In this document: positions 1 through 64,000 of the stretch, one piece after another | How the letters are laid out: the number at the start of each line of letters is the position of its first letter | Position numbering within the stretch: the first letter of the stretch is position 1 | Assembly (NCBI RefSeq): GCF_964194155.1 | Contig: NC_135881.1 | Coordinates: 35,278,001 to 35,342,000 of the forward strand | Origin: Cetorhinus maximus | Taxonomy: Eukaryota | Length of the DNA stretch: 64,000 nucleotides | Direction: 5' to 3' | The notes under the pieces: generated by a model | What the model saw: only the letters and a program-made list of their open reading frames with translations | Told to the model about the DNA's origin: nothing | Database searches by the model: none | Position numbers and translations under genes: made by a program

Positions 1-1385
1 TATGAGATGTGGCCAGCATTTGTTGCCCATCCCTAATTGCCCTTGAGAAGGTGGCGGTGAGCTGCCTTCTTGGACCACTGCATTCCCTGTGGTGTAGGTG
101 CACCCACAGTGCTGTTAGGGATGGGGGTGGGTTCCAGGATTTTGACCCAGTGAAGGAACCGCAATATATTTCCAAGTTAGAATGCTGTGTGGCTTGGAGG
201 GGAACCTCCAGGTGGTGTGTTGCCATGTATCTGCTGCCCTTGTCCTTCTAGATGGTGGAGGTTGTGGTTTGAAAGGTGCTGTTGAAGGAGCCTTGGTGAG
301 TTTCTGCAATTCATCTTGTAGCTGGTACACACTGCTGCCACTGTTCGTCGTGGTGGAGGGTATGAATGTTTGTGGATGTGGTGCCAATCAAGCAGACTGC
401 TTTGTCCTGGACAATGTCAAGCTTCTTGAATGTTGTGGAAGCTGCACTCATCCAGGCAAGTGGAGAGTATTCCATCACACTCCTGACTTGTGCCTTGTAG
501 ATGGTGGACAGACTTTGGGGGGTCAGGAGGTGAGTTACTCACAGTCGGATTCCTAACCTCTGACCTGCTCTTGTAGCCATAGTATTTATATGGCTTGTCC
601 AGTTCAGTTTCTGGTCAATGGTAATCCCCAGGGTGATGGTTAGATTATCTCTTGCGGGAGATGCCTTGCACTTTTGTAGCACTTGTCAGCCCAAGCCTGG
701 ATATTGTCCCAGTCTTGCTATATTTGGACATGGACTGCTTCAGTATCTGAGGAGTCACAAATGGAGTTGAACATTGTACAAACATCCCCACTTCTGACCA
801 TATGATGGAAGGAAGGTCATTGATGGAGCAGCTGAAGATGGTTGGACCAAGGACACTACCCTGAGGAACTCCTGCAGTGATGTTCTGGAACTGAGATGAT
901 TGACCTCCAGTAACCACAACCATCTTCCTTTGTGCTAGGTGTGGCTCCAACCAGCAGAGAGTTTTTCCCCTGATTCTCATTTTTAAAAAAAATCATTCAT
1001 GGGATGTCGGCATCACTGCCCAATGGGCATTTATTGACCATCCCTAATTGCCCTTGTTCAGAGGGTACTTAAGAGTCAATCACATTGCTGTGGGTCTGGA
1101 ATCACATCTAGACAAGACCAGGTAAGATTGGCAGATTTCTTAATGAACCAGATGGGTTTTTGTGACAATCAGCCATGATTTCATCATCAGACTTTTAATT
1201 CCAGATCTTTATTGAATTCCAATTGAGTGGTGGATTCAAACTCAGGTCCCCGGAGCAGTACCCTCGGTCTCTAGTCCAGTGAAAATACCACTACGCCACT
1301 GCCTGCTTGATGTCACACTCGGTCAAATGCGGCCTTGATGTCAAGGGCAGTCACCCTCACCTCACCTCTGGAGTTCAGCACTTTT
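1..1385 (-). mobile_element. HER1-like (CR1/L2 group) LINE, 3' part, degenerate, interrupted by a SINE
   Basis: ORF 645-980 has RT motif GVPQGSVLGPTIFSC; tail reads GGGCAATTAGGGATGGGCAACAAATGCTGGCC on the minus strand near 11-42; same family at 19850-20500, 26750-27175 and 58320-63370. Confidence 0.85.
982..1303 (-). mobile_element. HE1-like tRNA-derived shark SINE
   Basis: Minus-strand head GGCAGTGGCGTAGTGG (A box) and GAGTTTGAATCC (B-box-like); 3' tail shared with the HER1-like LINE; ends in an A-rich tail. Confidence 0.8.
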
Positions 1386-1744
1386 GTCCATGTTTGAACT
1401 GAACCTAGTTTTTGTGGAGAAACATTTTAGAATCAAAATATTCCCTCAATCATGAGAAATTTCTTTCAAGAAGTATTAGCCAGCAATACTTTAATCAGCT
1501 TCTTTCGTCCTCCTTCTCCTGCCAATTTTCTACCGCATGCTCTTCTGCAGTGCCATCTCCTTGATAGGGCATATCCTTCAATAGCTCAGAGTGATTAGAA
1601 AGTGAAATTTCCTAATACAGGAGCTGGGTAAGGAAAATAGCTTAACTACTTTCACAAGAAATCTAATTGAATGAGAGAAAAGAGAATAGAAAGATATTCT
1701 GAAAGATTGACGTAGGAGACTTGTCTGGAGTATAAACACCACCA

Positions 1745-1900
1745 CCAACAACTTATATCTATATCGTGCCTTTAATGTAATAAAACATTTCAAGGCACTT
1801 CTCAGGAGCTTTGTAAAGGAAAATTAAACTGAGCCACATAAGATGATATTAGGGCAGATGGTCTAAAGCTTGGTGAAAGTGTTAGTTTTAAGGAAGAAAG
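1745..1900 (-). mobile_element. L2-like LINE 3' end remnant
   Basis: Minus strand ends ...TTACATTAAAGGCACGATATAGATATAAGTTGTTG, resembling an L2 tail; no usable ORF. Confidence 0.45.
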
Positions 1901-2042
1901 AGAGATGTAGGGTCAGAGAGAATTCAGTAAGGAGTGTAGAGATTACAAACAAAAAACTACTGCGGATGCTGGAAATCCAAAACAAAAACAGAATTACCTG
2001 GAAAAACTCAGCAGGTCTGGCAGCATCGGCGGAGAAGAAAAG

Positions 2043-2081
2043 AGTTGACGTTTCGAGTCCTCATGACCCTTCAACAGAACT
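2043..2081 (-). ncRNA. Minimal type I hammerhead-ribozyme-like motif in a Penelope pLTR
   Basis: AGTT-CTGTTGA-A-GGGTC-ATGAG-GACTC-GAAA-CGTC-AACT; stem I AGUU/AACU, stem II GGGUC/GACUC. Confidence 0.7.
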
Positions 2082-2678
2082 GAGTAATATTAGGAGAGGG
2101 GTGAAATATAAGCTGGTTTAAGGTGGGGGGGGTGGGGGGAGAGAAGTTGGGGGGGGTGGTGGGTGGTTGTAGGGACAAGCAAGCAGTGATAGGAGCAGAT
2201 AATCAAAATATTCAGTCTGGAAGGCTGTAAAGTGCCTTATAAAGTGCCTTTACAGCCTTCCGGACTGAATATTGAATTCAACAACTTTAGATCTTGAACT
2301 CCCTCCTCCATCCCCACCCCTTATCCATTTCTTCCCCCTCCCTTTTGTTTTTTCCAATAATTTATATAGATTTTTCTTTTCCCACTTATTTCCATTATTT
2401 TTAAATCTATACCTTTAATGCCCTGTCAGTCTTTCCACCCCACCCCCACTAGAGCTGTACTTTGTGTGTCCTGCCATCCATTCTTAATTAGCACATTCTC
2501 TTAGATAATATCACTACCCTTCAACACCTCTTTGTTTTGTTCCTTTGTCTGTGACATCTTTTGATTATCTGCTCCTATCACTGCTTGCTTGTCCCTACAA
2601 CCACCACCCCCCCAACTTCTCTCCCCCACCCCCCCACCTTAAACCAGCTTATGTTTCACCCCTCTCCTAATATTACTC

Positions 2679-2717
2679 AGTTCTGTTGAAGGGTCATGAG
2701 GATTCGAAATGTCAACT
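2679..2717 (+). ncRNA. Hammerhead-like motif, mutated copy
   Basis: AGTT-CTGTTGA-A-GGGTC-ATGAG-GATTC-GAAA-TGTC-AACT. Confidence 0.6.
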
Positions 2718-2988
2718 CTTTTCTTCTCCGCCGATGCTGCCAGACCTGCTGCGTTTTTCCAGCTAATTCTGTTTTTGTGTAGAGATTACAGCCTTTTACA
2801 CTAGTTGGGACATGTTCTGTATATTCCCTGTAATTCTACTTCACCTCACCCTTTTAACATAGTCTTTTATTTCTTATGCCCTCATGCTTTTCCCTTAATT
2901 CACCTGAATAGCAGCTATGCTATTTGCCTCAGGTACTCCATATAGTTGCAACTTTCACATTCTAACTGCTCTTCCTCTAATATGATAA

Positions 2989-3147
2989 GGGGTAATTTGC
3001 ACCTTCACCACTACAACAGAGTAGTTCAATTGCCCATTTCAGAACTCACTCGATTTACATTTTAATTGAAACGAAAGGAACTGAAAATCAGGCAGATTCA
3101 ATAGTGGGCTGCTTTATTGGCAAAAGGTGAAGGTGGGAATTGCTTCC
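2989..3147. mobile_element. Small MITE
   Basis: Imperfect TIRs GGGGTAATTTGCACCTTCACC / GGTGAAGGTGGGAATTGCTTCC; TAA on the left flank. Confidence 0.5.
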
Positions 3148-3789
3148 TTCATCAGCTATGTAGCACTCATTTTGCGGGTGCGACCTGACCTATGTTAGTC
3201 CCACTTTAGTCAGAGGAGCCGGTGAGAGGAGGACCCTGAGACAGGCAGTCAGTCCAGTCTGTGGCTCCAGAGCAGACCAACCACGTCCTGAGAAAAATCT
3301 AGTGTGATGCCCCAGGAAAACAAGTAGTTGATTAGCTTGAAGCTCTTGCAGCTCGTGCAGATGACAGTGAGGATTTACCTGGGAGTTGGGGAGGTGGCAG
3401 ACCTGCGTGGAACCAGTCTGGAGCGGAAGGATATAAATCGGGGGCGAGGCTCGAGGCCTGCACTCAGGGCCTTCTATGGGGGATGCGGGGTTTGGGGCAA
3501 ATCACACTCTGTGGCACCACATCCACCCCCCTGCCATAACATTTCTGAACAAGCTTCCTCTGAAGGCTGGGACCAGAGCATGTGTTTGAAAAGGAGCACC
3601 AGCAGCATCCCAACTACTGATGATTCAGTTACAAGCACATACTGCGCTATTGACTGTGATGACTGCGCCACATGTAAAATTACACCCTGCTTCCAAGGCT
3701 GAACATAATGGTTGGCTCTCCTTTTGTTAAGGGTTCCGTTATAACATTTTTGCTAACACACCCCGCACCCCAACTGGAGAAAACTTTAA

Positions 3790-3931
3790 GGCCGGAGTTT
3801 TCCTGCCCCTCACGCGGGTGGGATCTTTCGGTCTCGCCGATGTGAACGGAGGTTTCAATGGCTCGCTGGCCCCGCCATGGGGGAATCCGCTGCGGGTGGG
3901 TGGGGGGGTAGGGCGCTGGAAAATTCCGGAC
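3790..3931. mobile_element. Harbinger-type MITE
   Basis: TIRs GGCCGGAGTTTTCC / GGAAAATTCCGGAC; TAA TSD at 3787-3789 and 3932-3934. Confidence 0.7.
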
Positions 3932-4445
3932 TAAATGTCGGAGTGAGGACATTCACTGCATTCAACTTTATTTTTAAAACTACAGACGCGATGCAATAAA
4001 CAATTTGACCTTTTTTAAAAATGACTATCTTCCGATGTTGATCAAATGTTAGCTGAAAATGCATACTGGAAGGTAAAATAAGAAGTGGGGGATTTAAATT
4101 GCCCGGGACCGTAAATAAACACAGCAAGTGAGTGACTTAGCCTGCAGGTCAGATGCCATGTGCTATATGCTTTAAAGGCGTTAACTAGTTCGGAATAGAC
4201 CCCAAAGCGCGGGGCCTGAGACAGTCACTTACTAGCTGCTCTGCCTACACTTACATGGGAATCGGAGAGGGATACCAGTCAGCTTCTTGGGTCGGCGTGC
4301 GCTGAGTTTGAAGGAAGAGTGAATAAAAAAACAGTGGCATCACATCAGAGTCATAAGCCAATTGGTCGGTGAGTATCTACTGTCTGGGTCTGTGTGCAAA
4401 TAGTTAGATTCATGCACTACTTTTAGGAAAGGTGTGTAAATAGCT

Positions 4446-5468
4446 GGATTATAGGGTCAGTACTTGGGCCCCAGCTGTTTGCAATCCAAGTCAATGATTT
4501 AGATGTGGGGACCAAATATAATATTTCCAAGTTAGCCGATGACACAAAACTAGATGGGAATGTGTGCTGTGAGGATTCAAGGGAATTTAAACAGGCTTAA
4601 AAAGTGGTCAAGAACACATGGCAGGTGAAATAAAATGCGTGTGAGTGTGAGGTATCCACTTTGGTAGGAGGAATGGAGGTGTAGAGTATCTCTTAAATAT
4701 TGAGAGTTTGGGAAGTGATGATGTCCCAAAGGGACCTGGGGGTCCTTGTTCATAAGTCACTGAAAGCTAACATGCAGATGCAGCAAGCAATTAGGAAGGC
4801 AAATGGTATGTTGGCCTTCATTGCGAGGGGATTTGAGCACAGGAGTAAAGATGTCTTGCTGCACTTGTATAGAGCCTTGGTGAGACTGCACCTGGTGTAT
4901 CGCATACAGTTTTGGTCTTCTTACCCAAGGAAGGACATCCTTGCCACAGAGGGAGTGCAGTACAGGTTCGCCAGACTGATTCCTGGGATGGCGGGATTGT
5001 CTTATGAGAAGAAATTGAGGCAGTATTCTCTAGCGTTTAGAAGAATGAGAAATGACTTCATTGACACTTACAAAATTCTTAAAGGGCTAGACAGGCTAGG
5101 TGTAGAAAGGATGTTTCCCCTGGCTGTGGGGTCCAGAACCAAGGGTTGGGGGGGAGGTAGGGGGGTGGAGAGGGTGGTCTCAGAATAAGGGGAAAGCCAT
5201 TTAGGACTGAGATGAGGAGGAATTTCTTCACTCAAAGGGTGGTGAATCTTTGGAATTCTCTAACCCAGAGGGCTGCAGAAACTCAATCATTGAGTATGTT
5301 CAAGACAGTGATCAATAGATTTCTAGATACTAAAGACATCAAGGGATATGGGAATAGCATGGGAAAATGGGTCCTGAGGTAGACGATCAGTCATTATCTA
5401 GTTGAATGGAGGAGCAGGCTCGAGGGGTTAAATGGCCTATTCTTGCTCCTATTTTCCTATGTTCCAAT
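4446..5468 (+). mobile_element. CR1 LINE, 5'-truncated (RT C-terminus and 3' UTR)
   Basis: SKLADDTKL near 4527; ORF 4700-5188 has RDLGVLVH, LYRALVRLHL, LEGVQ-like motif; CR1 tail CCTATTTTCCTATGTTC. Confidence 0.9.
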
Positions 5469-6329
5469 ATGGCGGGCTGGAAGTGCACAGGCAATTCTGG
5501 TCGAAGATGTGGGTCTTTGCATTGGCATCAGGAGCAAACATCAGGAACATTTAAAGGAGGAAATAGTTGGAATTTTCTCAAGTCCAGGGTTGTCCCGCTG
5601 CTGGGATTGAAAGCGGGGACCCAATCCCACACTGCTGGGCAACGAGCCCCGGATGACATTTTACCGGTGCCAGCCAATTAAGAGGCAGCCGTCAGGGTCA
5701 CTGTCCAATTAAGGACGCCTCCCAAAGCTGCCGACCCAATCTGAGGGCTGGCAGATCAGCAGCCTTGGCAGGCTCACCAATAGAGATATGGTCATTGCTG
5801 AAGCTGCAGGAAGAAGAAGAGGGCAGCTCCATGCTGAACTGCCCTCGAAGGCCACTAATGTCTTTTTATTTACTGTGCCGGGACCAGGCAGGCAGGCAGG
5901 GGTGAACCCCAATACATGAGCTATGGGGTGGTCATAAAGGTGGGGCCCCCACAACACTCCCGGGAAAGTGCTGGGAGGCTGTTAATGTTTATTTGGCAGT
6001 CTCCTCACACACGGTGGCAGCCCCTCCCAATGCTGGTAAAATGATGGAGGGGGTGGGAAGTGGCCCTTAATTGTGCACTCAGTTATTTCAATTGGCTGCC
6101 CACCATCAGTCAGTGGGCAGCTGTGTCACTGTGGTTCCTGCCGTCAAAGGTGGGGAGATATGGGCTCCCCTACTGACACCTTCTGCCACCATTTTATGAG
6201 GCCTCCCACCTCAAAGCCCATCTCCGGGAGGCTGATAAAATCCAGTTCATTGTATTCAAATTAGTGTCCCGTGTTCTGAATGCCCCATGCTTTGATATTT
6301 AAAGGGACAATGCAAGAGTTACAGGTCCG

Positions 6330-7095
6330 TTGTTGGTTTATCTTTTCAGGCTGCCTTAGAAATAATTCAGCCACATTGGCCTGTCTTCGGGGCTGGAGGA
6401 TGAGCGGGAGCAGGAAGGAAAACACCACAGAGTAGTAGCAGCTGCCAGAAGAGGGAAGAGACAGAGTTCACTGCGGAGAATGCCAGACCCACAGCGAGCA
6501 CTGCTGCTGCATTAATTTTCCCCAGGAACAATGACAAGAACTTAACTCTGCATTCACTGCCACAGGGTTAAAATTGGGCCCATTAATAAATGTCTCAGGT
6601 GTCTTTGATTCACCAAGGAGGCTGGCACTTGCTGCAGCCACAAGTCTGTCTCAAGCTAAGGTATGGACAGCACTGCATATGGCTGACAAGGTAACGGAAA
6701 CCATTATGACAAGCTCTTTTCAAGCTGCAGTGTGGCATAAGTGACATCTCCCAGTTTTCAGTCCATTGTTGTATCAGGGAGCATTAGGCTTCGCCAATAT
6801 TGGAGATTTCCTCAGTCTGCAAGGTGCCACAGACTGCACCCACATTGCCTAGTGAGCTCCCTATCACCTTCCCGGTATCTTTCTGAAAAGAAGGGAATTC
6901 CACTCAGTGCCCAACTTGTTCGCAACCACAGGCAATTCTGTGACTGGTTTCCTGCCAGCAATCTTGGCATATTCAACCTGTACCAGCCTTTGTGCCGCCT
7001 TTATTCCAAGCATGGCAACAGGTCACAGACTGACTACTGGGCGACCAGGGCTATCACCGTCAGACATGGTTCATAACTCCTGTCAGAGACCTGGG
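6330..7095 (+). pseudogene. PIF/Harbinger DDE transposase remnant
   Basis: Frameshifted motifs DISQFSVHCCIRE, GFANIGDFLSLQGATDCTHIA (cf. GFP.VQGAIDCTH) and LLGDQGYHRQTWFITPVRDP (cf. LLGDKGYPL..WLMTP). Confidence 0.8.
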
Positions 7096-7209
7096 CATGG
7101 CTGTGGAGGTGGGCAACAAAGGTGCCACCAGAAATGTAGAAAATCAGCAGGCACAAGCTTGGGGGGGGCGGTGGGGGGTGGGGGGTGAAAGGCTGCTGAG
7201 CTTCAATTG

Positions 7210-7320
7210 CAAATACACAACTGTGGCTACATTTCACAAGTACTTCATTGGCTGTAAATTGCTTTGGGGTGTTCTGAGGCTGCGAAAGATGATACATGAA
7301 TGCAAGTCTTTCTTTCTTTT
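7210..7320 (+). mobile_element. DeuSINE/L2-type 3' tail fragment
   Basis: AAGTACTTCATTGGCTGTAAA...ATGAATGCAAGTCTTTCTTTC, similar to the tail at 45780-45860. Confidence 0.55.
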
Positions 7321-9262
7321 CCTCAAAGTCTTCTCTGCTCCAGTGGAAATAATCCTAACATTGTGATCTCCTAACTTTCTGGCATTACCCTGATGAATTA
7401 ATGCTGTACACACGCCATGCTTAATTCCAGATGCCAGCTCCTGTGCACTTCACTTGATCAGCATAGAGTATTCCACATTGTGGAGCTGTAACAATTTGAT
7501 ATGACCCTAGTTGTCTTTTGTTTTAAGTCCAGTTTATGACTGTGATGTTTCTGGGAATGACCCTGTGCCTTGACCAGCACCAAACTGAGGATGAGATATG
7601 ACTCCTCAGCCATGCATCAAGGCCAAATATTTCCAAATGCATGAAAGCAACGTGGAGCATGGTTTAATCCCAATGCATACTTCGATGGCTAGCCAGGAAA
7701 ATGTTAGCCCAGGCTTTTGCACACTTCAGGTTCCACACTCCTAGGCTACCAAAATCCGATTAAAGTGGAAGCAGCTGATGATTTAAATGGCCAGCTGCCT
7801 CCGTTAACGTGCATGCATGAAACGTGCCCTCCCCCACATCCCTGTCCCCAGCAAAAGGGGAGCGGGACTTAACGATTTTCGGCCAGTTCTACTATTTTCA
7901 CTACAACGGAGAGGCTTTCTGTTGTGGTGAAAGTCTGGGCCGTTATCCTTGTGTTAGAATGGATCTGATTTTCTCTGAACTCCATCATAAATCTTTATAC
8001 TGCAGCTATTCAGCAAATTCAAATTAAGTCAAACCAATAAAAACCAGTTGACAGAAACACCTTTTAGGTAGAGCTGATACACTGCCACATTTTTGCCATT
8101 GTTGTTTGCATGAACGTGGCAGTGAAAGAAATTACTACAGTGCTGCAGTAATAAATCAATAACTGAGGGAAATATATTTTAACTGGATTGGGACTTCATA
8201 TTTAAACCCTATCCTTACATGAGGAGGTGTAAATGCATGTTTAGTGTTAACACAAGGCCATTCCACCCAATAGGTCTATGCTGTTTATGCCCATCTTACC
8301 TCATCTAGCCCCAGCAACATATCCTTCCAGAGCTTTCTCCCGTGTGTGTTTACGTAATTTCCTCTCAAATGCATCTATGCTAGCTGTCTCAACTGCTCTA
8401 TGTGGTACTGATTTCCACACTGAGTAAAGAGAAAGTCAATCAGAGGGAGCTTTTCATTTAGAAATTCCACACTAAGGTCCAGTAGATCCCAGGGAGTGGA
8501 TTGTGCTTCAATGTTCTAAAGAGCATTTCATCACAATCTTTCAAACGAGCAGGAAATATTACTCTAAACTGAATTTACAGCTAGTAAACAGTGTGAGAAA
8601 AAAACATACAACCCTTCCCTAATGTTAAACAGATCAATAAGTGTTTAATTTAAAGGCCTTTTAGCAATAAAACACTGACTACTCCCACAGAGCACACAGC
8701 ATGGGCTTTTATCTTTTGATTGGTTACTTGCTTGAAATAAGAAAACAGCCTGCACAACACCGAATGTTTCACTTACTGAATTTCTCATTCAGCTTCTCAT
8801 AAAAAGCTGATTGCTGTTTTCTTTTCCACGCAGGACAACATTTCAATTGTGAAAATTGGGCCAGCTCTCAGATGACCTGAAGGTTGAGTCGATGAAACAT
8901 TAAATCATGTTTTCCGGAATGTTTTTGCAATTCAAATGGAAGTGCCGGAGCTAGATTTTGTGTAGAGCATTTGGGCTGATAACGTGGTTGTCAGCACCAT
9001 TAGTTATGCTGTGCATTGGGTAGCTGCTCCTCATATTCGGCCTAGGCCTGAGGCCTACTCAGCCTCCTGCATGGACAGCAAATGCTATGCCCTGCACACT
9101 TCTGTAAGGCTCAGAGCCTGCAGGTGTGTTGTACACAGCACTCCTGAAGGTCTAAAACAAAAATAAAGAGCTAAGCCCAAAATACAATCAGATTCCTCAA
9201 AAGCAGGGTTTTCCATGGTGAGCACTCAATAGACAGTCATGGGAAACTTTTTCTCTCTCAGT

Positions 9263-10428
9263 GGCCTCAATTTTCATCCTCGGGGTAGGTAGCTTGTGTC
9301 GGGAAAATTCCAAACTCAGCCCGCCTGCCTCGGGAGGACGTGCCCGCAAAGGCAGGATCTTCGTTGTCAGGGGCAGATGTGGGCTGGAGTTGGGCTAGCT
9401 GACCTGGGAAGACTGGAGGCAGCCACAGGGGCTGCCAGTTGTGGAGACAGGCTGTTTAAAGGGCCCACCTCTGTGTCGTTGGACTTTGTCCCAGTTAAAA
9501 TAAAAAACACAAAGGCCCTCCAGCCCTCATCCTTCACACCCCCTTCACCCTCCAAACACTCTCCCTGCCACCTCATTCCCTCCATACCCAACTCCCATGG
9601 CCCTCAAGCCCCCTCTGTCAAGCTATGGCACTTCCATTCTCATTGACCCACTGTCTAGAGCCAATGAACCCTATAGTGTATAGTAGAATGTGTATGCTTG
9701 GCTAAGAGCCCAGAAAACCATTAATTAAAACATCAGTTCCCCAAAGAAAGTGTACACCTCCATTGGTTGATTAACACCTCAGGCTCTCTGATCTCTGCTG
9801 TCAATTTCACAATGTTTATTTACACAACGTTAAGTGTTTTCAAGGATTTGTGGTTTTGTTATTGTTTTTTAAAGGGTCTGGAAGATTGGCACTTTTTATT
9901 AGTTTGTAGTAAAATGACCTTTTTTTCCAAACCACAAGAGAAAGTTATGAATGAATTTCTTTGTCTCAAAGCTTTTTTGTTTACACATGGGGGTATGAAC
10001 GATGATAGGGGATGGGTGAAAGGACTTTGCTTGGGGGAATGAGGAACCATGGGGGTGGGGGGCAGTGGTGTAAGGGTGGAACTTGGCATAAGAGGCATGA
10101 GGGGGCCTTTTGAACTCACCTTTTAAAAGGTCTACTCACGTAGAGTGGGGTTCATGACTCCTCTGAGGGGCCGTGAACCACAATTCTTTAAAATTCTGGC
10201 CCAACTCCATGAAAATTGTGGAGGAGTAGGACAATGCCCATCTCCGCAATGGAGCTGTCCAGGTCAGGGGTGCTGGGTGCAAGCTTCTGACAGTAACCAG
10301 CCCGCACCCTTAAAGCACTCCCGAAAAGTCAGGCAGCCCAGGAATGGGGGTCGGAATCCCGGAATTGGGAGCCAGCCACCATTTTCAAAGGGCTCCCGAC
10401 TCAACCAGACTCGGTGAAAATCCAGGCC
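9263..10428. mobile_element. Non-autonomous Harbinger-like element, about 1.17 kb
   Basis: TIRs GGCCTCAATTTTCA / TGAAAATCCAGGCC; 3-bp flanks AGT/ATT. Confidence 0.55.
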
Positions 10429-11089
10429 ATTGAGTTTGCTCACAAAGGTGTTTTTTCCATGTTTGTTGCCGTTTGTTATCCATTGCTGCTGTGCTGTTAA
10501 GGAAGAAAATAAGTTAGCGAATCTTAATGGAGCCACAATAAAATTTTCTTGAAGTGACACTGCGGGGCTGGTAGGGAGGAATATTAACGGCCTCATCAAG
10601 ATGGTCTAGAGAGGGACAGGGGTGGGAGGGGGGTGGGATTAGAATATCCTCAGAAAAGGAAAACCTGATCCCAACCTGTCATGGAAGTGTGTACTTTGGT
10701 TCAGAGTCAGGCAAGTTACCTGCTCATGAGAGGTAGGATCAGCAGCTGGAATATTTAAATGCAGCTGTCTCCCAATGCTTCCCCCCAGCCCCACTGATTG
10801 CCCTCCCCGCAATCCGATGCCTTTCCCCCCAGAACACTCTTCACCTTGCTGTTTGCCCCCACCCCACAATTTAACACGACCTGTATTTTTGGGCCTCCCC
10901 CTGCTGAAAGTTACACCTGCTGCTGCCCCACAAATATCAGGGCCTGCATCCTTGTATCCATTTTTTTTTTTCCTCAGGGAAGCATCATTGTGCTATCGAC
11001 ATCCCTCTGTGCATCCCCTGCTATTTGTAGCCTCTTCAGGAGGAGGAGAATATCGCATACCGAACAGCTGGATTTGCTCCCCCATATTT

Positions 11090-11850
11090 AAGGTAGGATA
11101 TATTTGCATTAGAGGAGGTTCACTAAATTGGTCTCTGCGATGAGGGGGTGACGATGATCAGAGCCTGAGTAAATAGGGTTTACATTTAGAAGAATGAGAG
11201 TCAATTTTATTGAAACATACAAGATTCTGAAGGGGCTTGTTAGGGTAGACACTAAGTGAATGTTTACGCTGGTTGGGTGTTGTAGGGTGGCTGAGTTGTA
11301 TTATTAGCGATAGAGTTGATCTGCAAACACTTCTGGGGTGGAAACATAAAGTTTATTTACAATATACTCAGCGGCAACTACACGTGTGCTTTCAACTCCA
11401 ACTCTAACTCTACACTGACTGTGGAGGTAGCCCGCACTATTCTCCTATTGGTTACTATAGATCATGTGATTTCTCCTTACAAATATTATTCTTAAAGGTA
11501 CATTACACACTAAATAAAACCATAATTACTACATTGGAGAATCTAAAACACAGGGCACAGTCACAGGATAAGGGGCCAATCATTTAGGACTGAGATGTGG
11601 GGAAATTACTTCGCTCAAAGGGTTGTGAATCTTTGGAATTCTCTATCCAAGGGGGTTGTGGATATTCATTGAATATATTTAAGGCTGGCATAGACAGATT
11701 TTTGGTCTTTCAGGGAATCAAGGGATATGGGGAGCAGGCAGGAAAGTGGAGTTGAAGTCCAAGATCAGCCATGATTGTATTGAATGATAGATTTGGCTTG
11801 ACCAGCCAAAATGGTCAACTCCTGCTTCTTTTTCTTATGTTCTTGTGTTC
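11090..11850 (+). mobile_element. CR1 3' fragment interrupted by a solo LTR
   Basis: FRTEM-coding TTTAGGACTGAGATG; CR1 tail CTTATGTTCTTGTGTTC. Confidence 0.8.
11278..11533 (-). mobile_element. Solo LTR, 256 bp
   Basis: TGTTGTA...TACTACA termini; 5-bp TSD TTGGG/TTGGA; AATAAA on the minus strand near 11352. Confidence 0.8.
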
Positions 11851-12507
11851 TCAGGATATCAGTGATGTCCTTATGATATCAGCCATGTAACAAGATTAGA
11901 TAAATGGATGTGGATATGTCAGATGAAACCTGCAGCCGAGGATGACCAATGTCAAACTGGGATTGGGAATGGGATTGGTAATTTGGGTGCCATTTGATGT
12001 TCAAAATGGCATTCATGTTGCCGCACTCACTTTTGGGGTCGGTCATGCTGGATGCCATATTGATGATGACAGTAGCGCCTGCTATAACCAGATAATGGTT
12101 ACGGCAAGTGGGATTAATTGGTTAGCTCTACCACAACCACGTGGATTCAATGACCTCTTTCTGTTTTTTTTTAAATCATTCTGGGACTCTATGCTGTTCA
12201 ATATTAAATCAAAAGATATGGGGTAGATTTTTGTCCTTACTGTCTGATCGCTAAGCATCGCCTGAGGAAACTTGGCTGGGGAAAGAATGGCCTGATGTTT
12301 CTTCCATTGAAATTAATGAAAGATAAGTCTAATGGGTTCCGTATGAAGCATACCAGCTTCTTATGGTATAGTCCTCTCTGCATTCACTGCAGGCCATGTT
12401 TGACACCCAGTTGGTGAAGATGGAATACACTCTCCATGCTGTTTGTTGAGACAGGGCTGGTGGATTTGTGTTACAGTTAAAAACAATTTTCTTTGTTCTG
12501 AGGATAA

Positions 12508-12550
12508 TTATATAGATCCCTGAGAAGGCCAGGTCAGAGGTCACATGACC
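12508..12550 (-). promoter_or_regulatory. Candidate promoter module: DR1 nuclear-receptor site, E-box palindrome, TATA
   Basis: AGGTCA-G-AGGTCA at 12531-12543 overlapping GGTCACATGACC; TATATAA on the minus strand at 12514-12508. Confidence 0.35.
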
Positions 12551-13515
12551 CACACAGGAAAGTTGTGCAGAGGTATAAATTCCGATTAAAATGATAAATG
12601 ACTGCCTAAATAACGTTATGATTTCAAACTACAGCAAACTGAATATTGACAGCACAATATAAAATGGCAATTTTACAAAACAGGGCATCTGTGCATGTTT
12701 GGAAAATGTCCAGCATTTCAGATTCAATCTCGGAAGCAAAGAAAAAAAGTCTCAAAATCAAACCACAGAAAATTGAAAAAGCAACTGCTCTAACAACAAT
12801 TAATGATAGTGTAAAACAGACATAATTTAGTAGAAAGGAGATGTCATTTTAGGCCCGATGCCATCCTCAAGCCCAATGTGAGATGGCAAAAGAAAAGAAA
12901 ATTAAAAAATTCAGACAAAATATTACTTGACACAAAGGAAGGAAAACAATAAAATTACTGTAAAACATTGGGACCTAGCCATGCTTGAAGACTGGGGCCC
13001 AACTTCAAGGGAAGAAATGCACAGCAAAGCCAAGTTTAACAATTAAAAGGAAAAGAATAATAGTTGAATCCCTGAAACAGAATTAGGCCCCTGGAGGGAA
13101 GAAATCATGTGGAACAACTGACAGGGTAACTTGAATGAGTTTTGTTTGATTTATTCAACTTTTGATGTGTTATGCAATAGGTATTATTTATCCACATACG
13201 TACTTGGGAATGGGCCAGAAATCAAGATAACTGCTGAAACCCGAGATACTTGATTTATTAGTTTATAATACTTGCTGATTGGTAGCTTTGAAAAACAATT
13301 ACCAATTTGACGGGTTGGTTTTGCCGTGTTTACTGGTTCTTGCCCAGTAGTTGTAAATGGAAGTAGCTTTGTTTGCTTTTGCATTTAGGCAGTGGGATAT
13401 AATCGATACTATTAACTTAGCAGACAGGGATTATTTGAGTCAGTAATTTTTTTCCCCTCTATGCATTTTGAGGCTTTACACATATTTTGAAGGTGACTTT
13501 CATTTTGAGGGTACA

Positions 13516-14505
13516 TATGAACAAGCAAACAGACAGAATGGAGTAGGGCATTCGGCCCCTCGAGCCTGCTCCGCCATTCGATAAGCTCATGGCTGATCTC
13601 TTTGTTTCGAGTTCCACATTCCCATCTACCCCTGATAACCTTCGATTCCCTTGCCTAACAAGAATCTACCTACCTCCACCTTCAAAGTATTCAATGACCC
13701 CCGTCTCCACTGCCTTCTGAAGGAGAGAGTTCCAAAGTCGCACAGCCCTCTGAAAGAAAAAAATTTTCCCTCATCTCTGTCCTAAAAGGGCGACACCTAA
13801 TTTTAAAACAGTGCCCCCTATTTCTGGACTCACCCACAAGAGGAAACATCCTTTCCGCATCCACCTTGTCAAGTCTGTTCAGGATCTTATATACTTCAAT
13901 CAAGTCACACCTCATTCTTCTAATCTTCAGTGGAAACAAGCCCAGTCTGTCTAACCTTTCCTCATAAGACAACCCGCTCATTCTAGGTATCAATCTAGTA
14001 AACCTCCTCTGAACCACCTCCAACTCATTTACATCCTTCCTTAAATAAGGAGGCCAAAACTGCACACAGTATTCGAAATGAGGTCTCATCAATGCCCTGT
14101 ATAACTGAAACATAACATCCTTACTTCTATGTTCAATTCTTCTCATAATAAAGAATAGCATTCTATTAGCCTTCTTAATTACTTGCTGTACTTGCATACT
14201 AACTTTTTGTGACTCATGCACTAGAACACCTCGATCCCTCTGCACCTCAGAATTCTGCAGCCATTCTCCATTTAAGCAATACTCTGCTTTTTTTAATCCT
14301 TCCTGCCAAAGTGAACAACTTCACATTTTCCCACATTATACTCCAAATGCCAAATTTTTGCCCACCCACTTAACCTATCTATATCTGTCTGCAAGCTCCT
14401 TATGTCCTCTTCACAATGTACTTTCCTACCTACCTTTGAGTCATCTGCAAATTTAGCTGCCATACCTTCACTCCCCTTATCTAAGTTATTGATAGAAATT
14501 GTAAA
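13516..14505 (-). mobile_element. CR1 LINE 3' part
   Basis: ORF 13691-14245 (LYRALMRPHFEYCVQFW, LEVVQRRFTR); KFADD near 14440; CR1 3' UTR. Confidence 0.9.
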
Positions 14506-15385
14506 AGGTGGCTTCCATTTTGAGGCAGGGGATATATGCTGTTGAGGTAAAAGAATTGCAAACAGATACTGTATGGGGCTGCGAGCATGGTCCTGATGTA
14601 GTTACAGTGGGGAACACTGTTTGCAGCAGCAGTAAAGTTTTGTTATGATGCAAAGTTAGCATAACATATTAGTGCTCAGATGAAGCACCACACTGGGAGT
14701 ACAACAGGCTAGGGGACAAGATTTCATGAGCAGTAGCTCTTGCAGGGCTACTGAAAATGAAAAGGGGGAGAAATGGTGGCAACATTCCCCACATGACGTG
14801 ACCAAGGTCATTCATTCTGCACACACGTAATGCTGCGCAGTATGTGTTGACAGTCGATTTGCAGCGAAATGGCTAAAGACAGTTGGTGTGAAACGTTATT
14901 GGTTACAAAGGTCTTGTATAAATCTGAGGACAATGGAGATGATGTTTTATCTGGCTTGGAGTTAGGCACATGTGGGAATAGTTGTACTTTGGCTGTGCCA
15001 TATAGTTAACTGAAAGTGTCTTCTGTTATAGTTTAGCTTATCACTCTAGCTGATTGTGCATGATTTTGGCAAGGATCATTTTTTGCAAGTAATTGTTGCT
15101 GCGTGTCTTCTACAGCTTGTTTAATGATAAGACTCTTCTGGTGTGCAAAATTGTGTAAATACAAAGGACTGCAAACATTTTGGTAACATTTTCCGATCTC
15201 TGCTGTTTAAGGTCATCAATGGTATGTTGGACCAAAACCAGCATGTGTTGATTTGCTTCTCTCCTCATATGTTTGGATTCCTCTGAGATGTAAGCCGCCT
15301 TGACCACAGTAGGTAGTCATGGTTCCGCAGCTGCTCTTCATCCATCTCTGCAGTCTTCAAATAAAGAAGAACGATAGATTCATTA

Positions 15386-15885
15386 TATTGCACTGGAGGG
15401 GGTGCAGAGGAGATTCACCAGGATGTTGCCTGGGATGAAACATTTAAGTTATGAAGAGAGGTTGGATAGACTTGGGTTGTTTTCGTTGGAGCAGAGAAGA
15501 CTGAGGGGCGACCTGATCGAGGTGTACAAGATTATGAGGGGCATGGACAGGGTGGATAGGGAGCAGCTGTTCCCCTTAGTTGAAGGGTCAGTCACAAGGG
15601 GACATAAGTTCAAGATGAGGGACAGGAGGTTTAGGGGGGATGTGAGGAAAAGCTTTTTTACCCAGAGGGTGGTGACAGTCTGGAATGCACTGGGAGGGTG
15701 GTGGAGGCGGGTTGCCTCACATCCTTTAAAAAGTACCTGGATGAGCACTTGGCACGTCATAACATTCAAGGCTATGGGCCAGGTGCTGGTAAATGGGATT
15801 AGGTGGGTAGATCATGTGTTTCTCATGCGTCGGTGCAGACTCGATGGGCCGAAGGGCCTCTTCTGCACAGTGTGATTCTGTGATT
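15386..15885 (+). mobile_element. CR1 LINE 3' end
   Basis: ORF 15402-15875 QRRFTRMLPG...RLRGDLIEVYKIM; tail TGTGATTCTGTGATT. Confidence 0.9.
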
Positions 15886-16200
15886 ATAAAATGAATTAAC
15901 CGTTGCAACTACTAGGAAGTGGGGCATGAATCGGGGCACAGGTCAGCTGTACAGTGAAGGAGTGGAACTGCTCTTTGTTAATGTGGCTTGTATTGATGGA
16001 AGAAACCTACAGCGCCACATATAAATCACCAATAATCCTCCATGGGCACGTTTTACAGGATGGAGAGTTTACCGGTTACCCTTTGCTGCAGAAAAGTTTG
16101 CATCTGCAGTCACTTTGATAATCTCTGCAGTTGAAGTAATTTGCAAGTCCGCCTGCCAGAGTGTGCAAAGCTCAGTGATGGTTTCCTTGGGGAATCATCA

Positions 16201-17470
16201 GGGGCTAAATTCACTAGCCCGTGAAACCAGACACAGGCACAGCAATGCACGTTTGACGAATACCTATTGACTGCAATGCAGGCAATATGCCAAATTAGTA
16301 CCGCCTGCTGTTGTAAATGACTTCAGCATCCAGCAGCGTTATCCATGGTGCTGATACACTGCACGCCTGAACGATGAATATTCTGAGAGCCTAGCACAGC
16401 TAAAGCTAGAGTGTGCTGCAAGGAGTTGGATCATCCTGCCTTAGAAGGGCGGAAGCCATGAAAACAGGCAATTAACTGATCAACGTAAAAGTCAATCAAT
16501 GCTTCCATGACTGGCGGAGGTGGGGTTGATCCTGGTTGGTGGATGGGGCCACCACTGCTCTGTAAAATTCCAGCTTCAATTTCACAATAACAGCCACCAG
16601 CTCCAACACTGGCACTGAACGGGATTTCGAGGATAGGATCGAGGCAAGATCTGCACGTGATGAGACATGACACAAGAGTAGCCTGGAGGCAGGCAGGCAG
16701 CTAGGGTAGGATAGGTTCCAGCTTGCCAGAGGGTGGCATCTTGCACTCTTTCAACTGCAGAGGACTCAGATGGGCACTTTGATGGGGAGGCCTACAGAAG
16801 AACTATGATGGGGATGCACTAACAGATGCTTTGAGCATTGGGAATCCAGTAGTCTATGTGTTGAGGAACGTGGAGGAGGCCAACACCAACTTGGCTCTGG
16901 TTTTCATGCAGAGCTTGGACCCCATTCTTTCCAGCATGGAAGTGATGGTCAATACTATTTATATCCTGCATCCAACCATGATGGCTGGTGTGACAGCTTC
17001 CATTTCAACACAAGCAGCTTCCATTACAAGTCTGAGTGCTGCTATCCAAACGTGGACTGCTGTCATCATGGCTGTGTTTAACAGCGAGCAAAGGGACTTG
17101 CAGGGTATCACAGCTATCTAGTAATCTGCCCTCCAGCAGGTTACTAGGATTGCTGAGGTGCCTCCTGGTGGAGTGGCAGTGGTTTCATGGAGCATGAACC
17201 TGCCATCCTCTTGATCAGGAAGAAGCATTTATCCTGCCATCCCAGCCACTCCGCCAGTGGCCTTGCTGTTGTCTGTCGGCCAGCCAGGCCAGACCGCTGC
17301 TGCCAATGCTGAGATGGCACGGTTTGCAGGCAATACTTCTAAACCCAGAGCTTCTCGAGGTCAACCTCCAAAGCAATAACTAAGTCTCGTCCGTTAAAAG
17401 TCAGCAGCCTTCCACCAACCATGCTGCAGCCACTAGGGTAGCACCACGTGGGAGCACTAGGACATGCAAA
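16201..17470 (+). mobile_element. Degenerate Harbinger-associated element (ORF2-like remnant)
   Basis: Starts with TIR-like GGGGCTAAATTC; decayed coiled-coil-like ORF 16831-17121; assigned by resemblance only. Confidence 0.35.
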
Positions 17471-17474
17471 GGCA

Positions 17475-18332
17475 TAAGAACATAAAATCATAAGAAATAG
17501 AAGCGGCAGTAGCCATTTGGCCCCTCAAGCTTGCTCTGCTATACAATAAGATCATGGCTGATCTGATTGTGGCCTTAACTCCACTTTACTGCCCGCAGCC
17601 CCATAACTCTTGATTCCCGCATCAATCAAAAATCCACCTAACTCAGCCTTGAATATATTCAAAAGCGCAGCCTCCACTGCTTTCTGAGGCTGTGAATTCC
17701 AAGATTAACTACCCTCTGAGAGAAGGAATTCCTCCTCATCTCCATCTTAAATGGGATACTCCTTATTTTTAAACTGTGCCACCTAGCTCAAGACTCCCCA
17801 GTGAGGGGAAGCATCCTCTCAGCATCGACCCTGCTGAGCACCCTCAGAATCCTATGCTTTGATAGGTTTCATTCCCCTAACCTCCAATCAATAGGCCAAC
17901 CTGATCAGCCTTTCGTCATAAGACAAACCACCTCCATCCCAGGAGTCAGCCAAGTGAACCTTCTCTGAATGGCATCCAATGCAAGTATGGTGACCAAGTA
18001 TGATGGGTCCTTAAGTAAAGTGGCCAGAACTGCACACAGTACTTGGGGTGCCACCTCATCAATGCCCTGTACAGATGTAGCAAGACGTCCCTACTCCATT
18101 TGCCCTCCTAATTACTTTCTGTACCTGCATTTTAACTTCCTGTGTTTTGATTTATGTACAAGAATACCCAGGTCCATCTGTACCACAGTATTCTGCAGTC
18201 CCTCCGTTTAAATAATATTCTGCTTTTCCATTCTTCCTGCCAAAGTGGACAAACTCATATTTTCCCACATTATACTCCATCTTCCAAATTTTTTCCCAAC
18301 TCACTTAACCTATTTATATCCTTTTGCAGGCT
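17475..18332 (-). mobile_element. CR1 LINE 3' part, degenerate
   Basis: CATAAGAACATAA tail (reverse complement) followed by RT C-terminal sequence like other CR1 copies in the window. Confidence 0.8.
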
Positions 18333-19169
18333 TTTTAGCCGGAATTTTCATTTTGTAAGCAGGAAGCGGGAATCAGGAATAATCTTGACATCGCAATTCT
18401 GTTTGTGTCCTGGCATTGCCCTTGGAGGGCAAAGGGATTTTAATCTCTTGGAGGGCAGGATGGCCTGGAGTTGAGCCTGCTGCCTGAGGTAGAGACGCGG
18501 CCCTGTGTTAAAAGACCCTCCTCTGTTCAGAGGTACATCGGCCCAGTTCTTCAGGCCATCCTCCAGATGGTTAAAGTCGGCATTTAGACGTCATCATTCA
18601 ATCTGAGAAGCAATGAGGGCTGCATAAGTGAGTAGGGTGACGGGGGGTAGAGTGGTGAGTAGGTGAGGGGTGTAGTGGGTGAGGGGGTGAGTGGGCTGGA
18701 GAGAAGTGAAAGAACAGTATTGTAAAAGCGGCAAAGTCTTCAGATGCATTAGAATAGATTATTCACTGGATAGAATGCTATTCTGCTTTGTGCAATATTG
18801 AAAGGCTAGCCCAGAGTGGGATTCAGAGCTGATTATTTAAAATCTCTCCAGTGCTTTCAATCATTCCTTGCAGATCAGCTCAGCTATTTGTTTGGCTGTT
18901 TACAAGCTTTGACAGATGTATAAGCTTTTGGCTGCCTTCAAAACACTAATGAGTTCTAAAGTGCAGAGTTTATTTATTCAGGTGCCCTAGGGAAAGTGAG
19001 TGTGATGGCTTTGGCAGATTTAGGAGCTTCTGAAGATGATAATATTTTAGTAAAGTGCATACTCAAGTGATTTATGTATTTTCACATAGTTATGAGCTTT
19101 CTGATGACTTTCAGATGTTTTTATAGCATTTTGGGGTTCTATTTATAAAGCGGATACCTGGTAAGTGCA

Positions 19170-19440
19170 TTGTGGGTGGGGGGTGAGAGGGTACAGGGGT
19201 GATGGGGGATGAGGTGGCAGGTTTAGGTGTGAGGAGATGAAGGGGGTTGAGGGGGTAGTGGGTGAGGGGGGAAGGTGATAAGAAGGAGTAGGAATTGAGG
19301 TGGTTGAAAGGGGTTAGGGGATAGGGGAGGGGTGAGGGTGTGGTGGATGAGGGATGGGGAGGGGGAGTAAGGATGAAGCGGTGATGGAGGTGATGGGAGT
19401 TAAGCGGATGAAGAGGATTACTGGGGTGAAAGTGAGAGGG
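19170..19440. repeat. G-rich low-complexity tract inside a probable degenerate DNA transposon (about 18337-19800)
   Basis: Dense GGG/GAGG/GTGA runs; element start resembles the Harbinger TIR (AGCCGGAATTTTCA). Confidence 0.5.
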
Positions 19441-19849
19441 ATGGCAGCTGTGCCCAGCAGCAGACTTCCTCAAGGCTGCGAGAAATCCCACAAATGGGCT
19501 GAGGATACCCTCTGACAGGGAGCATCTGTGGTGTAGGTCCCAGTGATGTTGGCTGGCCCTGCAGGGATGGAGGTAGCAGTTGCAGGTGGGGCCACAATGA
19601 GACCCTGCACAATGTGGTCCTCACAGTGCATATCCAAAGATGTGAGCAGGTTGCCTCTACCTCCTCTAACGCAACAAGGGAGCAGCTCATTGATGTATCT
19701 GAAAGCATGAAGTACTGTGTCATGTAGAGCACTAACTGGGTTGCTGTGATATTTTATTTGTGTCAAATGTACTAATAGGAACTTGCTAGTGCTATTGGGG
19801 AGGGTTTAAAGTAAGTTGGCAGTGGTCTGGGAAGCTGGATGTAATACCT

Positions 19850-20505
19850 GAGAGGAGTCCATGTTGAAATGCAGCAAGACCTGGACAATATCCAGACATG
19901 GACTGATAAGTCGGAAGTAACATGTGCCATGTAACATGTAACAAGTGCCAAGCAATGACCAACAAGAGAAAATCTAACCATTGCCCCTTGATGTTCAATG
20001 GCATTACCATCACTGAATCCCCCACTATCAACATCCAGGGGGTTACCATTGACCAGAAACTGAACTGGACTAGCCATATAAATACAGTGGTGATAAGAGC
20101 AGGTCAGAGGCTAGGAATCCTGTGGCGAGTAACTCACCTCCTGCAGTGTGTACTATCTAAAAGATGCACTGCAGGAATTCACCAAGGCTCCTTCGACAGC
20201 ACCTTCTAAATCCACGACCACTACCACCTAGAAGAACAAGAGCAGCAGATACATGGGGAGAACACCACATGGAAGATCCCCCCCAAGCCGTTCACCATCC
20301 TGATTTGGAAATATATCGCCGTTCCTTCACTGTCGCTGGGTCAAAATCCTGGAACTCCCTCCTAACAACACAGTGGGTGCACCTACACCACAGGGACTGC
20401 GGTGGTTCAAGAAGGCGGCTCACCCCCACCTTCTCAAGGGCAATTAGGGATGGGCAATAAATGCTGGCCCAGTCAGTGATGCCCACATCCAATAAATAAA
20501 TTTTA
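19850..20505 (+). mobile_element. HER1-like LINE 3' end
   Basis: ITESPTINIQGVTIDQKLNWTSHI; tail GGGCAATTAGGGATGGGCAATAAATGCTGGCC followed by an A-rich end. Confidence 0.85.
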
Positions 20506-20599
20506 AAAATACAAAGCTGGACAGAGTATTGAGAGAGATAGTTAGTACTTGAGTAGGAAATAGTAATATATTAGGTGGGTTTAGCATAAGAGGGAAAGT

Positions 20600-22725
20600 A
20601 AAGCCTAGATTGGTGTTAAAGTACATGTATGTGAATGCACAGAGAGTGGTAACTAAAATTGGTGAGTCACAGACATAGCCATGTGGAAATATGAGGTTGC
20701 AGCGATAACTAGAGACCTGCCTCAAAGAAGGGTATGACTGGGTAGTAAACATTCCTGGATATAAGATGTTCAGGACAGATAGGAAAGGAGGAGGGGTGAC
20801 AGTATTAATTAAGGAAAATATTTTGGTGCTGGAGAGAAAGGAAATCCCAAAGGATCAAGGACAAAATCTATTTGATTAAAGCTAAGGGGGAAAAAAAGGT
20901 GCAATTATATTGCTCAGTGTAGTCTATAGAGTACCAACTAGCGGGAAACAAGTTTGCAAGGAAATTAGAGAAGTGCCAGAAAGAGTTGATATAATGGGGG
21001 CATTTAATTAGCTGAATATTAGTTTGGGATAGTGATAGTATAAAGGGCAGAGCGGGATAATAATTCCTAGAGTGTGTACAGGAGAATTTTCTACAGCAGT
21101 ATGTTTCCAATCCAATGAGAAAGGAAGCATTGTTGTACCTGGGCTTGGGAATGAGGTGGGCAAAGTGAATCAAGTATCAGTAGGGGAACGTTTAAGGGAT
21201 AGTGATCATTGTATCCTAAGGTTTAGGTTGACTATGGAAAAGGACAAGGTGCAACCCAGAGTGAGAATAATTAACCAGGGGAAATTAAAGCCATCTTCAA
21301 TGGGGGTAAGAATGCATCTGGCCCAGATAAATTGGAATCAGAATAGTCGGCAGAACAGTAACTGAATAATGGGCTGTCTTTAAAAAAGAGAGTTTAAGTT
21401 TAGTTAAGGTATATTCCCATGAAGGGGAAGGTAGGGCAAACAAAACTGAGCTTCCTAGATGACGAATGAGATAGAGGTTCAGATGAAACAGAAAAAGTAT
21501 GCTTATGACAGATGTCAGGTAGATAATACAACTGAGAAACAGGCTGAAAATAGTAGGTTCAGAGGGGAATTGAAAAAGCAAATAAGAAAAGCAAAGAGAG
21601 GGCATGAGAAGAGACTGACAGCTAATATAAAAGGGAATCCAAAAGTCTTCTACAGGTATATAAATAATAAATAGTTAGAGCTCATGAAATAAAAAGGACA
21701 GTGGCAACATGGATACAAAATTGGCTGAGTGACAGGAAAGAAAGAGTAGTGTTAAATAGGGGTTTTTTTTGGACTGGAAGCAAGGTTTATAGTGGAGTTC
21801 CTCAGGAATCGGTGTTCGGACCTTTGGTCTCCCTAATATATATTAATGACCTAGACCTTGGTGTACAGGGCACAATTTCAAAATTTGCAGACGAAATGAA
21901 ACTTGGAAATATTGCGAACAATGACAGGGATCGTGCAGAACTTCAAAAGGACATAGGTTGTGGAATGGGCAGGCAAATGGCAACTGAAATTTCATGCAGA
22001 GAAATGTGAAGTGATACATTTTGGTAGGAAGAACGCAGAGAGACAATATAAAGTAAGGGATACAATTCTTAAGGAGGTGAAGGAGCAGAGGGACCTGTCT
22101 GTATATGTGCACAAATCACTGAAGGTGGCAAGAGAGGTTGAGAGTGTGCTTAATAAAGCATACGGATTCCTGGGTGTTATCAATAGGGGCATAGAGTACA
22201 AAAGCAAGGAAGTTATGTTAAACCTGTATAAAACACTGGTTCAGCCCCAGCTGAGGTATTGTGTCCAGTTCTGGAAAGGTTGTAAAGGCATTCAAGAGGC
22301 TGCAGTAAAGATTCACAAGAATGGTTCCAGAGATGGGCGACTTCAGTTACATAAATACATGGGGGAAGTTGGGATTGTTTCCCTTGGAGAGGAAAAGGGT
22401 GAGAGGAGATTTGAAAGGAGTATTCAAAATCATGAGGGATCCCAGAATAGTTGGGGGAAAAATGTCCCCATTGGTGCAAGGATCAAGAACCAAAGGGCAT
22501 AGATTTAAGGTAATTGGTAATTGGTTAGGATCTGGAATGCACTGTCTGAGAGTATGATTAAGGCAGGGTCAAGTGTGGCTTTCAAAAGGGAATTGGATCA
22601 TTATTTGAAAAAGAAAGATTTGCAGGCCTATGGGAAGTGGCATGAGGCAAATTGCTCTTTGAGAGCCAGCCCAGACATGATGGACAGAATGGCCTCCTGC
22701 AGTACTGTAATATTTCCATGATTCT
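20600..22725 (+). mobile_element. CR1 ORF2 remnant (APE endonuclease to RT), internally deleted
   Basis: YVNAQ, ITET-like and LRDSDH endonuclease motifs; KGNPKVFYRYI; SGVPQESVFGP, SKFADE, KCEVIHFG. Confidence 0.88.
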
Positions 22726-23117
22726 AAATAGTTATTTTCAATGACAACGTAGATAATATCACCTTTGTTTGACAATAGTTAGCATGCTCTTTATAGCTCA
22801 ATATCAAACAGTGTTCACAATGTACACAGATATTAACAGCTTTTCACTGGTGTCAGTGGAAGCTGCAGCCAAAAGTCCATTTGTGAAGACTGGTTGTCGT
22901 CCTTGTATAAACTCAGGCTTTGGTTCATTGGCAGGCATATGTTCTGTTATTAAGCCATCAGGGACCGTGAATTAAACCTTCGCTAAATCAGTAGATTAAT
23001 CCCAACAGTGGCATCCTGCAGAAAGCCCGCCCTGAGTCCCGGGGGCCTGGCTGGAAGGAGCAAAAAATGTTTATCACCTTGATCATTTTTACAGCCTCCT
23101 TGTCCTGCTCCAGGGTT

Positions 23118-24684
23118 TGTCATTAGGCTATGCCTCTTTATTTTTGAAAATGTGTCTTATCGACCTTCAACTGACTGGAAACTTTGCAATTTGAAATGAG
23201 ACAGAGCAAACTCCTTAAAAATGGAAGGCCAGCTTCCAAGGTGAAGGTGAAAAAGCAAGCAAGCCATCCTCAGGAGGAGTGTGAAGAGAGGGACATTTCC
23301 TAGAATTCAAAAGTCCATCAAAACTCATCATGGCCCAAGGAATAGACATTAAAGTGCAAAGTGCTGGATATTGAGACAAAGGCTGCCATGGACTGACCCA
23401 CCAAAAACCCCCTTGGAAATACACGATCGACGATGTATAACGCGCCAGGCTGCACCGTTGCAGAGATTGCAAGTGACACAAGGAGTGTCAAGAAAGGTTT
23501 CAGCAGAGGAAATGGGCTGAAAAGTTGCACTCTCTCCCTCTCTCTTTTCTGGAAAAAGAGTGCGTCACCTGGTTTGGGAAGTCAACCTACTAACGAACCG
23601 AGATCTCCTAATAGTTGCAACATCTTATACATCTGACTGCATCCAGGAAACCAGCTAACTTAAATCAGCTGCAGCATTTAGGCCAGAAATTTCCCCCTAT
23701 TGCGGGGGTTGTACGGGGGTGGGGGGGGTGCAGTCGCAAACCCGATCGGCGCCCCCGATCAGGCCTGCACCGCATTTTACATGGGCAGGCCAATTAAAGC
23801 TGTGCACTCCCTGTGCGGGCGGGGGAGGGGGGAGGAATTCCCTGAGTGGTCCCCTGCGCTCTTTCGCACATGTGCGCGAAAAAGCGCAGAGATCTCCCTG
23901 AGGCATGGAGTTGCCTCAGGGAGATTTGTTTCAGTGTTAATCTTTTAAATAAAGGTTTTTAAATATTTTAAAACATGTCCCCTAATGTGACACAATCAAA
24001 TGAGCTGGAACATGTCAAACAATAAATGTATAAATTTTTATTAGATTTTAAAACACTTCATGAAACCTTATCCCGCCCATGGATGAGGTTTCATGAAAAA
24101 TGCGAAGGCCGCCTGGGCTCTTCGCCTGCCCGCCAACCTTAAGGTTGGTCGGGCAGCTCATTAAATCGAGCTAATTAGGTTTTAAATGGCCTTAATAGTC
24201 CTTTGACAGTTTGGTGGGCGCGCCGTCGAACTGAAAATCTAAATGATGTCGGGACACCCGCCCGACGTCACCGCGCATCACTTTACGCATCGGTGAATGG
24301 GCCCTCTACCCCTGTCACCACTCGCCGACGGGAAAATGCTGCCCTTAAAATCTACACCTCAAGGACAGTCAAAGGACACACCATATCTTCTTAACTTTTT
24401 TTATTGGACACTAACTTCCCTTATTTCTGATACCTGTGTGCATGCGATGTTGTGTTTTTATCATATTTATTCCCTCGAGCTTAACGGTTAATAAATTTGC
24501 TCTTTCTTTAACTCAAGAAAAACATTGTTTGACTGGCTCCTTATTGCACTGCTTAAATAGTTAAATATATTCTGATTTGGGAAAGGCATATCCTCGGGAA
24601 AAAGAAACTTAAACCTTTGTTGTGACCAACCAAGGAGGCTGAACAGAGGGGAGCCAGTTAGCTCCTTCTCACCTGATCGTAACA
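23118..24684 (+). mobile_element. Solo LTR (about 0.9 kb without the MITE)
   Basis: TGT...CGTAACA termini; GGTT TSD at 23114-23117 and 24685-24688; AATAAA near 24490. Confidence 0.7.
23681..24344. mobile_element. Harbinger-type ~700 bp MITE, family A
   Basis: TIRs GGCCAGAAATTTCCC / GGGAAAATGCTGCCC; TTA TSD on both sides; three internal hairpins. Confidence 0.85.
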
Positions 24685-26090
24685 GGTTGCAGTTGGTGGC
24701 TGAAGCAGGTAGCAGGTATCAGTGAGGAGGTCCTTACTGAAATACATGGCATCTCCTACTTATTCCTTGCTGAGGTTCAGGTAGGAGAGTTGCTTCCTGA
24801 ACACCCTGGGTGCATCCTGGGAGCCCCCTCTCCTGCCCACTTCCTTCGTCTTCTCGCAGCGTGTCCTGCTCTGTGTGGCCTCGGTCCATTCTCCAAGTCA
24901 TGCTGCATTCATGGGGGATGTTTATGAGTGCATCTATGTCTGGGAGCAACTGGTTTGTGCAAAAGACCTGAAGTAAGCAAAAAATTCTTAAGCATCTACT
25001 ACACCACTCCCTTTAGATTTCCACAACTTTAAATAACTATAGAAAGCAGCAAACATTTGTACAATCAAAAGAGCATCCACAAGAAATCAATGATAACCAG
25101 CCAAGTGCTTGATGATCCTTAAATTACACTGGTGGGGAGTCCTTCCTGTTGCTGTTTAAGAGAGGGCATTAGTTTCAGCATGGAGCTCCAAAATAGCATT
25201 GCTGACATCAACTGACGTCAGGATTTGTCTGCTCTGCATACTGCCGTAACCATAACCCTGTTTATCCCCTTCAAGTATTTATCCATTTCTCTTTTGGATT
25301 TGCTACTGAATCTGCTTCCACCAAACTTTCAGGTGGTGGATCCCAGATCACAACACCTCACTGAGTAAAAAATGTTGCCTCATGTCACCTCTGGTTCTTT
25401 TGCTATTCACCTTAAATCTGTGCCGTCCGGTTATGAACACTTCTGCCGCTGGAAATAGTTTCTCTTTATTTGCTCAGTCAAAAGCATTCAGGGTTTTGAA
25501 AACCGCTATCAAGTTTCCTCTTAACCCACTTTGTGCTGAGAAACCCTAGCTTCTCCAGTCTCTCCACAAAACTGAAGTCCTTCATCCCTCGTACCATTCC
25601 AGCAAATTTCTTCTGTACCCTCTCCAAGGCCTTGTCATCCTTCCCAATGGTGCCCAGAATTGAACATAATACTCCATCAGAGGACTAGCCAGTGTTTTAT
25701 AAAGATTTGGCACAACATCCTTGCTTTTGCACTCTATTCCTTTTATTAATAGAGTATGCTTTAACTGCCTTGACCAGCCACCTTTGATTTGTATAATACA
25801 CCTCCAGGGCTCTCTGTTCCTGTACCCTCTTTAAAATTGTGCCATTTAGTTCATGTTGCCTCTCCTTTTTCTCCCTACCAAAATGTATCATCTTAGACCT
25901 TTCTGCATGAAGTTTCACCTGCCATGTGTCTGCCCATTTTACCAGTCTGTCTATGTCTTCCTGAAGTCTGTTGCTATCCTCTTCATTGTTAAATACATTC
26001 CCAAGTTTCATATCATCTGTGAACTTTGAAATTATATTCTCAATTCCAGGTTATTAATGTATATCAAAAGACCAGTTGTCCTCATACTGA

Positions 26091-26249
26091 CAGAAGCGAA
26101 AAACTGTTGACGCTGTAAACAGGAAATAAAAACAGAAAACACTGGAAATGCTCAACAGTTATGGAAGCACCTTTGGAAAGAGAAACATTTCTCCACAAAT
26201 TCTGCCAGGCCTGCCAAAGTATTTCCAGCATGTTCTGCGTTTAGTTCCA
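26091..26249. mobile_element. Old miniature Penelope fold-back
   Basis: Inverted pLTR 3' ends; 7-bp TSD ATACTGA (26084-26090, 26250-26256). Confidence 0.6.
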
Positions 26250-26531
26250 ATACTGATACCTGGGGAATACCACTTCCCCCAGTTTACCATTGTTCTCTGC
26301 TTTCTGTCCTTTAGTCAATTTTGTATCCAGGCTGCCACTATCCCTTTAAACCCATAACCTTCAATTTTGGTAACAAATTTATAATGTAATATGTTACTAA
26401 ATGCCTTTTGAACGACCATATATGCATCAACCGCGCTACCTTCAACAACCCTCTTTGTTACTTCAAAGTCCTTGATCAAGTTAGTCAAACAGGATTTGCC
26501 TTTAACAAATCCATGCTGACTTATTCATTTT

Positions 26532-26742
26532 CTTCACAAACAAAAACAGAAAATGCTGGGAAAACTCAGTGGGGCTAACAGCATCTTTGGAGAGAAAAAC
26601 AGAGTTAACATTTCGAGTCCATATACGGACTCGAAATGTTAACTCTGTTTTTCTCTCCACAGATGTTGTTGAACCTGCTGTGTTTTTCCAGCATTTTCTA
26701 TCTTTGTTTCCGATCTCCAGCATCCGCAGTATTTTGCTTTTG
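26532..26742. mobile_element. Miniature Penelope fold-back with its apex at hammerhead stem II
   Basis: 33-bp perfect inverted repeat 26588-26620 / 26627-26659; TSD-like TATTCATTTT at 26522 and 26743. Confidence 0.8.
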
Positions 26743-26749
26743 TATTCAT

Positions 26750-27175
26750 TTTTTCTATTCATTCATGGGCCCTGGGCATCGCTGGCTAAGCCAGCATTTA
26801 TTGATCATTCCTAATGGCCCTTGAATTGGTGGTGAGTTGCCTTCTTGAACAGCTGCAGTCCATGTGGTGTAGGAACACCCACAGTGCTGTTAGGGAGAGA
26901 GTGCAGGATTTTTACCCAGCTGTAGTAAAGGAATGGCAATATACTTCCAAGTGAGGATGGTATGTGTCTTGGAGGGGAACTTGCAGGTGGTGGTGTTCCC
27001 ATGCATCTGCTGCCCTTGTCCTTCTTAGTGGTAGAAGTCACATGTTTGGAAGGTGCTGTCAAAGGACCATTGATGAATTGCTGCAGTGCAACTTGTAAAT
27101 GGTACTCACTGCTGCCACTGTGTGTTAGTGGTGGAGGGAGTGAACGTTTAAGGTGGTGGATTGGGTGCCAAATGG
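26750..27175 (-). mobile_element. HER1-like LINE 3' end
   Basis: Homologous to 1-390 and to the reverse complement of 20160-20500. Confidence 0.8.
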
Positions 27176-30100
27176 GCGATTTTGTTCTTTTTCATTTATT
27201 TGCCCACGCTTTTCCAAATCTCAATTAATTCTGTCCCAGATTATTGTACCTAAAAGGTTCCCCACACCGATGTCAGGCTGACTGGTCTGTAATTGCCGAA
27301 TTTATCCCTCTTCCCTTTTTTAAACAGTGGTGTAAGATTTGCAATCCTCCAGCCCTCTGGCACTAACCCATATCTAAGAAGTATTGGAAGATTGTGACCA
27401 GGGCCTCTACAATTTCTGCCCTTCCTTCTCTCGATAGCCTAGGATGCATCCCATCCAGACCAGGCGACCTTTCTACTTTGAAAGAGTACACCACTACCGA
27501 TTACTGTGCTAAAAGGAAGGCCAGCAGGCAAGTGAAACAAAATCATGCAAGCAAGTGGTAACATTAATTCCAAGAACTGCATCTCACTCAGTCCCTCTCT
27601 CAGGATGATTGTTTGACACAGGGCCTTCTGGCTGCTCGTGTCCATCAGTAGCTTGAAGCCTCCACCCAGCTCAGGAGACAACGGGTTTGGCCTGACCTCC
27701 TCTGGACCTTTAGGTGGAAAGCTACCTCATGGCTCAGGGGGAGAAAGATGTGGGCAGTTATCTTCTCTCCGATGCAATACATCTGCTCCATAAATTATAT
27801 GCCCATTAGAGGAAAAATATGTCCAATGGACACCCAGAAGCATATTCAGGAACATGGGCAAAAAAATTAACATCTATTCAATTAAATGCCAAATGACAAA
27901 ATTACTACCCATTTGAGCACAATTATCATGCACATTGAGTTTGATGCACAGAGAAAATTGGACTCCTCCAGTTACTTTTGTTTTGGCTGTTGGGTGATTA
28001 ATAGTGCAGTGCACATTCAGCTGTGGAATTCAGTCTGCGTGTTGCTAAGAGACTCTTATCTCTCTGATTTCTATCCTCTGGAGACTGAGTATTGAGGAAA
28101 ACCCACACCATTGAGATTATTATCATATCTAAGAGCGATAGCTGTGATATCAAATCATACAGTATAGAAGGTGACATGAAACTAAAAGTGAAAATGAGCT
28201 ACTTTAATAGTCCATCTGCTACAATCTTTCCAGGTATATCACATAGATTCAGGGAAATTCAGCTGACTGGTTTAGGTGGAAGCATTACTGGAAAATGGAT
28301 ACAGTAATCATTAGTCTAATTATCCTCAACATCATCCATCCAGTCTGCTGAAAGGCAGTATATTAGTCCCTCTGAATGACTGCAAATTTAATCATTTCTC
28401 TCTTTCAGTAAACCAAAACCATCAAGGCAGATATAAAAGAAATAGCAGAAAGTGAACATTAAATGAGGTTGACATTCATTTAAGACGACTTTGGTGAGCT
28501 TATATTTTACCACAGAAATTATGGTGTCTAGATTGATAGAAATCAGATTAGGAAATCTGTGTAATGACTGGCAAATTAACTCACTATTTAATGCTACTTA
28601 TCATGGTCCTGATTCTCATCATGACCTTGGGAGACAAATTTGCACAGAGGAATGTAAAGCTGGCTGGAAATATTTCAGATTTTTGACAGATTTCAAATAG
28701 TATTGAATCAGCGTTCAGCTTTTGAGATTCATTGTCAGATAAAATATTTAAAGAGGCCATGTTCCTTTTCATTTAATTTTGTAGCAAAAATCTAAGCAGG
28801 TCGCAAATTGAAATTCTCTTCTCTAAACACGCAGGTGCTTCAGACCTCGTTAAAAAAAAATGCCTCGTAGGTTCATAAAATATGTTCAATGTTCTTTTAA
28901 CTACAGAACAATAAAAAAAAACTTTTGTCAAATTCAACTTTCCTGTGACCTTCTGACTTACAACAGGGGACACCCAGGTCTCAGGCTCAATCACTTATCA
29001 TTGGTCTCAGTCAGGGCATCAATAACGAATTGGCCTTCATAATTCGAGGCTAGCTGATGGGGGAAGAAAACAAGCAATATTTCCACTTTTTTAATGTTAT
29101 CCATGTTGGAATGGCTGTAAACCTGGCCGGTAACTGGATAGGCCGGTTCCCTTAGATCCTGAAGTGGTTAAGGGTGGGGAGGCAGTGGGGGGGGCAGAGT
29201 TTCCACTTAGATTGGTGGGTAGATATTTGTCAGCGTTGCTGGAAGGTTGGAGTTCCCTTACTATAACCCTCGGTCATGACCACGTGTCAAAGGTGTGCCT
29301 TGATCTCACCAAGTATACCTGCATGATTCCCTTGTAATGTGGGGCCTGCCTGAAGATCTAGGCCAGAATTGACTTAGATCCCCGAAGAGCAGAGTCCCAT
29401 TTTTTTTTGGACAGTCTCGTGCAAAAGGCCTGGCTCTAAATTTTAAGCTGTGTTGCCTATTCTTGGGCTCCCTAACCATTCTCTCTCTGCCTCTACCCTG
29501 TCAGTAATCCATAATATTTTGAAATTGTTGATCAAATCACTCAAATCCAAAGGCCTTCTTCTGCTGTATCTGCACACTGACCCAGCAAGCTGTACCAGGG
29601 TTGATGGATTCCAGGTGCCCTTGCTACTCCCCAAACAACAGCAGCTGCCACCACTGTAGAGATTTTTGGGGCCAGAAACAAGGTTTGGAATATGACACCT
29701 GGATGAATTCTGTGTCCTGACCCCACATCTGACTGGCATCGTTCTCGTGATGCTATTTTTAAAAGTAAATGGGCTGATTGGCCATGAGGTGAACTCTGCG
29801 TTCAATAAGAGGTGCCAAGAAACTCCAGGAGGCAGGAGCTGCCTGCCTGACACCAGTAGCAAAGGTATGTGGCAGCCATGTTGGGGACTGACTTGTTGAG
29901 GAAAGCAGCAGCTCAAAGGGCCAGGAGCATAAAGACAACACAAAGTGGATGCTAAATCAAGGCACAGCACTTGACCCAGTGCTAGTTAGCCCCTCAAATT
30001 TCATAAAAAATATGGAAATTGCTTTATTTTTCACCCCATTATAACGTGCAGATGGTTCGACTTCATCTGAAAAAAAAGCTCGAAAATCTCATTTTGCTCC

Positions 30101-32190
30101 AGCAACGAGCCTTAACAAGCTCTTTAAGGAGCTTAACAGGCCATTAACTGGTGGTGAGTGGGTTTCCCATTCCCTCCCCACTGCAAAAAACTTTGAAAAT
30201 TACAAACTCTCCCGGAGGTTGCAGGACCTAGTGCCATCCTCTCCCGAAACCTAATGTTCAATTTTACCCGCATTCGCCAACACCTCCTCCCTGCAATTGC
30301 AAATCCAAGCCAATGTGTCTATGTGTGCTGGCCCAACATGAATCCATGTCCTCAGAGGTGGGAGAGAAATGAACTCAGATTGTAGAAGAATTAGTATCAC
30401 ATGGCATGTATATGTCCCAGCTTTCTATTCAGGCTTCAATGCATTAGCCTATATTAATGATTTATATTAAAGTAATATAACTACTTAACATGCTCAATCT
30501 TGAGATTTCCTTCATTTTTATTTAGAGCACTGTAATGTCCAAGAGATTGAAAATCATAACTGACAATTCCACTGCAAGTCCAACAGCTTTATTAGCAAAA
30601 AATTAAACTTAAAAAAACAGTTCGGAGTGATTTAGAACATGCAGCTACCCCCCTAGTTCAGACTAGGTTGACTGCAGGTCAATTGGATATAATCTGAGGA
30701 CTGACCCTGCTTTCAGTAGAACCTGTGGATGGTTACGCTCCAATGATCCCGTATCGATGAAGGTCTTTGACCATTCTTTATATTTTGGCTACGCAGCCAC
30801 TGCCTCATGCCCGATCATTCTGAGCCCCTTGATTGGTCTCCGGGGTGTGTGATCAGTCTTTGATTGACCCATGTCCCAGTGGACTTAGTCCATATATAGT
30901 TTATTTTTTCACGTGATCCTCCTACAGGTAATTGATTAGCCACAGGATATCTGGCCTTCCTGTTGTTGCTTCAAGTCCTTACTTGTTTTCGCAAATGGTT
31001 GTGCGACTGCCCATGAGTCACGAGGCATCCGCATGTATCAAAGGTACACAACCACAGCAAGCTCCATCAATAAATGGTTCACGGTCAAATTGAATCTGGA
31101 GCATTCTTTTTAGCAAACTTACACAGAAGCTCTTAAGCATATTCCTACTGCACTTAACTGAACAACCCAGAATGACCTCACTTTTGTGCGTGTGTGTACA
31201 TCTGCTTGTCTGCAATTGTGCAACAAAGCAATCATTACCTATGCCGAAATATTAAATCGTTACAATTTTGCCATTGTCTTTTTAACAACCGTATCAATCA
31301 CCCTGCAGATGACCTTGTGTAGTCTGCATGTCATGGCACGCTAGGAGCATCCTGCCCCTCCAATTAAAGTTTGCCTACACCACAGAGTGATTGTACTATG
31401 ACATAGCTACACTGGCCTCACAATTGATGGACTCTTTGTAGGGTTGCTCTGCATGCATCTAGAAGCAGTACTTAAGCATCTGAGAGGGCTGTTTTAATGA
31501 ACAAATGTAATTAATAAAAGATATAGCCTCCCTTTATTGGGTTAAAAGGTGGAATATTGTTGGGGATATCTGAGAGGAAGGGAAAGAGAAAGGGAATGAT
31601 AGAATGTTGGTTTTTGTTTTTGTTTTAAATTTCTGGGCTTGATGGGAAGACACCTGGAAAGGTGGGAAAGATGTTTATTTTTAACAATGATTTCATGTTG
31701 GTTTTGCGGTACAGCACAGTCATAAAAGCAAGATATTTCAACATAAGCAGGATATGTATTTTTAAAAACAGCAGATATTAATGAGTTGGTTACCCAATTC
31801 CCAGGCTTGTGGCCCAGGCATTTAATTGGGCACCTTTAGAACAGCAGAAGGTGCAACAAAAGTTTGATGGGATGAAAACGCAGCCTGCAATGTTAGCATA
31901 TCAACACGATGTTCCTCAATTTCCTGAAAGTTATGTTAATATGCTGATTTTTAACGCAAAAGATAAAGGAAATGCTCATACAAATTATGTCAGTTCCTAC
32001 TCCAAGCACAAGTTTCCCCAATCTATTGTGCCGATTCAATGAAACCTCCACAGAAACCCTCTACCTCTCTCTCACATAGCCCCACCCCTTATGCAGCAGA
32101 GCAGAGAAAACAGGTTTTTTGCATTATAAACAAAAACAAAAGTACCTGGAAAAACTCAGCAGGTCTGGCAGCATCTGCAGAGAGGAACAC

Positions 32191-32229
32191 AGTTAACGTT
32201 TTGAGTCCGAATGACCCTTCAACAGAACT
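32191..32229 (-). ncRNA. Hammerhead-like motif, G12 mutated
   Basis: AGTT-CTGTTGA-A-GGGTC-ATTCG-GACTC-AAAA-CGTT-AACT. Confidence 0.55.
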
Positions 32230-32592
32230 AAGTAAAAATAGAAGAGAGGTGAAATATAAGCTGGTTTAAGGGGGGGTGGGACAAGTAGAGCCAGTGATAG
32301 GTGGAGATAACCAAAAGATGTCACAGACATAAGGACAAAGAGGTGTTGGAGATGGTGATATTATCTAAGGAATGTGCTAATTAAGGGTAGAAAGCAGGAC
32401 AAGCAAGGTACAGATAGCCCTAGTGGGGGTGGGGTGGGGGGAAGGAATCAAAAAAGGCTAAAAGGTAGAGATAAAACAATGGATGGAAATACATTTAAAA
32501 ATAATGGAAATAGGTGGGAAAAGAAAAATCTATATAAATTATTGGACAAAAAAGGGGGGGTTCGGAAAAGGGGTGGGGATGGAGGAGAGAGT

Positions 32593-32922
32593 TCATGATC
32601 TAAAGTTGTTGAACTCAATATTCAGTCTGGAAGGCTGTAAAGTGCCTTGTCGGTAGATGAGGTGCTGTTCCTCCAGTTTGCGTTGAGCTTCATTGGAACA
32701 ATGCAGCAGGCCAAGGATGGACATGTGGGCATGAGAGCAGGGTGGAGTGTTGAAATGGCAAGCGACAGGGAGGTCTGGGTAATGCTTGCGGACAGACCGA
32801 AGGTGTTCTGCAAAGCGGTCACCCAGTCTGCATTTGGTCTCTCCAATGTAGAGGAAACCGCATTGGGAGCAACGAATGCAGTAGACTAAATTGAGGGAAG
32901 TGCAAGTGAAATGCTGCTTCAC
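32593..32922 (-). pseudogene. Penelope GIY-YIG endonuclease fragment
   Basis: NLVYCIRCSQCGFLYIGETKCRLGDRFAEH...HFN...H...RKLEEQHLI...LNIE. Confidence 0.9.
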
Positions 32923-32989
32923 TTTAAAGGAGTGTTTGGACCCTTGGACGGTTTAACTGGCTCTACTTGTCCCACCCCCCCTTAAACCA

Positions 32990-34015
32990 GCTATGCCTGT
33001 ATCTTTATGGGGTATGTGAACATTCCTTGTTCCAGTCCTACTCCGGCCCCCTCCCACAACTCTTTCAACAGTACATTGATGATTACTTCGGTGCTGCTTC
33101 ATGCTCTCGTCTGGACCGTGAAAAATTTATTAATTTTGCTTCCAATTTCCACCCCTCCATCATTTTCACATGGTCCATCTCTCACACTTCCCTTCCCTTC
33201 CTTGACCTCTCTGTCTCAATTTCAGGTGATAGACTGTCCACCAATATCCATTACAAGCCTACCAACTCCCACAGCTACCTCGACTACAGCTCCTCACACC
33301 CCACTTCCTGTAATGACTCCATCCCATTCTCTCAGCTCCTTCGCCTCCGTCGCATCTGTTCTGATGATGCCACTTTCAAAAACAGTTCCTCTGACATGTC
33401 TTCCTTCTTCCTTAACCGAGGTTTTCCACCCACGGTGGTTGACAGGGCCCTCAACCGCGTCCGGCCCATCTCCCGCACATCCACCCTCACACCTTCCTCT
33501 CCCTCCCAGAAACAGGATAGGGTCCCCCTTGTCCTCACTTATCACCCCACCAGCCTCCACATTCAAAGGATCATCCTCCGCCATTTCCGCCAACTCCAGC
33601 ATGATGCCACCACCAAACACATCTTCCCTTCACCCCCCCGGCGGCATTCCGCAGGAATCGTTCCCTCCGGGACACCCTGGTCCACTCCTCCATCACCCCC
33701 TACACCTCAACCCCCTCCCACGGCACCTTCCCATGCAACCGCAGAAAGTGCAACACCTGCCTCTTTACTTCCGCTCTCCTCACCGTCCAAGGGCCCAAAC
33801 ACTCCTTTAAAGTGAAGCAGCATTTCACTTGCACTACCCTCAATTTAGTCTACTGCATTCGTTGCTCCCAATGCGGTTTCCTCTACATTGGAGAGACCAA
33901 ACGCAGACTGGGTGACCGCTTTGCAGAACACCTTCGGTCTGTCCGCAAGCATTACCCAGACCTCCCTGTTGCTTGCCATTTCAACACTCCACCCTGCTCT
34001 CAATCCCACATGCCC
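32990..34015 (+). pseudogene. Penelope RT C-terminus, Cys linker and GIY-YIG, frameshifted
   Basis: QYIDDYF, LPFLDLSV, HYKPTNSHSYLDYSSSHP, SIPFSQLLRLRRICS; CNRRKCNTC linker in a shifted frame; VYCIRC..C...YIGET. Confidence 0.9.
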
Positions 34016-34210
34016 ATTAGGGCTATCTGTACCTTGCTTGTCCTGCTTTCTACCCTTAATTAGCACATTCCTTAGATAATATCACCACCTTCAACACCTC
34101 TTTGACCTTTTGTCTGTGACATCTTTTGGTTATCTCCACATATCACTAGCTCTACTTGTCCCACCCCTTCTTAAACCAGTTTATATTTCACCTCTCTTCT
34201 ATTTTTACTT

Positions 34211-34249
34211 AGTTCTGTTGAAGGGTCATTCAGACTCGAAACGTTAACT
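34211..34249 (+). ncRNA. Hammerhead-like motif
   Basis: AGTT-CTGTTGA-A-GGGTC-ATTCA-GACTC-GAAA-CGTT-AACT. Confidence 0.7.
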
Positions 34250-34719
34250 GTGTTCCTCTCCGCAGATGCTGCCAGACCTGCTGAGTTTTTCCATGTATTT
34301 TTGTTTTTGTTTTGGATTTCCAGCATCCACAGTTTTTTGCTTTTATTTCGGCATTATACCAGCTCTGAAACAGTTCTGCAAATTAATACCCAGTATTATG
34401 GGCACAGTAGAACTCAAAGTCGTATTCCTGATGCTTCATGGGCAGAGGAGTGGTGGTTATTATATTTTTTTTTATTTCTCTTCAGGGCGAGCTACACTAT
34501 TTTTCTGTAATGTTGAATGCATTTTTATAGAAGTAAAATGAGTTACATTAAAAATGGAAAAACTATTTTTTTATAAGATGCTGCGCCTCAAATACATAAA
34601 TAATGGTTTGATGGCTTCAAACTTTAACTGTCATACGTAAAGGGAGACTTAAAGGGGGTATATGGGACAGGCTGCACAGTTTTATCAGGCCCTGATTGGG
34701 TGTACTTTTTCTGCTTGTT

Positions 34720-35345
34720 CACCCTGTGTTTTAATTTTAGGGTATGCTAATGAGGGAATTGGGGAAAGGTGCTGTTCTGGTCTTTCACAAAAGAAGGAGG
34801 GGTCGGAGAGAGGGAGCAAGAGACAGGTAGGTGATTGTTTGAGGAGTTAAGGTTTTAAACTAGAGCAGTTAAAACTAGGGAAAGTACTACATTAAATTTA
34901 TAACCTAGCTAGTTAAACTAATTAATATAACTATGAAGAATCATTGAATAAAGACTTAAATTAATTAATGAAATAAAATGAGGCTCGTCTAACATATGGT
35001 AGAGCAGGTTGTGCCTGGACTGCTGAATGAGAGAGTTTGTGGACAGCGAGACTGTTTGGAGCAAACACATCTGCAGGAGATGTCACCATCTCGAATCTCT
35101 CTGGCTCAGGGTCATTTAGTTGGAGTGCAAGTTGGACAGGTTCCAACACAAGTGAGGAAGAGGAGCTCTGGACGGTCTTATCCGGGATGCAGTCACATAC
35201 AGAGGAAAAACACAATCAGGAAAGGGAGGGTGTGGGTAATAGGGAGCTGGGAAGCGGGGATTTAGGAGAGATTGAGAAGGAGGTCCCACAGACACTGGTC
35301 CTGTCCAACAAGTATGATGTACTCACTACCTATGAACAGGGCCAG
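34720..35345 (+). mobile_element. CR1 5' UTR/ORF1 remnant
   Basis: CLDC*MREF...HICRRC zinc finger with Leu-rich stretch; PQTLVLSNKYDVL (cf. LSNRY motif of CR1 ORF1). Confidence 0.65.
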
Positions 35346-36487
35346 GGAGAGAAATCATGGGTCTGATACTTCTAGTGTTTCCAGTCCCTTTATCTCCACC
35401 TTTCCCCCTACTCCCAACCCTTTTAATTCTTCTCCTCAAATCCTTTGGACGCCCGATTTGGAAACCATAGTCACATTGGGCTCGAACTGTTTCATATAGC
35501 TTTAGAAAAATGTATTGGGATTTTCTACTCTGTGCATCTATTTATAAAGCCCATTGAAAGTTATGGTTTCAGTATGACACTTGGGGCTGGGATTAGATCG
35601 GTGTTAGGTTAGGGTTAGTCTTAAAAAACATTATTGACAACATTGTTATGGTTGGGTTTAGTGTTAGGATTGAAGCTACTATTGACATATGATTGTCACT
35701 GGGCACTTCTTTTTATTCCCTCACAGACCAGTCAGAAAGCAACCTCGTGAATTGCTGATTCAAGGAACATCTTCTCCCAATCTAGAGTTCCTCACTGCTT
35801 CCAAATATTTACACTTTTTACACATTAAAAAAAAACAGTGGGGGCATTAGGCTTGGGCATTTTGGTGAGAAGTCCAGGTGGATTCAGATGTTCACTGGGT
35901 ACATTCAATTATCCGGATTCCTATAAAAACTCTTCTGACAATAACATGTCACCAGGTGCCACCAGTCACTCTCTGCTTCCACATGTCAGACTCTCCCCCT
36001 CATTTACTTCTCCATTTTTAAGTTCAGCAGATCAATGCAATCAGTTTGCATTTTATTTTATATGCTTTGCAAATATTATTTCATTTAATAATTTAAGCAT
36101 AGCTACACTAATCCAAATATATCGCAGTTAACCCGCCTCACTAACAAAAAGGGAGGATGGTGATTGTCGTGGTCTCTTAAAGTCTGCTTCCACCATATAT
36201 GTTGAGGATCTCAATGTAGACCTCATGGGACCTGTCTCTATGCTAAGCAAGTTATTGAGATTGACGAGGGTTCTGGATAAACACAATTACATGAAGGGTG
36301 GAATCATCCAAGATTTGCATGGGTTTTCATGCTGTATCGTCCCAAACCTGCTGCATTACTTATGCATTCCAGTGAAACACACCATTTCCATGGCAGGTGG
36401 ACTCTCATTCATCACACCGGGCACCATATTTAAAGTTCAGCCCCACGCACATCTCAGTGCTTCCAGCCCACGACTGTCACAGGGAAG

Positions 36488-36715
36488 GTGTCCACGAAAG
36501 GCAAAAACACTGTAGCCCTCAGGTTTAATGGCGTGTCACTGGAATGCCATTCGGGCACCGTGGAGGCCCGTCATGATGTCCTCTACTCCCACTCCAATCC
36601 AGCGAGGCAGGTGGTGGTAGCAGTGGTCAGTGCCAATGCCCTGCAAAAGGGGGCAGCCACCCAGTGCCGAAAAAGTATGAATGGTCTCATCAATTCCACC
36701 AGGGCAACTCACTCT
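36488..36715 (+). pseudogene. Harbinger Myb/SANT-like DNA-binding ORF remnant
   Basis: ALRFNGVSLE...VEARHDVLY...VVSANALQKGAATQCRKSMNGL (cf. APRF...RT..QCRK..NDL). Confidence 0.7.
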
Positions 36716-37168
36716 TTTCACCACTCAAGTCTCACACTCCCAAGTGTACCAACACAAGTGTTATAGGGCCGAAGACAATTTTATGCCAAGTTTCTCCTCT
36801 CCCAACAGATACTGATTAAACCTCGAATCACCTCTTAAAAAATTCCATGACAACGAGATGGGTGTGACATATAAATTCTGAGCTAAAATTCCTTCAGATT
36901 TTGCATCAAATCATGGCGTGTATTTACCCCAACGCTGCACAATGTCTCAACATTGTGAAAGATGCTCTTTAAATGGAAATTCTTTTCATTTCTTATTTTA
37001 ATATAAATTATTTGAGTGTATCAACCAGTTCTGTGGGGAAATTAGCGTTGGGTTGGCAAATGGAGCATGTTGCTGTGAAACACTTTCTTGGGTGCGGAAG
37101 GGAAGGGAGGGAAGACATGCCAAACCTGGTTCACCCAGCTTGAACGCAGCCCCTTTTAGCTGCTTCCA

Positions 37169-37833
37169 GGCCTGAATTTTACCCTTGGCGGGCGCGTGTG
37201 GGACCGGTCAAGAAACGAAACGGACCGCCAACCACGATTGGTTCCCCCCCGACCCCCGGCCACGATTTCACGCTGGCTGGCCAATTAGCACGAAACATGC
37301 GCTGAAAAGCTCAGTGCTGCCAGGCTGGGAGTGGGAAGAGAGCAGGCGACTTCACCGCAGGCACGGATGAGTGCTGCAAGAGAGCTCCCTGAGAGTGGAC
37401 AACTGCCTCAGGGAGCTGCGGGGCTTCAAACGATCAAAAAGCTGCAAAAAAAATGTCCGTGCATCACAATCAAGCACCTGAAAATATACCTCAAAAACGC
37501 CATATTTATTTTTATTTTAGTTCGTAACGGAGATTTCATCCCGCCCTTGGATGAGGTTTGATGAAATACATAAAGGCCGCCTGGCCGCTTCGCTCGTCTG
37601 CCAACTCTAAGGTTGGACGGGCAACAAAAGATCAAAGACAATTGCACTGTTAATGGGCGTAATTGCCCCCTTAATTGTCGGCGGGCGCGCTTCCAATTTT
37701 TGCGCGCACCCGACGAGCGAAACATCACGCGAGTGGGTGATGACGTCGGGACACTCGCCCAACATCACCTCGTGCGATTTTACGCCCGATCGGGTCGGGC
37801 ATGCACCCGCCCACGGGACACAAAATCCTGCCC
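37169..37833. mobile_element. Harbinger-type MITE, family A
   Basis: TIRs GGCCTGAATTTT / AAAATCCTGCCC; same internal hairpins as 23681-24344; TSD unclear. Confidence 0.8.
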
Positions 37834-40800
37834 CCCGAAGTGGGATTGAGTTGGATACAGAGATATCCACAGTTAAGACTCCTTTTCATCTAGTTGCATA
37901 TACACTGCAACACTGTTGAAACAAACATTCAAATTTCTCACGAGGAATGGTTATTATTCTGAAAATATGTAAACCTCATCTTTTTTCTCTAATTCAACCA
38001 ATCTTCATGGAGTATCTTAGAAGTTGCTTTAGAGGTGATTTTTCCAGCACCCGGTAGAAAGCAATAAACAAATTTGTAAACTCAAATTGGCACACAACTG
38101 CTTCAGTTGTGGTGCGTTTTACTGGTTTATCTACTGTCCCATTTATTGCCATTATAAGCAGCTAATTAACAACGATTACTGCCAAATTCTTTCATAATCA
38201 CAAAAAAATGACTTAAATCTGCCTATGATAACAACTTGGCTGTGTGTGTCTTTTAAAAAAACAAAAGTATCAGACATTTCTTACAGCTTTGTCACTGGAT
38301 GAATAGTTACTGCAGCCTTTATCGGCTTGCATTTTTTCTATGGCGAGTTTGAGCTACTCTATTTGAATAAATAATTTCACAGAGATGTTGATTGTTTTTC
38401 TACCACTTGCCATAGCTACCTGGAATTGAATAAAGTGTTTACAAAACAGCTATAGAGGGAGGCTTTAAAATGAATCACGGGAAGTTTTTATAATTGTGAA
38501 TGGAAATCACTAGTACTGATGCCTGGAATAGAATATTCCATCCAATCTGAACGGACCATTAATCAATTTAATTTTTTTAAAGTTTGACAGCGCTTTGATC
38601 AGTGTCTGTCACTTGACCATTTGAAATCTGAGAAAACTGACACAATCATCCAGTGAGGTACAAGATGTAACAATTACCAATGTCTTAATCCTCAACCAAT
38701 GGGAATAGAAAGAATTGGAAATCTGGTGTTCAGTGCTGACAATTCTCTGACTGTTCATTTTAGAGAATTACGAGCATGATGTGTTTAAAAGTTCTCATTT
38801 CAACAGCTGGTGGATCAGGCTCTAGGCAGGCATGTAAAATGAACCTCTATATATATCAAGCTAAACAGAGGGATGTACCACAACATTTAATATTGCCCAT
38901 GCGTTACTTTTTTTTCCACTTGTAACCTGAACAGATTTTTAAAATACCAAGCTCAAAATGGAAAGTGCATATTCATGCAGAACCAAAGGTTGGCTTAAGA
39001 GATCCATCCTAAACATTTGAAAAAAGAAGGGTCTAGAAATTTGACCGCACATTCAGATATTAAAAGCGTTGTAAGCCTCCAATGTGGTGGGCAAGAAGCA
39101 CACATGTTACAAGTTGGTTGTGTGTCACCTGCTACATTAAAGACCAAAAGATTGATATACTGTTCCTCACACCTAAAACAATGTTATTGCATATGCAGCT
39201 AAAGGCTCAAGCCCTATTTGAGGCCCTCATTGCAAAGGAACACAGGAACACAAGTAGGCCATTCAGCCCATCGAGTGGGCTGATCACCCACTTCAATGAC
39301 TTTTTCCCTTCACACTATCCCAATATCCCTTTGTGGGATTGGTATTTAGAATTATGTCAATCTCGGCTTTAAACACACTCAATGGGCTGGATTTTCCACC
39401 CCCGCCTGCTGCTGGGATCGTCCAGTCCTGCCAAAAAACAACGGACATTTGGTTAGGCCGCCAAATCTCCTGTGCGGGGGGGGGTCCCCCTATGATGGGG
39501 CAGGAATATCCCAGCCAATGATTGATCTTCCACAGCCCTCTGGGTTAGAGAATTCCAAAGATTCAAAACCCTCTGAGTAAAAAGAATTCTCCTCATCTCG
39601 ATTCTAAGTGGCTTCCCCCTTATTTTTAAATTGTGTCCCCTGGTTCTAGACTCTCTAACCAGGGAAAGCACCTTACCTGCACTTCCCCTATCCCTTTAAG
39701 TATTTTGCAGGTTTCAATGATATCACCTCATTTTTCGAAACTCGAGAATGCAGGCTCAGTTTCCTCAATCCCCCTTCATAGGACAGTCCTGCCATCCCAG
39801 GAACAAATCTGGCAAATCATTGCTGCACTCCCTCTATGACAATAATAATCTTCCTAAGGCAAGGGGACCAAAATTGCACACAGTACTCCAGGTATGGTCT
39901 AACCAATGTTCTGCACAACTGAAAGAAGACTTCCAACTCCTATTCAAATCCTCTTGCAATAAAGGCCAACATACCGTTACCCTTCCTAATTGCTTGCTGC
40001 ACCTGCATGTTAGCTTTCAGTGACCCATTGATGAGGACGCTCAGGTCCCTTTGTACATCTACAGTTTCTAATCTCTCATCGTTTAAGAAATACTCCGCAC
40101 ATCTGTTCCTCCCACAAAAGTAGATAACCTCACATTTTCCTACATTATATTCCATTTGTCATGTTTTTGCCCACTCACTAAGTCTGTCCAAATCTCCTTG
40201 AAGCCACTTTGCATCTTCCTCAACACATTCCCACTTAGCTTTGCGTCACCAGCAAACTTGGAAATATTACATTTGGCCAAATCCAAATCATTGATATATT
40301 GTGAACAGCTGGGGCCCCAAGTACTGATCCTTGCCATACCCCACTAATCACAACCTGTCAGCGTGAGAATGACTGTTTATTCCTACTGTTTTCTTCCTGT
40401 TAACCAATCCTTAATCTGTGCCAGTATATTACCCCCTATACCATGTGCTTTAATTTTGTTAACCAACCTCCTGCGGGGAACTTTATCAAAAGCCTCCCAA
40501 AAATCCAAGCATGCTACATCCACAGACTCCCCTTTATTAATTCTGTTAGTAACATCCTCAAAAAAACTCCAACAGGATCATCAAACATGATTTCCCATTC
40601 ATAAATCTATGTTGACTATGCCCAGTCAGATCATTATTATCCAAATGCCCATTTATCACATCCTTTAGAATGAATTCTAGCATTTTCCTGCTACTGATGT
40701 AATGCTAACAGGTCTGTAATTCCGTTTTCTCTCTCCCTCCCTTCTTAAATAGTGGTGACATTTGCTACCTTCCAATTTGTAGGAACCATTCTAGAATCTA

Positions 40801-40896
40801 TAGAATTTGGGAAGATGATCACCAATGCATTCATTATTTCTATAGCTACCTCTTTCAACATTCTGGGATGTAGAATATCAGGTCCCAGGGACTTAT

Positions 40897-41914
40897 CATA
40901 ACACTGGGAAATTACCTTTTGAAATGTCTGAAGCCATGTCTGACATGACCTTCGAACACTAGGAGCTAAGCTGGCAGCTTCGAAGAAATTTGAACCCTAT
41001 TATCTCTGAAGTGACACTAACAACTTGCGGACTGCAGAGGCCAAATTCAAAGGGAATTATACAAAGGCCATCTACATTTCATAAAGAAAGCTTGGTCACT
41101 GGAGTCTACTAGTCTGTTAGGAAAAAGAGCCCTGCAACCTTCCTTTTAAATTCTTAATGGTTGGAACATTAATAATCTCAGGAACCCAGACAAAGGAACA
41201 TGCACCCTTTGTCAAAGCCAAAGTGGAGAGGTGGGAGTCATGTGACTTAACCCTTCCCACACCTCCACCCTACCCCCCCCTCACCTCCCCAAGCTGGCAG
41301 AGCCTGTAATATTGCCTTGTGGAGCTGCAAACCTCAGTCTGCCACCTTATATCTACAAAGCAGCAGCACGGAATAAGGTCTCTGTCCAGATTTGAATGCC
41401 TGGTCCCCATCTACGCTGTTTCTACTGGAACTTCTGTATCATAACCTATAAGGCTACTTCATCTCCATGTGCCTATCTCATCATGGAAGCAGCCCTATTG
41501 GAAAAGTGAATTATCCAGCATCAATTTGCAGCCTGCTGACCTCTGAAGGAATACATCATTGGACTTTGATTCTGGACTCATGTTAAACATGAATTCTTGG
41601 TTCTGTGGGCTTTGCCCTAAACATTTCTTTCTTTATCCCTCTTTCATTGTATGAATGCACAGGGAGCTATGTAGATACAATCCCCTCCAGCATTTTTAGT
41701 GTGTGTGAATAAACTAACCCTTTGATTTTACCCTGTCTAGAGTTGGCTGTGGGCTTGTAAATAAAAATTGGGTCTGGACCAAAACTGACAGGTTGGGAAA
41801 TATGCCACTGCTTATAAAGGGAGAAATCAAAATCAAAACACCTTTCTATTTACAGATAGATGGAGAGAGGAGAAATCAGGCCTGCTTAAATTAAACTGCC
41901 TCCTGTCTGTAACA
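40897..41914 (+). mobile_element. Probable solo LTR, about 1 kb
   Basis: Non-CR1 block inside a CR1; ends CTGTAACA; AATAAA near 41709; flanks TTAT/TTAC; organised like 23118-24684. Confidence 0.55.
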
Positions 41915-42015
41915 TTACTAATAGTAATTTCCTTCAATTCCTCATTCTCTCTAGGCTTTTGGATCGCTAATTCTGAAAGGTTACTTGTATCTTGCTCAGT
42001 GAACGCAGACGTAAA

Positions 42016-42727
42016 GGGCAGAATTTTGCCCTTGTCAGGAGGGCCTTGGCGGGGGTAGTCAGGGGCGGTCGGGAAGCCAACTGCCACCCGCGATTGGGGC
42101 CGGATTGCGATTTCATGCTGGTGGGCCAATTAAGGCCTGCCCAGCGTGAAACACAAGTGACAGCGCCCAGAGCTGCCTGCGTGGGGGAGGGGGGAGGGCA
42201 CAGGGAGGAGGGCGAGCGTGCATTTCACACATGTGCACGAGGGCGCGCTTGAAAATCTCCCTGAGGCACAGAGCTGCCTCAGGAAGATGAACAACTGAAC
42301 AACTTTCAAAAAAGAAGAGATTTAAAAAATTTTATAAAACATGTCATCTCATGTGACTCTGTCACATGAGCAGGGACATGTTACAAATGAAATGTAAAAT
42401 GTTTTATTTTATCTTTATCTGCTGTTGGGAACCTCATCCCGCCCGTGGATGAAGTTTCATAAAAAATGCAAAGGCCGCTTGGCCTTTTCGCCTGCCCGCC
42501 CACCGTAAGGTTGGAAGGGCAGCGAAAATTTTAAGTTAATTATCTTTTTAATGGCCTTAATCAGCCTTTTAATTGTCGGCGTGCATGCTGCCAATTCCCA
42601 AACGCATCCACCGACTGAAATATTGTGCGACTGCAAATTGATGTTGGGACACTCGCCTGGCATCAACGCACGTCATTTTACACTCGAGCAAGTCGGGCGC
42701 GCACTCGCTGAGGTAAAAATTCTGCCC
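42016..42727. mobile_element. Harbinger-type MITE, family A
   Basis: TIRs GGGCAGAATTTT / AAAATTCTGCCC; flanks AAA/AAG. Confidence 0.85.
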
Positions 42728-45449
42728 AAGGTCATCATTTAGCTTCTCTGCCATTTCTCTATTCCCCCATTATAAATTCTCCCAACTCTGTCTGTAATAG
42801 ACTCACATTTGTCTTAGCCAAACATTTGCTTTTTACATACCAATAGAAGCTTTTACCGTCCATTTTTATGCTTTTTGCTAGTTTACATTCATATTCTATT
42901 CTCCCTTTATCAGTTTCTTGTTCCACCTTTGTTGTATTCTAGAGTGCTTCCAATCCTCTTTCAATGTATTTTCCCAATCCACCTCTGCCAATTTACCCCT
43001 CATGCCTTCATAATTTCCTTGGCTCAAATTTAACCCTGGCTTCAGATTTAACTACCTCACTTTCAAACATAATGTAGAATTCTATCATATTATGGTCACT
43101 CATCCTTAAAGGTTCTTTTATGAAAAGATTATTAATTAGCCCTTTCTCATTACATAATACTAGGTCGAAAATAGTCTGTTCTCTAGTCGGTTCCTCACAT
43201 ACTGCTCTAGAAAACCATCTCTAATACACTCCAGAAACTCAGCCGCCACAGAATTAGTGCTCATTAGATTGACCCAGTCTATGCACAAGTTGAAGTCACC
43301 CATGATTACTGTATTACCCATGCTACATGCTTTTCTAATCTTCTGATTAGTACCATGCCCCACACTACCACTACTGTTTGGCGGCCTATAAACAACTCCT
43401 ACCAATGTTTGCTGGCACTTGCTGTTTCTTAGCTCCCCCCAAATCACAGCTTTAAAAACGATTTATTACAGTTAGAACAACTTACCAGTTAATTCACCAA
43501 TCAGCTTCTTCATCTGCACCAAGGCAAGAGCCAGCTACTGGAGGCTGAAAGAAGGGGAGGGGAGGGGAATGGGGATGGGGACAGCTGGCTCCCTCACTCC
43601 CCTGGCTTTCTCACTCCCCAATCTCCCACTTTACACTCTGTGCACTCAAAGCAGCAGCCTCAGTGTGGATGAAGGAGCAGCACTGAGGAAGGCCTGTTTT
43701 GAAACTTACTGAGAAACAACTGATTCAAGTTTCTGAAAAACAGTTTAAGCTAGCTACCTAATTAACTAGCTGCAAGCTGCTCCCAGAGAGCTTGTATACC
43801 CTTGTTTTAAGCCTGGAATAAAATTTACTTCTCTTAACTTTAGGAGTAATTTTTAGTTAATTGCTAAAATAAAGAACAAACTCGACTTTAGACAGAACTT
43901 AGCACTTAAAGCTCCCTCACTCACCAGACACACCAGCTTTCAGGGCAGACAAGAGCAGCAAGGAGCACCAGCTGCTCTCAACAAATCCAGGCTTGCATAA
44001 TATCAGCCCTTATAGGAAGTGCCTGTCGGGCCACAACCAACAGGGCATGCTTTTACGATGCACTTACCTGAATGTAACTGGAACAAAATGGAGTGCAATT
44101 CACAACCCCACATTATCAGGACAAGGGGGAAATGTAAGTCAGCATTCCTCCGATTGCCATTGCTACCTCCACCTACAACCACCCCACCCCCCTGCCGCCC
44201 CCGCCAACCTCCCACAACCCATCTCCTTTGCTTCCCCCTGTCACCACTTTCTTCCTGACCTGATTTCACCCATCTTAGTTTTCCCCACCCCTTTCTAGTT
44301 GCCCCTGTTCCCCAGCCACCTGCCCCCGTCAACCGCCTTCATCACTTACCTGAGGACTGAGCCAGTGTCGTAGTTCTTCAGGTCTTCAGCCACAGTTTGC
44401 CAGTAAGCTACTTACTGTCCGTAGTTTGCTGAGGCCCAATATCGGGTGTGCCTCAAGCCTCACTATTTAGGTAAGGGGGTTTATCCATGCATGTGCAGCT
44501 CCACAGATTCCTAGGCCAAAAGAATCCGTAATATTTTTATTGCATAGTTATTAAGTGCTGACATCTTGTTGGAATATTTTCTGATTACCATTCAAATGAT
44601 TGGGATTTGGTACAGGGCTGCTGAATTATATCGGTAAACAATGTATTCACACTGTAAACCCCCTGAGAACAGAACACTGAAAATGCTTTTTGATCAAAGA
44701 GAAATCTTGTGCACAAACATTTTAGTGCTGCCAGCCTTCTAACTAATTCTATTCTGTCTAAAGGTGAGGCTCAGAGGCAAAATGTGATTCTGTAGCTGTA
44801 CGTGTTTGTAAATCCTGTGAAGACTTGATCCTATTGTTAATTTCATTTCAGCATCACATTATTATGTCTTTTTGTAAAACACTCATTAAATCCCAAATTT
44901 CAGAAGGTATTTATCAAAGGGCTTCACCCTGTTGGATTGTCTCTTTAACCTTTCATGAACTGCTTTAGAACACTGTTTTATTGGACTGATTTCAATATCT
45001 TGCTTTCACTGCTTCTTTCTGTAAATTACTCTATTCATGACTAAACCCATTGAAAAGTTTTCCTTGTTATAAAATTGCCTGTTGTGGCTGACATTAACCA
45101 TCTTCAGAAGTGAGGTGAGATGCAAACAGAATTTGTATGTTATCGGGTAACATTAAAAGCTTCTATTGTTCACCTTGAGCGTGACACCCAGACTAATTCA
45201 GACATAAGGTCGTTTTTGGCATACAATGAAAGAGAGCTCAACTGTGGGAGATTTTTTTTTCCATATTGGGCTTGATAAATACACCAGGATTTTCAATAAT
45301 CTGCCAATTTCTATTACCTGCTGGGAGTGATGTCCCTCCATTGCAGACAATACTTCTGATTTCACTGTAGTCAGAACATTAAAAGATTTTGGAGATAATC
45401 ATAATCCTCTGAAAGTGTCTGATCATTTTTCTGAAATAAAATGATGTCA

Positions 45450-45860
45450 ACAGCATCTTGCCCCTGACTTGGAAGAGTGAGGATTCAAATTCCATTCCAA
45501 AGGCCTGTTCATAAAATCTAGGCCGAGGGATTGCAGTACTATTTAAGCAACTGTCTTACAGATGAGACACTCAACCGCAGCCTTGTCTGACCTCTCGGGT
45601 GAACATAAAAGATACCATGGCACTATTTTGAAGGGGGACTGGGGAGGTCTACCCAGTGTCATAGCCTATATGTCTCCATAAATCAACTTCACTATAAGAG
45701 CTTATCTGATCATCAAGTGGCTATTTGTGAAAACCTGCTGTGTGAAAATTGACTGCCAATTTTCCCACATTTCAACAGTGACTACACTTCAAATGTACTG
45801 CATTCATTATAAAGCATTTTACGAGGCTCTGAGATGGTGAAATGTGCTATATGAATGTTA
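45450..45860 (+). mobile_element. DeuSINE (SacSINE1-like), degenerate
   Basis: B-box-like GGATTCAAATTCC; Deu-domain-like CAGATGAGAC...TAAAAGATACCATGGCACTATTTTGAAG; L2-type tail. Confidence 0.7.
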
Positions 45861-45983
45861 ATCATTCTTCTCTGTAAAGAAATTTATTCCAATTGCTTTC
45901 TTCACTCTCTTAATGATAATTTTAATTTAATGATCCTCATTCACTCTATCAAACTGTTTCATAATTTTGAAAATTTCCTTTTA

Positions 45984-46686
45984 GGGGAGAATTTTCCGGT
46001 TGGCGAGCAGGGGCGGGGCCCACTCGCCGACGCGTAAAATAACACGCGGTGACGTTGGGCGTGCGTCCCGACATCACCGCGCGTCATTTAGATTTTCAGT
46101 TCGGCAGGTGCGCAGCCGAGTCGGTTGTGCACCTGCCGAACTGTTAAAGGCCTATTAAGGCCTGTTTAAAGCTAATTAAATCAATTAAGTGAGCTGCCCG
46201 TCCAACCTTAAGGTCGGCGGGCAGGCGAAGAGCCCAGGCGGCCTTCGTATTTTTCATGGAACCTCATCCACTGGCGGGATGAGGTTTCATGAAGTGTTTA
46301 TAAATTAAATAAATTTTTTAATTAATGTTCCTTGACATGTCCCAGCTCATGTGACACTGTCACCTGAGGAGGCATGTCTTAAAATATTTTCAATTCTTTA
46401 TTTAAATGTTGGAACCTTAAACAAATCTCCCTGAGGCACCTCTATGCCTCAGGGAGATTTCTGCGCTCTTTCGTGTGCATGTGCAAAAGAGCGCAGGCCC
46501 GGTCTCAGGAAAGCCACCTCCCACTCGCACAGCGAGCGCTCAGCATCGCGCTGGGGGGGCCTTAATTGGCCCGTCCACATAAAATGGCGGCGCGCACTCA
46601 ATCAGGGGCACCGATTGGGTTCGTGCTCTCTCCCGCCCGCCCCCGCACCACCACCCCCCCCCGCTCGATGGGGAAAAATTCAGCCC
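45984..46686. mobile_element. Harbinger-type MITE, family A, opposite orientation
   Basis: TIRs GGGGAGAATTTTCC / GAAAAATTCAGCCC; TTA TSD on both sides. Confidence 0.88.
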
Positions 46687-46817
46687 TTAGTCTTCTCTGT
46701 AATACTCCTAACATATCAAGTCTCTCTTCATAACCATAGTTCCCCAATTCTCGACACCATCCTGGTGAACCTACATTATACATACTCTATGGTTTTAATT
46801 CACTGGCACTCAACTAT

Positions 46818-49053
46818 GGGCAGAATGTTCTGTTCTGGAGACTAAGTCCAGTGACAGGCAGGAATGTTGGCGTGATTCCCGCTGGGTGGCGGGGCATGTG
46901 AACACGCATGACCTTCTGTTTTTCAGCTCGTTAATTATGCATCAGCAAGGAGCTCAGTGAACGTCGTGGAAGTTGACCGCCCCACCGTTACCTCACGGGG
47001 ATGAAGTTTGTGGCACCATATTTAAATGGCTCTCAGGCAGACATTCAATCATTGCAGGCCAGGAGCTCTGCACTATTCCTTTATAGTCTTTGTGGCCGAA
47101 GCTCACACTGGAGGAGCTCGCCGATGTGCGCAACCGTATCCTGGGATATATGAGGTCGCCTCCGGCATTGACTTTTTGCCCATCTCTAGATATGAGCACT
47201 GCCAACAATACATCCATGGTTGGGCCAATGTTCAACAGTCTCTTGAACTTGTAAAGGCCCCGCTGCCTCTTGCTGCTCAAGCCCTTGCTCCTCATGTACC
47301 TGTGCCAACCAACGATGGGCCCTCCATCTCCTCATCTGAATGAGAGCCATTACCAATACCGGGTTCTCAGCAGTCTGCATCATTGATGCCTCAGTGAATG
47401 TGTGAATGAATTGAAGTGATACATTAAGTGAGCATGTCCTTTACAGGTTTCTCTTCACCTCAAACCAGCAGGCAAGTACTAAGCCCTTCACTTCGCCTCT
47501 GTCTAAACATGGCATCCCCACCCCACCTCTTCCAGGTAAAGGATATCCTGGAAGACCAGAGATGGGTGTTCCTCCCGTTCATACATGAATGTGTATGGCA
47601 ACATGCCTCTTTCACCAGAGTGATGACAGCTATGTTCAAGAAGCCTCATGTGGACAATTTTCTGCTTGTCTCAACCGGCTTGAAATTCTATAGAAAGACC
47701 ATTGCCTTGGAAGGATAGAAAACTAGCTACATGAGCCCTTGTCAGCCATGACCATTACCCATGGATGCTTGGAGTCATGAGTTGGCTGCACTCCACCAAC
47801 TGTGCCCTTTGGAGGCATCCACCTCCCTTCATCCCTGCCTCTGACTGCAGCTGATGGCAAATAGCACAGACTGAATGGCTGCTCCACACGTTGCTAGGAT
47901 CTCGATGTTATGAGAGCCATAAATTGGGAACAAAGCTGCTGCAATGCGGCCTTCATCCCAGGGAGGAGAACACGACTGTGCATCTTTGATATCTAGTTAC
48001 CTCATAATTAATAGGGTGCCCCTTTAGTTGGCCACTTGTGCTGACCTTGAACTCCACGCACCCGAAATGACCCTCCTCCCACTTCAAGGATTCACACGTA
48101 CAGAGCAACTATGTTGCCAAGAGCAGCCCTGAGAAAATGGTGCGCATAACTTTTCAGACATGCTCCACCACATTCCACCCTCCCCCTGTCACTCACAAAC
48201 TTCCACCCATCATCATAGACCCATCCAATCCTCTCCCTCCTGTTGCCCTTGAACCTCCTTGGTTACTCTGGACCCTATAACAATCCGCCTCCACATACCT
48301 TTCCTCCACTCGGAGCTGAAACCCATTGTCGTCCCCATGCCCACCCTGACCCTGCCCCCTCCCGTTATCCGAGCCTTGCCCCCCTCTGTGACCCACCTGA
48401 TGACAACTTCACCTACCAGGATCTCACCCTGAACCTGCCAGTCCACCGCATCCAACTTGCCCCTCTGACTGTGACTATTCCCTCCTGCCACCAGTACTCT
48501 GAGTTCTCCCCCAGGACTGCAGTGTCGACACCACTAACCCCGCCCTCTAAGGCACTCCTCCCCCTTCCCTGGCCACTCTCCAAACCCTCCCTGGACACTC
48601 TCCCCAGCCTTCTTCCATAAACCTGCCTCCCTTGTCCAGCCTCGTGATACAAGCACCTGAAATCTCACAGCAACGCTCTTAAAGGAGGGTGAAAGTAGCA
48701 TCCATGTACCTCAAAGTCATTGATGAAGTGAAGCACGTCAGGTACACGCCACTTATATACATTCAGGAAACAGGCCATTCTAACAATCCGCTGACAGGGC
48801 ACTTAATTTGGGGGGGGGGGGGAACGTTATTCCAGTGAGTCAACCACTGAATGAGCATTCATGAGGTGCAAAAGTGGTTCCTGACATAGGTCAGCGGGAA
48901 ACTCAAGCTGCCTTTAACCTGCCATCGAAGTCGGGAGAATAAAATCCCAAACTAATTTCCTGCTGGCAGGAAATTGACTTTTCCCATTACACTGAATTTA
49001 GTGGCCCCACCCACCCCAATTCCCACTGCTGGCAGGAGCAGTAAATCCCACCC
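46818..49053. mobile_element. Degenerate ~2.2 kb Harbinger-like element
   Basis: GGGCAGAAT... / ...AAATCCCACCC ends with TAT/TAT flanks; C-rich interior; no intact ORF. Confidence 0.45.
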
Positions 49054-49269
49054 TATGGCCTAACCATCACATTGTACAAATACATTATTATTTCTTTACT
49101 GTTGTGCTTGATGCTCCCTAATAAGAAAACCCCAAACTCTTGGCTTTTTTCTGAATTTGTCAATTTGCATTTGCACTTTCAGGGAACAATTTACATGGGC
49201 CCCTTGGTCTCGCCATTCTTTCAAAACTTTCAGTCTCTTTCCATTAGCAGTGTAACAATGAATGCCAAG

Positions 49270-50300
49270 CCAAAGATTGAGAAGTTAGGAAAAGTGACCA
49301 AACAAATGCTTAATCAAGTGAGTTTTAAGATCATCCTTAAAGGAAGAGAGGGAGGTAATAATGCAAGGGGGTCTAGGGAGGGAATACAGGAAATGGAGCC
49401 TAGGCAACAGAAGGCAAGACTGTCAATGGCGTGGCATAGACTGAGGGGATGCAAAAGAGGCTGGAGACAGAGATCAGAGGGATGTAGAAAAAATAGATAT
49501 AGGAAACAGAGTTTTAGATAATCTCAAGCTTACGAAGGGTGGATGATGGGAGATAAATCCACAAGAACATTGGCATAGTCAAGACTGGAGGTAACAAAGG
49601 GTTAAGGGTAATAAGGATTTCAATGTCAAATGGGCTGAAATAAGAGCAGCGATAGACAACGGCCGGGATTTTCCAGTCCCACCAGCAGCAGTTACCGTCA
49701 CGGGCAGGACAGGAAAATTTGAAGAGCAGCCAATTTGGCTCTCTTCAAATTTTCCTGTCCCACCTGTGCTGATGCCCGCCACTGGTGGGACCGGAAAATT
49801 CCACCCAGTGCTGTGGTGATGGAAGCAGATGACCTTCGTGACAGAGATATATAGGATCAGAGCTCAGATTGGATTGTATTTGATGCTGAGCTTGTGAGCA
49901 GTTTGGTTCATTCTCGACAGGAAGGAACTTGGAATTGTTGACGAGTTTGAGAAGTTGGTGGCAGGGCCAAAGGTGATAACTTCAGTCTTCCCAAAGTTTA
50001 ACTTGAAGAAATTTTATGTCATGAAGATTGGATGTTGGACAAACAATCTAACAATACAGAAGGAAAGGAAAGGTGATGGAAAGGTAAATGATAGCAACGT
50101 AGATGCAGTAGCTGACCCCATGTCTGCAGGTGATGCAATCCAGAAAAAACATATAGATGGGGAAAAGCAGGCGATAAGGATAGATGCTAGTGGAACTCCA
50201 GAGTTAACAGTGCAAATGTAAGAGGATAAGCCATTGCTGAAAATATTCCTGTTAAGATGGGATAAATACCGTGGAACCAAGTACAGTATTAAGGAGACAT
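49270..50300 (-). mobile_element. L2 LINE RT remnant
   Basis: ORF 50014-50307 has VNSGVPLASIL (cf. SGVPQGSIL); highly decayed. Confidence 0.5.
49661..49806. mobile_element. Palindromic 146-bp MITE
   Basis: Near end-to-end inverted repeat; inner arms GGACAGGAAAATTTGAAGAG / CTCTTCAAATTTTCCTGTCC. Confidence 0.8.
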
Positions 50301-51485
50301 AGAGCATTTTGTGCCTCTTGACAGGGATGCCATGACAAGTGACTAAAGATGCATCTACTAACTTACAATATAATGGCTAGAACTAAGTGTTTCCCCTGCA
50401 GTTTTATGACCTGCTCATCTGCTGTCTGGGACACTTCTCCTTTCTTTAAGTGTTGTGGCTTTCATGAGCATTGTACACAAGTTTATCTCAGAACAAGTTT
50501 GAGGGAATTAAGTGAAGGCCAACAATTGAGGGCTGCCTGCCAAGTGTCATCAGACATAATAGATCCACTGGTATCACCCTGTTAAAGTGGAGGAAGGGTT
50601 TTTTTAAAGCTCTGTATGCAAGTTATTGCTGATTGGGAGATCATGACACATATATTGTCAGATTAACATGGTGCAGTATGAAGGGTGATTCATGCAGCTA
50701 ATTATTTTAGAGGGTTTACAATGTGTTGGTCTCCATGGTGCTTAAGGACAGAGAGGTGGAGTGTGCTGGTGTGTTGCTTCCTACTGTTATTAGGTCCTTG
50801 AATCTTTTTGTTCAGCACTTGCCTATGATTCTAAAGTGAGAGGGGTATTGCTCAGAGCCACTCCGCATGCTGCTCAAGACATCTTTTTTTAGTGGCTACC
50901 TCCTACTGATACTGAAGACTGTTTCTCTCATTTGTTTCATCTCCTGCAAGAGGGTTTGTAAGTCAGTCTCATGAAAGGTTTTCTCCCTTCTTTCCTGCCT
51001 CCTTCCATTGCCCTGATCCTTTCTTTTGATGGCACCTACTACATATACTGTATCTGAGTTCCTCAGACTGCCAAAACGTTCCCTGCTTATTTGTTGATGC
51101 CCTATATCGTGCTGCTGAAATCTGCAATCACTCTAGGCTCTGAAAAGGCAATTTCCATTCTCCCCAGTGTCATGATCCCACATTACACAAGAATTGCACT
51201 CAGCCAGAGTCAGTGCATAGTTAAAAGAGCTGACCTAGTTAAACGAGGTGCATCTCAGCCATGGTCTAATTGAACAGTGGAGCAGACTCAAGGGACTGAA
51301 TGGCCTACTGCTGTCCCTATGATTTAAAATGGGATGAACGCTAGGATGATTTGAGGATGGAAATGCTGTACCATTTCTGGCAGGCAACACATAAGTAAAT
51401 GACCCCATGGATTTTTTTGGGGTTTATTGCTCTGTATGAAATTTGTCCTTGAAGTATTTTTTTAGGCTGAGGCTGAGTTTGGTGC

Positions 51486-51690
51486 GGTAATAAACTTGGA
51501 AAGTGCAGGATGGGTTTCTTGTAAGAAACAATGAACTTTATTTACAGACTTCAGATGAGGTTACATGCTTGTTCGAAGACCAAGACTAAAAAGCTCCACC
51601 ACTAAGATTCCCCACGCTTAGGGCTGATTGATCTAGACAGTCACATGATGCCCATAATGGTAAGAAATGGTTTAACTTACAATCATTACA
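51486..51690 (-). repeat. 3' LTR, preceded by PPT AAAGGGGGAGGAA (51691-51703)
   Basis: Begins TGTAATGATTG on the minus strand; direct repeat of 57396-57600. Confidence 0.9.
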
Positions 51691-52049
51691 TTCCTCCCCC
51701 TTTACTTTTGTTTTACCCTCTTATTTACAAAAAATCTTAACCCATATTAAATGTAAAATATACAGTTCATGCCATTATAAATTTAGTCTTTGAGGAAGTT
51801 TTTAGATTTGGGTAGAGCGACGCAACTCTACAACTGGAAGTTCTTCCACTGGATCGACTTGCACAGGAACTGCAGCTTCAGGGACATCCCTAGACAATGG
51901 CCGTTCAGAATTATTTATTTCAACAGAGACATCAGGTATGTCTATCCTTTGTCGATCTGGCACCTCAGGTGTCGAAGTTTCAACTTCGATTTCAGGTGGA
52001 CTAACTGATTTTTGGAGTGTTTCTCAACTTCTGAGATGATCCACATGTT

Positions 52050-54650
52050 TCCTAACAATCCTGTTTTCCACTTCTACCTGATAAGATAAAGGTCCTGTTT
52101 CAGAGACGATTGTATCAGGAACCCATCTCGGCCCAGTTGCAAAATATCGTACAAAAACTGTCTCTCCCACAGTAAACTCTCGACCTTTACTGTGAACGTC
52201 ATGATTTACTTTCTAACACCCCTGGTTTCTCTCCGCCTTCCCCTCTAAATTAGGGAATACTAGACTCCATCCCATATGAAGCCGATGCTTCATTAACAAT
52301 CCTGAATGTGTTAAACCAGTGGGTGCATGAGGAGTTGTGCAATAGCTGAAAGGGAAGCTTGAAATTTGTGTTTCTAATTTCCCTCTGATAGTTTCTTCAT
52401 GCTGGTTTTAAAGGTTTGTACTGCTCTTTCTGCCAAGCCATTAGGCAAGGGATGGTACGATGCTGTTCTGACATGTTTAATCCCATTTAGGTTCGCAAAT
52501 CTTTGGCATTCAGTGCTAGTGAAAGCCGTAACATTGCCTAACACAATAACTTCAGGTAAAGCACGAACACTGAAACTCTAGCACTGTTTTTCAATGATTG
52601 CAGACAAAGTGGGTGATCTCACTTCAAACACGCCTATCCATTTGGGATGTGCGTCAATAATTACGCGAAACATGGTACCTAGAAATGGATCTACATAGTC
52701 TATATGTAGTCTCACCCAGGGTCAACCAGGGCACTCCCACGGATGCAGTGGAGCTGAAACGGGCAACTTCTGCTGTTGCTGGCACTGGAGACAGTGCATC
52801 ATCATTTTTTCTATATCATTGTCTATACCTGGCCACCAGATATACCTTTGTGCGAGTATCTTCATTTTTGAAATACCTGGATGCGCACTATGAAGCTCTT
52901 CCTTGGACAGAGATAACAGCTCTTGCTCCCCATAACAAGATACCATCTTGACAACTCAGTTCGGATCTATATATAAAGAATGGATTCAATTCTTCAGGAA
53001 CTTGTGCATTTGACCATCCTTGTAATACTTGTTCACGACTCTTGCTAAAATTGGATCTCTATTTGTCCAATTCTTTATCTGTCTCGCTCAGACTGGTGAG
53101 GAGTCCAGGAAACTTAATGCAAGTACTACCCCTTGAGGTACATGTGTAATACTATTGGGCAAAGGGAGACGACTGAGAGCATCTGCCTTTGCTATATGCA
53201 CACCCGGACAGTGTATAAAAGTGTACTCATACGCCGACAAAATTAAAGCCCATTTTTGAATTCTTGCAGAAGCTATTGGTGGAATTGCCTTTTCACTGAA
53301 CAACCCTAACAATGGTTTCTGAACTGACACCATGGTGAAGTGTCAACCATGTAAATATTGATGGAAATTCTTTCCAAATGTGATAGATGAGCCCTCTTTT
53401 TCAATTTGCGATTAACCTTTCTCAGCTGTAGAAAGTGTTCTGGATACATATCCTATCGGTCTTTCAGATCCATCCTCCATCTTTTGTGGCAATACTGCTC
53501 CCACTCCGTAGGGAGATGCATCACAAGTGAGTATCAATTCCTCAGATGGGTCATAACAGACATGACGAGTGTAAAAGTTTCTTAACTCTAGTGAAGGCTT
53601 CCTCTTGCTGTGTCTTTCAGGACCATCTTTGGTTCTTCTTCAGTAATAAGTGTAAAGGGGCTAACATTATAGATAGATTAGACTGTAATAATTTACCCTG
53701 CCTAAAAAAGACTTGAGCTCCGTGATGTTGGTAGGAGAGGGCGCTTCCTTGGTTGCTCTGACTTTCTCCTCTAATGGATGCACCCACTCAATGACCCAGA
53801 TAAGCAACTTCCTTTGCTTGGAAGGTGAACTTTTCTTTTTTTTAAATGAACACCAGCCTCTAAAGATCTCTTTCGAACCTCTTCCAGGTTTGCTACGTGC
53901 TCTGCTTCTGTGGATCCTGTGATTAGGATGTTATCCAGGTACACTATAACTCGGGGGAGTCCTTGTACTAAGCTTTCCATGGTTCTCTGGAAAATCGCAC
54001 AAGCAGAGGACACGCTGAAGTGTAGGCCTGTGTACTGATACAGGCTCTTGTGCGTGTTTATGGTGACATAACTTCTTGATGTGTTGTCCAACTCAAGCTG
54101 CTGAAACACTAGACTCATGTCCAGTTTAGTGTAGGATCTTCTCCCTGTGAGTTTAACATCTTTGGGATTACACACTTGTCAAATTTCGCAGCCTTGTTTA
54201 TCATTGATTTATAACCCCCACAGATTCGAATGGTTTGGTCTGGTTTTAGCACAGGGACTATGGGTGCTGCCCATTCTGAAAATTGGACTGGCTGTATTAT
54301 TCCTAACTTTTCCAAACAAAATAATTCCGCAATTAACTTTTCACCTAGAATGTGAGGCACAGACCTTGTCTTAAAAAACCGGGCTGTTGCTTCAGAGTCC
54401 ATGTATATTTTAGCTTGCAGACCGTTGATTTTCCCCAGCTCATCTCAGAATACTCTGTCATATTTTTTCAGCAACTCTGGAATTCCTCCTGTCCTGATCA
54501 GAAAAATTTCTGTCCAGTTTAATTTAATTTCTTTCAACCAAACAGGTCCTTCTTCACCTGTTACAACAATAATTGGAAGTTGAGCTGTCTGTTGCATGTA
54601 TGATACAGGTACAGGGGTGATGCCTTTCACGTTTATTGCTTCTCTTGTAT
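52050..54650 (-). pseudogene. pol: Gypsy pol remnant (RT, RNase H, integrase)
   Basis: FSEWAAPIVPV, YLDNILI (cf. YLDD), CDAS, ADALSRLP, LHSAHPG...CLQCQ zinc finger. Confidence 0.88.
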
Positions 54651-56220
54651 AAAAGCAAAAAAACTGCGGATGCTGGAAATCCAAAACAAAAATAAAAATA
54701 CCTGGAAAAACTCAGCAGGTCTGGCAGCATCTGCGGAGAGGAACACAGTTAACGTTTCGAGTCCGTATGACTCTTCAACAGAACTAAGGGAAAATAGAAA
54801 AGAGGTGAAATATAAGCTGGTTTAAGTGGGGGAGTGGGGGGGCAGGTAGAGCTGGATAGAGGGCCAGTGATAGGTGGAGATAGCCAAAAAATGTCATAGA
54901 CAAAAGGACAAAGAGGTGTTGAAGGTGGTGATACTATCTAAGGAATGTGCTAATTAAGGGTAGAAAGCAGATCAAACAAGGTACATATAGCCCTAGTGGG
55001 GGTGGGGTGGGGTGAAGAGAAGGGATCGAAATAGGCTAAAAGGTAAAGACAAAACAATGGATGGAAATATATTTAAAAATAATGGAAATAGGTAGGAAAA
55101 GAAAAATAGAAAAAAAAGAAAAAAATTACTGGAAAAAAAAGGGGGATTGGAAAGGGGGTGGGGATGGAGGAGAGAGTTCATGATCTAAAATTGTTGAACT
55201 CAATATTCAGTCTGGAAGGCTGTAAAGTGCCTAGTCGGAAGATGAGGTGCTGTTCCTCCAGTTTGCGTCGAGTTTCACTGGAACAATGCAGCAGGCCAAG
55301 GACGGACATATGGGCATGAGAGCAGGGTGGAGTGTTGAAATGGCAAGCAACAGGGAGGTCTGGGTAATGCCTGCGGACAGACCAAAGGTGTTCTGCAAAG
55401 CGGTCACCCAGTCTGCGTTTGGTCTCTCCAATGTAGAGGAAACCGCATTGGGAGCAACGCATGCAGTAGACTAAATTGAGGGAAGTGCAAGTGAAATGCT
55501 GCTTCACTTGAAAGGAGTGTTTGGGCCCTTGGACGGTGAGGAGAGGGGAAGTAAAGGGGCAGGTGTTGCACTTTCTGCGGTTGCATGGAAAGGTGCCGTG
55601 GGAGGGGGTTGAGGTGTAGGGGGTGATGGAGGAGTAGACAAGGGTGTCCCAGAAGAAACAATCCCTGTGGAATGCCGCCGGGGGGGTGAAGGGAAGATGT
55701 GTTTCGTGGTGGCATCATGCTGGAGTTGGCGGAAATGGCGGAGGATGATCCTTTGAATGCAGAGGCTGGTGGGGTGATAACTGAGGACAAGGGGGACCCT
55801 ATCATGGTTCTGGGAGGGAGAGGAAGGTGTGAGGGTGGCGCGGGAGATGGGCCGGACACGGTTGAGGGCCCTGTCAAACAGCGTGGGTAGAAAACCTCGG
55901 TTAAGGAAGAAAGAAGACATGTCAGAGGAACTGTTTTTGAAAGTGGCATCATCGGAACAGATGCGACGGAGGCGAAGGAATTGAGAGAATGGGATGGAGT
56001 CCTTACAGGAAGCGGGGTGTGAGGACCTGTAATCGAGGTAGCTGTGGGAGTCGGTAGACCTGTAATGAATATTGGTGGACAGTCTATCACCAGAAATTGA
56101 GACCGAGAGATCAAGGAAGGGAAGGGAAGTGTCAGTGCTGGACCATGTGAAAGTGATGGAGGGGTGCAAATTGGAAGCTAAATTAATAAATTTTTCCTTT
56201 TGCCTTTGGATTTTTAAATT
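54651..56220 (-). mobile_element. Neptune-type Penelope element inserted in the Gypsy protease region
   Basis: RT ORF 55504-56169 and GIY-YIG ORF 55178-55507; degenerate 15-bp TSD TTGCTTCTCTTGTAT / TTGCTTGTCCTGTAT (54636-54650, 56221-56235). Confidence 0.92.
54747..54785 (-). ncRNA. Hammerhead-like motif
   Basis: AGTT-CTGTTGA-A-GAGTC-ATACG-GACTC-GAAA-CGTT-AACT; stem II fully Watson-Crick paired. Confidence 0.72.
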
Positions 56221-57297
56221 TTGCTTGTCCTGTATATGTTTTTAACTGAGCAGTGGTTTTCTCCAAACTCAATGGCTGGGTACCTTCTCTGAGGTATTTA
56301 AGGATGTGTTCTCCCACCACTGCGATCAATGCTCCTGTGCCCACCTCCATGAGCAGCGGTTTTCCATTTACTTTAAAGGTAACAGTGGTTGGTTCAGTTT
56401 TCCTGGCCTTCAGATTGTGTAGGGAATAAACGTCGGCTTCAGTAACTTCTGGCTCATCCATATTGTGCACTTCATTTAACTTGACCTGAATGGTTGTCTT
56501 GATCGAGTTCTGCACTGTTTAACAACATGCCCTTTTTTGTGGCAGTAGTGGCATTCTGCCTCTTTAAATCTACAGACTTCAGGTGCATGATTTCCCCCAC
56601 AACGGTAATGCTTTAACTTCTGGGTTACTGGTGAGCTGCTTCCAGCATTTACTTTTATTTTTCTGGCGGTAGGGACAGTGTTCCACTTCATTTTACCCTC
56701 CCTGATCTTTTGCCATGCCTGGCAGCAGGTTCCTGCCCAGCTGCAAAATGGAGCCCTGTTGCACACTCTTGCAAAGCTTGCGAGTCCCTCTCAGCGCTCT
56801 CCATTGCGAGCTCTATCTCCATGGTGCACTTCAGGTCTATCTCAACTTCTGCATGCAAACAGTGCTGAATGGCTTGTGGCTTATGCTGTAAACTAAATCA
56901 CCTCGCAACATGCTGTTTAAAGTATCACCAAAGTCACAGTGCTCCGTTCTCTGTTTTGACTTCGCAATGTACATTGCGATTGACTCACTGGGATTCAGGT
57001 GTCAGGTGCCCTTATTCGAGAATTACACTTGAATCTTTGCATGATCACAGAGGGTTAAGGCTGAAAATGTCCTTTCACAAGGTAAACTAACTCGGTGAAG
57101 GGTCTGCAATTTGGCGCGGTTGGAGCCATCAAGCTATGGATCAAGCTATAGGTTTTGCTCCTGCAGACACATGGGAGAATTGCCTTCCATTTCTCCTCAG
57201 CCATTATTTCATTAGCTACAAGGTAGAAGCCTAATTGCTCAACGTATTGACTCCAAATGGATGAGTCATAATTGTCAATTCTGCCAAAGTGAGGCAT
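56221..57297 (-). pseudogene. gag: Gypsy gag-protease remnant
   Basis: MPHFGRIDNYD...WSQYVEQL; two CCHC-type knuckles (YRCGGNH...C; CHYCHKKGHVVKQC); MEVGTGA (decayed DTG). Confidence 0.85.
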
Positions 57298-57380
57298 TGC
57301 TGGCGAGTATACTTCCTTTCTTCCCTTAAAATACCGGGATACTCACAGTCGTGAGGTGAGGTGCTGCGTCGGTGCTTTTT

Positions 57381-57393
57381 ATCCTCGTCGCCA
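57381..57393 (-). other. Primer binding site, tRNA-Ser(GCU)-type
   Basis: TGGCGACGAGGAT, complementary to the tRNA 3' end ...AUCCUCGUCGCCA. Confidence 0.8.
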
Positions 57394-57395
57394 GT

Positions 57396-57600
57396 TATAA
57401 TAAACTTGGAGAGTGCAGGAGAGGATTCTTGTAAGAAACAGTGAACTTTATTAACAAACTCCAGACGAGGCTACATGCTTGTTTCAAGACCAAGGCTAAA
57501 AAGCTCTACCCCTAATTTTCCCCGCACTTATGGCTGATTGGTTTATACCGTTACATGATCCCCATAACAGTATGAAATGGTTTAACTTACAATCATTACA
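57396..57600 (-). repeat. 5' LTR
   Basis: 205 bp, same length as 51486-51690, with many substitutions. Confidence 0.9.
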
Positions 57601-57688
57601 GGTTTCAAGGGCACACTTCATGCGCATGCGCAAATGCAGTGTTCTGGAGCATGCACATTGTGATTTTGGCAACCATCTTTAATGGCGG

Positions 57689-60500
57689 CAGCCTTGGCAG
57701 CTGTCACTCCATTTTCATATATTGTGAAATGAATTGTTGATATTTGACCTTGTGAAATAAATTGCAAGATGCTTATGCATTCCATTCTGCTCAAAAGGTT
57801 TCATTGCCTATTATACCAGGCCATGGTTGTTTCACAAATTGAAGTCTCCTGATTGAAAGTCTGTGTTGCTGCGGCACAGTTGAGGTGGTTCTGATAAGAA
57901 TTGGTTCTTGCTCTGCTGCTTCGACCGATGCTTATCTCTCTAACCACCCTTGTAGACTGTATGATAAAGCTGAAACGCTATCCTATACAGCTCATATAAC
58001 TTTCATTAAACTCTCTTTCCTGAAGCTGGAAGCACCAAGGCATTTTATTGGCTTCTGTGAGATGTAATAAAAGTCTTGAGGGATTCACTGGTTACATAAC
58101 CACAGTCGACATTAGTGCATAAGGGTTACCCACTCTTTTCATTGATTGATATTGTTATGGAGAGGGTAAGAGAGAATATCTGAAATCCCTATCCCATTCC
58201 CAACTGTCCATAATCAGTGAATTTTTGAGAGGAAAACATGTGTGTTTTTTTTAACCCCTAAGTGTGTGGATGATTTGAATAACCAGCAGCAAGCTTTTTG
58301 TCAGTTTAAACAAAGTGGATGATCCAACGAGTGGATGATCCAGCTCGGCCTCCTCTGGAGGTCTTCAGCATCACAGATGACAGTCTTCAACCAATTCAAT
58401 TCACTCCAAGTGATATCAAGAAACAGTTGAAGGCACTGGATATTGCAGAGACCATGGGGCCTGACAATATTCCAGCAATAGTACTTAAGACTTGTGCTCC
58501 AGAATGTGCAGTGCCCCTAGCCAAGCTGTTCCAGTTCAACTACAACACTGGCATCTACCCAGCTAAGTGGAAATTGCCCAGTTATGTCCTGTACACAAAA
58601 AGCAGGACAATTCCAACCCGACCAATTACCATCCATCAGTCTATTCTCGATCATCAGTAAAGTGATGGAAGGGGTCATCAACAGTGCTATCAAGCGGCAC
58701 TTGCTTAGCAATAACCTGCTCTCTGACACCCAGTTTGGGTTCCGCCAGGGCCACTCAGTTCCTGACCTTATTTCAACCTTAGTTCAAACATGGACAAAAG
58801 AGCTGAACTCCCAGTGTGAGGCGAGAGTGACTGCCCTTGACACCAAGGCCGCATTTGACCTGGTGCAGTATCAAGGAGCCCTAGCAAAACTGAAGTCAAT
58901 GGGAATCAGGGGGAAAATTCTCCATTGGTTGGAGTCATACATGGATGCATAGTGGATGCATTAGTGGTCATCTTCCGAGATTCTATAAACTCTGGAACAG
59001 CTCCTACAGATTGGAGGGCAGCTAATGTAACCCCACTATTTAAAAAGGGAGGTAGAGAGAAAACATGGAATTATAGACTATTCAGGCTGACGTCTGTAGT
59101 GGAGAAAATTCTAGAATCCATTATAAAAGATGTAATAGCTGAGCACTTGGAAAACAGTGGCAGAATCGGACAGAGTCAGCATGGATTGATGAAAGGGAAA
59201 TCATGCTTGACAAATCTACTGGAATTTTTTGAGAATGTAACTAGTGGAGTTGATGAGGGGGAGCCAGTGGATGTGGTTTATTTGGACTTTCAGAAGGCTT
59301 TCGACAAAGCCCCACATAAGAGATTGGCGTGTAAAATTAAAGCGCATGGAATTGGGGATAATGTATTGAGATGGATAAAAAACTGGTTGGCAGAAAGGAA
59401 ACAAAGATTAGGAATAAACGGGTCTTTTTCCGAATGGCAGGATGCCGTAGGGATCGGTGCTGGGACCCTGCTATTCACAATATATAGTAATGATTTAGAT
59501 GAGGGGACTAAATGTAATATCTCCAAATTTGCAGATGACACAAAGCTGGGTGGGAGGGTGCGCTGTGAGAAGGATGCAGAGATGCTTCAGTGTGATTTGG
59601 ACAAGCTGACTGAGTGGGAAAATGCATGGCAGATGCAGCATAATGTGGATAAATGTGAGGTTATCCACTTTGGTAGCAAAAACAAGAAGGCAGATTATTA
59701 TCTGAATGGCTATAAATTGAGAGAGGGGAATGTGCAAAAAGACCTGGGTGTCCTCGTATACCAGTCGCTGAAGGTAAGCATGCAGGTGCAGCAGGCGGTA
59801 AAGAAGGCAAATGGTATGTTGGCCTTCATAGCCAGAGGATTCGAGTACAGGAACAGGGATGCCTTGCTGCAGTTACACAGGGCCTTGGTAAGACCACACC
59901 TGGGATATTTGGGTCTCCTTATCTGAGGAAGGATGTTCTTGCTATAGGGAGAATGCAGCGAAGTTTTACCAGACTGATCCCTGGGATGGCAGGACTGACA
60001 TATGAGGAGAGATTGAGTCGATTAGGATTATATTCGCTGGAGTTCAGAAGAATGATAGAATAATAGAAACCTATAAAATTCTAACATAACTAGACAGGGT
60101 GGACGCAGGAAAGATGTTCCCATTCGTCAGGGAGTCCAGAACCAGGGGTCACAGTCTAAGGATACAGGGTTGACCATTTAGGACTGAGATGAGGAGAAAT
60201 TTCTTCACCCAGAGAGTGGTGAGCCTGTGGAATTCGTTACCACAGAAAGTAGTTGAGACCAAAACATTGTATGTTTTCAAGAAGGCATTAGATATAGCTC
60301 TTGGGGCGAAAGGGATCAAAGGGTGTAGGGAGAAAGTGGGAGCAGGCTATTGAGTTGGATGATCAGCCATGATCATAATGAATGGTGGAGCAGGCTCAAA
60401 GGACCAAATGGCCTACACCTGCTCCTATTTCCTATGTTTCTATACCTAGCACAAAGGAAGATGGTTGTGGTTGTTGGAGGTCAGTCATCTCAGCTTCAGG
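57689..60500 (+). repeat. Left arm of a large inverted duplication
   Basis: Reverse complement of 61188-64000; mirrored ORF pairs such as 57885-58067 / 63621-63803 and 58319-58660 / 63028-63369. Confidence 0.95.
58320..60500 (+). mobile_element. HER1-like LINE RT fragment interrupted by a CR1 (about 58941-60441)
   Basis: GPDNIPAIVLK, QFGFRQGHS, LDTKAAFD; LINE resumes at ATACCTAGCACAAAGG; CR1 ORF 58925-59926 has QHGLMKGKSCLTNLLEF, YLDFQKAFD, KFADD. Confidence 0.9.
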
Positions 60501-63370
60501 TTTGGAAGGTGCTGCCCAAGGAACCTTGGTGAGTTCCTGCAGTGCATCTTGTAGATGGTACACACTGCTGCTACTGTGTGTCGGTGGTGGAGGGAGTGAA
60601 TGTTTATGGATGTGGTGCCAATCAAGCAGGCTACTTTGACCTGGATGGTGTCAAGCTTCTCGAGTGTTGTGGCAGCTGTACTCATCCAGGCAAGTGGGGA
60701 GTAATCTATCACATTCCTGACTTGTGCCTTGTAGATGATGCACAGGCTTTGGGGAGCCAGGAGGTGAGTTACTCGTCGCACCATTCCTAGCCTCTGAACT
60801 GCTCTTGTAGCCATAGTATTTATATGGCTAGTCCAGTTCAGTTTTGGTCAATGGTAACCTCCAGGATGTTGATAGTGAGGGATTCATTGATGGTAATGCC
60901 ACTGAACATCAAGGGGTGATGGTTAGATTCTATCTTGTTGGAGATGGTCATTGCCTGGCACTTGTGTGGCACGAATGTTACATGCCACTTGCCAGCCCAA
61001 GCTTGAATATTGTCATTTGGACATGGACTGCTTCAGTATCTGAGGAGTTGCGAATGGTGCTGAACATTGTGCAATCATCAGCGAACATCCCCACACCTGA
61101 CTTTATTATGGAAGAAAGTTCATTGATGAAGCAGCTGAAGATGGTTTTGGCTAAGGACACTACCCTGAGGAACTCCTGCAGTGATGTCTTGGAGCTGAGA
61201 TGACTGACCTCCAACAATCACAACCATCTTCCTTTGTGCTAGGTATAGAAACATAGGAAATAGGAGCAGGAGTAGGCCATTCGGCCCTTTGAGCCTGCTC
61301 CGCCATTCATTATGATCATCCAACTCAATAGCCTGCTCCCTCTTTCTCCCAACACCCTTTGATCCCTTTCTCCCCAAGAGCTATATCTAACACCTTCTTG
61401 AAAACATACAATGTTTTGGTCTCAACTATTTTCTGTGGTAACGAGTTCCACAGGCTCACCTCTCCATGGGTGAAGAAATTTCTCCTCATCTCTGTGCTAA
61501 ATGGTCTACCCCTTATCCTCAGACTGTGACCCCTGGTTCTGGACTACCCCACCATCAGGAACATCCTTCCTGCATCCACCCTGTCTAGTCATATTAGAAT
61601 TTTATAGGTTTCTATTATTCTATCATTCTTCTGAACTCCAGCGAATATAATCCTAATCAACTCAATCTTTCCTCGTATGTCAGTCCTGCCATCCCAAGGA
61701 TCAGTCTGGTAAACCTTCGCTGCACTCCCTCTATAGCAAGATCATCCTTCCTCAGATAAGGAGACCAAAATATCCCAGGTGTGGTCTCACCAAGGCCCTG
61801 TATAATTGCAGCAAGACATCCTTGCTCCTGTACTCGAATCCTCTGGCTATGAAGGCCAACATACCATTTGTCTTCTTTGCTGCCTGCTACAATTGCATGG
61901 TTACCTTCAGCGACTGGTGTACAAGGACACCCAGGTCTTTTTGCACATTCCCGTCTCTCAATTTATAGCCATTCAGATAATAATCTGCCTTCCTGTTTTT
62001 GCTACCAAAGTGGATAACCTCACATTTATCCACATTATGCTGCATCTGCCATGCATTTGCCCACTCAGTCAGCTTGTCCAAATCACACTGAAGCATCTCT
62101 GCATCCTCCTCACAGCTCACCCACCCACCCAGCTTTGTGTCATCTGCAAATTTGGAGATATTACATTTAGTCCCCTCATCTAAATCATTACTATATATTG
62201 TTAATAGCAGGGTCCCAGCACCGATCCCTACGGTATCCCACGAGTCACTGCCTGCCATTCGGAAAAAGACCCGTTTATTCCTACTCTTTGTTTCCTTTCT
62301 GCCAACCAGTTTTTTATCCATCTCAATACACTACTCCCAATCCCATGCGCTTTAATTTTACACGCTAATCTCTTATGTGGGGCTTTGTCGAAAGCCTTCT
62401 GAAAGTCCAAATAAACCACATCTGGCTCCCCCTCATCAACTCTACTAGTTACATTCTCGAAAAATTCCAGTAGATTTGTCAAGCATGATTTCCCTTTCAT
62501 CAATCCATGCTGACTCTGTCCGATTCTGCCACTGTTTTCCAAGTGCTCAGCTATTACATCTTTTATAATGGATTCTAGAATTTTCCCCACCACCGACGTC
62601 AGGCTGAATTGTCTATAATTCCATGTTTTCTCTCTACCTCCCTTTTTAAATAGTGGGGTTACATTAGCTGCCCTCCAATCTGTAGGAGCTGTTCCAGAGT
62701 TTGTAGAATCTCGGAAGATGACCACTAATGCATCCACTATGCATCCATGTATGACTCCAACCAATGGAGAATTTTCCCCCTGATTCCCATTGACTTCAGT
62801 TTTGCTAGGGCTCCTTGATACTACACCGGGTCAAATGCGGCCTTGATGTCAAGGGCAGTCACTCTCGCCTCACACTGGGAGTTCAGCTCTTTTGTCCATG
62901 TTTGAACTAAGGCTGTAATAAGGTCAGGAACTGAGTGGCCTGGCGGAACCCAAACTGGGTGTCATAGAGCAGGTTATTGCTAAGCAAGTGCCGCTTGATA
63001 GCACTGTTGATGACCCCTTCCATCACTTTACTGATGATCGAGAATAGACTGATGGATGGTAATTGGTCGGGTTGGAATTGTCCTGCTTTTTGTGTACAGG
63101 ACATAACTGGGCAATTTCCACTTAGCTGGGTAGATGCCAGTGTTGTGGTTGAACTGGAACAGCTTGGCTAGGGGCACTGCACATTCTGGAGCACAAGTCT
63201 TAAGTACTATTGCTGGAATATTGTCAGGCCCCATGGTCTTTGCAATATCCAGTGCCTTCAACTGTTTCTTGATATCACTTGGAGTGAATTGAATTGGTTG
63301 AAGACTGGCATCTGTGAGGCTGGAGACCTCCAGAGGAGGCCGAGCTGGATCATCCACTCGTTGGATCATC
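60501..63370 (-). mobile_element. HER1-like LINE on the minus strand with the same CR1 insertion (about 61247-62750); covers the spacer and most of the right arm
   Basis: MFADDCT and AGVPQGSV; mirrored CR1 ORFs 61887-62321 and 62228-62764. Confidence 0.9.
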
Positions 63371-64000
63371 CACTTTGTTTAAACTGACAAAAAGCTTGCT
63401 GCTGGTTATTCAAATCATCCACACACTTAGGGGTTAAAAAAAACACACATGTTTTCCTCTCAAAAATTCACTGATTATGGACAGTTGGGAATGGGATAGG
63501 GATTTCAGATATTCTCTCTTACCCTCTCCATAACAATATCAATCAATGAAAAGAGTGGGTAACCCTCATGCACTAATGTCGACTGTGGTTATGTAACCAG
63601 TGAATCCCTCAAGACTTTTATTACATCTCACAGAAGCTAATAAAATGCCTTGGTGCTTCCAGCTTCAGGAAAGAGTGTTTAATGAAAGTTATATGAGCTG
63701 TATAGGATAGCATTTCAGTTTTATCATACAGTCTACAAGGGTGGTTAGAGAGATAAGCATCGGTCGAAGCAGCAGAGCAAGAACCAATTCTTATCAGAAC
63801 CACCTCAACTGTGCCGCAGCAACACAGACTTTCAATCAGGAGACTTCAATTTGTGAAACAACCATGGCCTGGTATAATAGGCAATTGAAAACTTTTGAGC
63901 AGAATGGAATGCTTAAGCACCTTGCAATTTTTTTCACAAGGTCATATATCAACAATTCACTTCACAATATATGAAAATGGAGTGACAGCTGCCAAGGCTG
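61188..64000 (-). repeat. Right arm of the inverted duplication, running to the window edge
   Basis: The last bases are the reverse complement of CAGCCTTGGCAGCTGTCACTCC at 57689. Confidence 0.95.

Follow-up and report, generated by a model that had tools for sequence, protein, structure and literature searches.

Inverted arms of a Penelope-like element in Cetorhinus maximus strictly pair a long with a shorter end, probably through twin priming on one RNA

How does a retroelement come to carry its own 3′ end, in inverted orientation, at both junctions of a single insertion, and why does one of these ends run further than the other? The question arises from a 64,000-nucleotide stretch of the Cetorhinus maximus genome (contig NC_135881.1, positions 35,278,001 to 35,342,000; hereafter the window), in which a preliminary description had placed four inverted insertions, each bounded by a target-site duplication (TSD) and composed of one long and one short arm. 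All four were recovered, with exact TSDs of 14, 7, 10 and 8 bp. Copy 1 (1948..2776; TSD 1934-1947 and 2777-2790) carries the long end on its left, minus-strand arm and the short end on its right, plus-strand arm. Copy 2 (26091..26249; TSD 26084-26090 and 26250-26256) is an old, diverged mini fold-back, too diverged for pipeline pairing, with the long end on the left and the short end on the right as assigned by eye. In copy 3 (26532..26742; TSD 26522-26531 and 26743-26752), a mini fold-back of an older subfamily, the short end lies left and the long end right. Copy 4 consists of a minus-strand left arm (32129..32952) with the short end at 32129 and a plus-strand right arm (32953..34350) with the long end at 34350; its true TSD is 8 bp (32121-32128 and 34351-34358), a place where the automated script chose another repeat. 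Counted from the first base 3′ of a conserved 18-nt anchor, which lies upstream of the U tracts, the long and short ends fall at +53/+16 in copy 1, +53/+27 in copy 3 and +58/+20 in copy 4, giving offsets of 37, 26 and 38 nt.

Copy 5 (54652..56220, minus strand) is single-armed and 5′-truncated, with the long end on the left and a filler of about 23 nt on the right. Its 16-bp TSD (54636-54651 and 56221-56236) has two mismatches and is perfect in a nearby duplicate. The long end described earlier for this copy stands, and the T-rich piece at the other junction is present, but it fits neither the short nor the long tract specifically, because the nearby duplicate differs there by 7 nt. Decayed RT-bearing repeat fragments, which we take to be CR1/L2-like and LTR-like, are also dense in the window (4697-5188, 13691-14320, 21957-22502, 58521-59926 and 53771-54178; three confirmed as RVT_1).

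The source of the arms has the organization of an endonuclease-positive (EN+) Penelope-like element (PLE), with reverse transcriptase (RT) plus a GIY-YIG endonuclease at the C terminus, both within one open reading frame (ORF). A 691-aa frame at the sampled locus L092 matched RVT_1 (E 6e-5) and then GIY-YIG (E 0.003), both below the Pfam cut-offs. At E ≤ 1e-30 it had 1499 homologues out of 7989 candidates; among the matches listed, many carry annotations for both RT and GIY-YIG, and the closest named proteins belong to sharks and rays (63-72% identity). The DKG motif is present in L282. Within the window, the right arm of copy 4 joins a piece of the pLTR to the C-terminal part of the ORF and lacks about 280 nt internally, near 34015; a plus-strand frame at 33605..34063 contains the RT-EN linker and a GIY-YIG fragment (PF01541) that scores 22.4 bits, just below the cut-off of 22.6. 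Full-length units at L107 and L282 show the partial-tandem arrangement pLTR-ORF-pLTR in a 3.3-kb unit, and the optional 30-40-nt tail with an inverted 5′-truncated copy, typical of EN+ PLEs, was likewise found. According to the text of PMC8557442, a zinc-finger-like CX2-5CxxC linker between RT and EN marks the Neptune/Nematis clade and is absent in Penelope/Poseidon. The CX4CxxC linker in copy 4 and L092 thus points to a Neptune/Nematis-type element rather than Penelope/Poseidon, an assignment by sequence motif that embraces both clades without separating them. A PDB sequence search gave no match, and a homodimer prediction for ORF residues 28-168 returned a score of zero, with the fold itself uncertain and modelled without an alignment, which makes it uninformative on binding.

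Upstream of both end sites lies a candidate minimal type I hammerhead-like motif with a variant core, judged against the description in the text of PMC4209133 (34215-34246 and 2683-2714 on the plus strand, 2046-2077 and 54750-54781 on the minus strand). A conserved core position was changed (U at position 6) in 213 of 257 arms and 7 were canonical; an Rfam search of copy 4 gave no match. The centre of copy 3 coincides with helix II of this motif. In the pLTRs of L107 and L006, a pyrimidine tract followed by AG sits right at helix I and resembles the intron end of D. virilis Penelope; the 57-nt stretch spanning both U tracts in these pLTRs starts with GT and ends with AG, a putative splicing signature. 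In L107 and L282, the upstream direct pLTR continues across the tail and on into the ORF; the first ATG of this ORF is found about 36 nt beyond the long end. Both end sites precede this ATG, and since the RNA continues beyond the long end, both correspond to internal RNA positions.

To describe the pairing of ends beyond the window, we sampled the 4.0-Gb genome. Thirty loci were obtained with a query containing the long end; this set is biased and was kept separate together with its extensions. Another 150 loci came from five queries upstream of both ends, with best-scoring matches favouring young copies, and 60 longer extensions of loci were added. We also scanned 600 kb of arbitrarily chosen contiguous DNA, including 200 kb adjoining the window. 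In total, 383 unique arms were obtained, of which 197 were long and 172 short, while 9 ended further upstream and 5 read through; across them, the tail score was bimodal, at 16 or less in 180 and at least 28 in 189. TSDs were called at a score of at least 9, a threshold that mismatched flank pairs passed in 3 of 120 trials. Head-to-head candidate pairs numbered 83, or 82 after one segmental duplicate was dropped. L053 and L116, about 1.07 Mb apart on contig C1, share an identical fold-back and TSD and represent a segmental duplication.

TSDs bounded 70 of the 82 candidates, and every one of these 70 fold-backs joined a long to a shorter end (66 long/short, 4 long/upstream-of-short). A class-blind TSD search that used no long or short windows retained 61 of the 82, all long/short, and nine additional units from other passes follow the same rule, which holds across young, middle and old subfamilies. 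Random or symmetric arm endpoints had been named beforehand as the outcome that would speak against it; the TSD-bounded fold-backs sampled show neither. The 12 candidates that lacked a TSD comprised 8 with unequal ends (7 long/short, 1 long/upstream) and 4 with equal ends (3 short/short, 1 long/long). Of these four, L121 and L174 are neighbours from different subfamilies. The others, an inverted long/long junction with arms 96% alike (L100, 969-3099) and an inverted short/short junction (L242, 1321-2294), could be exceptions to the rule or recombination products. At L281, a long arm is joined to a read-through arm, again without a TSD.

In single-armed copies either end occurs: among TSD-bounded examples from the unbiased sets, 16 were long and 21 short, a tally apart from 58 other direct single arms that had no TSD within 60 nt. 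Were the two ends of a fold-back chosen independently, about half would be symmetric. None was among the 57 that came from loci chosen without regard to ends (P ~2e-18), and since singles use either end while all 57 unbiased pairs are asymmetric, independent choice is rejected. This coupling is strongly non-random, and the fold-back shape itself is structurally known.

The ends were further characterized by position. Long ends lay at +49 to +62 in 62 of 70 fold-backs and short ends at +12 to +27 in 61 of 70; the remaining short ends included six upstream of the U tract and widened the overall spread to -25 to +27. This supports the earlier statement that the element's 3′ end forms each junction, at one of two preferred positions and with strict pairing, but the two sites are not equally defined, the short one being broad. 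End positions were indistinguishable between fold-backs and singles for short ends (median 18 vs 17, KS p 0.46) and long ends (54.5 vs 53, KS p 0.76), which points to both being starts of reverse transcription. Priming by pairing to the U tracts, as originally proposed, found little backing: in young copies, primer-template overlap averaged 1.8 nt at 48 long ends and 1.3 nt at 45 short ends (~0.8 in permutations), with none at 12 and 17 of these ends, respectively. An RNA fold in which a loop would hold the short site, and the long site would follow a stem on its 3′ side, is unproven. Its 9-bp stem was 91% paired but showed no covariation beyond that of shuffles (52/500; fold z -1.1), and RNAalifold gave a different, weak structure.

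TSDs measured 13-15 bp in 55 of 70 fold-backs by maximal match, with a mode of 14 bp. A purine stood 3 nt outside the TSD on both flanks (51/63 and 60/63 fold-backs; control 0.49-0.57); positions -1 and 0 were ignored, as they are biased by the TSD definition. The same half-site occurred on both flanks, and likewise in single-armed copies. Together with the fixed stagger, the symmetric half-sites suggest that one enzyme specificity cuts both strands.

Terminal inverted repeats and TSDs might suggest that the hairpins, MITE-like in the preliminary description, move as whole units, or else arise by recombination between separate insertions, a class to which the TSD-less L100 and L242 could belong. 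The centres argue otherwise. Among 37 young centres, 13 showed overlap, 4 were blunt and 20 held filler or mismatched the reference, and no junction recurred. Dispersed copies of one unit were not seen among them, which makes it likely that each hairpin arose where it landed. Furthermore, a single TSD brackets both arms in 70 cases, and the inverted repeats at the ends are imperfect, with an offset of about 35 nt. The present sample already contradicts movement of whole units or recombination, the least credible account of the hairpins. They resemble MITEs and non-LTR retrozymes in being small and non-coding, with terminal inverted repeats or a hammerhead motif, but differ in having no recurrent unit and no tandem arrays at their sites. 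The fold-backs are likely by-products of an autonomous element.

Arm lengths at the centres further separate the possibilities. Of 63 simple centres, 19 had the long arm extending further 5′ and 22 the short arm (by up to 1.9 kb), while in the other 22 the two agreed within 20 nt. The near-symmetric class exceeds the 4.5 expected, partly as an alignment-boundary effect in old copies, and remains in excess in young, long copies (7/35 vs 1.2 expected). In the published reading (PMC3846280), an antisense transcript primes itself and builds a head-to-head palindrome before integration, which suits those centres that are palindromic. With 41 of 63 centres asymmetric by more than 20 nt, with outer ends at RT starts beside endonuclease-type half-sites that it leaves unexplained, and with sense RNA as the in vitro template in the text of PMC11167929, we consider this origin very improbable. 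Two other features, a pile-up of 5′ ends at unit position 3176 and a minor cluster where the hammerhead would cleave, could not be told apart from alignment boundaries in diverged subfamilies and were set aside.

Partner arms also share sequence variants. Of 30 young pairs, 26 were long enough for this comparison; the partner arm ranked among the best 10% of relatives at 15 of the 26 loci. Of 137 rare variants, 25 were common to both partner arms (1.7 expected), spread over 12 of the 26 loci, and diagnostic sites agreed at 242 of 288 (153.5 expected), with 46 in disagreement. An earlier doubleton statistic (20/43) was dropped after a rerun with other settings proved to be dominated by one locus (8/9). 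Arms overlapped in nearly all pairs. The exceptions, L112 and L276, carry tail-only arms that start about 5-6 nt downstream of the partner's short end. Short arms or tail-only pieces were separately noticed within the AT-rich 3′ region of other PLE copies (L017, L195, L201 and L175:7845-7883).

Strict pairing together with shared variants indicates one template with two sites, and this coupling is best explained, with good but incomplete confidence, by twin priming, in which both nicked target strands prime on one RNA. The PLE protein, probably as a dimer, would nick both strands about 14 bp apart. Synthesis from one 3′-OH would begin just beyond the distal U tract (+49 to +62), and synthesis from the second at the proximal tract (+12 to +27), some 35 nt upstream; both starts would be set mainly by position, with 0-4 nt of pairing. 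The trailing RT would then either stall at the leading primer, leaving a tail-only arm, or displace the leading cDNA and produce overlapping arms, and the two cDNA ends would be joined through microhomology or filler. Failure of one primer would leave a single-armed copy bearing either end. The tail-only arms of L112 and L276 look like such stalls. Overlapping arms mean that leading cDNA must be displaced, an activity that twin priming thus presupposes and for which we found no report for a PLE RT in the literature consulted. Most single copies join directly or via unrelated filler; the idea that every single copy has a mini inverted arm was discarded, as few do (L030, L052, L111 and perhaps L261). 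The original suggestion that both strands are primed at two sites survives as the best fit, by inference, while its pairing to U tracts does not.

Several observations count against twin priming or are shared with other routes. The TSD-less rule-breakers L100, L242 and L281 do not follow it, six of the 70 short ends start upstream of the U tract, and the 46 disagreeing diagnostic sites are a further difficulty. The excess of near-symmetric centres is also a prediction of snap-back. In that route, a single cDNA primed at the long site would form a hairpin with itself, and DNA synthesis would run back along it in the direction of its start until it halts close to the short site, the point at which the second strand is joined on; later deletions at the unstable palindrome centre would then trim either arm. 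Such copying accounts for strict long/short pairing and shared variants, and for centres that coincide with natural hairpins, hammerhead helix II among them; shared variants do not discriminate one RNA from DNA copy-back or later gene conversion. An extra deletion would nevertheless be needed for each of the 22 of 63 centres with a longer short arm. Clean TSD-bounded short-only copies, 21 in number, share the end distribution of fold-backs; had they also folded back, short/short products would be expected, and none was seen with a TSD. The symmetric centres of L197, L165 and L294 hold filler unlike the natural upstream sequence, and extended loci of at least 6 kb showed no inverted copy of flanking DNA longer than 150 nt. 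We therefore regard snap-back as unlikely.

Two RNAs, one on each protein subunit, could also be primed if an asymmetric complex forced one long and one short start. Such dual priming, defined alongside twin priming in the text of PMC2837659, was proposed there for L1. It would give overlapping arms without strand displacement, and the minimal hammerhead, thought to act as a dimer in the text of PMC4209133, could pair two RNAs. Yet free choice of ends by each RNA is rejected by the pairing counts, and rare variants shared far above random pairing require both RNAs to come from one source. A single RNA also agrees better with the correlated 5′ truncation points and with tail-only arms ending where the partner begins. 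On balance, priming on two RNAs appears rather improbable, a little more so than snap-back.

Copy 5 adds a structure of another scale, as it forms the outer end of a 12.6-kb palindrome. The left arm (54682..60498) contains copy 5 and 4.3 kb of other DNA; the right arm (61190..64000) continues 3.26 kb past the window, to L131:3261. The arms are 91-99% identical and enclose a loop of about 690 nt (60499-61189). The far breakpoint lies at +19, the median PLE short site; the chance of a breakpoint within a 16-nt window of 5.8 kb is 0.3%, a post hoc figure. The palindrome has no TSD. In genome searches, its junction and unique host part were found only at these two places, with no distant source, and no second case of this kind turned up in the 664 kb of contiguous DNA. 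The right arm alone also houses a later long/short fold-back (L131:524-790), whose centre is a perfect palindrome and whose TSD measures 13 bp; this argues against an assembly artefact. The palindrome is a candidate for local 5′ transduction, in which the short site of a read-through transcript would have been primed with deletion of the target; DNA-level fold-back repair is the alternative. Elsewhere in the sample, a 1.5-kb inverted pair with 94% identity lies about 27 kb apart (L167:2693-4230 and L170:1049-2582).

How much of this is new? A 30-40-nt tail on one of two inverted pLTRs had already been described (PMC3846280 and the text of PMC8557442), and two RT starts were reported in vitro in the text of PMC11167929, so the two-site rule cannot be claimed as novel, as the preliminary description had done. 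The legend of Fig. 2 in PMC8557442 draws the EN+ PLE unit with inverted pLTRs plus tail and calls its mechanism undefined. For Pen2a_Av (PMC3846280), and in the text of PMC8557442, the shape is treated qualitatively and ascribed to antisense self-priming or endonuclease resolution, whereas here it was counted (70/70). TSDs are described there as 8-10 bp, shorter than the mode of 14 bp in the present family, which also has a symmetric target motif.

The text of PMC11167929 (Frangieh 2024) reports for PAc, a Poseidon element of Anolis carolinensis, that two RT starts bound the tail in vitro and that both strands are cut and extended. As in the present family, initiation is internal, at two tail-bounding sites downstream of the hammerhead, with little primer-template homology. 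The PAc starts, however, lie in an AC-rich stem-loop 111-118 nt inside the ORF, whereas ours are U-rich and precede the first ATG of an element with a Neptune/Nematis linker. These in vitro data support twin priming from a Poseidon element with each strand measured in bulk, a design that cannot show coupling; inverted copies, TSDs and strand coupling are not discussed in the main text of that paper. Similar to L1 twin priming in the text of PMC2837659, both target strands prime and the inverted, TSD-bounded product has a centre closed through microhomology or by end joining. The second primer of L1, however, anneals at an internal position and leaves two inverted fragments free of overlap, whereas the second start in the present family keeps a distance of about 35 nt from the first, with arms whose overlap can extend to kilobases. 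The mechanism works like twin priming but not in its L1 form.

Among the papers listed by searches of the open literature, we found no pairing count and no application of twin priming to PLEs, although Pyatkov 2004, Arkhipova 2006, Evgen'ev and Arkhipova 2005 or the supplementary figures of PMC11167929 may already bear on the pairing or the model. What appears new is the strict coupling, with quantitative support for coupled priming, and not the shape. With these counts, what had been a qualitative remark becomes a rule that can be tied to the two start sites seen in vitro; the origin of PLE inverted repeats and of the one-sided tail is stated as an open problem in the text of PMC8557442. It is possible, and we propose it tentatively, that coupled double priming is the normal mode of PLE integration: a symmetric two-subunit enzyme would cut 14 bp apart and set two RTs on one RNA about 35 nt from each other, the trailing one displacing the leading cDNA. 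Singles, tails and fold-backs would all be outcomes of this process, and short-site priming on a read-through host transcript would have built the 12.6-kb palindrome. The 600 kb of arbitrary DNA contained 57 arms, which extrapolates crudely to some 400,000 per genome. If the proposal is true, PLE integration would routinely involve two reverse transcriptases sharing one RNA, and shark-like genomes would be seeded with palindromes in the process.

Follow-up and report, generated by a model that had tools for sequence, protein, structure and literature searches.

Core position 6 of the minimal hammerhead motifs in a Neptune-type Penelope-like lineage of Cetorhinus maximus: succession from A to U to C

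Hammerhead Motifs and Insertions in the Window

The window, a stretch of 64,000 nucleotides of the Cetorhinus maximus contig NC_135881.1 (assembly GCF_964194155.1, positions 35,278,001 to 35,342,000 of the forward strand), contains three truncated Neptune-type Penelope-like insertions whose pseudo-LTRs (pLTRs) carry five minimal hammerhead motifs, all found where a preliminary description of this DNA had placed them. Two pairs of these motifs, at 2043 and 2679 and at 32191 and 34211, are inverted arms of single events. Insertion 1 (1944..2781) is made of an inverted arm on the minus strand (about 1944-2211), with a long tail and a motif at 2043..2081 (U6, triplet GUC, subfamily S4, predicted cut 2047/2046), and of a sense arm on the plus strand (about 2248-2781), which opens with the final ORF codons, LQPSGLNIEFNNFRS and the stop, has a short tail and carries its motif at 2679..2717 (U6, GUC, CpG-type decays GAUUC and AUGUC, predicted cut 2713/2714). 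The two arms differ by 2.7% in the ungapped best local alignment (93.5% identity by blastn). Insertion 2 (32128..34345), a 5'-truncated Neptune-type element, joins an inverted 5' copy on the minus strand (32128-32952) to a sense part finishing in a long tail, with 95% identity between the arms. Its minus-strand motif (32191..32229; U6, GUU, S3) has G12 replaced by A at a CpG site, and its plus-strand motif (34211..34249; U6, S3, predicted cut 34245/34246) has the GUU triplet within an AACGUU palindrome. One plus-strand frame of this insertion (32928..33815) retains a reverse transcriptase (RT) remnant with the YIDD motif and the thumb, has a frameshift at its end and finds shark proteins as top homologues (59-61% identity); another (33605..34063, plus strand) encodes a Cys linker (CNRRKCNTC) and the first part of a GIY-YIG endonuclease (Pfam E=1.6e-4, narrowly short of the curated cutoff). 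The conserved tail block and optional tail (34265..34345, plus strand), located 3' of the predicted cut, are likely the region where reverse transcription starts, by analogy with the anole element in the available part of PMC11167929. Insertion 3 (54650..56196, minus strand), also 5'-truncated, comprises an RT thumb (frame 55504-56241), an endonuclease (frame 55178-55714), a pLTR, a hammerhead and a long tail, the motif at its 3' end being located at 54747..54785 on the minus strand (U6, stem II GAGUC/GACUC, GUU, S2, predicted cut 54751/54750). An older fold-back stub of the same family, absent from the preliminary description, lies at 26538..26744, with two tails placed head to head and joined within stem II of a hammerhead that has lost the 5' half of its core.

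All five motifs share AGUU, CUGUUGA with an additional A after it, a stem II of 5 bp, GAAA (AAAA at 32191) and AACU, with CG or UG at positions 15.2-16.2, and all five lack the canonical core CUGANGA with A6, which is present only in older subfamilies. The cleavage triplet is indeed GUC in two copies and GUU in three. Stem II and its loop are in general as first described, except that GGGUC/GAUUC and GAAAUGUC are found at 2679 in place of GACUC and GAAACGUC, and the loop cannot be said to vary freely, as 8/8 subfamily consensuses have AU at its first two positions. The AUUCA loop and the AAAA at 32191, both at CpG sites, look like decay that followed insertion.

The Element and the Identity of the Motif

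Judged by its sequence, the element is of the Neptune type, endonuclease-positive (EN+), as it has, between RT and endonuclease, the CX2-5CxxC linker defined in the available part of PMC8557442 (CPRRRCNTC in intact ORFs), a linker that is common to Nematis, so that Neptune and Nematis are not separated by it. The intact elements have a single ORF, with ADKG and YIDD in the RT, and 33 such ORFs, of 917 aa each, share a median identity of 99.6%. These elements were selected (40 of 150 scored hits, from 12,192 candidates), and a young A6 family outside the sample is therefore possible. The pLTRs occur in the partial-tandem or inverted arrangement typical of such elements, with 29 tandem units. 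The lineage is very abundant and has been active recently.

A hammerhead pattern of 34 places matches the genome exactly 38,528 times, versus 0 for the reversed control, and the motif is thus not a product of chance. A search of Rfam produced 12 matches at E<=5, none of them a hammerhead, and the motif was therefore assigned by manual comparison with the layout published for minimal hammerheads. The original attribution to Penelope-element ribozymes is supported. Stem I, of 4-5 bp, closes the core (AGUU/AACU or AGUU/GACU; in a selection of 26 copies, 99% of cells are paired), and some old copies (12/242) have a C-A mismatch in it. The 10.1-11.1 pair is G-C in 226/242 copies, the extra base between A9 and G10.1 is A in 240/243, and a palindromic CG at 15.2-16.2 stands in the place of stem III in 8/8 consensuses. 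Positions G12 to A15.1 and U16.1 are invariant in the consensuses (the 32191 copy itself has G12A), and position 17 moves only between U and C. A 2017 paper by Lunse, Weinberg and Breaker reportedly, by its title, deals with small Penelope-like hammerhead variants that cleave as dimers, thus with the same motif class, and may list variants of position 6. In the literature covered, our searches found no shark Penelope hammerhead and no natural A6U core.

Succession of States at Position 6

What is new here is the succession from A to U to C at position 6. Among the 38,528 exact GACUC-type copies genome-wide, 23,053 have U6U7 (CUGUUGA), 8,997 have C6 and 5,824 have A6. With 23,053 exact CUGUUGA copies, U6 must have been inherited, and local decay as its source is ruled out by the counts, the tree and the ages alike, U6 having been a state of the master lineage, as the preliminary description had favored. 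CpG decay from a CUGUCGA master is unsupported, since just 654 of the 38,528 copies are neither A6, C6 nor U6U7. A motif-free tree and two age clocks arrange the subfamilies in the order CUGAAGA > CUGAUGA > CUGUUGA > CUGCCGA > CUGCUGA. In this tree, built from 76 pLTRs after excision of the 39-nt motif (the pLTR of the 54747 motif is included as L047), position 6 changes 7 times, versus 33 with shuffled labels, and the youngest clade, of C6, has support of 100/99. Divergence from the respective consensus is 4.8-5.1% in A6 groups, 2.1-3.4% in U6 groups, 2.1-2.7% in CC groups and 0.5% in CU, and divergence between the arms of single insertions is 5.6-14% for A6, mostly 1.5-5% for UU, mostly 0.2-2.5% for CC and 0-0.9% for CU/GGGCC.

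Thus the proposal of a fixed CUGUUGA core does not hold: U6 is the middle stage of the succession, and copies with C6 and A6 are abundant. The youngest stem II type counts 10,260 copies, with C6 in 99 of the first 100 listed and A6 in 5 overall, making CUGANGA rare among the youngest copies, and C6 is also present in 29/29 of the intact tandem units examined. The old sister family has A6 in 85 of the first 100 of its 202 copies. Of 37 copies from 800 kb of DNA taken at random places, most have A6 (23), and the others have C (8), U (4) or a gap (2). In one pair of A6 and U6 copies, position 6 is the sole difference over the full 39-nt motif. The step from CUGAUGA to CUGUUGA was possibly driven by loss of an upstream AUG (A6-U7-G8), but the older CUGAAGA has no AUG, and an AUG arises in the loop in S4-S7.

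Conservation of the Remaining Core and of the Stems

The ten other core bases (C3, U4, G5, G8, A9, G12, A13, A14, A15.1, and U16.1) are invariant across the eight subfamilies, versus 139/237 columns upstream (Fisher p=0.006, with the small-sample consensuses of one lineage, n=3 for S0 and S5, taken as independent columns), and within the core only positions 6 and 7 have changed, three times each along the ladder. Comparable conservation is seen outside the core: 28/30 positions are invariant in the non-ribozyme tail block of the subfamily consensuses and 25/30 in the most conserved 30-column window upstream, and the loop AU is invariant as well. A coding constraint was considered and rejected: the 917-aa ORF begins ~190 nt after the motif start, unlike the ORF of the anole element, which starts within the hammerhead (PMC11167929, available part), and coding therefore cannot explain conservation of the motif.

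Stem II does covary. Pair 4 of stem II is U-A in 142, C-G in 95 and other in 5 of 242 copies, with C-G occurring only together with C6, so that, after the loss of A6, this U-A pair was exchanged for C-G by a compensatory change, a single event counted in many copies. Double changes are seen in two stem II pairs, stem I varies from U-A to U-G, and the old family has a further swap, G-C to A-U at 10.1-11.1. In predicted folds that include the flanks, stem I is usually not formed (pair probability <=0.54 in 9 copies). These data bear on one reading that we consider improbable, of a constraint at the level of DNA, in which overlap with an internal promoter and hitch-hiking in one master lineage would mimic ribozyme conservation. 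Copies have a peak of 5' ends at the first bases of the motif, and YYAGTTC, a putative initiator-like sequence, is present at its first base in the old family as well as in each of the eight consensuses. An internal TATA-less promoter is also described for the Drosophila Penelope (PMC2377424, available part). However, a promoter needs no base pairing, and both the double compensatory swap in stem II, with only 5/242 unpaired intermediates or decays, and the further swap in the old family speak against this reading.

Copy Ends and the State of the Copied RNA

Among 110 copies, 104 run across the predicted cut, only 2 begin within the 8 nt around it, and 22 have their 5' end in the interval -5..+5 around the first base of the motif (p=3e-8). 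The crossing of the cut by so many copies, along with the starts at the first bases of the motif, indicates that the RNA that was copied was uncut. Starts at the cut are absent from the A6 subfamilies too, and a change in cutting upon the loss of A6 is therefore not evident from the ends. The 3' ends of the 110 copies form two peaks separated by ~35 nt, with 51 copies in one and 49 in the other, at ~66 or ~101 nt 3' of the predicted cut, corresponding to an optional tail of 30-40 nt. The 5' starts may alternatively reflect splicing to an acceptor at the stem I AG, which the pyrimidine tract and the YAG would fit, but the copies that start at this AG have no upstream exon in common, and no such joint was found among the listed contigs from putative RNA runs.

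The near absence of starts at the cut is also a difficulty for the proposal that U6 and C6 motifs remain fully active, with a dimer, the element protein or Mn2+ offsetting the lost contacts of A6 and with cut RNA never being copied. The 3' product of cutting would retain the tail where copies end, yet just 2/110 copies start near the cut. In addition, G5 of U6 monomers is predicted to pair wrongly with C15.2 inside the core (probability 0.97 over 12 distinct U6U7 copies, versus 0.01-0.07 in the A6 and C6 groups). Thus, even with the rest of the core intact, with A6C costing little in Mn2+ (PMC7151607, available part) and with the anole hammerhead being assisted by protein (PMC11167929), we hold full activity to be very improbable. 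The predicted mispairing offers at most a weak case for U6 as a folding off-switch, as it is absent from C6, and A6U7 copies have another, weaker predicted mispairing of their own.

A more serious possibility, if still a rather doubtful one, is that the motif no longer cuts, and that its fold and sequence are retained to mark the RNA 5' end for recognition, either by the RT-endonuclease protein or in the start of translation, A6 being the first base freed after catalysis lost its importance. The lineage has amplified without A6 to tens of thousands of copies, 104/110 copies cross the cut, and bases of the loop and the tail, which take no part in catalysis, show the same invariance as the core, all of which would be in line with such a signal. 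On the other hand, only core positions 6 and 7 have changed and the catalytic set has been spared, which is unexpected for a pure binding site, and position 17 is only ever U or C, both of which the NUH rule allows at a cut site. Outside of this genome, catalytic mutants of the anole element left insertion in vitro unaffected (PMC11167929), and Naiad elements proliferate without canonical hammerheads (PMC8557442), both of these again favoring a non-catalytic signal.

A Proposed Slowed, Conditional Ribozyme

The explanation that we prefer, and to which we would give about an even chance from sequence evidence, is that the motif is a slowed ribozyme, cutting only some RNAs or cutting only with help. 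The first base of the element RNA would probably be the stem I A, with reverse transcription starting in the downstream tail, as shown for the anole element. In that element, insertion proceeds mainly from uncut RNA, RT begins at two internal sites, and the hammerhead cuts only with its protein (PMC11167929). With such a start 3' of the cut, the template would have to stay uncut, so that fast cutting would be unneeded and possibly costly, and A6 could be let go, the active lineage replacing it by U and then by C. A6 is a structural base, and A6C slows other hammerheads without abolishing cutting: the A6C mouse-gut hammerhead cuts at 0.067 per min in 1 mM Mg and at 0.18 per min in 0.3 mM Mn, these being rates of C6 in tertiary-stabilised ribozymes (PMC7151607). 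G8, G12 and the C3-G8 pair would have been kept since low-level cutting is, as we propose, useful, for example in trimming read-through RNA or in supplying a translatable pool, and such cutting would probably need a dimer formed via the ACGU palindrome, or the protein of the element itself. Counting against a slowed ribozyme, single mutants of the CUGA turn are all of low activity in a deep scan (PMC9901934, available part), and metazoan minimal hammerheads are weak even with A6 (PMC4209133), so that A6U combined with a U17 site may leave no activity. No rate for a U6 hammerhead was found in the literature covered.

In a broader and tentative version, somewhat unlikely in our estimate, the hammerhead has been converted into a switched-off or a protein- or Mn2+-gated RNA structure at the transcript start, a loading or translation signal, with A6, U6 and C6 as dated intermediates. 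The role of hammerheads in endonuclease-positive Penelope-like elements is stated to be unclear in the available part of PMC8557442, and this genome provides a natural test series, made up of A6 and U6 copies that differ by a single base, of C6 forms that arose later and of intact 917-aa elements that are almost identical. The series could show whether these elements need, tolerate or avoid cutting, and the intact elements could drive a retrotransposition assay. Searches that require CUGANGA miss the youngest and the most numerous copies in this genome.

Comparison with Known Systems

The closest published layout is that of the minimal type I hammerheads in the pLTRs of metazoan Penelope-like elements (Cervera and De la Pena, 2014; PMC4209133), the available part of which does not mention sharks. 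Common to these and to the motifs described here are the short stem I, the extra base between A9 and G10.1, the G10.1-C11.1 pair, the palindromic 15.2-16.2 without a real stem III, the position in the pLTR and the occurrence of most copies in truncated elements. Unlike in those hammerheads, stem II here is of 5 bp, and while the core exception described there is U3-A8, here A6 changes to U and then to C across the entire active lineage. Another parallel is Poseidon of the green anole (PAc; Frangieh et al., 2024; PMC11167929), in which, as here, the hammerhead is located 5' of two copy ends ~35 nt apart and inserted copies derive from uncut RNA. The shark element differs in its Cys linker, of the Neptune/Nematis type. 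For the U6 stage, the literature searches found no natural precedent. For the C6 stage, one is presented by the natural A6C hammerhead of phage Bcep176, with the same substitution as the youngest subfamilies, slowed in Mg2+ and active in Mn2+ (Perreault, 2011, PMC3088659; Naghdi et al., PMC7151607). While Bcep176 is a lone phage example with a full stem III, the motifs described here are present in tens of thousands of copies of a vertebrate retroelement, in a minimal layout of the dimer type.

Motifs of the Window and Their Host Element

The five motifs of the window, each a 39-nt minimal hammerhead in a pLTR of a Penelope-like element of the Neptune/Nematis type, start where the preliminary description had placed them (2043, 2679, 32191, 34211, and 54747), all five with U at core position 6, and they represent three insertions. 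Two of these are inverted pairs of arms, one (1944-2781) holding the motifs at 2043 and 2679, of pLTR subfamily S4, the other (32128-34345) holding those at 32191 and 34211, of subfamily S3, and the third (54650-56196) is a single 5'-truncated copy (motif at 54747, subfamily S2). The copy at 2679 has GAUUC and AUGUC, and the copy at 32191 has lost G12, the changes in both being at CpG sites. An Rfam search gave 12 weak matches, none of them a hammerhead. The top chance matches came from a fold-back stub (26538-26744), an older relic of this element family, in which two tails (the sequence downstream of the predicted cut) stand head to head, joined inside stem II, and a second, more degraded stub of two tails (about 26090-26245) adjoins it. 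The window also holds an RT fragment with a YLDN motif on the reverse strand (53771-54178), assigned by Pfam to RVT_1 only, with what we take to be the look of an LTR retrotransposon, and a large near-perfect inverted repeat built from LINE-type RT pieces (57689-64000; arms of 947 nt at 99%, 519 nt at 97%, and 926 nt at 94%), which looks like a recent inverted duplication.

The frames of the window carry a YIDD RT remnant, a CX4CxxC linker, and a GIY-YIG piece, and the best two of their 34 homologues are shark proteins; such a linker between RT and endonuclease is described as a mark of the Neptune/Nematis type (PMC8557442). The 3.99-Gb genome was searched with an N-terminal RT piece (150 scored of 12,192 candidates), and the 40 stretches fetched, picked mostly for long open frames, contain 35 ORFs that are unbroken from their start codon onward. 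Of these, 33 are 917 aa long and have a median nucleotide identity of 99.6%; the family has therefore been active in the very recent past. The pLTR carries the motif at its 3' end, on the sense strand, and the start codon of the next unit follows about 190 nt downstream. An AUG at the start of the conserved tail block opens a short frame in the 5' leader of the main ORF (locus L119, 2336-2368; window, 34266 onward), reading MLPDLLSFSR and then a stop in young subfamilies.

Succession at Position 6

The preliminary description had the core fixed as CUGUUGA. U6 is real and inherited, but it is neither fixed nor the present state: among tandem units with an ORF of at least 900 aa, both pLTRs have C6 in 29 of 29 (CUGCUGA in 22, CUGCCGA in 7). 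Genome-wide, the pattern that has GACUC in stem II matches 38,528 copies exactly (control, 0), of which 23,053 have U6U7, 8,997 C6, and 5,824 A6. The GGGCC/GGCUC type has 10,260 copies, with C6 in 99 of the first 100 listed and A6 in 5 of all 10,260, and exact copies of an old sister family, with AGGUC/GACCU, number 202, the first 100 of which show A in 85, G in 11, U in 3, and C in 1. Such exact-pattern counts are biased toward young copies. A sample of 80 stretches of 10 kb each, placed at random, gave 60 profile matches and 37 copies spanning the motif; here A6 is commonest (A 23, C 8, U 4, gap 2). At position 17, 209 of 243 copies have U and 31 have C.

Of 147 pLTR copies that retain a long upstream part, 76 were taken, no more than 10 per label, and a tree built from them without the motif needs 7 changes at position 6 versus 33 with shuffled labels; its bootstrap had not fully settled. 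Read starting from the copies whose end branches are longest, the tree yields the ladder CUGAAGA, CUGAUGA, CUGUUGA, CUGCCGA, CUGCUGA; a handful of stray copies and one small group, CUGCUGA/GUC, fall outside it. Median divergence from the group's own consensus, motif excluded, is 5.1 and 4.8% for A6, 3.4, 2.1, and 3.2% for U6, 2.1 and 2.7% for CUGCCGA, and 0.5% for CUGCUGA (3 to 32 loci per group), the U6 and CUGCCGA groups overlapping in age on this measure. Arm-pair divergence within single insertions agrees, arms that belong to separate insertions at the same locus having been sorted out by eye: 0-0.9% for CUGCUGA/GGGCC, mostly 0.2-2.5% for CUGCCGA, mostly 1.5-5% for CUGUUGA, and 5.6-14% for A6.

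Conserved Core and Stems

Stem II covaries; the preliminary description had seen its pairing kept while its sequence varied. Among 242 copies, the fourth pair of this stem is U-A in 142, C-G in 95, and other in 5, and since C-G occurs only with C6, this swap, a single event, followed the loss of A6. Pair 2 of stem II varies among A-U, G-U, and G-C, and pair 4 of stem I between U-A and U-G; a C-A mismatch in stem I is found in 12 of 242 copies, mostly old ones. In 26 hand-picked copies, 99.6% of cells are paired, versus at most 48% with partners slid.

Ten core bases (C3, U4, G5, G8, A9, G12, A13, A14, A15.1, and U16.1) never change in the eight subfamily consensuses, versus 139 of 237 invariant columns upstream (Fisher p = 0.006, a rough test on one lineage). 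Constancy outside the core is similar, with 28 of 30 columns invariant in the tail block, 25 of 30 in the best upstream window, and the AU of the loop invariant. A constraint acting at the promoter level seems improbable to us.

Copy Ends

Ends were mapped for 110 copies in the first 3 Mb of one contig, most taken from the 96,419 exact matches to a 30-nt tail pattern and some from loci that had initially been retrieved with the hammerhead pattern, a choice that favors intact motifs. Of the 3' ends, 51 gather about 66 nt downstream of the predicted cut and 49 about 101 nt downstream of it; these two peaks represent the known optional tail, described for the anole element as marking two internal RT start sites (PMC11167929). 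Relative to the motif start, 65 of the 5' ends lie beyond -30, 4 at -29 to -6, 22 at -5 to +5, 13 at 6 to 31, 2 at 32 to 39, around the cut, and the remaining 4 farther on. The ends cluster significantly at the start of the motif (11 of 69 nt hold 22 of 41 ends, p = 3e-8), with no such cluster at the predicted cut among these copies; the starts of two intact units, at +2 and +3, fall there as well, at the motif start. Most simply read, the RNA begins at stem I, at YYAGTTC, which resembles the initiator consensus, and the RNA that served for copying was uncut, A6 subfamilies included.

Many tiny head-to-head pairs, perfect fold-backs of about 200-270 nt (L004, L021, L022, L040, L207, and other loci), are joined at the first hammerhead bases. 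Four runs presumed to be RNA show a summed contig depth at least about ten times as great over the 3' half of the motif and the tail block (L119, 2302-2395) as over the ORF, as expected of abundant stubs inside other transcripts; depth of contigs is no measure of expression.

Possible Role and Relation to Known Hammerheads

A template would have to hold the motif uncut, and so would have no need for fast cutting. A6C is described as slowing, not abolishing, cutting in two ribozymes, with activity spared in Mn2+ (PMC7151607; PMC3088659), and a deep scan reports low activity for every single mutant of the CUGA turn (PMC9901934). Full activity of the motif is the least probable reading. A non-catalytic signal, also raised in the preliminary description, is a possibility to which we give less weight than to a slowed, conditional ribozyme. 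For the slowed, conditional ribozyme we see an even chance. The core is predicted to be mispaired in U6 monomers and not in C6 monomers, and mispairing is therefore no general explanation.

The anole hammerhead is reported to cut only with its own protein (PMC11167929), and for viral 5'-UTR hammerheads of modest activity a balance between cut, translated RNA and intact templates has been proposed (PMC13725137). Hammerheads of Penelope elements have been described before, as has a natural A6C variant, and the window motifs match in layout the minimal hammerhead described by Cervera and De la Pena (PMC4209133). The literature search, which covered part of the relevant work, returned no report of a natural A6U core or of lineage-wide loss of A6. 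To these known systems, the present analysis adds a dated succession from A to U to C, followed by compensation in the stem.
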